A DNA stretch of 64,000 bases from Bilabrum cf. latius (Eukaryota). The stretch covers positions 806,001-870,000 of the forward strand of contig OZ237761.1 of the NCBI GenBank assembly GCA_965178125.1, written 5' to 3'. Positions 1 to 64,000 of the stretch are shown one piece after another (position 1 is the first letter of the stretch; every line of letters begins with the position of its first letter). The notes beneath the pieces are model-generated. The model saw nothing but the letters and a program-made list of their open reading frames with translations, had not been told where the DNA came from and did no database searches. Position numbers and translations under genes: made by a program.

Positions 1-207
1 GCCTCTGGCGCAGCTAGAGCAGAATAAACAAGTACCACAGCACAAGTCAACGCGCGCGCAACGGACATGGTTGAAAAATTGGTCGAGGCGAGCACGTGTA
101 AATCCGTGTAAATCGGAGCCGCGCTGTTCAAAAGCACACGTAACCACGACTGTTCGGGCATTTTGTCTGCAACTGCGCACATAGCTCGCCGTAGATAGAT
201 TGCAGCC

Positions 208-1920
208 ATGTCCAAGGTTTCAGATGCCTCAGCATCACTCTCATCGCGTGGGTCAAAGGCAATGAAACCGGCCCTCTCCTATTTTAAGTAGTTCTTGGAG
301 GCAACCATGGCCGGTCTTCACTCTGGCGACTCGGATGCTGCCTCAAGCGATGGTTATGTGGTGCTTTCTGTAGCCGAAAATAAGATGAGTTTTAGCCCGC
401 TTCGGGCGAAGCTGGAAGATCACGGTGCTGTCCCCGAATCGGCAGCTCAATACACCAACATGCGGGGTGTGGATCGCTTCCGCGACGCAGTAGCTGCAAC
501 CATGGAGCGCACATGCTTGAAAGGGGCTACAGTAGACCCAAATTGCCTGTGTGTGCAGGCTGGTTGCGGTGCCCTCGTGAGCACGTTGATCACTTTGCTT
601 GCAGAGGATGGAGACGCGGTGATCACTCCGAGCCCCGCGTACCCTGCCTTCGATAACGACGTCTCAGTGCTGGCGGGGGCGCACCTCGAGCACGCCCCCA
701 TGGTGGTGCCAGGGGTATGGACTCCCAGCCCCTCGTCCTCCCCCGCGGAGCAGTCCGAGGGCAACCCGGCCGGGGACTCTGTCAGTGACTGGAGCAGCCT
801 GCTCTCCGTCTCGGCGCTGGAGGCAGCGGCCAGGAGGGCGGAGGGCGCGGGGCACAGGCCCAGGGTGCTTCTGCTAGCGCATCCAAACAACCCCATGGGG
901 CTGATCACACCCCCCGAGCAGGTGCTCGCGGCCATTCGGTGGGCCAGGGGCAGGGCCATGCACGTCATTAGCGACGAGATATACGCCAACTCGGTCCACA
1001 CCCCGGGGATAGCTGGAGTGGGTGCTAGTGGAGACACAGGTGATAAAAAGGGTGCAGGGGCAGGGGCCGCCGCTGGACCCAAGAGCGGCGCTCCCGTGCC
1101 CGTGGGTGCAGCCTCCTTCACGTCAGCGCTGCAGATGCTGCACGACGAGGCCGAGGCCGGGGCTGCTGGTGCTGCGGGTAGTGAGGAGGGGGAGGCGGCA
1201 AGCGGGGCGCTGGGCCCCCTTGGTCTGGACGTGCACGTGCTGTGGGGTTTCAGCAAGGATTTCGCGCTGTCAGGGTACAGGGTGGGCGCCCTGCTGACGC
1301 ACAACCCCGCGCTGCTGCAGGCCCTGGACAACGTGTCCTACTTTGCTGCGGTCTCGAACGATACGCAGCACCGGCTGGCTGCTTGTCTGGAGGACCCTGC
1401 CTTCACTGATGGGTACTTGGATGGGTGTAGGCGAGACGTCCGCGGGAACTGCGAGGCGCTGTCTACCGAGCTGCAGGCCGCAGGGATCCCTTTCGTGGCG
1501 CCTCGGGCGGGGCTGTTCGCTGTGGTCGACCTGAGGGCCCTACTGCCTCTGCCCGCGGCTGCAGGTGCAGCTGCGGGGGATGGGGGGGTGTAGGAGGAGA
1601 AGGAGGGGGGGCCTGCAGGCGGGTCCTCTGCCGATGGCAGTGCCAGTGGAACAGGCAGCAGCGGTAGCAGTGGGCTGCTGCCAGCTGCAGCCTACCGCGG
1701 GGAGCGCATGCTGCAGGACCGGGTGTTCTCCGACTGCAAGGTGGTGCTCACACCGGGAGAAGCCATGCATGCGCCTGTGCCCGGCCTGTTCCGGGCTTGC
1801 TTCGCCTGGATGCCGCCTGCGAGCATCCGGGCAGGTGTGCGTCGGCTGGGAGAGCTCAAGAAAGTGATCTAGGAAGAAAAGGCAGCCGGCACGTGGGTGG
1901 TGCCAGAAGCTGCTGATTGA
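208..1920 (+). CDS. PLP-dependent class I aminotransferase, ACC-synthase-like (ACCS family)
   Basis: ATG 208 to TGA 1918-1920 in one frame, with TAG at 289, 1591 and 1870. Motifs LSVAENK, HPNNPMG, HVISDEIY and WGFSKDFALSGYRVG; the C-terminal VVLTPGEAMHAPVPGLFRACFA motif lies after TAG 1591. Confidence 0.88.
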
Positions 1921-2231
1921 CCGGTCGGACCAGTAGGTATGGTGATTTGTTACGAGCAGACAAGCTTCCTGCTATTTTGGCTGATTTTTCTGACGGCCTG
2001 GAGAGCCGGTGTCCACCGGCGCGTGATTGCATGGTTAGGCCTAGTCGATTCCTGATATTATGTGTAACCTGTCAGAATCCGATGCCCAGCCACACAGCAT
2101 TGCCTGCGCCTGACTCGTTGCGTAAGCACGAACGGCACCACCGTCTCCGATGGGGTCCTTGAGTGGCAGTACAATGCGCTGCATCCAAGCTACCTGACTT
2201 TATCCCCCTGTCACAATCGGCATCCGAAGCA

Positions 2232-3404
2232 TCAAGTCCCAGTCTTTTCCCCTGCTGCTCCAGAGCCTCGCTTGATGGCCGCCAGCCTCCTTCGCATGTC
2301 CCAGTCCTGCCCTCTGTCCAGCACAACATCCACGTCAGTTGCACCACGCACTGTGCTTGGCATCGGTCGGTTGCTATTCGCTGTTCCCTCCCCAACCCCA
2401 TACCCGTGCCCCCCCTCGCCCACCTCTCGCTCCAGCCCCCTCCCACTGGCACTGGCAGTCCCAACAGACTCAGCCAGCTCCCGCACCTTGCGGGCAGCGG
2501 CATCTGCATGCGCCCTCACGATCCCCACCGCGCTCACGTCCATCGAGTTACTCCCCTTGTTCCCCGCGAGCCTCGCCAAAAACCCGGGGCACAGGCGGGG
2601 GGCCAGCGCGTCGAACAGGAGCGCGCCCAGGTCGACTGCCAGGACGAGCACAGCCGTCGCACCTTGCACTCCCGCCGCCAGCCCAGCAGTCCAACCCCCT
2701 GTCAGAAAGACCATGGTCTGCAGGGTCATGCTGAATCCGACCCCCGAGCTCACGGCGATAGAGGGGGCCACGGCCTCCCTGAAGATGAGCGCGTTGAGCG
2801 CCCTCTCCTCCACCCTCTCCTCCCCCCTGCCACTGCCACCGGGGCTTCTCGACGAAAGCGAGCCGCCCCCCGCGACCTTGGCTGCTTCGGAGACGCCAAA
2901 CGTCAAGAACTGTCGCGTCGCGCGCGCAAGCTGCGGCGCGTCGATCCACCACCGGATGTCGTGTGGTATTCTCATCGCGTGTGAGAGGGCGAGCGATGCC
3001 GCAATTGTAGCGGACAACATGCTGATCGTGGCAGTGCCATCCGTAGATTTCAATCCATCTTGGCTTAGTACCACTTGTTCTGCAAGCCCTGAGAGTGCGC
3101 ACAAGGCCAGCACTAGGCGTGGCGAAAGCAAACAGAGAAGGCCTACGAACCCCAACTTCCCAAACAGAGGAACGGACCGAATCGCGTCCATATCACCAAT
3201 CGGGTGACCAAACAAACCAAACGCTAATTCCAATAGGCACAGCGAACCGCCGCCAAATCGTTCAACCAGTCCGCTGCTAAACAGGCAGAATCCGAGCAAA
3301 TACACTCGAGGCATGTACAGCTGAGCCAGTAACGACGTCGCGACCACCACAGTGGGCTACCCGAATATCTGTGCTGAAATACTGTAGGTCGCACATGATG
3401 CCAT
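2232..3404 (-). CDS. Multi-pass membrane protein of unknown function
   Basis: ORF 2232-3350 extended through TAG 3357 to ATG 3404; several hydrophobic segments; ends in TGA. Start is uncertain. Confidence 0.5.
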
Positions 3405-3566
3405 GCTTGTGTGAGCCTCATCGCCACGAACACAAACTTTGAAATCGAAGACTCGGAGTGTTGCACTCTCTCCACAATCCGGTGTGGATACGGCTAATCA
3501 CTCCACAGTAGCTCCCGCGCGCTGAATGAAAGCGCCAGGCTTGTTGAATTTTCTTGCAATGTTGCA

Positions 3567-4871
3567 ATGAGTGCGCTGGACTGGGGCCTGGACCCGCGAA
3601 CATGGGTAAGGTGTTTGAATGGTGGCGTTCGGTCTCGCGATTCACTCGGGTATACAAGCAGATCACGAACAAAATTTCGTCTGTTAACCTTTCTCACAGG
3701 CAGTCGTTCCTGTATTAGTCGCGGAATTGTCGGCATGTGTACCTGATCCGTCTGTTGATGTTCTGCTAGATCCAGATGGAAGACCGCTGCTGGATGTCGA
3801 GGTTTGCGGCGTCGTGGATTCGGCCAAGGAGGCAACATCGTACCGTGAGGCTACGCCATTCCAGCAGGACTGTACAAGCACCAGCTCTATCTCCTCCCCT
3901 CATCTGCGCCGTCCTGCACTTGACAGCGCCCAGCCCCCTCCGCAGAGCAGCTCGAGCTCAACGACGGCACGGGCCTCGTCACGGTGACTACATTCCGCGA
4001 GCAGCAGGGCGCCCGCCTCTCGCTGCCCCACGTCCTGCCAGGCGACATCGTGCTTGCCAGGGGCAGGGCGGGGCGCAGGTACAGGGCGCATGCAGAGGAC
4101 CCCGCGCGGCTGCAGGTGAGCGGCAAGCAGGTGCTCTGCTGGGCAGGAGAGGCGGCTGCTCGGCCCATGGATGCAATGCGGGCGGGGACTGCCCCTGCTC
4201 AAGTGAAACCGGGTGCCGATCACATGACTGTTTCTTTCGAGGCAGTGGGTGGCAGGGAACTAGTCGGGCTAGCAGAGGACGGTGACGGCGTGCTGGCGCG
4301 GCACTGGGAGCGGTGCGTCCGCAAGGAGCGGGAGGGACGGGGGGGGGGCGGGCGTGAGTGGGTGCAGCGCATTGTGGCGCAGTACGGGAAGGAGAAAGCA
4401 CCGTCTGCTGTTGGTGCCGGGGGGCGGGCGCACGGAGCATAGCCGGGCAGTGCCGGCTGGGTCCATGGTGGAGGCGCGGTGGGTGCATCGGAGGGACTCG
4501 CTCCATCGTATGGTGTGACGAACGAGCAGAGCTCCGCGGGATCTAAGGCTGGTGCAGCCTATCGGTTGGAGGGAACGGGTGGCGATGTGGCGGGCAGCAG
4601 TGGCAGCTAGTGGGGGAAGGAGACCGGAGATGCACCCATGTCGAGGTCGAGCCTGCGAGTGTCAACTCTACCATCGTCGTCATCCACGCCAGCCAGCTCT
4701 TCTTCAAATCCCCAGCTGCCTGGCGACGTAGGATCGACTGGGGCGCACCTGGGGAGAACAAGGGGGCACGTGGGGGTCACCGGCGCAGGGACAAGCATTG
4801 CGGCGACATCCGCTGGTGGTGAGGGGGCAGTGCCGTTGGTGGTGACGCAGATAAGCATGGAGCCAGGATGA
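3567..4871 (+). CDS. STN1: CST complex subunit STN1-like OB-fold protein
   Basis: Exons 3567-3605, 3700-3844 and 3946-4871 give MSALDWGLDPRTW-AVVPVLVAEL...VEVCGVV...LELNDGTGLVTV...PGDIVLARGR...ARHWERC, resembling the STN1 WGLDP, DDxTG and HW motifs. TAG at 4440 and 4608; TGA stop. Confidence 0.72.
3606..3699 (+). other. Spliceosomal intron 1 of STN1-like gene
   Basis: GTAAGG...TTTCTCACAG; phase-0 join restores the STN1-like N-terminus. Confidence 0.75.
3845..3945 (+). other. Spliceosomal intron 2 of STN1-like gene
   Basis: GTGAGG...CCCCTCCGCAG; phase-1 join links the VEVCGVV frame to the LELNDGTG frame. Confidence 0.7.
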
Positions 4872-5045
4872 ACTAGATCTAGGCACCAGCATCAATGCTT
4901 GGCGTTGAATGAATTTGTATTGCGTACACTCTATGCAACGCTGTCTGCGATGGCCCGACATGCACTAGGAATCCACCGGGCAGCGCTGCACTTGGCAGAC
5001 CAGATTTTCCGTGTTGCTACAACGGCAGTTCTCACCCGCTGACGT

Positions 5046-6279
5046 TCACTGCGCGCTGCCCTTGCCCTTGCCCTCCCCCACTCGCTTGGTCCTCACGGTC
5101 GTGATCAGCTCGGCGAACTCGGTCTCCGAGATGCTCTCGCTGATGCTCGTCTCGGCCACCACGCCGCGGCACACCCACGCGGGATGGTCGGAACTGCCCT
5201 GCAGACCTGTGATCTGCTGGGTCATGAACGCAGGGAACACGAAGAGAGAGGCCTCCGAGATCCTCAGACGCAGGGTATGGCCGAATGGAGGCAGCTGCCC
5301 GCGAGGGTCCGAGATCACGACCCGAGTTTGGCTCTCCCCTGCTGCCCCCTCTCCCTCTCCCACTCCCACTCCCTCCTGCCTTCCCCCAGTGAGCAGCATG
5401 GTGATGGCCAGCCCCGTGGGAGCCAGGGCCCGCTGCTCAAGAAGGCCCTGTGCCAGTCCGCCGGCCGGCAGTCTCTCGCAGATAGGCCTGATCTGGTCGG
5501 CCCACTCGTCTGCCACGTCGTCCGGCGTGTGCAGACCGACTTGGGCCAGGTACAGCTGCAGAGTCCTGGCGAACAGCGTTGGAAGGCGCTTCTTCGCCCG
5601 GCCCTCTTTGGTGGCAGTGAGCTTTGGCACGATGAGGCCAGTCTCGTCCCTCTCTGCCTCGCCTGCTGTCTCCTCCGGGCGGGACTGGGACTGCCACTCG
5701 ACGAAATCAGACGGAATGTTTCGGATCGGGTCTGGCACGCCACTCTTTGCTGCTTGGACGCGCACTTTAGGAACAATGACGTCGTTGAAGTGCTTCCACA
5801 TGCTTTCCGAATGCTGGATCAGCAGCTGCAGGAGAAAAATGGAGAATTGTGCTGACAGCTGTCACTGGCGGATGGACCACAGGATCAGATTGAAAGCCGT
5901 GGTCAGGCGCATTCAGGAAATATCTTACAGAGTTGAACTCTCCTGAAACAACGGAAGACCCATTCACGTGCATGACTGGAGTGTACCAAGCTCGGCGCGA
6001 CTCGAAGTCCTTCGGGGAGTGCCTCTTTGCAGATTCGACCAAGTAGCTGACGTTCAGCCCGGGAAATACCTGCCGAATTGGAGGCAATGAGTCTTCTACG
6101 GGGACTTGCTCGGTGATCCCAGCCAGGCTCAGGTCACCGGCCTGCACACCATCACTCTACACTTCTACGGAAGCATCCTCGAACAGGTCTGGGTCCATGT
6201 AGTCTCCTGCGTCGCTGCCGTGCACCAGACATGCTGGGATAGTACTAATCAAAATAGATAGAGCGAGTTTTGCAGTCAT
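5046..6279 (-). CDS. Hypothetical secreted protein, possibly a degenerate 2OG-Fe(II) oxygenase-like fold
   Basis: Signal-peptide-like start MTAKLALSILISTIPACLVHG; TAG at 6157; intron 5826-5928 (GTAAGA...TTTCTCCTGCAG); C-terminal VVISDPRG...LFVFPAFM; TGA stop. Confidence 0.5.
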
Positions 6280-6432
6280 GGTGAGCGCCTCCGGATGACA
6301 AGAATGATGTGTCACCGATGCGAGCACGACCACGACAAAGCTGCGCCATCGTGCACTGCAAAACCTCTATTCCCCATCGCAACGTGCCAAATCACCAATC
6401 ACGCGCAATTATCCTGCATTTTGCCAGCATGC

Positions 6433-7710
6433 ATGAATAAAGTTGAGGTATGGCACTCGTGTGCCGCCGCGCTCCTGAGAGGGGGGCGCTTGCGTACTCT
6501 CCGGGTGGGGCATTCACATCCCTCCAATCTGCTCGATTGGCTGTCACTCGCAGCAGCAAGGGCTCTTGCTGATGGAATCATTTCCACCGTGCAAACCGTT
6601 GAATCAGAACCTACTACTGCATTTGAATTACCCAGCGATGACACTATCATTGGAAGAACTGTGTCAAGCCTCGCAAAAAAGTGCAGAGCTGCGCCTTTGC
6701 CTCGTCCAGTAGCCTTGCTGACGACAAGGGCCCGCCAAGAAGTGGGACATTCCCTCCCTGTATTGCAGGCTACTTCGTCATTCGAACCGTTTGTAGCGTC
6801 TATTCCAGGGGTCGGTGTGGCTGGTGCGATTCCTGCTGGTATCCGAGAGGTTGCTGCTCGAGTTGCAAAATCCAGGAGGCGCAACGGAGGTAAAGCAGCC
6901 GCATCGGCAAACTAGCCTATTCGCATTCTCGTTGAGGCTGGTCCTACGCTGACTGGGCCATGGTACGATAGGCATGCCTCTGCCAGCAGCTCCAGCTCCA
7001 TTTCGGGCTCCATCTCCAGCTCCAGCCACAGGGCCCTCCCCCTCCCCGTGGACGTGCTCCTGCTCACCACGGTGCAGCCTGATGAGGAGCAAGCACCGCC
7101 GGCGCCAGCAGCCATTGACACAGAGATGGCCCAGAGCGCCGCGATGAATCAGGGGCAAGGCAAGGGCACCCCGTCCCATAGTCGCGCGTACATCCGGGAT
7201 GAGGACATCGTGCCACGATCCCCGCTGGGGGCATGGGCAGTAGACCCGGAGCGCCTGCTGGGCGCCTCCTCGGCTTCACCACCACGCGATGCATCCGAAG
7301 CATGGCTGCACCACGTGGTCCAGCCATGCTATCCCGCGATCCAGCTGCCATCAGGGCACCCCCTCGCGGTGCCGGGAGGTGCACAGCACCAGCAGCACCA
7401 GCAGCAGCAGCAGGGCATTCCTCTGGACCGGCCCATCTCCGACCAGCTGTGGGGTGCTGTGGGGCAGGGTCTCGTCGCCGGGCTGGGTCCTGCCGCAGCT
7501 GCTTCGGCGATGTCGGATCGCCGATTGGGAGCGAGCAGCCCCATGGTCCAGGACCAGCAGTGCCAATGGGCCTCCTCTGCCTCCGAGCCGGCCGTGGGCA
7601 CGCCCCGCCCGGGGCCGCTGGCACGGGCACAAGCGCGTGCAGCGGCAACGTGGACGTTCCACGCACTAATGACGCGAGAAGGGCAGAAATTGGCCGGTTT
7701 CGTCGATTAA
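6433..7710 (+). CDS. RibD C-terminal / dihydrofolate-reductase-like pyrimidine reductase family protein
   Basis: ARALADGIISTVQTVESEP, then past TAG 6913 RILVEAGPTL...VDVLLLT (family pattern LVEGGPTL...VDELxLT). Ends in TAA 7708-7710. Confidence 0.62.
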
Positions 7711-7885
7711 CCGGGCGCAAGGCGGGGTCGCATTGGGTGGCAAATTCCGGTTTGGGGTGACGAGCGCTTTGGTGTGCGTTTCCGAAACACAAAACGGCTT
7801 GGTTTGCATCAGCTGGGTCGTGTTTCCCGATATAGCTGCATGTTTGCGTATCTATAATATTCGTACTTGATTGCTACTGCTCACA

Positions 7886-10800
7886 ATGGCATCTGGGTGG
7901 TTCAACCAAGGCAAAGGAAGGCTAACAGCCGCTTGTCTGTTAGCCCAACCATTTTTTGGCCGTATGCCGGACAAAGCTGAGGATAGTCCAGTCACTAGAC
8001 TCGACTACGAAAGTGATGTTAATGTGGTAGAGGCGGCAGTACGGCGTGCCGTCGCTACATACGACAGTCCGATGCGTTCAGCAAGAATGTCTACTGTCCC
8101 TGCCACCGAGCTAGCGTTGGGTTCTGTGCTGGACGAAGGTCCACCTGTTGTAGTTCTGCATGCGCATGTCCATGATAATGGCCTCGCACTTGAAACGAGC
8201 GGGATTGGCCACGGAAGGATCGCCCCATTACTTGCACGCAAATCCGCACGCGAGCCGGGACCACTGCAAGCGCTAGTCCGCGGTAAATCATCCGACACTG
8301 CACCTGCTATCTTTATCATGGGACCTTGCAAGTCCTTGACAGTAGCACACATGGTTTGTTCTGCCGGTGTCCCATTCGTGGTCGCTACTGGCTGTGGCGC
8401 CACTCACGCTGTTGGGCCACACACAGTGCGACGCTTCCTGGGTGATTTCTTGCAGTGCGTGCTGTCAAAGCAACCTGGGGGTGTGTCTGCCTTCGAATTC
8501 ATCAAGCACTGTTTCGATACCGCACTCCAAGAAGCAGCAGGCCCAGCCCCACCGGTAGGCACGGAGGCGAGACCAGGGTCGGGCGCAGGGGAGTCTGCAT
8601 CAGCCCTGGCTGGCAGTGGCATCCACCTGGTGACACGTCACACCCCCGAGGTGGTCTCTCTGCTTGCAAGAAAAGGAAGAGAAGGCGACGGAGCAACCCC
8701 GGGCTGCTGCCCGCCCGCCGAGCTTGAGGCGAGAGAGAGAGGCGCCGTGGACCGCATCCGCCTGGGGCTGGCCCCCTTCGGAGCCACGGACCTTCTCGTC
8801 GACAGCCAACTCGACCACCAGCCGTGGTTTGTCCCCAGTCCCCTGCAGCCTTCCAGCGAAAAGGACAGGGCGCGGGAGAGAGACGTCATGCTTACTAACG
8901 CTGAGGGGCTCGCGAACATCTACGGCTATCTCGCGGCTAGCAGTCGGGACTCGGCCGGTCAGCTGGTGGGTGTGCTGGGCTGGCCCCGCACCGGCACAAC
9001 ATCGATCGCGATGGCGATCGCGAGGCATGCCCGGTGGCGGGACCATTTCTCCGGCGGTGTGTTCTTCGTGCCCGTGGGCGACATCTCGGTGGCGGCGTGC
9101 CTGGAGGAGCTGCCTCCTGATGGGGACTTCGAGCCGTGGGAGCTAGAGGCCCAGGAGGAGGCGCTTGGGCTGTGTCCAGCCGAGATGCTTGACCCTGTGC
9201 CAGATGCAAGGCTCGTGGAGGGCAGACCCGAAGGTATGGGGGCCACCGGCAGAAGCAGAAGCAGTAGCCGCGGCGTGAAGGAGACGAGGGGCAGCAGGAG
9301 ATCGTCCGCGGGATCAGCCGGCAGCAATGCCGGGGAGAGGGGGCCTGGAGGGCGCAAAGGCTCAGAAGAGAGTAGGGCCGCCGCTGGGGGGGCGTCTGGG
9401 GCAGCGGGACCATCCAGTGGCAGACCGCCCCCAGACAGTGGGCATGGATCCGACGATTTCCTTGTGCCCGAGGCCCTGCGGCACGCATCCGTCGTCGAGT
9501 CTCCCAGGGTCACGTAGGAAGGGCACAGCAGGCTGTGGCAGGGCAGTGCTGCGAGTAGCGGAGCTTGCGATGACTGCGATGGTGTGCACTCGTCATCAGG
9601 CAGCACCAAGTTGGACTCGAAGCTGACCATAGATCACGCATCAGGCAAGGGATGTGCTTCGGGTGCTGGTGCTGGCTCTGTTGACGGCGCCACCCTCCAC
9701 GATGCTCCGGATTTCTGGCACGAGAAGCGCCACAGGCTGCTTCGAAGACTCAAAGGCTGCATATGCGCGGGTATTCTGAGGCACCTGCACCGACTGCAGA
9801 CTGTCGGTGTGGAGCACATTGCCATCGGAGAGTGGGTCGATCGATACCATCGGATTCGAGCCTGTCGTGCAGCAGGCGAGGTGGGCGAGGAGCTGCAATC
9901 GTGGCAGCACGTCCTCGTGTTGCTCGATGGAATGGACACATGGTGGAGCCCCGCCCTTGCGGTCAAAGCGCGGTAGGCTGCGTTCACAGATGTTTTCGGC
10001 GCATCGGCGAGTGAGGGGGCGATGGCCAGCCGACAGTCCCACTTCAACCCCGAGCTGGAGCGGGACCGGTAGCGCGGTGCGATATCACCCTCGGCTGGGT
10101 CCGATGGCTCCACGGGGACCGACAGCATCGATTCGGACTCCGACTCTGTCTCGTCGTCGGAGAGCGAATCAAGCGGTGAGATGGAATCATCTCGATTCGC
10201 TGACCCTCTGCCGGATGCAGCTGCGGATCCGTCTCGCCTGCCGGTGCTGGAGCTGCTTCTGGGTCTCTTGCAGGGAGGCAGGGAGCGCCGCAAGGTGGGG
10301 GGCACGTCTGTGCTGTACACTGCGAAAGTGGGCAGCTTACTCGGGCAGGGATCCGTGCCACGGTGCGTGGGCGACCCTGAGCACTATCGATACGTGGCCT
10401 GCGGTCTGATGCCGCGGCATGCGCTGCAGCAGGCGGCCGCTCGAGTGGGTGACACAATCCCCGGTGGGTTTCGAGGGACAGCCGATCGCTTGATTGACCC
10501 TCGGCTCGTTGGAGGCAGCTTTGTGAGAACCAATCGGGTGCATTTTCAGCGGATTGGGGGTGACGTGGATCCCTGGGCTCTGGGAGCGGCAGGGGACGGT
10601 CCATTTGCAAACGCCGAGGCTGTAGGCCGGATCCAGGCGGCACTTGGGCACAGCTCACAGAGCTTCACGCGGTTCCGGAGCATGTGCTGCTGTGCCCCTG
10701 TGGCCCTGCGAGCATTGCAGGAGCCCATCAGCGACGGACTGATCGAGTGGTCCAGGGATCTGATGGTGGGCGGCAGCTCGCCGCTGGCTAGCAGAAGCGG

Positions 10801-11917
10801 TCCAGTCCCGTACACGGGCCGGGGCGTTGCAGCACGTGGTAGCTGCCCGTCAGGTGCAGCTGCTGGCAGTGCAGCAGGCCACCGCGCATATATCCCAGAG
10901 GATGACACGGGGTTCTTCATAGACATTAAGAGGAGGCAAACGGAGGTGGTGCGCTGGATGCAGGCCGATGGAGACGTGCACGGGCGCGGGTCTATGACTG
11001 CAGGCCTATTGGCACTGTGGAGACAGGATCTCCGATGCCACACCAGCTTTGGGCGTATCTGGAAGCACGCGATCTAGCACGAGTGGGCATCGCTGGCGAA
11101 GGACCGGGCCAAAGCGGGTGCGCTGCCGCCCAAGCAGCCCCGTCGACGCAAGATCGGCATGGGCGGTGGCGCCATCCAACAGCGGGTGGTTGCGAGGCAC
11201 GTGCTGGAGGGAACAATCTACGAGTGCCAGCGGATTGTCGGCACATCCACCGGGAGCCTCTGGTTTCCTGGATCGGCTGTCAAGGCGATCGACATGGAGT
11301 GCCTCTACAGGTCTGCGATGGCCAATGAAGAGGGAGACCGAGCGCCGGTGGCTGAGATATTCCAGACAAAGGTGCACGTGAAACCGGGCGAGAAGGCTCC
11401 CTACCGCGAGGTGCGGATGGACACATGGAGAGCGTACTGGGCCCAGATTGAACCTACTATGAGGAGGACGGCGAAAATACCTCGGCTGTGGGAGTTACGT
11501 TGTCGCAACCCGGGAGCATTCGCACCTTTCGCCGACGGAGCGACGGCCTCGCAGCTCCTTGCGCATAGCAGCTCTCCAGTCCGTGCAAGAGACGCAGACG
11601 CACGTGCAGCACCGTCTGGCGAGGCGGTCTCAGTGACGCAAGGCATCGTGTTGGTTCGGTTCTCCTCGCAAAGCGGCTGTATTGTGGTGCAGCCTGCAGA
11701 CACGCCGCTCCACGGGGGCGATGAGCTGTACCCGATGCGGCTGGAGCTCAGTGTAGATGGGCTTGTCAGCAATGGAGAGCGGTGGGTACCTCTCCACGAG
11801 GTGCTAGAGAACATGCCGGAGTACTCGCATGTGCAATTCCGGCTAGTGCAAGATGGCACATTAGCAGGTGTCGAGACCATGGATGTCCTAACCGGATTTT
11901 TGCGGCATGGGAAGTGA
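7886..11917 (+). CDS. Large protein with CHAT-like N-terminal domain and degenerate STAND-type P-loop NTPase domain
   Basis: Four supplied ORFs share one frame, joined by TAG at 9515, 9974, 10070 and 11075; TGA stop. VVLHAHVH / FIMGPCKS / AGVPFVVA (CHAT-like), LVGVLGWPRTGTTSIA...HFSGGVFFV (Walker A-like), VLVLLDGMD (Walker B-like). Confidence 0.6.
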
Positions 11918-12248
11918 GCCACCAAAGGTGCTGTTGACTCTGGGGAATGCTTGCTAGCGGCGTTCACCTTTCTCCCAGCTACGCTCGCCGTCACGCCGAC
12001 CCCACCCTTAAGGCCGAGACCTAGACCTTAGTCGTCGGCTGCTCCTCGCTGCTGAAGCCCTTCCGTGCGATCCGAATTCTGGGCGCTGGAAGCGTGTTGC
12101 CCACATTCTTGCTGTCGACTGGTGGGGTCTACCCCTACCGTAGGCTAGCCTGAGGCGGCTTGGGTGCATCTTGGTTTAGATCATCGTTGGCTTGTTTGTG
12201 CAAAAAATCACGCCTTGGTGGTATTCAAAGTCGTCTCTGTCCATCTGA

Positions 12249-14004
12249 TCACAATTCATCGCTCTATGTTGCAGAGCCGTCCTCACTGGAGCCCCCACTG
12301 CTCGTTGCAGGGTCTGCCGAGTGGTCATCACCAGAAGCGCCTCTACCTGGCTTGGCGTCACCCTCGGTGGCCTCCTCTCCGGTGGATTCATCCACATGCG
12401 GCCCTTCATTTCGAGACCCACCGTGGCTTGAAGACTCACCGCTATCCACCGACTTGTTGCCATCACCATCCTCTGTCCCCGTGGATACGCTGGACTCATC
12501 GCCACTGTCGCCGTCAAAGTCCGACACAGAGTCCTTGCGCTTTTCCTCGGCCTAGTTGTCGGTATTTTCGTCCTATACCGTGCCATTTTCCTAGCTCGTA
12601 ACCTTGCTATTGCTCTTGCCTTTGCTCTTGCCTTTGCCTTTGCTGGGGCTCCCCACGGACGTGTTAGTGTCCGCATCCACAGCGGTTGACGGTCCCTCAA
12701 GCCCTGCGTGCTTGCGGACGAAGCGGACGAGAGTGCGCATGTACTGCTGCCCGCCCGCCTTCCAGCTGTCATTGTGCCCCCCTGACTCCACCGTCATCAT
12801 GCTCTTCTTGGCCTCCTTCGTGCCCAGCGCCTTGTACAGGCGGGCTCCCATGATGGGAGGAATGAGCTCATCTGCCAAGCCAGCCACCATGAGCATAGGC
12901 GCGTGGATGCGCGGGGCCATCTCGATGCTGGGGAACTTGAGCCGCAACACCGCGTGCCTCAACTGCCCCAGCACACGGATGATGGGGAACAGCTTAACTG
13001 CCATATCGTCGATGGAAGTGAACGTGTTCTCCACGATGCCCCCGGCCAGCTCGCCGTCCCTCTCCGCGAGCAGCTGCATCGCCACTGCACCGCCCAGCGA
13101 CCGACCAAACACGAATATCCTATCATGGTTGACGTCCTCCCTGGCTTGCAAGTGGTCTAAAGCTGCTCCCGCATCAAGGTAGAGCCCAGCCTCGGTGGGC
13201 TTGCCCTCGCTGTCCCCGTAACCCCTGTATTCGCACATGAGCACGTTGACCGACTTGTGGAAAGCGTTTCGCATGGCCTGCACATTGTCCAGGCGTAGGC
13301 CCATGTCTGCGGGTGAAAGGGGGGGGGGGGGGAGTTGAACTGTGGGCGCACGAGTGCGGGTCAAACTGGGTGGGTCGATGGGACTGGCGACACCAAGCAA
13401 GGACAAGAGGTCGCCCGCTGGCCTTGCTGAACTCACTGCCGGCGTTGCCGTGGTAGAACATGATCGTGGGGGCGAGCTCCGGGGCAATGTCCGACCACAC
13501 GAGCCAGGCATTCGTCTTGATTCCATCCTAGGCCGTAAGCGTGATATTTTCGTAGGGCATGCCTCGGTCCGCAGGCGAGCACATCTGGAGCTGCTTGGGC
13601 AGCGACGATGGCGATCGAAACTGTGGCCCCGGGCTCTCGGGGTGAAACAGGACATTTTCCTGGGTATAGATCATGTAACCTAACCACAGCATGGCCATGC
13701 ACGACATCCATAACAGCATACCCCCAAATTGAAGTGCAGTATCCCACCAGCTTCCACCCGAACTGCTCTCAGCTTCCTCAATCCCAGCTGCTTGAGCCAG
13801 CATGCGCTCTTCTGCCTGCTTCCGAACGGCTTCGCGAGCCATGGCCTGTTCCTCTACCGATAGACTCGAGGCAGAACCACTCATCCTCGTGCGACCTCGT
13901 ACGTCTACTGTTGCTTGTCTAAATCCAGCACTTGATTTTGCACAGCAACTAAGAACCAGTGCAGCCAGAAATACCAGCAGGAGCGATCTTTTAGGCATGT
14001 ACAA
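12249..14004 (-). CDS. ABHD13: Alpha/beta hydrolase ABHD13/BEM46 family with signal peptide, TM segment and C-terminal SDEL
   Basis: YTQENVLFHP, FYHGNAG-N-MG, YRGYGDSEG, FGRSLGGAVA, ENTFTSI, DELIP, GGHND. Intron 13307-13436; TAG at 13528, 12591, 12573, 12552 and 12264; ends QSDEL-TGA. Confidence 0.9.
13307..13436 (-). other. Spliceosomal intron in ABHD13
   Basis: GTGAGT...poly-C TTTCACCCGCAG; splicing restores HGNAGNMG. Confidence 0.88.
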
Positions 14005-14193
14005 TAGCTCGGCTCTGCGTCCACCAGCCCGGCGGATGTTTGAGCAGGTCGTTTGACTGACGATGTTTGTATGTGCTGCAACTCTCTCGAGGAACCGAAA
14101 CGAACGTTCCTAAAGTAGAGTTTAGCCGCAAACTTCGATGCCAAATTGCTCTCAAAATAAGGTATAAAAAGTCCTAATGCAGAATGAAATGGA

Positions 14194-15564
14194 ATGATGC
14201 GTAGACTTAAATTGCCTGGAAGGGTGATCTTCCAACAAAAGCAAATATTTGCGCAGGCAGGGAGGCACAGGTAGATCAGCACTCTTGTATGGCCGCTCTA
14301 CGGCACAACAAGCGTACCAGACCCGAGCATTGCCGGGATTAGTCGGTTGCGTAGCCTGTTCCAAAAAGGAATTGCACTCTCTGGAACGGAACAGACGTTT
14401 AACTTAGACGATAGTCTTGGCGGCGCGTCAGACCATGGCGAGATCATGTTCGCTGGCAAGTCTAACAGCGGTAAAAGTACTTTGCTGAATGCGCTCGGGG
14501 AATATGCATGGCGTGGAAGCACTGTTCAAATTTCTCGCGCAGTGCAGAATGACTACTCCCTCCACGGCGCGCCGCTGCTCGGTGACAAGGACGGCGTTGC
14601 GGGCGTGTCCCGCCAGCCCGGGCGCACCAAGCATCTAGCCTTTTACGGAGTGGGTGGCGGCACATATCCTCGATTCGTGGTTGTGGACTCTCCCGGGTAC
14701 GGCTTCGCCCGCGCCCCGAAAGCGTTCCGCCAGCACTGGCAGGACCTGCTTGCGTCCTACATGCAGACCCGCAGCCGGGCGGTGCTCCGACGGGTCGTCC
14801 TCCTCGTGGCGGCGGACTAGCCCCTGGGCGAGGATGATGAAGGGGTCATTGCCCTGTGCGAGGCCTACGGCGCCCCTTACATGGTGGTGCTCACCAAGGC
14901 AGACAAGGTCTCCCACGAGGCGCTGGGCCTGCGCATGCGAGCCGTGGAGCAGTGGCTGCAGCGCAGGACGGCGCTGGCCTACCCCGTGCTGCACGCGGTG
15001 AGCGCACGGACGGGTGCGGGTGTTGTTCCCTGGTTCATGAGTCTCGCCCACGCGGCGGGGGCGGAGGATCTCCCCGGAGTGCAGGGCAAGGCGGCGCAGA
15101 GGGCCCGGGAGGAGGTGGTGGGGAGACACCTCAGGGAACAGGCGGAGATGCGGCGGGTCATGGAGGGGAGAGAACAGATAGGCGGCTATGCGCAGGATGG
15201 TGGGGAGGAGGATGATGACGACGATGCTGATTGCGATGACTAGGGTGAGGTGGAGGAGGAGGTGGTTGTGGACTTGGGTCAGGTGGCGAGGGAGGTGCAG
15301 TTGGAGCAAGCCAGCCAGTCGGCTCGTGCCGCTCGTCTGGCGGCTCGGCTCCGTGACCCGATGCTGGCCGAAGTGGCTGCGGGGGACATCGAAGCGATGG
15401 TGGGGCTGGGAGGAGGGGGCAGAGGAGGAGGGGGCGGCCCGGGGAGTGAGCGCAAGACGGAGGAGGAGAGATAGAAGGGGCAGGGGCGGGCGCAGAGGGG
15501 TGCCAAGCCAAGGCACCAGTCTGGCAAAAACAAGCGGGGTGGTCAGCGGGGTGGCCGGAGATGA
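14194..15564 (+). CDS. engB: EngB/YihA/YsxC-family ribosome biogenesis GTPase, probably organelle-targeted
   Basis: G1 FAGKSNSGKSTLLNAL, G2 VSRQPGRT, G3 VDSPGYGFA, and G4 VLTKADK after TAG 14818. Arg-rich presequence-like N-terminus. TAG at 14272, 14818, 15241 and 15472; TGA 15562-15564. Confidence 0.87.
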
Positions 15565-15726
15565 TCAGCCTGCGACCGCAAACAGCTCCGGTGCGACCTC
15601 AGTTGCCGGGGTTTCCGTTTGCTGTTCCGGTTGCCGATACACGTCGCTTGGATAGCACAGCCGGCCCTTATTGTCTTTTCCCAAACGCCCTTACCATGTG
15701 TGCCGTATAATTACATCATTAAAGCG

Positions 15727-17829
15727 ATGGAATCTCCTGCCTAGAGTGCGGTTACAGCGGCAAAGGAGGGCAATTAGTCACCATCGCTGGCCAGCTTGTC
15801 CGGTTCAGAGCCAGCGATAGGCTCTGAGCCATCCATGGGGTCCACTGCAGACTGGAAAGTCGAGGTCGGTAGCCTAGTTGTGGACCCTCCCACGGTTCGG
15901 GCGATTCGTGCAGAGATTCGGTTTTTCGCAGCGTGCAGACGAGGTCAGACCTCTGGAATTGCACAGTCAATGCTGGAAGAGGGAGCAGGGGCGCCTAAAA
16001 TTGTCGGTTAGGCGCCATTGATTCATAGACGAAGATCAAGAGCTGATCTGATGCAGAGATGGCATGCACTCCTATACACAGAGGCTGTGCTTGAAGGGGC
16101 CATCGCCCCGGACGACGGCAGATCGCACGACAGCGCGGACGCAGGCATTGCGCGTAGAATGTCCTCAAGCAGCGATGCTCCCAGTGATAGTGATCTTCAT
16201 TATTCTGAGGCAGGCCCGATTCATGACGCGAGCCCGGCTGAGACAGGCCGCAGTCGGCTCGCAGCCGGACTTGCCGCCAGCTCGGTTGCCTCGCGCTCTA
16301 TGGCGGCCCCTTCGGCTGACGCCGGCAGGGGCGATCGCTCTGCCGACAACGACAAGGAACTAGGCCTTGCTGTCGGCCACGAGGCTTACGGCGCTCTTAA
16401 GTCCCCTGCCAGCGATGATGACTCCCATGGGGGGGAACCCGGCTTCGTGCCCCCGGATGCCCCCGCCTTGGCCCTCAGAGGCGGGGGGGTGCTCACGGCC
16501 GGGCTTCGATTCAAATCTAGCTGGGCCCGGGAACTGCCTCCAGATTACGGCTTCACTGGGTTGCACCTTGCCTGCCTGTACGGGCGTGTCTCTGCAGCGA
16601 GGCAGCTGGCCAGCCTTGGCGCAGACCCCGCCGCGCCGGACACCGAGGGTCGGGGGGCCGTGCACGCAGCTCTTGCGGCGCGGAAGCCCCGCGCGGCCCA
16701 AGCCCTGCTGCAGGTGTGCGCTCCCAAAGCCGCGATGCAGACTGCCAGTGGAGGCAAGGAGGCAGCGGGCGCGGGATTGCGACCACGATCGCGCACAACT
16801 CTGAGAGGAGCGGCAGGAGGGTCAGGTGCCCCGGAGAGAAGCACAACTGAGAGTGCGCGCGCTGAGACAGGTGCGTCTTCCTATGCCCGCTCCCGCCCGG
16901 GCTCCTCGTCGACGGCGGTGACCAGCCTTCGAGTGCAAGCCGGGGTGCGGAGGGTGGGGCGCAGCGTGCCCGTGTCTGATGCCTCCGTGGCTGCTGCGGC
17001 TGCCTCTCGCCTGCTGCTGCACCGCTGGAGGACCGCTGCTCCAGAGACCGACAGTGGAACCGATCGAGCGGGGTCCTTGGGCAGAGATGCAGCCGGTGGA
17101 GATCTAGATGCGCAGTCTGGATCGGGTGGAGGGGGTCCTTCGTGGGACAGGTACGACCTGCTGGTGCCAGGTATGACGGCTCTCCACGTGGCGGCAGCAG
17201 AGGGTAGTACCGCGGGCTTGAGGATGCTAGTGAGGGCAGGGGCGCCGGTGCATGCAGTCGATGCCCTGGGGCGCACTGCACTGCACTGTGCGGCGGCATC
17301 GGGGCGGCGGCGGCAGGCGCTGCTGCTGGTCGCTCTGTGTGGGGATGCAGGCTTGCTTGCGGCGAGGGACGCGAGTGGGAGGACAGCGATGCAGCTGGCG
17401 GCGGGGAGGGGCTACGTCGGGGTCTGTGATGCATTGGCGGCCATGGCTGGTGCTGCTGCGGGTGGGGTGCTCGTGCGGTCCATCGTGGGGAAGGAGAGCA
17501 CGGGCGGGATTGTTGCCTAGAAGGGGATAGACATGAAGGAGAGCACGGGCGGGATTGTTGCCTAGAAGGGGACAGACATGAAGGAGAGCACGGGCGGGAT
17601 TGTTGCCTAGAAGGGGACAGACAGGAAGGAGAGCACGGGCGGGATTGTTGCCTAGAAGGGGATAGACATGAAGGAGGTAGGGCCGGTGGCAGCGGGTACG
17701 GGATCTGGCGCGGAGGGGCATGCGGCGGGTGCGGGGGCAGCCAAGACCAGGCGCGGGCGGCGACGATCGTCTGTAGCAGGGGCAGCGATGCGGGAGGCTG
17801 CTGCAAAGGCCTCTGGTGCATTGGATTGA
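15727..17829 (+). CDS. Ankyrin-repeat protein
   Basis: GFTGLHLACLYG, GRGAVHAA, GMTALHVAAAEG, GRTALHCAAASG, GRTAMQLAAGRG. One frame from ATG 15727 to TGA 17827 with 7 TAGs. Confidence 0.8.
17491..17676 (+). repeat. 45-bp tandem repeat x4, coding KESTGGIVA[TAG]KG(I/T)D(M/R)
   Basis: Unit aaggagagcacgggcgggattgttgcctagaagggga(t/c)agaca(t/g)g occurs four times with small variations. Confidence 0.95.
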
Positions 17830-18359
17830 CTTGATCCTCGGTTTTGACTGAAGCGAATCCAGGGATGTCTGCACTTCAAGAGCTGGCCAAATTGTTCTGT
17901 TCCTCGCAATCGTCGTCCATGCAGTGGTGTGTCTGCGCCAGATCCACACGGAAGACCTCAGTACCCTTTGCCTTGTCCGTGTTGAACTCATCCTGGATTC
18001 GTCTAACCATTGAAGCCGACTTGCCTGCTCGTCTTGGTTGCGAATGGAGAGCGAAAGTAACCCCGGCGGCTAGATCCCCTCGGCGAGACTCAGTCGCAGT
18101 CGTGGGCCTGGATAGCTGCCAGTGGGCACTTTAGAGGCCACGCCGGTGCACTAGCCAAGCGGATCCACTCAGGAAATCCATGAGAGGGTCCGGTATAAGC
18201 GGAACCCAGGCGCACCGCAGCATCTACAGACAGTGCACCCGTAACTAGGGTGCACCAGCTGAGCCGCAGCATCAAATCAGTCGACTTGCCACCGTCGGAC
18301 CACACGAGGTCGTTTGTAGGTCCAAGCAGTGGGTTTGCCCTGCAATTTCACCGGGCGCT

Positions 18360-21300
18360 TCACTTCCCCCCATGGGCCCCCTTCCGACCGCCGTGTTTCC
18401 GGCCGCTGCCTCCCCCACCTCGATGATGCCTGCCGCTAACATGCTGCCGGCGGCGGCCGCCTGCGCCGCTGCCATGCCCGGGTCCGCGCTTTGTCTGAGA
18501 CACTTCCTCCTCTTCCTCTTCTTCTCCTGCCTCTTCGTCTTCCCCCGCCTCATGGTCACCTGCCCCTTCTTCTCTGTCATCGCCCTCAGACAGCAAGCCG
18601 GGCCCCAGAGCACCCTCCCCCTGTCTTTGCCCGGCATCGTACCCACCACCGAACCCAAACCCACCCCCACCACCCATTCCACCACCCATCACAGCTGCAG
18701 GATCAGCATACTAATATGCACCGCCCATCCCCATCCCCATGCCCATCCCCATGCCCATCCCCATGCCCATGCCCATACCCATGCCCATACCCATCTGGCC
18801 TTGACCCGCCGCGATGCCCGGAGTTGCGTAGTACCCGGCAGGATCTGGACCCATCTGGCCCATGCCCATCTGGCCCATCATTCCAGGAAAACCGCCGCCC
18901 CAGGGCGCGGCCTGCATCCCCCCATATCCCGTCATGTCCCCTGGGGCCCCGAAGGAAGGCAGCGAGCCCTCCCCCCGCTGCGCCTGCTCTGCCGCCCTGG
19001 CTGCATAGGGCCCCACGGACGCCTGCATGGCTGCGTACTGCATGGCAGCTGCGTGTGCGGCCACCTCCTCGGTCTTGCCCTCGTCTGCTCCCGCATCTGC
19101 ACCCGACTCGCCCCCTTCTTCACCTCCGTGCCCGTGCCCGTGCCCGTGGCCCTTCTCGGTCAGCGCCGCCTGCAGCGCAGGATGGCTGGCCTCGGGATGT
19201 GCCGCGCCGGCCCCAGGCATGGAACCCATAGGCTGGGGAACACCTCCTGCAGCGCCCATCATGGCGGGCGGCCCATGTCCCGGGGCCAGCGGCAGCACGC
19301 CGGCCTGCATCTGCTGCTGCACGGCCATTACAGCGGACTGCTGCAGGGACGTGTAGTACGGAGCGTACTATGGACTGACGTACCTCTTGGGCGCAGGCAG
19401 GCGTCCCTTGCTCGCCTTGAGCGACCCAACGGCTCCCTCGAAGATGGCCTCCTTCTCCTAAAAGTGGTGCAGCAGGTTGTGCCACAGCTGCTGCTTGGCC
19501 AGCACCTTCGTGTTGCCCACCACCACCAGCCCGAAACGGGCCCGGGTGAGAGCCACGTTCAGCCGCCGCGGGTCCGCCAGGAAACCGATGCCCTGTTTCT
19601 CGTTGGAGCGCACGCAGGACAAGATGATGTAGTCCTTCTCCCGCCCCTGGAAGCTGTCCACACTCGCGATCTCCAGGCCCTCGTACCTCTCCGCCGCCAG
19701 GCTGGCCTGCGTGTCGAAGTACACCTGCAGGTGCGTGCGCTGGCCCTCGTAGGGCGTGATCACGCCGATCTGGGTGGCCCGGAGGCCGGCGCGCAGCATG
19801 GCAGTCACCAGCCTCTCCACCGATGCGGCCTCTCCCCTGTTTAGGTACGATGTGCCCGACGAGGACATCTCCTCGAGGGCGTTGCACGTGAGGAACAGCA
19901 TGGGCTGGGAGGCATCGGGGAAGGGCAGCGAGAGCTCGTGCCTCTCTCGCTCCGCTACCAGCACGCCATCCTGCAGCGAGCCCTCGTAAAACGTGTTCGA
20001 AGGAAACTCCGAGAGGCAGGGGTGCATGCGGTACTGCACCTGCAGCCGCAAGGGACGCACGCCCAAAAAGATCGCGCGCTCGAACAGGGAATACTGCAGG
20101 CCGGCTTTGGCCGCGCGCTTCGAGACCACGACGGGCCCGAGCTGGCAGTGGTCCCCAACCATGACCAGCTGCTGCGCCCCCAGCACGCAGGGAATCAGCG
20201 CCTCGGGCTCGGGCGCCTGCGTGGCCTCGTCGATCAGCACGAACTGGAAGCGGCGATTCCAGAGCCGACCGTCAGCCGCCGTCGAGCAAGTGCAGCAAAC
20301 CACCTCGGCTCGGTCCAGGATGCGCTCCTCGGTGCGGCGCAAGAGCCTTCGGAACTTCTGCGAGTCTGCGGGAGACAGCTGCCCGCCTCGCTCCGCCTTA
20401 AGCTGGGCCAGCTTCTGCAGTGGGGTAAGCTTGGGATCCCCTTTGCCCCCCTTTGCTCCCTTGCTTCCTTTGCCACCCTTGGCACCCTTGCCGCCTCTGC
20501 CCCCCTTGTCCTTGGGCCCTCTCTTGCCCCCGCCCTTCTTGCCCCCACCCCGCCCCTCCGAATCGGGCCCGCCGGTGGCCGTGACGCCCTGCAGGGCAGC
20601 CGCAGTCTGAGTCAGCTTACCGCCGGCCGCGGTGCCCAGCAGGCCCCGCGTGGCCTGAAATCCGGCAAAGGCCCCAGCTGCCCCCGCCCCTGCCCCGCTA
20701 GCCGCCCCCATGGCCACCTCAGGGATGACGTCCCTCTCCAGCTCGTCGATGCCCTCCACCTGCAGCGCCATGCGGTGCAGAGAGAGGTGCTCCACGTCGC
20801 TCGCCACGTCCTCGCGGGAGCGGGCCGTGACCCGCACCACCCTCAGCCCCGTCTTCTCGATCTTGGCGGTCAGGTGGTCCACAGCCACGTTCGAGGGTGC
20901 TACCACCAGCACAGGCCCCATGCGGCGCTGCACCATGTGGTACACGATCGTGGCACTCGTCACAGTCTTTCCCGTGCCCGGCGGGCCCTAGATGAGGCTC
21001 AGCGGCTGCTGCAGCACCTGGGCCACTGCCTGCTCCTGGGAGGTGTTGAGCTCGGGCAGCCCGGGGGCAGAGAAGCTCGAGGGAAGCGGCATGGCCACCC
21101 GGAGCCTCTCCACCGCGTGCCCCAGCAGCACCTCGTACAGGTGCTCCGAGATCGAGTCCTCGTCCTGCGCGAACCTCCGGAGGGCCTTTCGCATGCGCTC
21201 GTAGGTCACCCCGCGCCACACCACCTCCACCTCGAAGCCGGTCGTCACCGCCTCGATGGGCGCCCCTTTCGGAGGGCGGGCATCGGCCCCGCTGGCACCC

Positions 21301-22976
21301 GCACCGCCCCCGAGCGCCTTGGTCCCAGCCAGCGCGGCCTTGCTGCCGGCCTTGCCCGCCCCAGCGCCCTTGCTGCCGCTGCTGCTGCTGCCACTGGCCA
21401 CGGCGGCCTCGAGAGCTGCCTGCAGCGCCTTGCGCATGTTCTCCTGCTGCTCCTCCGCGCCGCCCGCACCCACCTCCTCCGGAGCCAGCTCGTTCAGCCT
21501 GCTCTGCGACCTCAGCTCGACTGTCACCATGGCGTCCCGCACCGCGCACACGACCCCCTCCTCCTCCCAGTCCTCGCCCCCAGGCGCCCTCTCCCCCGAC
21601 AGATGCAGCCGCAGCTCGTCTCCCAGAGACACCTTGTCAGCCGCACTCACCATCTCGCCGCCCCCGAGCCGCAATCGAGCCAGCCGCTTGCCCCTGAGCG
21701 TGGAGGCCCACTCCACGGGGACCCCCGTCCTGCGCACGCTCTCCCTCAACCGGCGGTCCTCCTCCGCCTCGGCGTCCACGAGGGCCCCCAGCACGGCCTG
21801 CATGTGCGCGCCGTCCCTGTACCGCAGCTCCATCTGCGGCAAGGGGGCCTCCTCGCCCTCGCCCTCGCCCTCGTCCTCCCCCGCCTGGTCCACGGTGGCC
21901 TTGGGCTTGCGCTGCCAGAGCTCCTCAAGCGCCCTGACCTGGGACAGCGTGTAAGGCCACGCGCGAGCCTTCTCCTCGTCCGATGCGGGCCTGCAGAGCC
22001 ACTCCACGAGCTGCTTCTCCCGAATGATGGGCTGCCATTGGTCCAGGGACAGACCCTTGTGGTCCAGGTGGCCCTGCACCAAGCACCCCCTGCACGCAAG
22101 CACCACCACATCGCCCTCCTCCGTGGGAAGCGAGCCCAGAGAGAACACGTTGTCAGCCCCGCAGTTCATGCACACCACGGCCGACTCGCCCAGGGGACCA
22201 TCAGGGTGCAGCTGCACTGCGCGACCCCTCGAGTGCACCAGGTGCTGCACGATGCAGCTGCCGCTCCGGTGGTGCGGGGTGTTGCAGAACCACCGCTTGG
22301 ACGTGGTGCACTGCACGACAGCGTCAGGTGCGTGCACCCCGCAGTACTGGCAGTGGTGCGCCGGCAGCTCTTCCCTGGCGTAGGGCTCAAGCGCGGTGCC
22401 CTCCTCGTCGTCCTCGTCCTCCACGCCGTCTTCCTCGCCGTCCTGGCCCTCGGGCCCGTCATCCTCTTCCTCTGGCGATCCTTTGAAATCCCCCTCCATT
22501 CGGCCTGGATCTCCGGGATCGCCCTCTGCTGACGAGGAATCGCCGCCTCCAAGGGCTGCAGCCACTGCAGCCGAAGCCACCAGCTTTCCTGCATCGCCTT
22601 CCTCTGGATCATCGCGAGGCTCGTCGTGCTCACTGGCTTTAGGATTAGAATGCTGCCCATCCAGCCCAGGCTCTCTACCGAGCGCAGCTCCTGCTGCGCC
22701 CGAAAACATGGAATGCTCAGCCGTCTGCGCGGGCGCTGCGGTCTGCGAGCTCTGACCAGCTGATGACACGCCCAGGAACCCGGCGCCCATCAAATCAAGG
22801 CTTCCAATACCACCGTGCTGGTGCTCGAACCCGGTCGAGCTTCCCTCGTCGGGGGTAGAGCCAAGTTCCTGGCCAGGTGCCCCGTAATGGCCTTCCTGCA
22901 CTGCGATGGAACCTTCAAGCCTCTCAGGCCCACCAAGCCTGTCACCAGCAGTATAGCTACCTTGACCAGAGGACAT
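18360..22976 (-). CDS. UPF1: Regulator of nonsense transcripts 1 (UPF1) SF1 RNA helicase
   Basis: CH zinc domain (HCQYCGVH...KRWFCN...[11 protein letters not shown]), LNTSQ, LSLI[TAG][62 protein letters not shown] at 20988, 19458, 19368 and 18711; TGA at 18360; no introns needed. Confidence 0.97.
18723..18794 (-). repeat. Coding hexanucleotide repeat (Met-Gly)x12 in the UPF1 C-terminal tail
   Basis: ATG GGN repeated every 6 nt from 18794 to 18723. Confidence 0.9.
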
Positions 22977-23140
22977 CTTAAAAATGCCGCTGGATACAGC
23001 CAGCTCGGTTGCGCAATGCCAAGCAAGTATTTGCTGCGTTCATTAACCAGATTTTCGTTTTTTGTAGGGTTACGTTTAACATAATACCCGGAATCGTTTA
23101 AATCGATAGACACGGAGTTTTCCGGCGCATTCAAAAATCT

Positions 23141-25981
23141 ATGGATAAGTTCCTAAAAAGAAGCTAGAAAAGGTTACCCAAGTAGGATGTATCACCTTAG
23201 GTAGAAAAAGGGTGGCCGAAATCCGACAGAAATTCGAATGCAGGCGAGGAAGAAATTGATCGGAGCGACTACAGCGATTCAGACTCAGTTTCTGAGAGTA
23301 GTAGCGACAACGAGACATTGCGGCAGATCATATTCAAAGTTGGAACAAAGAGACCAAGGAGCTAGCAAATTCTGACGCTCCAACCCCTGCAAAGTTGCAG
23401 CTCTACGCCAAACGATGGTAGCCATAAACATGCAGCGCAGCAGCCGGTCTCCGGGAAACCATTGGGCACTCATAGCATGTTGGGAGTACGTCCACTATCG
23501 CATTTACTGTCTGAAATCGGCACTTTGCCGAGACAACTTCGTTGCCGGCAGCTAGGCTTGCATCATGCGTCCAGCAGCATTGTCCATAGGCTGCGCAGGG
23601 CGGGAGCAGGGGGGGCTTCTGCACCCTCTGCTAATGCTTCATCGTGTGATGGATACGTTGGCCGATTCAAAATGCTATCAGATGACAGGAGGGTGCCTCG
23701 GCTGATCTCTCGACACTCGGACCGCCTGCTCCCGGAGAGCGCCAGCCTCGCCGGGCTGCCGGGTCTCTCGCTGTGCCCCCTCACCAGCAGGATGCGGTCG
23801 TAGAACGGCAGTGCCATTTGGGAAAGTGACGGCGTTGTCTCAATTGATGTTTTAAAGAGGCACGATGGCGCCACGGGCGGGCCAGCTCTTGTGGCAGTCG
23901 CGAATGGGGCGGGGTATGTCGCCGTGTCGCGGCTGCGACCAGCCGGAGGCCGGGCCAGGGCGGAGGGGCCGAAGGCAGCCTCTCTATCATGCAGTGCACC
24001 TGGTCTTGAGCCCCACATCGCGGAGTATCAGCGCGCCTTCGTGGGCGTCCCTTGGGCGGGCTGGCACGGGCCGCGGATTAAGTAGGCAGCGTGGGTGGGC
24101 ACTCCCGATACTTCGCCTCTCTTGGCACTGCTGCAGGCCAGTGGCAAGGGTCTGGCTGTGCTAGATGCAAGCCGCGCCCGTGACATGGCATCAAGCATGC
24201 CTGTGGATGCCTTGCCGGACGGGTCATTCGTGTGGAGCACCGGCCATCAGCATCAGCCCAGGGGAACTGCATCGAACCACGTCGAGTACAGGCGCAGGAA
24301 GCGGCGGGACCTAGCGCTGCGCATGGACGGCAAGGCAAGGGGAGGAGACGTAGTGATGGGCGGTGCGATGGGGCAGCAGGGGAGGCGACGGGGAGCTGCA
24401 ATGAGCTTCCTGGGGGGCGGAGGTGGCGGTGCTCCCCAGCGGAGCAGGTCGGGGGTTTCTTTTCTCGCAGCTGACAGGCGGTCTGGTGCTGTGCACGCAG
24501 CGTCTTCGTCTTCGTCTTCGTTGCTTGCATCATCGTATTCTAGTGCGTCCTCAAGGGCTAGCAATCGCATCAAGACCATCCGTGGAGGCAGCCACCAGGT
24601 GCTGGTTGGGGGTGACCATCACGGCGAGGCGCTCGTCTGGGATCTGCGTCAGGACGGCAGGCAGGGACCCGTGCTGCATGCACGCACAGGGGCGGGGGCG
24701 GGGACGGCCTTGTCAGAGACCAACTCTAGGGACGCTCTATTCCCTGCTTGCATCGGCAGAACGGGTGGATCTCGATTGGGGGTTCATACGCACGTGTTGA
24801 GCAGTGGGGCATCAGCATCGGCGGGGTATGCCCGGTTCCCTGGATACCCGAGCGGACGGTCGGGGGCACCGGGGCCTGGGGTAGCTGGCAACAGCAGCGG
24901 ATAGCACTATGACCGGCGCGCAAAGCGCGCCAGCCTGTCACCAAATGCAGTCACGTCCCTCCTGCTGGACCCCGGTTGGGAAGGCGAAGGCGGGCATGGC
25001 TCCTGCACCGGTGTGGTGGTTGGTCGCCAGGACGGGGTCGTGAGCTGGGTGGATCTACGGGTGGCTGCCGGAGGGTCTGCCTCATCGAGTGCTTGTCGGC
25101 CGGGTGGACCACCGCGAGCTGTCACATGGCAGGTGAATGTGGGTCGCGAGTGCAGGCGGGCTGTGGAGGTGGAGCGGGCCATGCGCGCAAGAGACGTCAG
25201 GGAGGAGAGGAGGGCTGCGGTGGACAGGGAGAGAGCAGGCAGAGGTGCTCAAGGCACAGGGGGCTTGGATGGAGACGAGGACGAGGACGAAGACGACGTT
25301 GAAGATGAAGGCAAGGGAACCGAATCCTCCAAGCGGAGCAGAGGCAGAGGCGTGAGATCACGGCACCGAGCGCGCTTGGCAGCTGTGCCATCCATGTCGG
25401 TGCCACTGAAAGCCCCCGCCAGATCGACTGCCCCTGCGCTTGCGCATGCAAGCGCCATGGTTCCGCCCTCCATAGTGGGGCTGTGGGACGGAGGCAGTTC
25501 CTTGAGGGAAGCAGACCGCTCCAGCTCGCATTCACTCACGAGCTGCACGCTGGTGCTCCTGTCCAACGGGTCTCTGTGCGCGCTCTCTGCGAATCCAGCC
25601 GTGTACTCCGACATGCACCTGCCGAGTCTCGCCGAGGACACCTGCGTGCACGAGGGGGGTCACGCAGCTGGACTCTCGGTGCTGCTGCCAGCCTTTGCCG
25701 AGGGGCACTGGGCAGACCAGGTGGAGGTTGCGGGGGGCGCGCTGCTGCACCCCGCGCGCTGGAGGAGGGGAGGCGCGGTGCTCGTGCCTGTGCCCTCTCT
25801 GAGCCGGGGGGCAGCAGTGCCTCTCATGCGCATCCCAGTGCCGGGGGCGGGGGAGCGGTGCTGGGCCGAGGGCCAGAAGATGAGAGGTGACGTGCCTGTG
25901 GCAGCTTGCTCTGTGCCAGGGACAGGCTCCGTGGTGCTGGGCACTCGCGGTGGGATGGCAGCCGTGAGGGACGTGGCATGA
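23141..25981 (+). CDS. Large hypothetical protein, probably a degenerate WD40/beta-propeller with low-complexity insertions
   Basis: ATG 23141 (MDKFLKRS...) to TGA 25979, one frame with 7 TAGs. WD-like segments VLVGGDHHGEALVWDLR, VVGRQDGVVSWVDLR and VVLGTRGGMAAVRD. Confidence 0.6.
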
Positions 25982-26123
25982 GATGGATTCCACCCGTGGT
26001 TCCGGCTGAGGCTGACCCAGATCTGCAGGCTTAGATTCTGGCGATAAGCTGCGCTGCACGGCCAGTGAAAGATATTGGCAGACTTCAGGGCGATTGGAAC
26101 TCGCATATCATAAGCCAATCTCA

Positions 26124-26331
26124 GCAATGCTCATCAATGAATGCAGTCACAACCCGATTAGAGCACCTTCTCCTGCAATGCTCATCAATGAATGCAGTCA
26201 CAACCCGATTAGAGCACCTTCTCCTGCAATGCTCATCAATGAATGCAGTCACAACCCGATTAGAGCACCTTCTCCTGCAATGCTCATCAATGAATGCAGT
26301 CACAACCCGATTAGAGCACCTTCTCCTGCAA
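26124..26331 (+). repeat. 51-bp perfect tandem repeat x4 spanning the stop codon and 3' UTR of the methyltransferase gene
   Basis: Unit gcaatgctcatcaatgaatgcagtcacaacccgattagagcaccttctcct, four identical copies. Confidence 0.95.
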
Positions 26332-27364
26332 GTACACTGTGGCATTGCCCCAGCTCATGACCCTGGAGGCGTGCTCCAGGACGGCCCACGCAGGCGAAGG
26401 GATCCTCCTGGTGAACGTGATGGCCACCGTGCCCTTGGCGCACTTCTCCGTAGCCGCCGCCAGCTTTGCCATGAGCACGTCGTCGAAGCATGTGCTGTTG
26501 GCGAACAGCATCGTGGCGTCGCTCAGGTCCCTAGTGGTGAAGTCCTGCCGCAGGAACTGCACCTCCAGCCTGTCGGCCCTCTTCTCCTCGGGCAGCCGAC
26601 TCTGCATGTCCTCGGTCGTCCATCGGTCGAGCAGCTCCACGCTCGCACCGTGCAATCCCTCCAGGATCTCGATCCCAGTCGCGCGTTCAAAGTCGTGCAT
26701 TAGACATGCTGCAAATACCGGCTTCCCAGTGCCGCTGCCGATGTCGTAAAATACTCCTCCGGGCGACGCCAGCTTGCCCCACTTATGCTTCAGCTGCGAA
26801 ACACAGGAGCGGGGAGACAGGCAGTGCCAGGACTCACGCCGCGTGCAGCAGCGCAACTGGTACAAATGCTTTATAACTTACATCCAGGAACGCAGCGCAG
26901 AATGAGTCAAACTCTATTTCTCCGTACACTAGTGTTGAGGCCTTTTCTCCTTTCTCTTCACGCTCGCGGCAGCTCAGCGATTTCCCAAGTGAGAGGGGGT
27001 GGTCACTTATCAACAAATTGTACAATGCCTTTCGCTTGTCGTCTGCAGCACTTAAAGCAGATAAACTGTAGCACAGAATTCTTGAGCAAATCGTACCAAG
27101 TAGTATTCAAGTGCATCGTTTGACACATTGCACTCACAGTCTTCGTCAGACATTTTAGTGTCCTCCTCATTCTTGGACTCTGCAGCAACGCTTGCCAATG
27201 CAGCACTACTTTCACCGGCAACAGCTTCCTCTTTGGCCTGCGGAACGGGCACCAACGGGATCGTGAGTACCAAGCGGAGAAAAAGTGAGTCATTGGAGCA
27301 AGCACATTGGGAACACTCGATGGCATGGGCAAAATCTTACAGGATCCGAGGCAATAGCTGCCAT
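26311..27364 (-). CDS. SAM-dependent methyltransferase, DOT1-domain-like
   Basis: Four exons (introns 27238-27340, 27043-27137 and 26794-26881, all GT..CAG). TLVYGEIEF, FYDIGSGTGK, GIEIL, FANSTCF, MSWG; ends QEKVL-TAA. Confidence 0.8.
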
Positions 27365-27493
27365 CAGATTTCTATCCTCTGCGATCGGCCGGCAAACCTA
27401 ATTTTGGGTGCCTGTCGCCGATAAACCGGAACAAAAGGTGCACTGCATGGTCATTGCAGCCAACGTCAACTCAGGATCAAATATTGGGCTAGA

Positions 27494-28792
27494 ATGAGCA
27501 GCAACGATGACAGATAGCATGATACAGCCCGAAGACGAACTGTTGTTAAGTTTGGTCCTTTCAGAATCGATAGAGAAGACATTACTAAGGACGGAAGCAG
27601 TGTTCCAGAGAGGACTGATTCGGGGCCTAGCGAACAGCCGACTGGGGGAGATGAAAATGCCTGGGGCAGCCTGGTTGGCATATCAGTTGCAAGCGTAACG
27701 ATTGGACTTGTAGTTGGCTTCTCTGCTGTCGGACTGTATCGGCGGATGTCCGGGCACACGACGAATCGCATGCGGCAGCTCTCACGTGAAGTGGGCGACC
27801 TTGTGTCTGAATCAGCGGGCGTGATGCGTAGAGCCACTGAACCAGTGCAATTATCTCGAAGCATTGCGGACTCGAGTGAGCAGGAGCTCCCAAGCGGTGC
27901 TAGCGCGGTATCTGGCACGATGGAGATGTCCGATGCCAAGCAGCGCCCCCTCGTTGTGCATGTCTTGGCCCGCGCTGATGACGTTGCTCACAAACAGAAG
28001 CTGGGTTGGTTCCGATCATTTGGAATGCAGCTGCTAGGCAGTGAGCAGGCTCCATGGGAGATCCAGAAAGTAGTGGTCGACGTCCCGGACAGCACGCTCG
28101 CGGCCCAGCGGGGAGGAGCAGGCAAGCGCAGCTTGGGGGCGGGGTCGGCTGCCCTCTAGGCAGGCGTGCCGGTGACAGCTGCGGTGATGGGTGCGCGTGG
28201 GTTCGAGACGTGCGTGGAAGAGGCTCATTTCCGAGAGGGAGAGAGGGGGGGAGAGGGAGAGGGGGCGGGTGGAGGGGGCAGGGCCAAGGTGATCGCAGAG
28301 GGGGGTGGGTTGATGATGGACAGTATTGAGGCATCCAGGGGGAAGGGGTGGACACGTGGGGGCGATGAAGAGGAGGCATCAGGGGAAAGCCGGGCAGGGA
28401 CTGAAAGCCGTGCAACAGGCTAGGGTGGATTGCAAGACACGGACGGGAGTGAGTCGGCTGGACGAAGTGCTGGGGATGTGGAGGACAGCAGCGGGGACAC
28501 ATCTGCCTCTGCATCTGAGTGCGGGTATGGGCAGGGTTAGCTATGGCGCAGCGGGCGCGCCGGATCCTCTCCACTGGAGCAGGCTGGCCTGCCGTTCTGG
28601 CGGGTGCTTGTGCATCCTGTAGGGGAGGCCCGTGCCATCGCGGGCCGACTCGCGCAATCAAAGGGCAAGGGCAGTGGCAAGGGGAGGGGCAAAGGACAGA
28701 GGCGCGGGGGGAGGAAGACGGGTAGGACTCACGCGCAACGCTTCGAAGGACAGGGCAGTCCACAGGCTGAGAACGGTCGTGGCAGACAGTGA
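27494..28792 (+). CDS. Hypothetical single-TM protein
   Basis: ATG 27494 to TGA 28790 in one frame with 4 TAGs; hydrophobic LVGISVASVTIGLVVGFSAVGLY. Confidence 0.55.
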
Positions 28793-28831
28793 TGAATGGT
28801 TTGCAATCGTTCGATTCAATGCAATCGCGCC

Positions 28832-31800
28832 TCACTTCGCACCACCACTGGTCGCGACTTCCGCAATCGCTGATGCAGCAGCAGTTGTTGCAGTAGCCGC
28901 GCCCTGAGTCTTGTCTGGCAGCGCCGCGCCTCCATCCGCTGCCCGCCGCCTGCCCCTGTAGAATGCCCCCAGTGCTCTGAATGCCTGCCCGAACGCATCG
29001 CAGCCCTGCGTCCTGCGGTCGATCCATGGAGGCAGCTGCGCGCGGGTGCGGGCCTGCAGGAACCGCCGGTCCAGCAAACACACTGCCGCCCAGTCCCCCG
29101 CGTGTCTGATGGCCCGCCCCACCGCCTGGTTGACGCTCTGGAAGCAGAGCCCTTCGTACAGCGTGCGGCCCGCGCCCTTGCCCGCCACAGCTTCCATCCG
29201 AGCCATGCGAGCAGCCAGCTCGGGGTCCCTCGCATTCGGATACGGCAGCCCCACGACCACGACCAGCCGGGCCAGGTCATCCTTGAAGTTGAGGCCCTCG
29301 CTCAGCTTGCCCCCCATCACCGCGAACAGCAGAGCGCCCCTGGGGTCCTCCCGCACGGCCTTCTCATAGCCAGCCAGCACCGCTCCGACCTCGCCGGCGC
29401 CCTGCGGCTCTCGAAACACTGCTTTGCGGGCCTGTAGGCTGTCCAATAGTGGAGAGCCTCCGGAGCTGGAAGATGCTGGGAGTGCCCCTGATGCCTTGCC
29501 AGGGGCTGCTGGTCCCGTGAGTGCCCCGGTGGATCCTCCCAGGACTGCTTTCTCAAAGTCGTACGAAGGCAAAAATACCACCATACCTTTGGGAGCCATC
29601 AGGGCCAGCTGCAAGAGCACCCTGCCGAGCTCCTGCCGCAGGCCCGGGTCCTGTCTCGTGCGGAAAGTGAACTCGAGGGGAGTCCCGCTGGGTCCCTTGC
29701 CCAGTGCCACTCCCAGCAGCGACTCGTCAGGGACCACGTGTCCGCATGAGAAGAGACGCACGCTGGCTGGAGGCAAGCGAGGGGCCAGCTATGCAATCAC
29801 CACGTCCGTGGGGCGCATGGTGCCTCCGGCGAGCACCACGGATCGAGCCTACCGCAGCACGGGTTCGAAGCAGCTGGCTGGGTGCAGCAGCGTGTACCTG
29901 ATGGAGCCACCTAAGTCTGGAGCTGAGGCGCCCATAGGTGGCTCTTTGGCTACACTCATTGACACCAGCGAGGATGCACTTTCAGCCTAAGCCGCCCCGA
30001 CTGTATACGCACGGCCGGGCGGGCTCTCTGTCACCACGACGCACCCGTCGCTCTGGGGGCGGGCCAGTGCCTCAAGCAGAGATCGCACCTGGTACATGGC
30101 GGCGGGGTGCAGGGCACACAGCCTCTCCGCCGCAGAGGGGGGCTCCTGACCAGAGGGTGCACCGGCGCCTGGGGGATGGCTTGCTCGCCCCCCCGCCTGT
30201 GCGCGCGTCTGCTTGTGAGCCCGGATGCGCTGCCGCGCTTGCTCTGCCATCCCTCTCGCCACCTTGCAGAGGGTCGATTCCTGCAGGAACTGGCACAGGG
30301 AGCTCAGCTGCACCCCGGCGAGACCGCTTGTTTCAAGAAATACGCTCACATCCATGGCACGTCCGAGGGTAGACTGCCTGTGACCCCCTTCTCCTGCCCC
30401 CCGCCCATGAACCCCTGGTCCTGGTTCCCCTCGCAGCGCGGTCAGGAGCGCGGCCGTACACCTCTCCAGCACGCGGCAGCTGGTCAGCGATCGGGCCTTC
30501 ACGCGGCTCCCATACCGCCGGACATACTCCGAGACCTGGGCCCCTGCAGCCGCTAAATGGCCAGCGCGCACCTCGACGGAGTACACGCCATTGACGGCAG
30601 CTGGCAAGTTGTGGCCCTCGTCCACTACCACCACAGCGCCACGCAGGTCCAGGCCCAGCGCCTGTCGCGCCCCCTCCTGCAACAGGAGGCTGTAAGGCAA
30701 GGCAATTACCTCGGCCAGTGGCAAGGCGCGCCTAGCCGCGTAGTACGGGCACCCCCCCTCTTCCTCCCCCCTGCGGTGGGCCTCCTCCACGTCGGCCGGC
30801 TCCACCAGCAGCCTGTCATGCAGCGCCAGCACACCCTCTTCGTTGAGGTAGCTGCACCCGCTGCACCCGCTTTTGCTTATTCTCTGCTTCGGAGCACCCT
30901 TCCGCTTGCTGCCCACTGCTGCCCCTCCACCACTGGCCCCATCCCCTCCCCCTGGTGATCGCTGCCCCCCCTTCCCAGCTCCCCTGCGCCTCTCGTCCTG
31001 CAGCTCCTGGCACCGCTCCGAGATGCGCGCCTCGGAGCCGAGGGCACGGACCTGTGGATTTGCGCACAGCACGGAGCGGCCCGCGAGCACCACCACCCGC
31101 GCGTCGGCGAACCTTGTCTTGCGCAGCTCTGCCACGAACTGGGTCAGCTGGGAGTGCGTCCTGGAGGCGAAGATCAGGCGAGGGACCGGCGGGGGGTCGG
31201 GCGAAGTGGAGGAGGAGGAGGAAGAGGACGCGGATGCCTTTGATTGCGCTCCGAGCACGGTTGCCCGTCTCTCCCGGCGCATCGCGTCCGCGAGACGGGC
31301 TGCGGCCGAGGCCTCGCCTGCCTGCACACCCACCGTGTCTGCGGCCCCGCTGGACCCACCCCGGGAGAGCGGGGAGTCTGGGCCCATGGCTAGTTCAAAT
31401 CGGGGCGTGGGGGACGGTGGCGCGTCACTCGCCGTCTATTGCGGCAAGGAAGGGGGCTTGCGCACGGGCTCGCCTGCCCGCTGGGTCCATGCAGTCCTGC
31501 CGTCCTGTCGCCGCTTCTTGCGGTGTTTCCTTCTTGCGGCAAGGCGATGCCTTGCAAGCTCTATCTACGCATCAACTGCCTATAAAGCAGACAGCGCAGA
31601 TACTTCGGCGTACTTTTGTGCTTGAACACGCCGTTCCTCATCGAAACCCTCGATCCAGTCTAGCTCCATCGACTCTGTTGCGCTGGAAGAGACGCCAGAC
31701 GGCGCGCTTGCGGGACTCGTCTTCGTAGACCCAGCACTATACTTGGCAGAGTCTGATTCTGGCTGACCGACGGACTGAGATGAGGTCTCCGCCATTCCGA

Positions 31801-32095
31801 CGGTGCCGCGAACGCCAGCTGCGGGTGGCCGGGCGCGGTTGTCCCGAAGCCATTGCATACTAGAGCAGATAATACTCAATGTTTTGCCCTGCGAAAACAA
31901 CTTGCAATGGTTAATATGCTTGAGAAATCCATCGAATTTGAATTGTCGCGGCCATCACAAACTTACGGTTCCTGTCGGACTTTCCAGCAGAGCTAATTGC
32001 TGATTCTCGAATGAATCGTACAGGGTGCGCATAAACTCATTTTGAATGGGATAAGGCTGAAAGGGGAACGAGAAATGTGCCGGTTCAGGCTACAT
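28832..32095 (-). CDS. DDX11: Fe-S SF2 DNA helicase DDX11/ChlR1/CHL1
   Basis: FSFPFQPYPIQ, LESPTGT-GKTLSIICSS (intron 31889-31966), ASRTHSQLTQF, GCPYYAAR, VVDEGHNL, VLAGGTM, FSCGHVV, GGKLSEGLNF, GLPYPN, VNQAVGRAIRH. 7 TAGs including codon 2; TGA stop. Confidence 0.95.
31889..31966 (-). other. Spliceosomal intron in the DDX11 Walker A motif
   Basis: GTAAGT...TTTTCGCAG; phase-0 splicing restores SPTGTGKT. Confidence 0.92.
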
Positions 32096-32308
32096 CAGGC
32101 CTTTGGCTAGAGCCGCACTTGCTCGCGAGTTGATGGAAGTAACGCGTAGTTTCAAAATGGAACTTCGTTGAACTCTGGATTTTGCGACTGGAATCTAGGC
32201 CTGGCCGGGTGCACCAGAGCGATTCGAACTTGACGATAACGTATTTGTGTACCAAAGCGTTGACTGCATACATTCTCTGATTATAAAAGCGAACTACATT
32301 AGGAATAC

Positions 32309-34341
32309 ATGAGCTTTTGGCCGTTGCAGCGCGAACTGAATCCATGCTCGCGAAGAGTAGGACGGTATCTGCCGGGCCTTGTAGGCGGCTTGGCGTTTGG
32401 AATAGGTGCTTATGCTGCTAGTCAGTACGAATCTGAAGCTGTGGCTGGCATTCAAGCAACATGGGACGTTGTGGGAATGCTGGCGCGTGGAGAGTTTGTG
32501 TTTGATGGTGTGAGACCAATCCGACTTCCTTAACGCAAGTAATTGTTCGTTGTCTGGCCCAATGTGCGGTTTCTTCGCAAGTACTGATCGGAACGCATTT
32601 GACCATGTCACAAGCTGCGATAAATAGCGTTGGTGCCGCAGTTGTGGCGGCTCATGAATTTCGGATCTGTGACGCACTGCGCGCGTCCTAAGTGCAACTT
32701 CAGCTGTGTTGCGTCCCAAGGCGACGGATTCCCCACGCAATGTAGTAACGCGTATCCTTACTATCTTTTGAAGCGATTCAGCCCCATTCTTTGCCGCAGG
32801 GAGAGTCCCAACGCCCGGCCCCTGACGGTGACGTACCTCCGAACAGTGCAGCGAGCAGCTCGCTGGCTTCCAGCTCGACAACGCTAGGAAAAGACGCGAA
32901 ACAAGTGTCCACACCTCGTGACACAAGAGTTAGCGATACACACGAAGCGACCAGTGATGATGCGCGCAGACGCACCAGCAAGGCGAACGCCAGCGGGTCA
33001 AGATCGGCACCTCGCGGCACCTCCAACGGGCCTGCCGGGGCATCGGGTGACAGGGACAGGGACGATTCATTCGAGTTTCCCAAGGTTACTCCATGCTCCC
33101 CTCTACCCTTGCCCCTGGAGGCAGTCATGGAAGCCGCTCGCTCCTCGCCGCTCGACGGGCCCATGGATTCACCCCCCTCGCCCTCGGTGCACTCACCTGG
33201 CGACAGGAGGCCGCGCCCGAGCCCCATCGGGCGGACCCGGGCCACTGCCAGCGGCACTCGGCATTCCTCCCGCTCGCACCCGTCCCCCATGCCCTCTCCC
33301 ATGCCGGGTCCGAGGACCCCCCCAAGCGGGCAGGCCGCTGTGTCTGTCTCTGGGTCGCCAGGTCAGGCAGGGCATGGCTCGGGTGCTTCCCCCAGTCGGA
33401 GCGCACACCTCGATTCCGACAGCGACGAGGACGATCACCCGGCAGTGCGGTCCCCCGCGTGGGGGTGGTACGTGCGCATGGGGGCCGGCACCACGCCTCC
33501 CTCGGGGCACGCAGCAGCAGCCGCGGTGGCCCGGGCCCGGAGCAGGGGCGGGGGCAAGGGCAGGGGCAGAGGGAAAAGAGAGCAGTCAGGCAGCATCAGG
33601 GTAGCGCAACAGCGCAAAGGGGTGCCCGCGCACGCCCCCGAGCCGCCCATCGCGAGTTATGAAGTGCAGTACCGAGCCGTTGAGCGCGTCCCGACCCAGG
33701 GCACGGGCGCAAGTGAGCATTCTCACGAGCCCAGGCAAGAGACAGGCAGCGGCAGACGCACCCCCGTGGCGCTGGGGCCGGTCGAGTTCCCGTCCGCACC
33801 ACCGGAGCCCAGCTCAAGCAGGAGTAGTGTGCGCAGCGAGGCATCCTCTGCCAGCCGGTCCCGCTGGGCCCCCGCACACAGCGATGCATCTGCGCTATCC
33901 AGATCGAGGATGGACACGGCCAGTGGCAGCGGCCCCGAGGCCCTGAGAGCGCAGCCTGCTGGCAGCAGCGCGGGGCCAGGATCTGGCTCAGCCTCAGAGT
34001 CCCCGCATCGAGATCGAGGGACGAGCCGCCCGCTCAGCGTCGGTTCTTGCTTGGCCGCGGCATCTGGAGGACACCGCACGGATGGAGACATCGATCCGCG
34101 TTCACGGAAGTCCGCGGGAGGGCGTGGTGGGCGGGGCTCTCGCGTGGGCAGGAGCGTGTCTGCAGGAGACGGCTTGCTCGCTGCTGTGGGGGCGTCCTCC
34201 ATTGCCGCGGGGCGAACACCCAGTGGCAGGGACAGGGGCAAGGGCAGGGGCAGCGGTGGTCGGTCCTTGTCCGGTGGTGCCTCTTGGAGCGATGAGGTGA
34301 GTCAGTGGATCAATAGAGGGCCCCCCATCCCGGACACATGA
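32309..34341 (+). CDS. Hypothetical low-complexity Ser/Pro/Gly/Arg-rich protein
   Basis: Long ORF 32791-34341 preceded by an acceptor TTTGCCGCAG (32799); possible first exon 32309-32509 with GTGAGA donor. Exon structure is uncertain. Confidence 0.45.
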
Positions 34342-34518
34342 GCCCAACCCTGCCCTGAATTGAAGGTAAACTAGCTTGTTGTGAGTCACTGCGCTTGTGC
34401 GATTGTGAATCCACGCATCATCTGTCTCAGTCATTAGGCACCACCTGGGTCGAGGCATCACCAGGCTTGCCCTCCTCAGCTTGGGCCTCGGTCTCTGGCA
34501 GCCCCACGTCGAGAGGCC

Positions 34519-36357
34519 TCACGTCCAGTTGTGGAAGTTGCTGAACAGTGCGGCGCCTATGCTCGTATACCCCACCACCCACGCTGCGATCAGGAACTAC
34601 CGCCACTCTCGAGATGCCTTCCTGTCTCCATCCAGGCCCCAGCCCGTCCAGGCCGCGGCTAGGCCCAGACCCAGGGCGGGGTAGGCTGCCAGCACCCTCG
34701 TGCTGACCTGCACGTGCATGAGCACTAGGCCAGTGGCAGCCAGCAGGCCACCGTGCACCGCGTACGGTACCAGCACCCGAGACACTTTTTTCCAGGGACC
34801 AACCGCGCCTGCCCTGCCGCCTTCATCGGCGGGCAGGAGCGCCGGGATGAACGCGCCTGCAGTTCGCCGGGCCACATCTGCGACCATGCCGGGGGCGACC
34901 ATCCACGAGCTCATCGCAGCAGTGTTGCCGCCCTTGTCCCTCAACTTTTCCTTGCCGTGACCGCAACTCTAATCCTTACGCTCCTTCGTAGCACCCCCTG
35001 AAGACGCCTCCCTGTCCGCTTCACGCTTGTCTCGGTTCGCACACCTGGCCCACGCTGCGATGCTCCAGGCAGCTGCAGCCATGATGGGCACCGCAAGCAC
35101 GAACTAGCCTATCTAGTCCGGTCTCCAGTACGCAAACGGACCCACGCCCCAGAAGCGGGCTTGCACAGATGCATACACTGGGGGCGGCAGCAGGCCGCTC
35201 GCATGCTCACACCACTCGGGCCACTGACCTTCAGGCCTGGCGCCATGGGGTGATGCGATTAGCCGGGCGGGAGGCAGCTGGACCAGGGTTGGGGGCAGCG
35301 GGAGATACGCAGGTATAATGCGGTCCATCCATTGGAACGCAGGACCTATGAATCGGAGGACTAATCCACCCGAATGCGGGCACAGGTGGTACGCTGCGTG
35401 CCACTGCAGCAGGGCGGGCACTGCCAGCGGGAGGGCACTCACCAGCAGCACTGAGGCGCGGGAGGTGCACCACAGGGCCCATCGGGAGCACGCATGCAGT
35501 GTGTGCCGGCCCAGTGCCAGAGACAGCGCCCTGTCCTGAGCCAGCAATCGCTCTGCCGCCCTAACGGCGAGAAACCCGCCGAGGAGCACCCCGTTGGACC
35601 TCGCGCTAGTTGCAACCACGAAGCAGAGGGCGGCCAGCGCCTCGCCCGTGGTGAGCATCCAGTGCACAAGGGGTCCATTGTGAGTGCGATTCTTTCTCTT
35701 GCTCAAGTTCCCAGCTGGTAAGCCCTCGGATTCGAGTGCCAGCAGGCCCACAGTCACGAAGAGGCTGTGCAGGGCGCCAGAGTACCCCGCACTCCAAAAG
35801 ATGCCGCCGGGGCCAAGTCCCATCAAAACGCCACATGCATATGCCAGGTGCATATTATTCCGACTGCTATGGGAGAGACCCGCTCGAGAGAGCACAGCGG
35901 CGCACCACTTCTCCGCTGCTGCTGCTACTGCAACTGCGCAGCACAGTGACAGCAAAACCGCAGCCAGCGACAACGCCGGCTCCGCATGGATTATGCCGAT
36001 GTCAAATCCAGCAATTATCAAAATTGTAGTGCGAACACCACTCAAAGCCGGGACCACCAGCACGCTTGCCACACTGCGGGCTGCGATCGGAGCAAGCGGG
36101 AACATTGCGTATTGCTGCTCGAACTGGTACCCATCCTTGGCTATGGTCTGGAAGAACACGGCATCCCAATTCGAAAGTGGAGCTGAGATTACAAGCGCAG
36201 CCCTATCGAGAGCTGTTGGCTGGCAACCAACCTGCTCGCAAGCTGCGAGTAAGCTACCAGGGCCCGACGAGTCGTATGAGTCACCTACAAACCAACAGGC
36301 GATTGCGAGCAAGCATATAATCAATCTAGCAACTAGAACAACTTTCCAACTCGACAT
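34519..36357 (-). CDS. PIGV: GPI mannosyltransferase 2 (PIG-V/GPI18)
   Basis: NWDAVFF..IA..GY.FEQ.YAMFP, SAGYS, RSNGVL, VYASVQARFWGVG..YWRPD[TAG]IG[TAG]FVLAVP, MHVQVSTR, ends FSNFHNWT-TGA. TAG at 35113, 35104, 34969 and 34597. Confidence 0.93.
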
Positions 36358-36447
36358 ACAATGTGTCTGGGTCGCAAAATACAGCAACCGCACGGCAGGA
36401 TTCGGAGCACGGCAGGTGCTTCGACTTTGTGGTGGGCGCAACTAAAC
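36358..36447. promoter_or_regulatory. Putative bidirectional promoter between PIGV and PGAP1
   Basis: Only 90 bp separate the two divergent ATGs. Inferred from geometry; no motif identified. Confidence 0.5.
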
Positions 36448-38862
36448 ATGCTATCCCAAGCTGTCGCGTGGATTATTGCGGTATTATTGGTTCGATTCGC
36501 TGTTCATACCCAAGATGGCCCAAATCCGTGCGAGATGTCGTACATGTCTCCATAGTACACGAGTGTGTTCAAATCATTCTCGGGTGGTCCGTCAGCATTT
36601 CAGTATCAGGACAAGCGCATCGGCAGCAACGACAGGAAAAGCATGAATCTTATATTTGTCCCTGGGCACATGGGTGATCATAAGCAGGTTAGATCCCTGG
36701 GGTCGTCCGGCTTACAAGCAAAACAGTTTTCTCGAATTATCGCTCTCGATTTTTTTGAAGCTCCCAGCGTCTTTTTGCCATGTGCAACTAAGCGTCAAGC
36801 ACAGTTCGCCGCACATACATTGGACAAGATGCGAACTGCGTCGACTGCTAGCCGTGATACCCTGCTTATTGGGCACTCAATGGGAGCGCACGCCGTTCTG
36901 CTCGCGGCAGCCCCCAATCGCACAGCAATTGAAACAGTTTAGATTGGTGCACATAGTAGCACCACTGTAATACTGCTTGCATCCCCACTTCGTGCGCCGG
37001 CAGTCGGTTTGTCCTCGTGCTCATGGCGTGCGCATGATACGCTCCGATTCCACGCTCGCCAGCTGCGTGCTCTGCCCAACGTGACGGTCGTATCCATCGA
37101 TGGCGGGGACAGGGATCTGCTGGTAGATCCTCGGGGTGCGAGGCTAGACGGGCTCATCGAAGACCACGTGTCTCTGGGGGACCCTGGGCTGCAGTTCGCC
37201 GGCGTGGACCACCGCGCGGTGCTGTGGTGCAAGCAGGTGGTGGACGGGCTGGTGCAGGGGGTGGCGAGCTGGCGGCAGGGGCGGGGCCAAAGGGGCCAAA
37301 AGGGTCGGGTTGATCTATCGCTAGGAGAGCATATACGACATGGCATCGGCAGCGAGGCGCAGGTGTCCTCGGAGAGATCTGCGGCGGTGCGGGCCAGCCT
37401 AGCAGCGGTGAGGGAGAGGGGGTGGAGGGAGGCAGCGGGGGTGGCGCAGGCTGGGGTGGCGCTGGTACAGAGGGTCTCTCGATCCATGGCTGGACTGGGT
37501 GCGATGGTGATGTTGTCTATCGAGCACGGGGTGGTACAGGGAGTGGGCAGGCGCAGGGGTGCGTTTGCGGTGTGGGGGTGGGTGCCGCAGAGGTGGTGCG
37601 CGCTGGTGGCAGTCTTGGTTTTGGTATTCAGGTGGGTTCTTGCCCTCGGAATAAGCCTGGCATTGGCTCCATGGGGCCCTCTCCTGGAAGATCCATCGGG
37701 GGCAATGGCCAGCGCGTGCATCCGGGCGCTGCTGGTCTGCCTCAAGGGGGGCGCGGGGGCCCGTGGGCTGCTACTCTCGCTGTGGGGCATGGGGCTGGAC
37801 CTCGCCTGGACGATCGTGCTGATGGACACATTGCTAGGGGCGATATCGTCGGTGCTGGGGGCGATTGGATGGGCGGTGATGGGGCTGCTAGGAGCTTGCA
37901 AGCGGTTGGGAGGGTTGTCCGATGGGGGGCGGTGCGGGCTCAATCGAAACAGAAGGCCAGCAGGGGGCTAGATTTCGCTGGACTGGACGAAGATAGCGAC
38001 GGGTGCGGGCTGCGTCGCGGCGAGCTTGTGGCTCGCCTTTGCCATCGACTCGAGCCGGGGTTTCCCTTGCATGGGCATCTTTGGGACCGCCCTGCCGATC
38101 GTGAGTGTGCTTTGCTTTGGGCTGGCCACTTGGGGTGTGCCGGAGCCCAGCTCGTGGGGCTCCGTGCACCCCGTGTGGGTCATGGTGCTCCTGGTCTCGC
38201 ACGATGCACTGGCCGTCGGGGGCCTCGTCTGGGCCCGGTTCTTTGCAGACTCATGGTAGAATGTCTCTCTCGCGCGTCAGCTCGCCGTGTGGACTGCACA
38301 GTACCCCATCCCAGAGAGCATAGGTGAAGATGCCAGTGGCGCCGAGGAGTACGCGGCAGGCCATCTGTGCGGCGATTATGCATCGCACCTGCAGTTGGTT
38401 GGGAGCGTCATCTTCTGCGTGGGGGTCCCTCTCGGGATGCAAGGCATGCAGGTCTCGCCAGAATCGGCCGAGGTAATGCGAGCCCTGCGGCGGGTCCCCC
38501 GGCCAGAGTCGCCAGAAGTGGCGCGTGCCCTGCAGCAGACCACCACAACGTCTGCCGTCGCAGATTTGATCAGATACGCAACGATGTGCTTCTTATGCGT
38601 GCTGGTCGTGGCACATGTTAGCGACGAGTAGAGACCGGAAGAGGCGAGCTTCGTCGTGGATGCAGACACGGTCATAGAGGAGGCCTGGCGGTGGGGCCCC
38701 CAGGTCACTGGTCTGACTGCATGGGTTGCATTCGCAGCTGAGGCTCTTGCCAAGCGGAGATCGACCCCGCCACCTCCTAGGCTGACCCAGGAGCAAGGGG
38801 GGGCATGGCTGCTCTCGACCATCCTGCCTTCAAGTTGGCGCGCCAGGGAGCACGCAGATTGA
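36448..38862 (+). CDS. PGAP1: GPI inositol deacylase PGAP1/BST1-like
   Basis: N-terminal TM, CEMSYMSP[TAG]Y, IFVPGHMGDHKQVRSLGS, IGHSMG, ILLASP, SIDGGDRDLLV, VDHRAVLWCKQ, C-terminal TM segments. 5 TAGs; TGA 38860. Confidence 0.88.
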
Positions 38863-38937
38863 CTAGCAACTACTTGTCCACATATCCAATATCGCTCTTG
38901 TTATCACATGAATATGCCAAGAGGCTTTTCTACTCAA

Positions 38938-39954
38938 TCACGAGGAAGCAGGCCGCCAAGTCGAGCTCGCGTTCCCGCACTTGGGGTAGTCAATCTCGCC
39001 CTGCCCAAAGCCCGGCAGCTAGCTGGCCTCGGGGCTGGAGGCAAGCGTCAGCGCCTCGCCCAAAGCTGCCATGATCCTGCTAAACCCGTTTTTGAAGCAA
39101 AGATCCGGGTCATATGGGGCATCGGCGCAGTATCCCGACGGTGGGGGCGCCGCAACTTCCGGGGCAGCAGTCTTGCCATTGGCATTGCTATTGGCTCCCC
39201 GCAGCTGGCCCCTGCCCGTCCAAGCGGCGGCATGAGAAGCGCGGGATACGTTTCTGCCGTCTTTAAGCAGCTCATGGGACTGGAAGAACCGCGCCCACTG
39301 GAAATCTGCGAAACTGACGTTGGTCTTGCCGTATCCTCCATTGTTGCGCACCGCCCAGGCCAGGGAGCGGTAGGGCCAGTTGACGAGGCGGGAGAAACTG
39401 CTGGGGATCAGTCTTGGGTCCATCTGAGGCCTATCTTTGTCATCACGCAGCCAAACCAGCCCCTGCGCCACCATGGTGGCGAAGAATGCAGAATCTGAGG
39501 CCGGTTCACCTCTGCTCTTTCCCGCCTGACCTGTCGAAACATCGAGCTGCACTTGGCACAACATCTACCGGTCCTCAGGATATGTTGATATGTCCGCAGT
39601 AAGGAGCCCGAGAGCCGTGTGGTGGTGGTCAGTCAGGAAAAGTCTGAAGGGCGCATCAACAGAGGACCGCGGCGATTCTGGCGGCGCTATGACCACCGGT
39701 ACTATGTGGCCCACGAGGTATTCATCCAAGTCCTTCAAAGTCATATTTCCGTATCTCGCTGCCTTGCAATGAACTTCGTCTAAGCCTACCAAAGATTGTG
39801 TTGGGCGCAGCTAGAGGGCATCACAGGAGCAGAGCGTGCCTACTCCCATGCCCGGACTGCAGGCTGGGTAGTCCGACGGACTTGGGTGGGCATGTGTGTT
39901 GAAGCATCCCAATACTACACAGAACACGACTAGCCGATAATTGCCCCCCAACAT
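38938..39954 (-). CDS. ParB-like nuclease family protein (ParBc_2-type) with signal peptide
   Basis: LRPTQSLVGLDEV, VPVVIAP, LFLTDHHH, PYRSLAWAVRNNGGYGK, FADFQWARFF, ASSPEAS[TAG]LPGF. TAG at 39811, 39565 and 39019; TGA 38938. The start may be slightly upstream. Confidence 0.8.
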
Positions 39955-40126
39955 GTGGAAATCGTGACGGTATAGTGGAAGATGCATCGAGTCGTAGAGT
40001 TGCTGTTGCTGCATCTTGAAGACCCGAAGTATGACGAGTGGAGGTCGCAAGCACGCAGATTCGACAACTTCGTTGTTTCCGAGAGATTTTCAACAGCTCA
40101 GTCCTGTACCTCCACATATTGATTCA

Positions 40127-42532
40127 ATGGCATCGTTGTTAGATCAAGTTCTCGCCATTTCAGCCAAACAAGAACGATCATTCAGCGTGCCAGAGGAGGG
40201 CGAAGATGCTCGATTCGAGTTTGCACTCAGTCCGTTATCACGCTGGGGTTCAGCGTGTATCTGGGCCGTCAAATGCATGCTACCGTCATCACCTGTGGTT
40301 GCACAAGTTCTACACACGGACTCTGACGTTGCTGCTTTCCTTTCTGAGATCCCACCCTCGCTTCCACACCGACTGCCAGCACTCTGCGACTCGTTGCGGG
40401 GAACATACGCAATGGGGTCCAGATCAACACTACGATATTTGACTCGCGAATTTGGTCGCGATGGCGGCTGGGATGATGCTGAGCACGACGAGCTCCTGGA
40501 GCTGGCCGAAGAGATGAGGAACCTGCTCGACGCGGACGGCTCAACAGCTCCTGGAGACGCCCAAAGCGCTTCCAGCGGCGCCGGATAGAGCGTTTCAGCT
40601 GTGTGGGGCCCGGTAGACCCGCGCGCATCCGCCCTCAGGACGGCTGCTGAATCGGCGCGCACTGCTGGGTCGGCCCGGGGCGCCCTTTGCAAGGAGCTGC
40701 ACCGCCTGTGCGACGAGTCATAGGAATCGCGGGCTCGCTCGCAGGGCCAAATTGCATTTAAGTCGCTTTTGGAACGGGTAGAGGTGCTCGTGAGGCAGTC
40801 CGCGGGCGATGCGGCAGGTGCGAAGGCAGTGGATGCCGACATGATGGCAGCACTGCTGGGCGAGGCAGCAGGCACACCTGGCTCTGGGGCAGGAGTCGCG
40901 GGAGGAGAGAGCATCAGTTTGCTACCAATCGGGCCGGGCAAGCTCACTCCGGGTGATTGTGCGATCGTGCACTGCATCAGCGAGGCGTGCCAGAGCAGTC
41001 CCGGCAGTGCCCCGCTTCTCGAATCGCACCCCGAGGTGCAGGACTGGGTCCGGCGCGCGCTCCTGTTCCTCAGGGAACAGAGGGCGGCTGACACAGAGAG
41101 GTACCTTGAGGCTATCGGTGCAAGTGACAGCGGATCGGCGGAGCCCAGTGCCGGCGAAGGCGTGCCCCCGGGGGTGGCGGCAGCGGCGAGGAGCGGCGAC
41201 CTGGTGCTGGTGACAGGGGCCGGGGGATTCATCGGGAGTCACGTGGTGCAGCAGCTGTTGGTCGGAGGGCATGCCGTGCGGGGCACGGTGCGGGATCCTC
41301 GTAAGGAGGACCGCACGGCGCACCTTCGTGCCATGCAGGGGGCTAGTGACCGGCTGCAGCTGCACCCCCTGGATCTCCTTGAGGCGGGGTCCTTCGCACC
41401 GGCCATGGAAGGCTGCGGCGTGGTGATGCACGTGGCCAGCCCCTTCGCCCTTGGGGAGGTGCGGGACCCCGACAGAGACATGCTGCTTCCAGCGGTCATG
41501 GGCACGCTGCACGCTCTCCGGGCCGCTGCATCCAGCCCCACCGTGCGCCGCGTGGTGGTTACCAGCAGCACCGCGGCGGTGTACATGAGCAAGCGCAGGG
41601 GCGACGAATGGTGTGACGAGTGCGAATGGAGCGACTCCGCGGCGCTGCGCCAGGACGGAAAGTGGTACGCGCTCTCCAAGACTCTCGCCGAGGCGGCTGC
41701 CTGGGCCTTCGTTGGGCTGGCGGGGAGCCGGGGGGTGCCAGAGGATGCGCTGCGGCAGGTGGGTGCTCTGCTGGAGGCAGCCGGATCGGAGGCGCGCGGG
41801 GGCCTGGACGCTGGGCTCCTGCAGTCTGGCAGCAGCCGGCCAGAGGCGTGCCTGTCTTCGTCCCTGCGGCCCGGCGGTGCACCCCCCTTGCAGGTGACCT
41901 GCCTGTGCCCCACGCTGGTGGCGGGCCCGCTGCTGCAGCCCCCCCGGGCTGGAGGCTCCCGCCCGGGCCTCAACGAGAGCTCGGCTCGGGTGGCTGTGTT
42001 CATGCAGGCCGACCTCGTGACAGGTGCAGGGCATGCAGGTGCAGGTGCAGAGGCAGGGGCTAGAGTCAGGGTGCGGCCCCGGAAGGCCGCCATCCCTGAC
42101 TCCACCAAGTGCTTCGTGGATGTGCGTGACGTGGCACGGGCGCACGTGCTGGCGGGGCTGGGCGCGTCTGCCGGCAACGAGCGGGTTCTGCTGATCGGCG
42201 CGGTGGCAGCGTGGAGGCACGTGGTGCGGATGCTGAGGGAGGGGCTGTCCGTGACCGTGTCGGGTGTGGGGAGCGAAGGCACAGGGCCGCGCTCCGTGGA
42301 AGACGGTCCGGAGGAGGTGCTCGCAGTGATGCCCAAAGCGGTGGAGGGTCAGGCCGGGGATGGATCTCTGCCGGAGGTGGCACCCTACCCGCAGGCCATC
42401 GCGTCGATCCGAAGTGCGTCTCGGCTGGGGCTCGCATACACGCCGTTGGAGACAACTATGGCAGATACAGTACAATCTCTGGTCGCTGGGGGCCACATTG
42501 GGGTTGTGGGCGAAGTGGTGGCCACTGCGTGA
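40127..42532 (+). CDS. GST-like N-terminal region fused to an extended SDR (DFR/cinnamoyl-CoA reductase-like NAD(P)H reductase)
   Basis: C-terminal half VLVTGAGGFIGSH, VRGTVRDP, HVASPF, VVVTSSTAAV, WYALSKTLAE, VDVRDVARAH. N-terminal half LPALCD...SRSTLRYLTREFG and GKLTPGDCAI...LLESHPEVQDWVRR. Joined through TAG 40586 and 40721. Confidence 0.78.
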
Positions 42533-42698
42533 GGTACCCGGAGCCTCGACTCGGAGCGCAAGTTGCCGTTGGCGAAAATCAAGACTCGTTCGTTCGTTCG
42601 TTCGTTGACGGGCAAACATACAGAGTTTGCTGGTTCGATTAGTGTCTAGCATGCATGAGTTGTGCAAGAGCGCAAATATTTGATAATATCTACTGGGG

Positions 42699-43805
42699 AT
42701 GGAGGAGTTCGATGAGGTCGAGGGTATCCTCCTGCGGCTCGAGTAGCAGGCAAAGACAGAGGCCAGCCCGATTCCGCCTGTCACTCACGACAAGTTTTTG
42801 TCTGATTTGAGCCCTTTTCGTGCTTCTGCGCCGCATTTGACTCTACAGGGTTCTGCAAGGTCGAGCATTCCAACAAGCAGAGCTGCCAATGATATATCAA
42901 GCGGCAGACATGCTGGATCGCGGCAACACACCTCAATGTCACACTTGAGAACCTTACAAATCGGAGAACTAGATGAATGCAAGCCAGGGACTCAGGCCCG
43001 CCCATTCGCTGCGCAATCGCCTGATGAATCCATCGTTGGATCAGCACCGAATATCGGTATTCATTCGAGTCGTAGCGCAAGCACGGAATTGAAGCATTCC
43101 CGGCGTTTACAAGATCGTGATCTCCGCAGAAGTCGAATGCGCAGTCAGCCGCTGGCACCTCGCCTCCCTCGACGGGCGGCCGCGTTGCGTGCCCCCGACA
43201 TGCCGAAGCACCACCAGCGACGACTAGCCTCGGAGGGTCGGGATGCCGCAGTGCGCAAGCAGGTTCGAAAGCTACTTGAGGGTGATTCACTTGGTTGTCT
43301 CCGCCTGCTCAGTGGTGGCACGCGATGTACGCCCATCGATGCGGCTGCGAGGCGCAGAGCGGGGCCATTCGCACCGGCAGCTTCACGCGGCCTGGAGAGC
43401 CGTGGATTTCCATGGGACCACCTCAGGCACACAGATAGTGATGACTCCGACAGGGAGTTAGAGGATTCTGGCAGTCGAAGCACACACCCTGCGGGTGTGC
43501 GCACAGGTGCAGCGAGCAGCAGGGCGATCGGCAGTGCAAGCCCTAGCCGCGTGCGGCGACAGACCCTGGCAGCGCGCCAGCGAGAGACCTGGCTGCTCAA
43601 CGATGCATCTAGAGAGCAGAAACGCATCTTGGGCGCGTTCGGGAGGCGGGCACGGAGAGGTGCACGTGCTGACTAGACAGGGAGCAAGGGCGCTTCCGTG
43701 ATGGGGGGGGTCAGGCCGACCGGGGGATATGCAGCCGCGCCAGGGAGTGAAAAGCGTTGGCGGGAGATTGAGACGCGCCTGCTGTCCACGGGCCCAATGA
43801 CTTGA
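42699..43805 (+). CDS. Hypothetical basic protein
   Basis: ATG 42699 (MEEFDEVEGILLRLE) to TGA 43803 in one frame with 2 TAGs. Confidence 0.5.
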
Positions 43806-43941
43806 TGTGAAAAACTCAACGTGTGCTTGGCTCTGCCACTGGTGCACGCGATGCGAGAAAGTTGTGCGGATCTGGACAACGCTCCAACGACTCTATCCAA
43901 TGCCAAGCAGGAGCTGCCCAACCGGAACCATTTAACCGGCA

Positions 43942-46900
43942 TCATCCAACCGCCCCCTACCCCAGCGTGGTGCCCCGCACCGTTGTCTCAGAGGCACTCA
44001 GGGCCAGCGATGCGCCGGGCCTGCCCCCCTCCCACTCCGCCCTCGCGAGCGGCCTGGCCCCCTGCATGCCGTGCAGCCTCTCGATCAGGTCGTTGTGGGT
44101 CAGGCCCAGGTGCACCCCATCCCCGTCCCCATCTCGCCCCTCCTTCTGACCCGGTAGGAAAGTCCCCCCAGTCCCCTTGCCCGTGCCCCCGCCCCCTTCC
44201 TCGGCCGCTCTCGCCCTCGAAGACACCCCCCCGCCCTCCTGCACCAGCCCCTGCCAGAGGGCAAGCAGGGCCTGCACACCGGCCGGCTTCAGGGGACGAA
44301 CCACGGCACACGCAGCGGAGCCACCGAGCAGGTGTTCCGGTTTGGGGTGCATGACGAGCCCCGTGCGGGGGCAGCACCACGGCTTTCCCTCCGCTGCAGC
44401 GGCCTCTGCTTCCGCTTTCCTCTCCGCTGCGTCAGTGGCGCGCGCGTTGGAGGCCCCGGCAGAGGGGACCTTGGCCCTGCCTGGGATGGCCATCTCGGCA
44501 GGTGCCCGCCCCGGCAGCACGCTCCCAGTGGGCAGCAGCGCCACCACCAGCGAGCGGCCCCTCAGCCGAAGCGCCTCTCCCAGACCGTCGCTGGGAGACA
44601 CGGCCGCAGTGCGCTGCCTGGGCTTGCCCACCGCCCGCGAAACGTCTGCAGCCTCCTTGGCCCCTGCTCCCGCCCCGATCAGCACCAGGGCAAAATCGTC
44701 CGAGGTCTGCGCCGTGGCGTTAGTGCCACCAGGGAGGGACCTCGAGGCACGGACCCGTCTGGCTGCCCCGTCGTGCAGCTTGCGGTGCAGCTCCATCGCC
44801 CGCCTGGCAGAGAGGGCGACATCCGTGGCTCGGCCGGTGCGTGGGTCGCAGGAGCCCCCCACGGTGGTCACCTGCCCCCCACACTGCTTCAGGCTCGACT
44901 CCGCCCCAAGCCTGTGGGCTGCCTGCGGCTCCACCAGCAGCGCGTTGGGCACCCTGTTGCTGGCAGGCAGCCGCACCACGGTAGCGCCTCCCATGGCCCC
45001 GCGGTAGATCAACTTCCCATCGCGAAAGGCGAGGAACAGAGGAGCCGCGGTGACCCGGTATTTCCTGGCGATGCCTGGCGATCGAGCCAGCTCCACGCGC
45101 CGGAGCACGAAAGGAGAGCGGCCCCCCGTGCCATCGCCGCCCGCTGTCTCCTCGTCGGCCCGCCCCCCCACGGCCTTGGAGGCAGTGACCTGCATCAGAC
45201 TCGCAGCCAGGTCCGGATCGCCACCGTGCAGCCGTGCCATCGTGGACTGCACCTTTTCCATCACCCGGATGGCCGCCCTGCTCGCGGGCTCGTCGCCGCG
45301 CACGCATGCCACCAGCACGACCCGACCGGCCAGCTGCCCCGACTGCAGCCAGCGTTGCAGCCTGGGCTCGTCGGGTGCCTCGGGGACGGCCAGCAGCGTG
45401 CTGGCAGCCCGAGCAGCAGCCCCGCCCTCGCTGGCACTGCGCGCGTTATACCGCCCTGATGCCTGCCGCATGCTGACTGGCTTGGGCAGCGCGGGGTGCA
45501 CCTGCGTGAGTCTGGCCTTCATCTCGATCTCACCCACCCACTTGCCGCCGACCCACGAAGCACCCCTTGCCGTGCCGTACCCGTCCGACGGATCCGCCAG
45601 GGCACGATCCATGGCCTCTCGCGCTACTTGGGCCGTCGGTATCCCCCGCTTCCCCCCACCCGGTCCCATAGCAGACCCTCCGAGCAGACGCGCACCGCCG
45701 GCACTGCCGCCAAACGTGTCCCCCAGCCCCAGGGCCTCAGATGCCTTCGTCTCAGCGAGCCCGCCGAAGCCAGCTGAGCCCGCCCGACTGGCCCCCCTTC
45801 CGCTACCGACCCCAGTGCTGCCTCTGGCCCTACTGGCTCCCGCCCCATGCAGAGCCTGGGTGAGTCGCAGCGTGGCCTCCGCAGCCTCTTTGGCCACATC
45901 TTTCCTCGCCCTCTCGATAGCGGCATCTAGCGCGCCATCCCTGTCCCGCATCGTAAACACGGGGTCGTCCCGCAGGGCACCCCCACTGCCTCTGGTCCTG
46001 GCCCCTCCCCCTGCCATGGCCAGGGCAACCTCGAACGGATCCGGCCCCTCCAGCCCCGCCTCGATGCCCGCCTGCGTGCGCTGCCCCTCCCACCTAGGCA
46101 CCTCCTGCAGCGTCCTCAGCCGGGCCTGCTCCTTCCACCCGGGCTCGTTGTGCGGCGCCACTCGCAGGTTCCGCACGCCCTCCATGGCCTCGTCCAGCTC
46201 TTTGGTGAGAGCCGCGAGGGCGCCCCCTGCCACTCGACCAGCTGGGGGCACCACCCCGCCCCGCCTGTCCCGTGCAACCTTCCTGCTCAGCGGGCGGGTG
46301 GACAGCTTGCCAGATCCTACAAGGGATGATGGTGATAGTGATGCCCCGTGCGGTCCTCGCCCCCTCCCCCGCCCGCCTGCAGTCTGCAGCTGCACCAGCG
46401 TGCGCCGTGGCACAGGAGGCCCCTGCAGGTCCACCCGCTCCCTGTACCCGCATTGGAAATGGTGCTTGAGCCCGTCGCACTCGAAGTGCACACGGATGTC
46501 CCCCCGGCCACGGAACACCAGCTGCATGTGTTTGTTCAGCTGGATCTGCACCGGCCCCCGGGGCGGCTCACCGGCCCCAGCCTGCTTTGGATCCCAAGCC
46601 CAGGCATGGAGGTGGGCGCCGGTGGAGCCGCGCTGCTTGGGCCCGAGAACGCTGGTGAGGACAGCTCCTTTCTTAGACAGAACCAGCTTGGTTCCTGGCT
46701 CGTGCTGCTTACCCTTGAGCCCACACACGGCGAAACCAGTGCATTCGCTGCTGATGCTCGCCAGCAGCGGCCCTTGGTTGCTGGTGTTCGGGGCACTTCC
46801 AATCGGCATCACAGGAGGCCGCTTGAGGGCTATCACGCCCCTACCTGCCTATGCGAGCTTCCTCTTGTTCCTTATTCGGGCCTTTTCAACCGAAGCGACG

Positions 46901-47148
46901 TACGGTGCAGTGTCAGCCGGGGGTGGTAGCTACTCATCCCTTGCCCGCAGCTGCCCGCGCTCACTTTTCTCTCCCGCAGGATCGTCAAAAAACATGTGCT
47001 ACTTTCTATGGGCTACGCTTCCTGCGTACACTAGGGCAGCCACATACTGCTGACCGTCAGAGCAGCTCGGATAGAACACCAAGCCTTCGCTAAATTCATT
47101 GATTCTAACGCCCGGAGTGCCATCCGGATAGTCAAAGGATAGCGCCAT
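43942..47148 (-). CDS. Large hypothetical protein; FAM194-like N-terminus and thioredoxin-like segment
   Basis: FDYPDG..., VFYPS..., WAWD...VQIQLNKHMQLVF...IRVHFEC (FAM194-like); IARKYRVTAAPLFLAFRDGKLIY (Trx-like). 4 TAGs; TGA 43942. Confidence 0.55.
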
Positions 47149-47717
47149 ATCACTTGTGTATTGGTATTCGAAATATACCGCGACAATCAACCATGCAATC
47201 CGAACGCAGGTGCAGCTGAATGTGTCCGTTTGTGTGTGTTCTTGGGTGCACTGCACTGATACGTGTGCATCTAGAGCAGGATTCTATTCCTTGCTTGCTT
47301 GCTTGATGGTCAAGTCATACTTGCTCTGAACCATGTGGTGGACAATATAATTGTCCTTAGATCCCAGGACAATGAGAGCCTGAAACCGTCTGCTTTGCAT
47401 AGTATCGTCTGCTGGATTCACTTCCAGGCTAGCGGCGGGTTGTCAGGCTTATTGTCCGTTGATATGCACCGTTGCGGCCAGGATTCAGTCTTACAATCAT
47501 AATCTTGTGCGTGAGCTAGAGCATGCAAATTGAGCAGTATGGTAGATGCATGAAAGGGGTAATGGGAAGCAGTCAAGCATCGCAGCCAGTGCGATTCACC
47601 ACCCTGCCGACTAGGGCCTGTTGTCTTGCGCGTTCTCATGTAAAGGCATACTGGTAGTGATCTAGAAGCTATGCAAGAGCGCTTCGCTTGGCGCTGGGCG
47701 TTTTCACTAAGGAGTAC

Positions 47718-47909
47718 TCATGCTGAGTTCGGGCGCAGAAGCAGCGCCCTGATTCCGTATCGCTCGTAGTACATAATATCAAAGCTAAGAGTGCAAGCGG
47801 CTAAAAAGAGGGTTATAGTCGCCGGCACACTCCCCTTTGCCTGAAATAGTTTAGAGGCGTGCGGGATGCGACCAAGTCTGGCAGCTAGGCCAGCTCCTAA
47901 CCGGAACAT
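47718..47909 (-). CDS. Possible small protein or first exon with mitochondrial-presequence-like N-terminus
   Basis: MFRLGAGLAARLGRIPHASKLF... followed by a hydrophobic stretch; lies head-to-head with the next gene like other pairs. 3' structure unresolved. Confidence 0.3.
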   Translation of the reverse strand: MFRLGAGLAARLGRIPHASKLFQAKGSVPATITLFLAACTLSFDIMYYERYGIRALLLRPNSA

Positions 47910-48112
47910 TGCTGCCGAACTCCGCGTGCCGCGGCGATTTCATGACCAGACCGCCGCCCCGTCACTTTTCACCAGTCGGTTGTTTGATAGTGATGGCGAC
48001 AGCTAGTGTAAGTCGTTCGTTCCTTTACAGTGCATTCGTTTGATACTGTGTAGTACTCACGTGTTGCGTTGCGGCTGGCCGCTGGGCGCCCATTGCAACA
48101 TCCAAGGAGGCT

Positions 48113-51100
48113 ATGCTTCCATTGCTGATACCAGAGCGATCGCAGATCCAATCAAACCAAGGCGTTACCGGCGGTCATGAATCGGCAGCCCAGTACGAGC
48201 ATAACCCAATGAAGCATGGTAGCTCTGGCAGTGGCAAGGACGAGACCCGCGTGCAGATCAAGGATGCATCGTTCTCGTGCTGTTGCATCACAAGCACGAC
48301 GCTTGTTGTGCTCGCCATCGTCGGCGCTGCCATTGCGGTCGGTCTGGTCCTCGCGCTTGATGCCAGCGACGACGGAGGCGAAAGCGATACGATCCTATCC
48401 GGGGCTGACCTCAGTAGCGACACGCTGTCCCTTAGTGCATGCCAGACAGCCGTCGCGTCAGGTGCGTTCCTCCATTATGTCAGCGTTCGGTACGATGTTG
48501 AGGGCAGCGAAATCACGTGCAGTGACGCGGAGACTATCAACAACGCAACGTCGGATGTGTTCGGCGTCAATGCGAACGAAATCCTGGTCACGATCGTCGA
48601 GGATGGCGGTCGTAGGCTCGTTGGCGATGTCCGAACAGGGCGAGATTTGCAAGCGGCGGCAAGCACCGTGATCCAGCACATTCTTGCCGAGAGCGAGGAA
48701 GAGGCAGACTTGATTGCGTCAAGGGTGGTCGAAGCTGTGCAGGACGGCACCATCGAGGACGCGCTGGGCAGCGACTTCCCCCTGGCCACCTTCACCGTCA
48801 CCGAGGACCAGGACGGCGGCTTCGTGACGCAAGGCACCTTGGACGGGGGTACACCTGCTTCTATCAGCCCTTCACCTGCCGTAGCAGCTACGACGTCTCC
48901 AGATGCTTCATCCACTCCGACGGTGTCTCCAGCTGCTTCATCCACTCCGACGGTGTCTCCAGATGCTTCATCCACCCCGACGGTGTCTCCAGCTGCTTCA
49001 TCCACCCCGACGGTGTCTCCAGATGCTTCATCCACCCCGACGGTGTCTCCAGATGCTTCATCCACCCCGACGGTGTCTCCAGATGCTTCATCCACCCCGA
49101 CGGTGTCTCCAGATGCTTCATCCACCCCGACGGTGTCTCCAGATGCTTCATCCACCCCGACGGTGTCTCCAGATGCTTCATCCACCCCGACGGTGTCTCC
49201 AGATGCTTCATCCACCCCGACGGTGTCTCCAGATGCTTCATCCACCCCGACGGTGTCTCCAGATGCTTCATCCACCCCGACGGTGTCTCCAGATGCTTCA
49301 TCCACCCCGACGGTGTCTCCAGATGCTTCATCCACCCCGACGGTGTCTCCAGATGCTTCATCCACCCCGACGGTGTCTCCAGATGCTTCATCCACCCCGA
49401 CGGTGTCTCCAGATGCTTCATCCACCCCGACGGTGTCTCCAGCTGCTTCATCCACTCCGACGGCAAGTGCCGGCGTGCCAACTACGCCATCCGAGTCGGT
49501 CACACCGTCTGCTGCCAGCAGCCCATCCACGAGCCCGAGCCCCAGCTCAAGCACCAGCGCAACCCCATCGATATCGATGGGCAGCAGCCCATCCACGAGC
49601 CCCAGCCCATCCACGAGCCCGAGCACCAGCGCGACCCCGTCAGTATCGCCTTCGATCACACCGTCAACTTCCGCGGTAAGTTTGCGTGTGCAGTCCCACG
49701 TAGATGCCACGTATTGCGAGTGCTGCACGCCCACAGGCGCTTGGCTTGTACCGATCTTCTCATATCGTCCTCGCAGTCCCCATCTGCGTCTCCTACCGCG
49801 CTGGGGCAAATCATCGTTGCGACCAGAGACGTCACTGATCCAAGTAGGGCCATTAGCATCAACGTCACATTCACTGACTACATCACGGATGAAGTTCTGG
49901 GAGCTTCTATCGTGACCGATGCGCAGCCAGTGTTCCAGCAAATGTCCAGGGGCACTGATGTCTACGCGGCCACCATCACGAGTGCAGGGGTCTACGACGT
50001 AGGCCCTAGCATCGCCGTCAACCCCTCGAACGGTGGGGTACTTGGCATACCATCCCTGCCGACTAGCAGCAACCGTGACATTACGTACGTGGTGATACAG
50101 AGTCAAGTTATCGCGGGATCAGATCACGATGCAAGAGCCACCGCAGGGACAGAAGCGGCGACTTTCGCAGAAGCAGTCCCAAATACCAACAGCTTTGATT
50201 TTAGCTAGAGGTGCTCGAGGGAGTCCAGTAACTCAGCTGTGTGCAGCCTTGGGGGGACCTCGATGGAATGGCTCAGCAACCTCTAGGTGAATTTCAACAA
50301 GTTTTCTACCCTCTCTGTGGAGGACCGCAACTCATCTTGCAAGGACGGATCCGTGACCGACCCAGATGACTGCATCGTACGGTTGTCGGTGAGAGCCTCC
50401 CTGCTTGGCGTTGACCAACAAAGCCCTTCGTTTCCTGCACTGGCGCTACGTGGCTATGATCTCGCTCGCAGACTTCCTACTCCCATGCATCGGCCTGCCA
50501 TCCTGCAGCTGCCCCTCTTTGCATGCATTCATCACACCGCAGATCCTCATGGACAACTACCCGTACCGAAAGACGTCAGCGGTTGCTAATGCGGATGACC
50601 TCACCCTAGACGACGAGAACTTTGACGAGGACATCGCGGTGAGGGGCGACTTCACTCTGGAGCGAGTCGCGATCGCTGGCGACATCACCGGGATCCGCAT
50701 GCCATCCATGTTTGACTTCGTCGCGTCGCCTTCTGCTGCCATTGTCGACGTGAACACGGGTGAGGTGACTGTGCTCAGAGCGCACGAGGCGGTGACTCAG
50801 GCAACAAGGGACCACGTTGATGCCACCGGTGCCGTTTGTTCGGAGTGGGCGATCGGGAGCATCAACATCTCAGATGGGAGTGTTGGCCTCTACAACGAGA
50901 CTGGCATGAATGTGGTGCTGGAGGAGTTCTTCGTGACCAACTGGTGGGAGGGGTACGTCTGGAACGGGACAAATCCCACGAGCCGCAACACCTCGTTCGT
51001 GCCCTCTGGCGTGTCAACCTTCCCGTTCTTGTGCTCGGTGCCGCCCTCCGCGCTGGAGGCCAACCTGGACCTGCTTGTCGCGGCGAACCACCAAGACAAC

Positions 51101-51535
51101 ATGGACCTCATCGCCAACCCAACGGGTCTGGCCCAGTGGCTTTCGGCGTACATCGTGCCGGAAAGGTTTTCCAGCACTCGGCGGAACGACATCGCGGAGA
51201 TGGAAAAGAGGGACAGGGTCGAGGTGCGGCGCCGTGCTCTGCGAGGAGGCGAGACTGCCACTGCTACATCTAGTGGAGATAGTCAAAACCAGGACCCGAG
51301 CAGCGTCCCCGAAGACGTGCAGGCACTCCGCCTGCTGGGCAACAGAGACCCGATCAGCGGGCGCATGCTCATGGATGTGGACGACCTGCCCGACCATGCT
51401 CCGCGGGTCGAGCGAGAGGGAAGTGGAGATCATCATGATGGCCCCGATGCCGAGGTGAAGAGGGAGCACATGTTCCACGGGAGGGACCCGATGCGGCCTT
51501 GGATGACGGCTGATGGGAAGGGCCTGCTGGTATGA
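48113..51535 (+). CDS. Type II membrane mucin-like surface glycoprotein
   Basis: N-terminal TM (LVVLAIVGAAIAVGLVLAL), GRRL-containing domain, (SPDASSTPTV)n stalk. Introns 49676-49776 and 50389-50542; TAG at 50206 and near 50284; TGA 51533. The start could be ATG 48209. Confidence 0.75.
48896..49463 (+). repeat. 30-bp coding tandem repeat, about 19 copies (SPDASSTPTV)
   Basis: Unit tctccag(a/c)tgcttcatccac(c/t)ccgacggtg, nearly perfect. Confidence 0.97.
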
Positions 51536-52001
51536 TGCGAATGTGCCGGTTTCGACTGCCGGGGGTGCGGCTCAGGAGCGCGGGTGGAGCGGGTGGTACA
51601 TTGTCCACCAGCGCTGCGGGAGGGCCCCGTCAGCTGACGGCCGGACCTCCTGCAATGTGTCAGGGGCAGTGTGCATCCCAGCCTCAGGATGTGATTTGTG
51701 CAGTAGCCGCTGCAGGCATTTCGGGGCTTGTTTTGTACATTTGCTTTCTCGTTGAAATCGTCGTGCACAATCCTCTTGCCCTAATGAAGGCTCCGAGTCC
51801 GGGGATCCATCCCCAATTGCATTCGGTAAACACCGCGACTGGCCTGCATTTTGAGTTGGTTTCGGCTGCGCTACAACAGAAGCATCGCTTACAAAGGGAG
51901 CCTAACGCACTTGACAGTGCGAGGGGGCGGCCCGGGGGGGGGCGGTTTGGACAAAGGTTTGCGCAGAAATATAGACCATACAAATACGCGGCGTACACAA
52001 T

Positions 52002-55000
52002 TCACTTCTTCTGCTAGCTCGTGATCCTATCTCCCAGTGCAAGAGCCACTCCCTGCGTCTTGGCACGGATCCGGATGTGCCCTCGCACGGACCCATCCTC
52101 CATCTTCATCACGCTCAGGTTCGCAAGCGCGTCCTCCCCAAAGGTTGACTTGGCGTACAGGTTAGCCGCCAGAAACTCCGAGTCTCCCTGCAGAGCGTCC
52201 ATGGGCGTGAGGCACTGCATGGAGGTGATCTTCACGATGTGAGCCAGGTACTCCTGCAGGGACCGCAGGTTGGTGTTCACCGACACCTTGTTCTCCCACT
52301 CGAACTCGGCCCACATCCCGCGGAAGGCGATGGCCTCGCAGTAGGCTGGGTGGATGTAGTCCATAATGTCGATGCGCACCTCGCTCAGGTGCACCACGTG
52401 CTTGTCGAAGAAGCTCCTCGGCTTGTCGTACACCACCGTGCCGTAGATGTACCCGCTCTCGGTGCTGCTGATCTTCACAGAGGCACGCACTGCGCGGCTC
52501 TCGCCCGGGCCCAGCGTCACGACGGGCGGCCTCTCGACGAGCTTGAGCTCCCCCACCGTGCCCAGCTCCACGCTCACGTTGGTCAGCGTCCGGTCCGACC
52601 TGTTCAGCAGGGCCATGTCCAGCACGATGTCGTAGTCGTGCACCGTCACGCAGGCCTCCACGTACACCGCGTCCGAGAACCCGGTCAGCTGGTGCACCCT
52701 CGACAGCCTCGCCCCGAAATCGTCCTGCGAGGAGGCAGTAGCCCGCTGCACCTCGGCGTCGTCGTCCAGCGCGAGCTCCATCTGTGAAGGGCCGCCGGCC
52801 GCCGCGGCGCCCTTGCCCCTCAGCTGGCGCACTACGATGACGTCGTCCGGCTGCGTCACCACCTACAGGGACGTGCGCCCGCCCACCGAGCGCCCGCCGA
52901 GCCTGGTGGTGGCCCTCCCGTTGGAGGCACCCGCCCCGCTGGCCGGCCCCTGCTCGTCCTCCTGGTTTTCCTTCGATTCCACGACGGCAGACGGACGCTG
53001 CGAGTAACCCGGCAGCCGCGCGTTCGCCCCCGAGGGCCCCTGCTCCCCGCCCTGCTGCTCCGAGGCTTCGCTCTCCGCATGCCGGGCCGCCAGCTCCTCC
53101 AGCGCGGCCGCGTCTGCGATCAGTCCCGCCATGCCTGCCTCCCCGCCGCTCGCCGCAGTGGAGGACCCGCTGCCGCCCATGCCCCTCTAGTGGTTCTTCT
53201 GGGCGCGCTCCTTGAGGATCTGTGCCTTGGCCTTGGAGATGCGCTGGAAGGACAGCAGCTCCTTGAAGGCCGCCTCGCAGCCGTCCAGCAGCACCGGGGT
53301 CAGAGCCTCTCTGGTCTCAGGCTCGCCCAGGATGCGGATGCAGGCCACCACGTGCTCGAAGGCGTCCTGGTCCATGCGCAGAGTGCGAGCCGAGGATGCG
53401 GCCGCGCCCGAGGAGCCGCCGTCGCTCGACACTCCGGTGGCACCCACGTCTGCCGCCAGCCCGGCCACTGCCGCGGCCTTGTCGCCCTGGTGCTGCTGCT
53501 GACCCACCTCCAGCACCGCCGTCATCACCAGCAGAGCGTCCACCACTGCCGACTTGGCCTCAGCCGACGCCGGCCCATGGGCTTGCCCGGCCCTAAGCGC
53601 GAGCTTGGTCAGCGTGGAGGCCAGCGCAGAGGCCAAGTACCAGTTGCCGCGCCCCTTGAGCAGGAGCCGCCGCAGCGCAGGCCCGGACGAGGTGCGGGCC
53701 GTGTCAGCTGCCGCCTGCTGCGCCGCGGATGCCTCAGTCATGGCCGACTGCGTGGCGTAGCTCCCGTCCGCCAGGATCTTGGGCCCCTTGGAGGCCACAG
53801 GGGCGGTCGACGACTCGCCACCCTCGGCTGGGCCAGCTGCGCCGTCCTCCTCCTCGCCCCCCTCTGCAGCAGGGGCCACCACGGGTGCAGCCCTCTCGTC
53901 TCTGTGCGGCTCGGTGAGCGGCAGCGAGCCCAGCGTGTCCCGGATGGAGGCCAGCGCCCCCTGAATGGCCTCCTTGCTCTCGGCGAACTGGCCCATCACC
54001 CACAGAGCCACGCGCATCACCTCCGTGTGCTGCACGTCTGCCACTGTGTTCTCCAGTCGGGCCAGCAGGTCGGCTCGCATGTGCGGCTGAGTCTCTGCCA
54101 GCTGCCTCACGAGGTGCGCCACGTCCAGCGCCGACTCGGCGTCCACATCGGGGGAAGACACGAACGAGAGCAGGGCAGGCAGCACGTGGGTGGCCACACC
54201 GGGGAAACGCACGGCGCACTGGTGGAGTGCCTGCACCAGGGCGCGGTGGTAGGCCTGGGCGTTGCGCAGCGCATCGGACCCACCTCTACGCTTGCGAGAG
54301 CTGCTGCCGGCGCCTGCCGCCGCGTCCGATGTCTCCTCGACTGCCTTGGCTTCTGCAACGGCCTCTGCCGCCCCCATTGCCTCCTTCCGCAGGAGGCCCG
54401 CGACCTCGTCCACGTTCCTCTAAGACACCAGCCGCATGGCCAGGGAGAGAGCGGCCTTGCGCACCCCCAGGTGCTCCGTCCCGAGGGCCCGCAGCACCTC
54501 CATGACCTGCTCCCGGAGCACACGGGCGTGCCTGGGCAGCAGCTGGCCCAGTCGCTCGATGACCACGAGGCGCACGTTGTTGTCCGTGCCTCGCTTAAGC
54601 AGACGGGTCCAAGCCTGCGTGGCAGCTCGCACCGCCGTGGGTGCAGAGGACATGGCCACAAGCGCTGAGGCCGCCTCGAAGGCAACCGCCGCCGATTCGC
54701 TCTCCAGCAGCTGGAAGATGGGGCCGATGAAGCGGGCCTTCATGGCCGGATCCTTGCGGCAGGTGCGGCGGGCCAGCTCGAGCAGAGCCAGCTGAAAGCC
54801 CTCCCCGTACGCCTCCACCTCGGATGCGTGCTCCACGTAAAACTCGAGAGCCTTGGCCTGGTCGCAGTCGAACAGCATGATGAACGCGTTGCGACGGGCA
54901 GCCGGGTCCTTTTCCTCCCTTATGAACTTTGCGATGTCCTCCGCGGCATCTGGGAATGCTGCTGCTCCAAAGTTCCGCACAATGGAGTGCACCGTGAGGA

Positions 55001-55578
55001 CGGCATGCCGACGCACGTACGGGTGGCCGTGTCTCAGATTGTCCCGAACGGGCTCGATGAGCTCGTGCACTAAGTCGCTCTCCCTGATTTTGCAAAGGAA
55101 TCGCAATGTGCAGCCGCGCACATACTCGTTCGGGTGCTTGAGATCTTCTCTCAAGGAGTTGCTGCGATGGTAGAGAGGACGGGTGCCAAGCTATTCACAA
55201 GTGGGGCTGCTGCGGGTCTGCCGCCCGCGGCACTTGCTATTCGCATCAAAAGGCATACATCAGCACAATGACTCACCAGACGAGAATAAGTTCTTGCAAT
55301 AGCTTGCCATCCGCGCCACGTTTCCGGACTGCTTCCCAGTACAACATCAGCATCTTTTTCAAGGCATGGTCCTCGACAGTGACGCAGCCCCTAATCACAT
55401 CCATTAATATTCCCGACATGTCCACGCCAGCCAGCATTGCCATCAAAGCGCGGCGCAGCCCGTCCGTCTTCGCAAACACATCCGGATCCGCTAGAAGCTG
55501 CTTCACCTCATCTACTGTCGCAACCTCGTAGCTCGCTGGCTACGCAACAATAAAGGTGCAGCTATCTTCCAACGCCAT
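52002..55578 (-). CDS. COPB1: Coatomer subunit beta (beta-COP)
   Basis: [43 protein letters not shown] (intron 55162-55276), ILADGSYATQSA, QLTGFSDAVYVEA, FRGMWAEFEWENKV, FLAANLYAKSTFGEDALANLS, ends LGDRITS[TAG]QKK-TGA. TAG at 55540, 54420, 53187, 52863 and 52014. Confidence 0.97.
55162..55276 (-). other. Spliceosomal intron in beta-COP
   Basis: GTGAGT...CTACCATCGCAG; splicing restores ILVCNSL. Confidence 0.92.
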
Positions 55579-55740
55579 GGCCGTATCACTTCTCCAGAGA
55601 AGGGGTTCGTGGCAGAGCAAGCCCAATAAAAAATAACTTAGCGTCTCCAAAATCTTGTTTAATACAACACATAACGTTACAATTATACTATTCGGAGCAA
55701 TAAACAATCCGCCGGAACGATTCACAACGTCCGCTGTACC

Positions 55741-56271
55741 ATGGGACTGTACGACATGAGCCCTTCGGCAACAGTCGCTCGAGATGTATTTGAGACTATC
55801 GAGTATGGCGTTTACTTTGGGATTTCGATCCCTCTTCTGATGAATACAACCCACTGGTTGCAGCTTGCAAGGAAACACGGCAGCTTGCAACGAGGCTACC
55901 GTGCCTTGTAGCAGTCTTCGCCAAGATTGCTTCACTTTGATCGCGGGTTTCTGTCTGCCCGTCTGCTGGCACTGAATGAACCACGTTTGTTTCGTGGGAC
56001 GGTGGCAACGAGTATCGGGGTAGGCAGTTTGCTTCTCGCAGTTCGTACGAGCGAAACTGTGTGTGGATACGCGTACATCGCAGCACTAAAGCCTTCAAAT
56101 CCAATGCACCCGAAAGATGATAACAAGGTGGCGCGGCTTGCAGGTGCTTTTACGGGGTCGGGGCTGTACGCATATCGCAAGTTTGGCCTGACGATGGCGG
56201 GAGCTGGGACGATGCTTAGTGTAGGCATACTATCTGCGGTTATCCAGAAGTTTGGGGCGAGTCGTCAATAA
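55741..56271 (+). CDS. Small membrane protein, Tim17/Tim22/Tim23-family-like
   Basis: ATG 55741, TAG 55909, KDDNKVARLAGAFTGSGLYAYRKFG...; ends in TAA. Confidence 0.55.
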
Positions 56272-56300
56272 TGTATGGTCACAACGCAGCCACGCGGGAG

Positions 56301-58756
56301 TTATGTGGCGGGCACATCCCCGAACCACCGAGAGGGCAGGCACTGCAGCACAGCTGCGGCTGCCTCGAGTGGCACGGGAAGTTCGCTCTCTGCTGCACCA
56401 TGCCAGTGGCTACCGAGACCCACTTCTCGCACCGAGATATTCCTTGGTCTGGCCTTATCCGTGCTGCACTTCCCCTTGGCTCGGATCACCGAAGATGCCT
56501 CCTGGTCGCGCTCATGGTGGGCCTCTTCTCCCGCGAACAGACCCACCACCACCTCCAGCGGGATGGGCCTGCCGCTGCCTTGCGCGGGCTCGGGGGAGTC
56601 GCTGGTGGCTGTCCTCTCCAAGGTGGCGGTGGCCATGATACGCACCTCCAGCGAGGAGCCCTTGGTGGATGCATCGGCATCTGCACGAGGTACTGGCAGG
56701 TCCAGCACCCACCGGATGGCGGTGTCCACCTCCGACCCTCCAGCGCCGCCCCTGGCTGGCACCGCAGCACAGCTCAGCACTGAACCCGCCGTGGTTTTCG
56801 CCCCGCGAGGAGTCCCGTGAACGGATGCGCCCGCAAATTCAGCGCGGGCCGACACGAGCTGCACTCGGCCACTGCCCTGCCCGAGGCCTTCGTCCTTTGG
56901 CAGAGCAGGCAGCGTGCGGCCGGCGCTGTCATCCGAGTCGCTGGGCCGGCCACTGCGCCGGCCAGCTTTGAGACCGCCCAGCGGCAGCATGAGGTCCACC
57001 TAGGCTCGCACGCTAGCGCTGGTGCTGGCACTGGTGCCCCTAAGGATGCCCCTCAGCTGTGCAGGAAAAAGCTTGAGCTTCACCAGGCAGTTCACTGCCG
57101 ATGACTGTCGTGGGGACCCGGACCCAGCCGCGACAGAGCTGCGACTAGAGGTGGACCAACCTTTGATCTTCGCTGCACCGGAAGCAACCGCCGGGGGTTC
57201 GCCCAGGCCAGCGCCAGCCTTTGCGCCCTGGTGGCCTGCCAGCAGCAGCACGTGGGCCGGGCACGAGGACGACGAAGGAGCAGAGGGCGAGTGCGATGGC
57301 GATGTAGCGGGCCCTGGGCGCGGTGGCAGCTTGAGGGCTGCGTATACCCCGCCATGCGCAAGGGGCTTGGTGCGGATGGCGGCACCGGACCGATCTGTGC
57401 GCAGAGCACCGTCACCAAGTGGCCATGCAGCCATGGTGTCCGTGCCTGGGCGAGCCAGCCTAGCCTCATGCAGCGGCACAGTTCCCTCTCGCCTGACGGC
57501 TAGGACCCAGCTCGACCTGAGTGCTGGCAGCGCCGTGAGAAAGGCATAGGCTGCTGCAGCACGCACCTGCCCAGAGGCCGACAGCCTGTACTGCGTCTGT
57601 CTGCGCACCAGCAGAGTTGGCTCGTCGGGCACTTGCGATGCAGGAGTATCGGCTTGAGTGCTCGAACCTGCGTGCGCCGCCCCGCTGCTGGCTGATAGTG
57701 CGTCAGAGGGCCCCCCTCGGCGGGCGAGGGCATCCGGGTGGGCATCGCTGCCGCTTGCACTGCTGCTGTTGCCCTGTTGGCCTGAGCCAGCGGCAGCCGG
57801 CGAGGGTGCCTGCGATGCACCGCCAGTGAAGTCGGCACTTTGCAGCTCGGGTTCCGCGCTTGCTAGACCTGCAGCATCGCCTTGACTGCTGGTTGCATCG
57901 ATCGGTGCCGTGGTGTCTGGCCCCGCAGGGACTGGTGCGAGAGTCGATGGCGCCCCGTCTAGTAGGCTGGATCCAGCAGAGTCGCGGGAGGCTGGCAGCC
58001 TGGCCCGGGCGTTGTGAACCATGGCAGCGACTCGGCCGCGGCGGAGTCTAGAGGCCACGGGGGACTTGCTGCTGCCGTGCTGCTGCCACTCTGCTCGAAA
58101 TGACAGGTCTGAATCTGAGGCTCGAGCCCTCGTCAACGCAGCCTCGGCTACTGCCGCCGTGCTGCGCCGCTCCCCGCCCGGCACTGCCTCGGTAGCTGCG
58201 CTCGCTACAGCCGCATACCCCCCAGCAGTTTCAAGATGCGACGGGCACTCGTCAAACGATGTGCTACCTGGTGCTATGGAGCTCGAGAGTCCCGAGAATG
58301 AGTTGAGCGCAAGCGAGTTGTCTTTTGCACGGATCGAGATGCCCGCACATGATAAATCGGACGCGCCACTATGATGAGCCTTTCCATAAGCTAGCCTATG
58401 CATGACTCGAAGTACGGCGGGTCGCAAAGACAGCAACACGGGTACAGACGTGGACGACTAGCCCCCGCAAACCTGCTCGATCGCCATCGCAATCGCAAAC
58501 CCGAGCCGACGCGCGGCCTCCAAGCTGGCAGCCTGTACCTCCACAGCTAGCTCCTTATCAGCCTGCCCCAGTTGTTGCAAGACCCTAGGGCCAGAAATGC
58601 TGCGGTTTCTTTGATTGTCAGCGAGGTAAACCACGGTCTAATGTGGTATTCAAGGTCTCGCACCGGCTCGCCAACGGCAACGACTCACCTAATTACTGGT
58701 AACGCTTCTACTATGATGCGCCGCACTGGCCGTAACTGTACGACACACGCGTTCAT
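56301..58756 (-). CDS. Hypothetical protein, possibly with a mu-homology-like beta-rich C-terminal domain
   Basis: Exon 58689-58756, intron 58585-58688 (GTGAGT...CCCTAG, phase 2), then one frame through TAG 58458 and 57000 to TAA 56301. The domain call is weak. Confidence 0.5.
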
Positions 58757-58878
58757 GGCTATAATTACACTGTTGCAGTTGTGGCCATTAATCGGATTTT
58801 CCGAAATGTAACGTGGTAAACGAACAGGGCAGATCTTTTTGCCGGATTCAACCAGTACGCGCGATAAAACGCTTGCAA

Positions 58879-61203
58879 ATGGACCCAGTCCTCGCTCCTG
58901 GTACTGGTATTGTGTCCAGTTCTGCCAAGCTTCGGTTCGATGGGCGCGTCGCTATTGTAACAGGCGCTGGCCACGGGCTAGGCAAGGCGTACGCGTTGCT
59001 GCTCGCAAATCGTGGCTGCAAAGTGCTCGTGAATGATCTAGGTGGGAGTGTATCTGGAGACGGAAGCTCTAGCAGAGCTGCAGACGATGTTGTGTCTGAG
59101 ATTCGCCGGAACGGGGGAATCGCGGCACCCTCCTATGCCAGCGTCGTGGACGGGGCTAGGGTTGTGAAGGATGCTCTGGATGCCTTCGGAAGAATTGACA
59201 TTGTCATCAATAACGCTGGGATCCTTCGTGATGGCTCTTTCCAAAAAATGTCCGACAAGCAGTGGGAGCTGGTGATGGCCGTTCACCTGCAAGGTGCCTA
59301 CGCAGTCGCCCGGGCAGCATGGCCCCACATGCGCGAGCAGAGGTATGGCAGGGTGATTTTCGTTTGCTCTAGTACCGGCCTGTACGGCAACTTTGGGCAG
59401 GCGAACTACGGTGCCGCCAAGATGGGCGTGCTCGGCATGGCGCACTCGCTTGCTCTCGAGGGCCGTCGGCGGGGCATCCTCGTCAACACGGTGGCCCCCA
59501 TCGCGGCGTCAAGGATGACCGAGGGACTCATGCCTCCGGAGCTGATGCGCGCCCTGGCCCCAGAGGCGGTTGCCCCGGTGGTGGCCGTGCTTGCCCACGA
59601 GCGGTGCCCGTGTGACGACAGCTGCGTCGAGGTGGGCGCGGGATGGGTGGCCGCGGTGCGATGGCAGCGGTCGGCAGGCGCTCTGGTGAAGCTTCCAGCC
59701 AGTGGCGGCGGCAGCGGCAGCGGTGCTGATGGCGCATGCGCGGTGGAAGCCGTGGCCAAGGCGTGGGACGATGTGATGGACTTCGAGAGGGCAGGTGCCT
59801 CGCACCCGACGAGCACGCAGGAGTCCTTCGAGCCCTTACTGACCGCCGTGTCTGCGCTGGAGGAGGAGGCAAGGGGGGCGGGAGGCAAGGGATCCGGGGG
59901 TAGAGGAGGAGCGGGTGCTCCGGAGACGGGGGAGGGCGCGGAGGAAGCAGCGCTGGGCGGCGCCTCTTCCAGCAGGCCGACAGGTCTCGCCCTTGGGGAT
60001 GCAGCGGCAGGCCCACACGCGGCCCCCACCGAGGCCAGGGCGGCATTCAGGCTGCTGCACGACGGACGCTGCCCCGGGCTGCCCGTGCTGGCCGGTGGGC
60101 GCGCGGGGGAGAGCGATGAGGTGCAGGTGGCGCGCGCCATCGCGGCCGCTTTGCCAACCACTACAGCGAAGTACGACTGGAAGCAGTCCGCACTGTACGC
60201 ACTGGCAGTGGGAGCCTCGAGAGACCCAAAGGACCCGATGGACCTGGCCTACACGTACGAAAACGCCGACACGGAATCGATCACTCCCGGGGCTGGTCTC
60301 GCGGCCCCGGCTGTGCTGCCCACGCAGGCAGTGTTATTCCCGCACGCCGCGCTGGAAGGAGTTGTGGGGCACCCGGGCCTTGATTTCAACCCGATGATGC
60401 TGCTGCACGGGCAGCACGAGCTTGTGATGCCGATCGATCCCGATACTGGGCTCGCGCGCCCGCTGCCACCTGAAGCCACCTGCCTCGTCCGGGGACGCGT
60501 GAGCCGCGTGTTCGACAAGGGCAGCGGCGCCCTCGTGGTTGCGGACTCTGTGGCGGCAGAGGCAAAGTCGGGGCAAGTGCTGGCCATCAACCGGGCGGGG
60601 CTCTTCCTGCGCGGCATCGGTGGGTTCGCCGCCGGAGCCCGCAGCAAGGGAGAGGGGCTGGACGCAGGGCGGCCTGCGTGGTAGCTGCCTGGGGGCGTGC
60701 AACCTGCCCCGGGGAACAGCGTGGCGAGTCCTTCCACAGAGACGCGGCCCGAAACAGCCCTGCTGTACCGCCTGCTGGGCGACCTGAACCCGCTGCACGC
60801 CGACCCAGCCGTGGCAGGGGCGGCTGGATTCGAGAGGCCGATCCTCCATGGACTGTGTTCCCTGGGCGTGGCTGGTCGTCACGTCATCACCTCGCTGCTC
60901 GGAGGGGATCCCCGCAGGCTGCTCCGGATCCGAGGCAGGTTCTCGAGGCACGTGCTGCCTGGACAGACGCTGCAGACACACGTGTGGATTGCGGGTGATG
61001 CGCAAGAGGAGGATGTGCCTGGAGAAGGACTAGAGGGCATGTTTCCGCGAGACCACGGGGCCAGCTGCAGGAGTGGGCAGCGAGCGAAGCGTGTGCTGTT
61101 CGAAGTATCGGCTGGCGGCGGCATGGGGAGCAGCACCGTGGTGCTGAGCAAAGGCGAGGCAGTGGTAGTGCTGCCCTCGGGTGCGGCCCGCGCCAAGCTT
61201 TGA
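58879..61203 (+). CDS. HSD17B4: Peroxisomal multifunctional enzyme type 2 (3-hydroxyacyl-CoA dehydrogenase + enoyl-CoA hydratase 2)
   Basis: VTGAGHGLG, VNDLGG, NNAGILRD, GNFGQANYGAAK, LYALAVGA, LLHGQH, DKGSGA; after TAG 60682 LYRLLGDLNPLHADP and PILHGLC; C-terminal PTS1 AKL-TGA. Confidence 0.95.
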
Positions 61204-61292
61204 GCCTGCCACTGGCGTTGCTTGCGAGGGTTGACGATTACTAGTAGAGCTTCGTGCCGATTGCACCTAGACATGCAACAATCAATCGCGCA

Positions 61293-61995
61293 TCACAATA
61301 CACCAGGCTTGCGCTGCCGCGCCCTGCTGGTACTCCTCCTGCCGCCCCCCGAATTTTTGTGCGACTACCGGATGCCTTCGTCCATATTTTGACCAAATTC
61401 GTTCAGCTCGCTCGTAGAGCTCGGAGACCTGCGCAGAGGAGACCCGGGCGGGGTAGCAGATGGACTCCCAACAGCTTCTGGCGCCCCCTCGCTTGAAACT
61501 AACAATGCTACGCCAGCCAAAAGCATACAGGCTCCTATGAACCAACGCAATGACAGGGGTTCATTCAGCAAGAGTTGCCCCGTGCACCCAGCGCCGAGAA
61601 CCTGGGTCGCCAGCGACACCCCAACGAATGTAGTGGCCCCAGATCGTTGCATCCCCTTATACATAAATACATGTGCTGCTCCTTCGATCAGTAGCATGGC
61701 TGCTATGCCGGCTGCAGCGCTGACCCAGGCTGAGAACTAGTTGCAGTTCGAATCTTGAGAAGCGGTAGGCCCACAAAGGACAGACTACAAAAGAGCCGCT
61801 TCCCCGTTGCCTACATGGTTGAACTCTAAAAATCCTATCTGCGTTGATTGATACGCATTTGTTTGTGCGGCGCATGATACATTCATTCTGTGCAAGCCAC
61901 ACAAATTTGAAGCCATTTTGCCTCACTTTGGCTGCGGATCCCGCAACAGCTTGGATGAGCCCCGTCAGCGCACTTTCCCAAGGAATTGCTTGCAT
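61293..61995 (-). CDS. Small DMT-superfamily membrane protein, TMEM42-like
   Basis: SALTGLIQAVAGSAAK, intron 61839-61926, then FMYKGMQ...GQLLLNEPLSLRWFIGACMLLAGVALL. 3 TAGs; TGA 61293. Confidence 0.65.
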
Positions 61996-62167
61996 ATTGA
62001 TCGTATCGCTTCTTGCGTCGACCGGTGTAGTGTGCAGTGGCAGACTGGGTTGCCGTTGCCGCCGGTACATTCCGGGTCTTCCCCCGATTGCAAACCTTGC
62101 TGCCACCACTCAGTAGCCCTATAAATTTTGCAATCGTGGGATAGGGACGTTTACTGTATGCTGTAAC

Positions 62168-62638
62168 ATGGCCGCGAGCCATTCAAGCGTCACCACGGAC
62201 GCCGACGTGCTCGCACGGCACAACAGGCTGATTCGCAGCGATGCAGAGGATGCATCCAATGATTCATGGGAGGTGCGGTACGCCCGTAGAGCGTACGAAT
62301 CTTTGGATAGGAGTGCTATGCTCCTCGATTTCTCGCGGATGTCCGATGGGACCATGGTCGGCTGCAGATGGAGAACGCGACAGGAATCAGAGGCTGGGAA
62401 AGGGGACACCGAGTGCGCAAGTGTGACTTGCAACGGGCGCAGTGGTCTATAGTCGTATACATTCCCGTTCGGATTTGTGGAAGGAGGCGATACAAAGACA
62501 ATTCTTGCAACAACGAGGCTGTGTAGCCGGTGTGCTTCGATGCTTCAGACTGCCTGGAGGCTCGGACCTGACAACACTGCCAGTGGCAGCACCTCAGCAT
62601 AGTCGCCCGCTGCAAAGAAGTCTCGGATAGGTGATTGA
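62168..62638 (+). CDS. FRA10AC1: FRA10AC1-like spliceosome-associated protein
   Basis: TDADVLARHNRLIR, SWEVRYARRAY, GCRWRTRQE..GKG..CASVTC...GL[TAG]SYTFPFGFVEGG...RLCSRC. TAG at 62450 and 62600; TGA 62636. Confidence 0.85.
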
Positions 62639-62698
62639 GTCATGTGGTAGATAATTGAGAAAGCGTTAGATATTTCGAAACCGCAACGAAGCGCTATT

Positions 62699-64000
62699 TC
62701 AAGACTCCATCTCCTCCTGCTGGTGCTCGGCATCTGCTCCACTTCCATCCACACTCTCTTTCTTGTCGCCCGCTCCTTGCGGGCTTTCACGGGCAGTGCC
62801 AACTGGGCCATCATCCACACCTTCCCCATGAGCCCTGTCGGCATCCCCAGGTGGTGCATCCTCGCTGTGGACAGCACCCGCGGATGCCGCATCTGCCGGC
62901 CCTGCATCACCCCCTTCTTCTTCCTCGCCCTCTTGCTGGCCCTCGCCAACGTTCTCATCCGCCCGCAAAATCTATTTCCCATCGCCTGCACCTGCCCGCT
63001 TCCACGCCAGCTTCGTTTGACGCTGCACCAGCACGAGGGCCAGCGCCATGGGCAGCGGCCAGCCAGCCAGCATCTTGGACGAGAGCACTCGGGCGGGCCC
63101 CGGCTTGAGCCAGCCACCGGACTGCTGGGACGCAACCCCCACCCCAGCCCCCTCGCCGTCCCCTGCGCCTCCTCCCCCGATTCCACCCAGAGAAGGCACA
63201 CCTGCCGTGCTGAGGGCCTCGTCGACCCTCATCGGGGGGCACTCCGCCACGCACACAAAGTCCACTTCCAGCGCGCCACCAGGCCCAGCACCCTCCGCCC
63301 TGCTGGCCACCGTGAAGAGACCAAGGACTGTGGCGCTGCCCAAGTCCACCAGCAGCAGCGGCAGGCCCGCCAGCTGGCTCTTGCCAGCCTGCTCTTCCAC
63401 TGCTGCCAACACGGAACCCGCCGAGATCCGCAACCGCCCCAGCTTGAGTGCCCCCTGCAGCTCCGTCGTGGGGAGCCCCACAACCAGCACGCCGGCACAG
63501 GCGGACCCGCAGCGGGGTGCCACTACGCTCACGTGCGTGGCCTGGCTCTGGGTCAGCAAGTCCACGGCGCTCTGACCGTCCTCATCGCCCGCACCTGCCG
63601 CCCCCACCGCCTGCTGCGGGAGGTCGCCGGGGGCCAGCGGCTCCACCCCGGGCAGCGAGGGCGGTGCAGGGCCCTCGCCGCCGTGCACCCACTCCGCCGC
63701 TGCCGCCTCAACCGCCCCGCCGTGCTGCTGCGTGGCGGCTGGCAGCAGGGGCAGCACCACAGTCGGTGACAGCGACTAGAACGGCACCCAGGGCCCGGGA
63801 CTGACCCCGAGACTCACCAGCGCCTGTGCCGCTCGACTGTGCCGGATCGCGTGGGCCACGAGGTCCGGCTTCCTGGCAGGACCCGCGCCTTGGCCTCCCG
63901 CTGCTTCCTCGGGCTCCCGCTTCTTTCTGGGTGCTGCTTCCTTCCGCCAGGCCTTGGCCTCCCTCTGAGCGGCGCCGCCCCCTCCTGCGATCTCTTCCAC
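62699..64000 (-). CDS. 3' part of a larger protein with a DCD-like segment and acidic tail (5' end outside window)
   Basis: One frame through TAG 63776 and 62972 to TGA 62699; GLPLLLVDLGSATVLGLFTVAS...VDFVCVAECPPM resembles a DCD domain. Confidence 0.45.

Follow-up and report, generated by a model that had tools for sequence, protein, structure and literature searches.

Gene content of the window

The window, that is, the whole 64-kb stretch of DNA analysed here, is eukaryotic nuclear DNA with a GC content of 62%. It carries genes for UPF1, coatomer beta, DDX11, PIG-V and PGAP1, and its introns are of the GT..AG type. The features that bear on the genetic code are listed in Table 1. The C-terminus of the peroxisomal multifunctional enzyme type 2 (MFE2) is presumably a PTS1-type signal. 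The closest named protein matches of the window genes were found in stramenopiles and chlorarachniophytes. Ciliates were represented solely by two Blepharisma methyltransferases (ranks 34 and 41, 42-44% identity), and none was among the closest homologues. In a coatomer tree, the window sequence clustered with no named sequence.

Table 1. Positions of the genes, exons and stop triplets discussed in the text
Feature	Position	Strand	Remarks
TAA closing candidate ORF 6106-7707	7708..7710	+	plausible gene only
UPF1 gene	18360..22976	-	1538 codons, 4 in-frame TAG, TGA stop; Pfam UPF1_Zn_bind, AAA_11, AAA_12; PDB human UPF1, E = 1e-245
In-frame TAG, UPF1 residue 663	20988..20990	-	motif LI[Q]GPPGTGKT
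51-bp tandem repeat	26124..26331		4.1 copies, 100% matches
TAA terminator, DOT1-like methyltransferase	26311..26313	-	TTA on the forward strand; protein end ...ATVYLQEKVL; next in-frame stop TGA at 26287, 7 codons on
Last coding part of DOT1-like methyltransferase	26314..26865	-	no in-frame TAG; Pfam PF08123 DOT1, E = 1.1e-8
Coatomer beta exon 2	52002..55161	-	TGA stop 52002-52004; in-frame TAGs; PDB coatomer beta, E = 1e-182
Late in-frame TAG, coatomer beta	52014..52016	-	three codons ahead of C-terminal QKK
Coatomer beta intron	55162..55276	-	115 nt, GTGAGT...CAG; reading frame restored on splicing
Coatomer beta exon 1	55277..55578	-	starts MALEDSC..., one in-frame TAG; Pfam Adaptin_N positions 7-75
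TAA terminator, small membrane-like 176-aa protein	56269..56271	+	CDS 55741-56268; next in-frame TAA/TGA at 56818, 182 open codons between
TAA terminator, 728-aa lineage-specific gene	56301..56303	-	TTA on the forward strand; CDS 56304-58487, 5' intron 58600-58688, coding score 54.7; next in-frame stop TGA, 11 codons on
MFE2 gene	58879..61203	+	one in-frame TAG, C-terminus ...AKL then TGA; Pfam and PDB matches

In-frame stop triplets and the reading of TAG

Stop triplets were counted in 24 gene models comprising 16,021 codons, with coatomer beta in its spliced form. TAG was found in frame 76 times, and neither TAA nor TGA occurred in frame. The same models contained 114 TAG, 25 TAA and 252 TGA in frame 2, and 97 TAG, 49 TAA and 243 TGA in frame 3. 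At least one in-frame TAG was present in 21 of the 24 models, and gene calling with the standard code cuts short most genes of the organism. The terminal codon was TGA in 21 models and TAA in three. These counts bear out the initial annotation, which had reported no internal in-frame TAA and about 25 genes with a TGA end (four weak TGA-ended ORFs come in addition to the 21 models).

Codons ending in A are disfavoured, as the CAA/CAG ratio of 104/442 (0.24) illustrates. If TAA were read like TAG, this ratio would predict 17.9 in-frame TAA, against none observed (P = 1.7e-8). When the count was limited to the 16 genes backed by homologues or RNA, the expectation was 11.6 (P about 9e-6). The observation of 0 in 16,021 codons places a 95% bound on sense UAA below about 2 per 10,000 codons, a value compatible with rarer or context-dependent sense use.

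Most gene models had been delimited with TAA taken as a stop, a circularity that is covered by a flank test independent of ORF definition. In this test, stop triplets were retained when the 40 codons on each side scored above 6 bits under a codon model. This was the case for 0 of 357 TAA, 22 of 821 TAG and 0 of 1431 TGA. At a threshold of 4 bits, one TAA, 32 TAG and three TGA were retained, and the sole TAA lay antisense to coatomer beta; the test thus detects no more than a part of the in-frame TAGs (22 to 32).

The residue encoded by TAG was evaluated in conserved genes. The TAG at UPF1 residue 663 aligned to a glutamine of human UPF1 in the PDB chains 2wjv, 2xzo, 2gjk, 6ej5 and 9qwn. In coatomer beta, the C-terminus ...ITS[TAG]QKK-TGA aligned with relatives that end in ...ITAHQKV; the late TAG is followed by residues that still align, indicating that it is translated. 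None of the coatomer TAG sites fell in a glutamine-dominated column when compared with 120 distant homologues, a result that is uninformative and not contrary. Alignment to solved structures placed the TAGs of DDX11, MFE2, an aminotransferase and a ParB-like gene at unconserved positions, and a Fra10Ac1-like ORF gave no PDB match. A guess of the residue behind TAG from the composition of its neighbours was dropped, as values for different residues cannot be compared and poly-Q runs distort the measure.

Contigs from the sequencing runs X1, X2 and X3, which belong to two studies, contained the joint of the coatomer intron, and this joint was missing from a 38-kb contig of run X7. The contigs of X1, X2 and X3 cover coatomer exon 2, including its TAGs, with 0 differing letters. 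A spliced X1 contig also spans 55735-58599 plus 58689-58736 and leaves out the 5' intron of the 728-aa gene. As these contigs skip two GT..AG stretches, the runs are read as cDNA-derived; their RNA label is a guess, and the reading as transcripts comes from the splice joints.

A close relative was represented by two independently assembled metagenome contigs (L001 and L002, about 4 kb), whose proteins share 60-89% amino-acid identity with those of the window. At 18 aligned TAG sites, the relative showed CAG or CAA in 10, TAG in one, AAG in three and other codons in four; a Leu codon was found opposite one site and a Ser codon opposite another. One of the sites pairing with a Gln codon is the Q in VHQLTGFSD, and mouse coatomer has Q there as well. 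The relative had 0 in-frame TAA and 0 TGA in 1,248 aligned codons. As a control, 80 metagenome coatomer loci were inspected: in-frame TAG aligned to residues occurred in L001 and L002 only, and 69 of the 80 loci were without any in-frame stop.

TAA at the ends of genes

The search with the DOT1-like methyltransferase returned 63 homologues. When its C-terminus was compared with 20 of them, 10 ended at most 2 residues from it. These included the six closest (48-82% identity), whose ends lay within 1 residue of the TAA. The remaining 10 had tails extending beyond the TAA position, and these tails were unconserved. The perfect tandem repeat of Table 1 duplicates the last codons of the methyltransferase, together with the TAA and two TGAs, into the 3' flank of the gene.

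The 176-aa protein had one sole clear homologue (P0184, 39% identity, 124 aa), which ended within 1 residue of TAA 56269. Contigs of runs X3 and X2 stop at 56459 and 56474, respectively; contig ends give a weak hint of poly(A) sites. For the 728-aa gene no homologue was found, and its C-terminus is a predicted one. The candidate ORF 6106-7710 had no Pfam match and mostly negative coding scores. Its open frame would nevertheless rarely arise by chance: a Markov simulation gave a probability of 2.5e-4 for that frame, with 0.145 such ORFs expected per simulated window.

Based on these results, the initial annotation of four TAA-ended genes holds for three (26311, 56269 and 56301), and the TAA at 7708 closes a candidate ORF. 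The methyltransferase was said to end naturally at TAA, and its closest homologues do end there; the two convergent TAA genes are indeed separated by 29 bp (56272-56300). Judged from the alignments, UAA is found to mark gene ends where homologues end, and two of the three credible TAA ends are backed in this way. Four C-termini in total were independently supported, a small sample in which coatomer and MFE2 end in TGA, the methyltransferase and the 176-aa protein in TAA, and none in TAG.

Code assignment, related codes and possible mechanism

The preferred reading is that the organism and at least one close relative use UAG as a Gln codon and UAA and UGA as sole terminators, which is the pattern of NCBI table 15. 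A probability of about 0.88 was assigned to it, on an evidence base of 64 kb plus 4 kb from the relative and with three credible TAA terminators. Counts, chance tests, homologue C-termini, spliced contigs and the relative agree with the earlier proposal that UAA stays a stop and that UAG and UAA are uncoupled.

It could be argued that UAA was reassigned together with UAG (UAR = Gln, NCBI table 6), being too rare at high GC to appear in frame, so that the TAA "stops" are sense codons and the real stop is TGA. The high GC content and the low CAA/CAG ratio speak for such rarity, and the TGA codons 7 and 11 positions after TAA 26311 and 56301 would, by length alone, be compatible with read-through. 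However, about 18 in-frame TAA are expected even at this ratio, and the off-frames of the same genes contain 25 and 49 of them. Moreover, 182 open codons follow TAA 56269, yet the homologue stops no more than 1 residue away from this codon, and the six closest methyltransferase homologues stop equally close to theirs. We therefore regard joint reassignment as very improbable. It is harder still to credit that the in-frame TAGs are artefacts of missed introns, pseudogenes, RNA editing or assembly errors under the standard code. The genome does have introns, and an apparent TAG at residue 22 of the unspliced coatomer ORF turned out to be intronic. However, TAGs are unchanged in spliced contigs from three runs and two studies, they occur at residues conserved in distant species, and the independently assembled relative has the same pattern. 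Furthermore, the frames are interrupted by TAG alone, never by TAA or TGA.

A context-dependent code of the Condylostoma or Blastocrithidia type, in which UAA is occasionally sense or UAG still acts as a stop for some genes close to the 3' ends of mRNAs, was considered unlikely, though less so than the two preceding explanations. TAG was found within the last 5 codons before TGA in 3 of 24 genes, against 0.57 expected, and could terminate there part of the time; in addition, just four C-termini, two with TGA and two with TAA, are independently supported. On the other hand, the late coatomer TAG, one of these three, is translated, given that the QKK behind it aligns with relatives. In-frame TAA is lacking both here (16,021 codons) and in the relative (1,248 aligned codons), and no supported C-terminus lies at TAG: TAA was seen solely as terminator and TAG solely as sense.

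Codes that split UAG from UAA test whether eRF1 and tRNA wobble force a joint change of both codons. Few nuclear codes of this kind are named in the parts of the literature drawn on here: besides Iotanema, UAG-only reassignments are listed for a rhizarian, Scotinosphaera, Protocruzia and some phyllopharyngean ciliates (PMC11687900). The initial annotation was right in stating that UAA and UAG usually move together and that UAG-only Gln, as in Iotanema, is rare; it was out of date as regards the further UAG-only cases reported by that source. In the fornicate Iotanema spirale, UAG is described as Gln, and UAA and UGA as stops; this anaerobic metamonad is represented by a transcriptome only, and UAA ends 104 of 119 genes (PMC5304391). 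As far as its code is described there, Iotanema shares with the present organism the codon table, in-frame UAG, the absence of in-frame UAA and UGA and the same predicted tRNA-Gln(CUA) logic; UAG never terminates in Iotanema, and it ends none of the four independently supported C-termini here. The two differ in that UAA is the main stop in Iotanema, whereas the present genome has 62% GC and TGA ends 21 of 24 genes. The window also differs in carrying the gene for a peroxisome-type beta-oxidation enzyme. To our knowledge, such an enzyme would not be expected in an anaerobic fornicate.

Among ciliates, UAG-only Gln is given for Protocruzia tuzeti and two phyllopharyngean lineages (PMC11687900). 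According to this description they likewise keep UAA as a stop. The window has no ciliate among the closest homologues of its genes. A compact, GC-rich genome does not suggest a ciliate either. Relative to these ciliates, the origin of the code would be independent here. In the rhizarian exLh UAG is reported as Leu and in Scotinosphaera as Ser, with UAA as a stop in both (PMC5304391; PMC11687900). From these accounts, they resemble the present case in the uncoupling of UAG and UAA and in the use of UAA and UGA as terminators. They differ in the amino acid, as CAG or CAA stands opposite 10 of 18 TAG sites here, against one each for Leu and Ser. UAR = Gln codes are listed for many ciliates, some ulvophytes, hexamitin diplomonads, Streblomastix and Amoeboaphelidium (PMC11687900); they share UAG = Gln, and differ in that UAA is not sense here.

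The code type has thus already been described, and the case looks like a new lineage. It is unusual in its GC-rich genome, in having TGA, not TAA, as main terminator and in the existence of genomic DNA and of a code-sharing relative. Literature searches, with supplements and most subscription journals outside their scope, found no GC-rich non-ciliate with UAG = Gln and UAA as a stop. An unpublished independent origin of this code is tentatively suggested, at slightly less than even odds. The lineage would comprise two or more species of protists that are neither ciliates nor metamonads and whose genomes are rich in GC and poor in introns. If this is true, the genomic DNA lets the suppressor tRNA and eRF1 be read directly.

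No tRNA gene was found in the 64-kb window or in L001 and L002, and the eRF1 gene is absent from the window. The proposed mechanism involves a tRNA-Gln with anticodon CUA, which would read UAG and would be one mutation away from tRNA-Gln(CUG), the putative decoder of CAG, the dominant Gln codon of this genome. C34 of this tRNA would be unable to pair with the A of UAA, leaving UAA to eRF1. At UAG, eRF1 may show a weakened recognition of the third-position G, which is described as being read by N-domain residues such as T32 or L69 in human numbering (PMC5304391), or may simply be outcompeted. The initial annotation had favoured a loss of UAG recognition by eRF1, which we infer only as one option. 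Competition from a suppressor tRNA is just as conceivable, since the rhizarian with reassigned UAG is reported to have unchanged conserved eRF1 motifs (PMC5304391). In a GC-rich genome one would expect TAA, not TAG, to be the rarest stop; this speaks against simple codon capture and in favour of the route from tRNA-Gln(CUG) to tRNA-Gln(CUA). The dominance of UGA as terminator would be due to the GC bias.

Gene content and in-frame stop codons

The GC content was 59-65% along the whole 64-kb window. The longest open reading frames grew from ~2.9 kb to ~4.7 kb once TAG was read as a residue, and reading TAA in the same way did not change them. Pfam and PDB matches identified the long frames as genes for proteins typical of a eukaryotic nuclear genome, namely UPF1, coatomer beta, a DDX11/CHL1-type helicase, PIG-V, PGAP1, a peroxisomal multifunctional enzyme, a DOT1-like methyltransferase, a FAM194-like protein and an ankyrin protein. 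The window is cellular nuclear DNA, neither viral nor prokaryotic. Two short introns of the GTGAGT...CAG type were found. The N-terminal motif of the DDX11-like helicase lies on a separate upstream ORF, implying at least one intron in this gene too. An antisense, TAA-ended frame outscored the ORF of a mucin-like membrane protein in the codon model, so the strand and stop codon of the latter are ambiguous.

Positions of the features discussed in the window
Feature	Position	Strand	Remark
Putative ORF	6106-7710	+	TAA at 7708
Gene with late TAG	12249-13655	-	
Ankyrin-gene repeats	17518-17660	+	KESTGGIVA[TAG]KG.., 15 residues, x4
UPF1 TAG	20988-20990	-	residue 663
51-bp tandem repeat	26124-26331		perfect, 4.1 copies
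Methyltransferase TAA	26311		
DDX11-like gene	31958-32926, 28832-31858	-	helicase motif (…PYPIQ…LESPTGT…) closes upstream ORF
Gene with late TAG	43942-47400	-	
Coatomer beta and FAM194-like region	43942-55578		
Mucin-like ORF	48113-49915	+	~18 tandem copies of PDASSTPTVS
Frame antisense to mucin-like ORF	48475-50118		TAA-ended
Plus-strand gene	50405-51535	+	
Late TAG, coatomer	52002-52016	-	
Coatomer intron	55162-55276	-	115 nt
Convergent genes	55735-58736		one X1 contig spans both
176-aa protein TAA	56269		
728-aa gene TAA	56301		

Stop codons were counted in 24 gene models (16,021 codons), 16 of them with homology or transcript-contig support and 8 resting on coding potential only. TAG occurred 76 times in frame, TAA and TGA not at all, in agreement with the initial annotation, which had seen no internal in-frame TAA. 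The second and third frames of the same genes contained 114 and 97 TAG, 25 and 49 TAA, and 252 and 243 TGA, respectively. The models ended in TGA (21) or TAA (3). Since TAA and TGA had served as stops in drawing up the models, a second, ORF-independent test was run, in which a codon log-odds model required 40 coding-like codons on either side of a stop triplet in all six frames. At 6 bits, 22 of 821 TAG triplets passed, compared with 0 of 357 TAA and 0 of 1431 TGA; at 4 bits the numbers were 32, 1 and 3. The lone TAA is on the strand opposite the coatomer gene; homology fixes the orientation of that gene.

The absence of TAA was also weighed against GC bias. CAA and CAG were used 104 and 442 times in the 24 models. 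If TAA were read like TAG, ~17.9 in-frame TAA would be expected, and none was observed (P(0) = 1.7e-8); for the 16 supported genes only, 11.6 were expected against 0 (P = 9e-6). Sense TAA was bounded at ~2 per 10,000 codons (95% upper limit), compared with 47 per 10,000 for TAG. UAG is a sense codon here, with UAA and UGA as terminators.

Identity of the TAG residue

The decisive data on the identity of TAG came from a close relative represented by two metagenome contigs (L001 and L002), whose amino-acid identity to the window is 72-89% in coatomer and 60% in the FAM194-like protein. In-frame TAG occurs 14 times in the parts compared, and TAA and TGA are absent in frame from the 1,248 aligned codons. 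At 18 TAG sites aligned between window and relative, the counterpart was CAG or CAA in 10, TAG in 1, AAG in 3 and other codons in 4; among them is the Q of VHQLTGFSD, a position where mouse coatomer has Q as well. In a control of 80 metagenome coatomer loci, in-frame TAG aligned to residues occurred in L001 and L002 only, and 69 loci had no in-frame stop whatsoever. Against distant homologues, the UPF1 TAG aligned to a glutamine of human UPF1 within an 11-residue stretch, and the other TAG sites fell mostly at variable positions. A coatomer TAG three codons from the end precedes QKK, and in the alignment relatives end in QKV, QKI or QKR at this point.

The coatomer intron was skipped in contigs of runs X1, X2 and X3 (two studies) but retained in a 38-kb contig of run X7, so the former are read as cDNA-derived, the RNA label of these runs being a guess. 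The coatomer TAGs showed no differing letters in these contigs.

In L002 (1-2335) the FAM194-like gene follows coatomer beta on the same strand after ~270 bp; in the window ~4.6 kb separate them, including two plus-strand genes.

Genes ending in TAA or TGA

The initial annotation listed four TAA-ended genes. All four coordinates were correct on re-checking; three stops close gene models, and the one at 7708 closes only a putative ORF. This ORF (534 codons, two TAGs, Ser/Gln low-complexity runs) had a poor coding score and no family match, and the length of its open frame is improbable by chance. It is either a fast-evolving putative gene or the shadow of another feature.

The methyltransferase (C-terminus ...YLQEKVL) was proposed to end naturally at TAA, and this was borne out: 10 of 20 homologues end within 2 residues, and these include each of the six most similar (48-82% identity); tails in the remaining 10 are not conserved. 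Because TGA-TGA follows after just 7 residues of read-through, the main support here is the relative with 82% identity, which terminates at the same residue. The tandem repeat copies the final codons of the gene into its 3' flank, along with the TAA and two TGAs in frame, and looks like a very recent expansion.

For the 176-aa protein, the single clear homologue among 1.8 billion representatives (P0184, 39% identity) ends within 1 residue of the TAA, and the frame beyond is open for 182 codons. The X3 and X2 contigs, from two studies, break off at 56459 and 56474, respectively, far before the next stop, which is a weak hint only. The 728-aa gene had a good coding score, contig cover and no match in a homologue search; a TGA lies 11 codons further. 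A TGA thus closely follows two of the three TAA ends (26311 and 56301). The reported 29-bp spacing of the convergent TAA stops was reproduced. X2 and X3 contigs begin in the plus-strand gene and end 190-205 nt past its TAA, within the last codons of the minus-strand gene; the two genes appear to share overlapping 3' ends.

Two TGA ends were verified by their C-termini: that of coatomer aligned with the C-termini of relatives, and the multifunctional enzyme ends in -AKL, a peroxisomal signal.

Known codes and possible mechanism

The code itself is already published. The same table is described for Iotanema spirale (UAG = Gln, UAA and UGA = stop; PMC5304391) and for Protocruzia tuzeti and two phyllopharyngean ciliate lineages (PMC11687900), and UAG-only changes elsewhere give Leu (a rhizarian, ciliates) or Ser (Scotinosphaera) (PMC5304391, PMC11687900). 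A literature search of incomplete coverage found no report of a UAG-only Gln code in a GC-rich non-ciliate. Among named proteins, the best matches were from oomycetes, other stramenopiles and chlorarachniophytes (36-54% identity), and in a coatomer tree the window sequence grouped with no named sequence.

A reader of UAG only would need the anticodon CUA, which would not pair with UAA (an argument of PMC5304391). It would be one mutation from tRNA-Gln(CUG), the tRNA for the dominant Gln codon here. No tRNA genes or Rfam matches were found in the 64-kb window. eRF1 may either have reduced affinity for UAG or merely be outcompeted there; according to PMC5304391, conserved eRF1 motifs are unchanged in the rhizarian precedent and Iotanema carries T32G. 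In a GC-rich genome TAA, not TAG, is expected to be the rarest stop, so simple codon capture fails to explain the choice of UAG, and the GC-rich setting is notable.

TAG occurred in the last five codons before TGA in 3 of 24 genes (0.57 expected). The coatomer case was ruled out as a former stop because relatives carry K or H there; the remaining two may be relics of TAG stops now read through. Each of the four ankyrin-gene repeat copies has its own in-frame TAG, indicating that the TAG was duplicated with the repeat unit.
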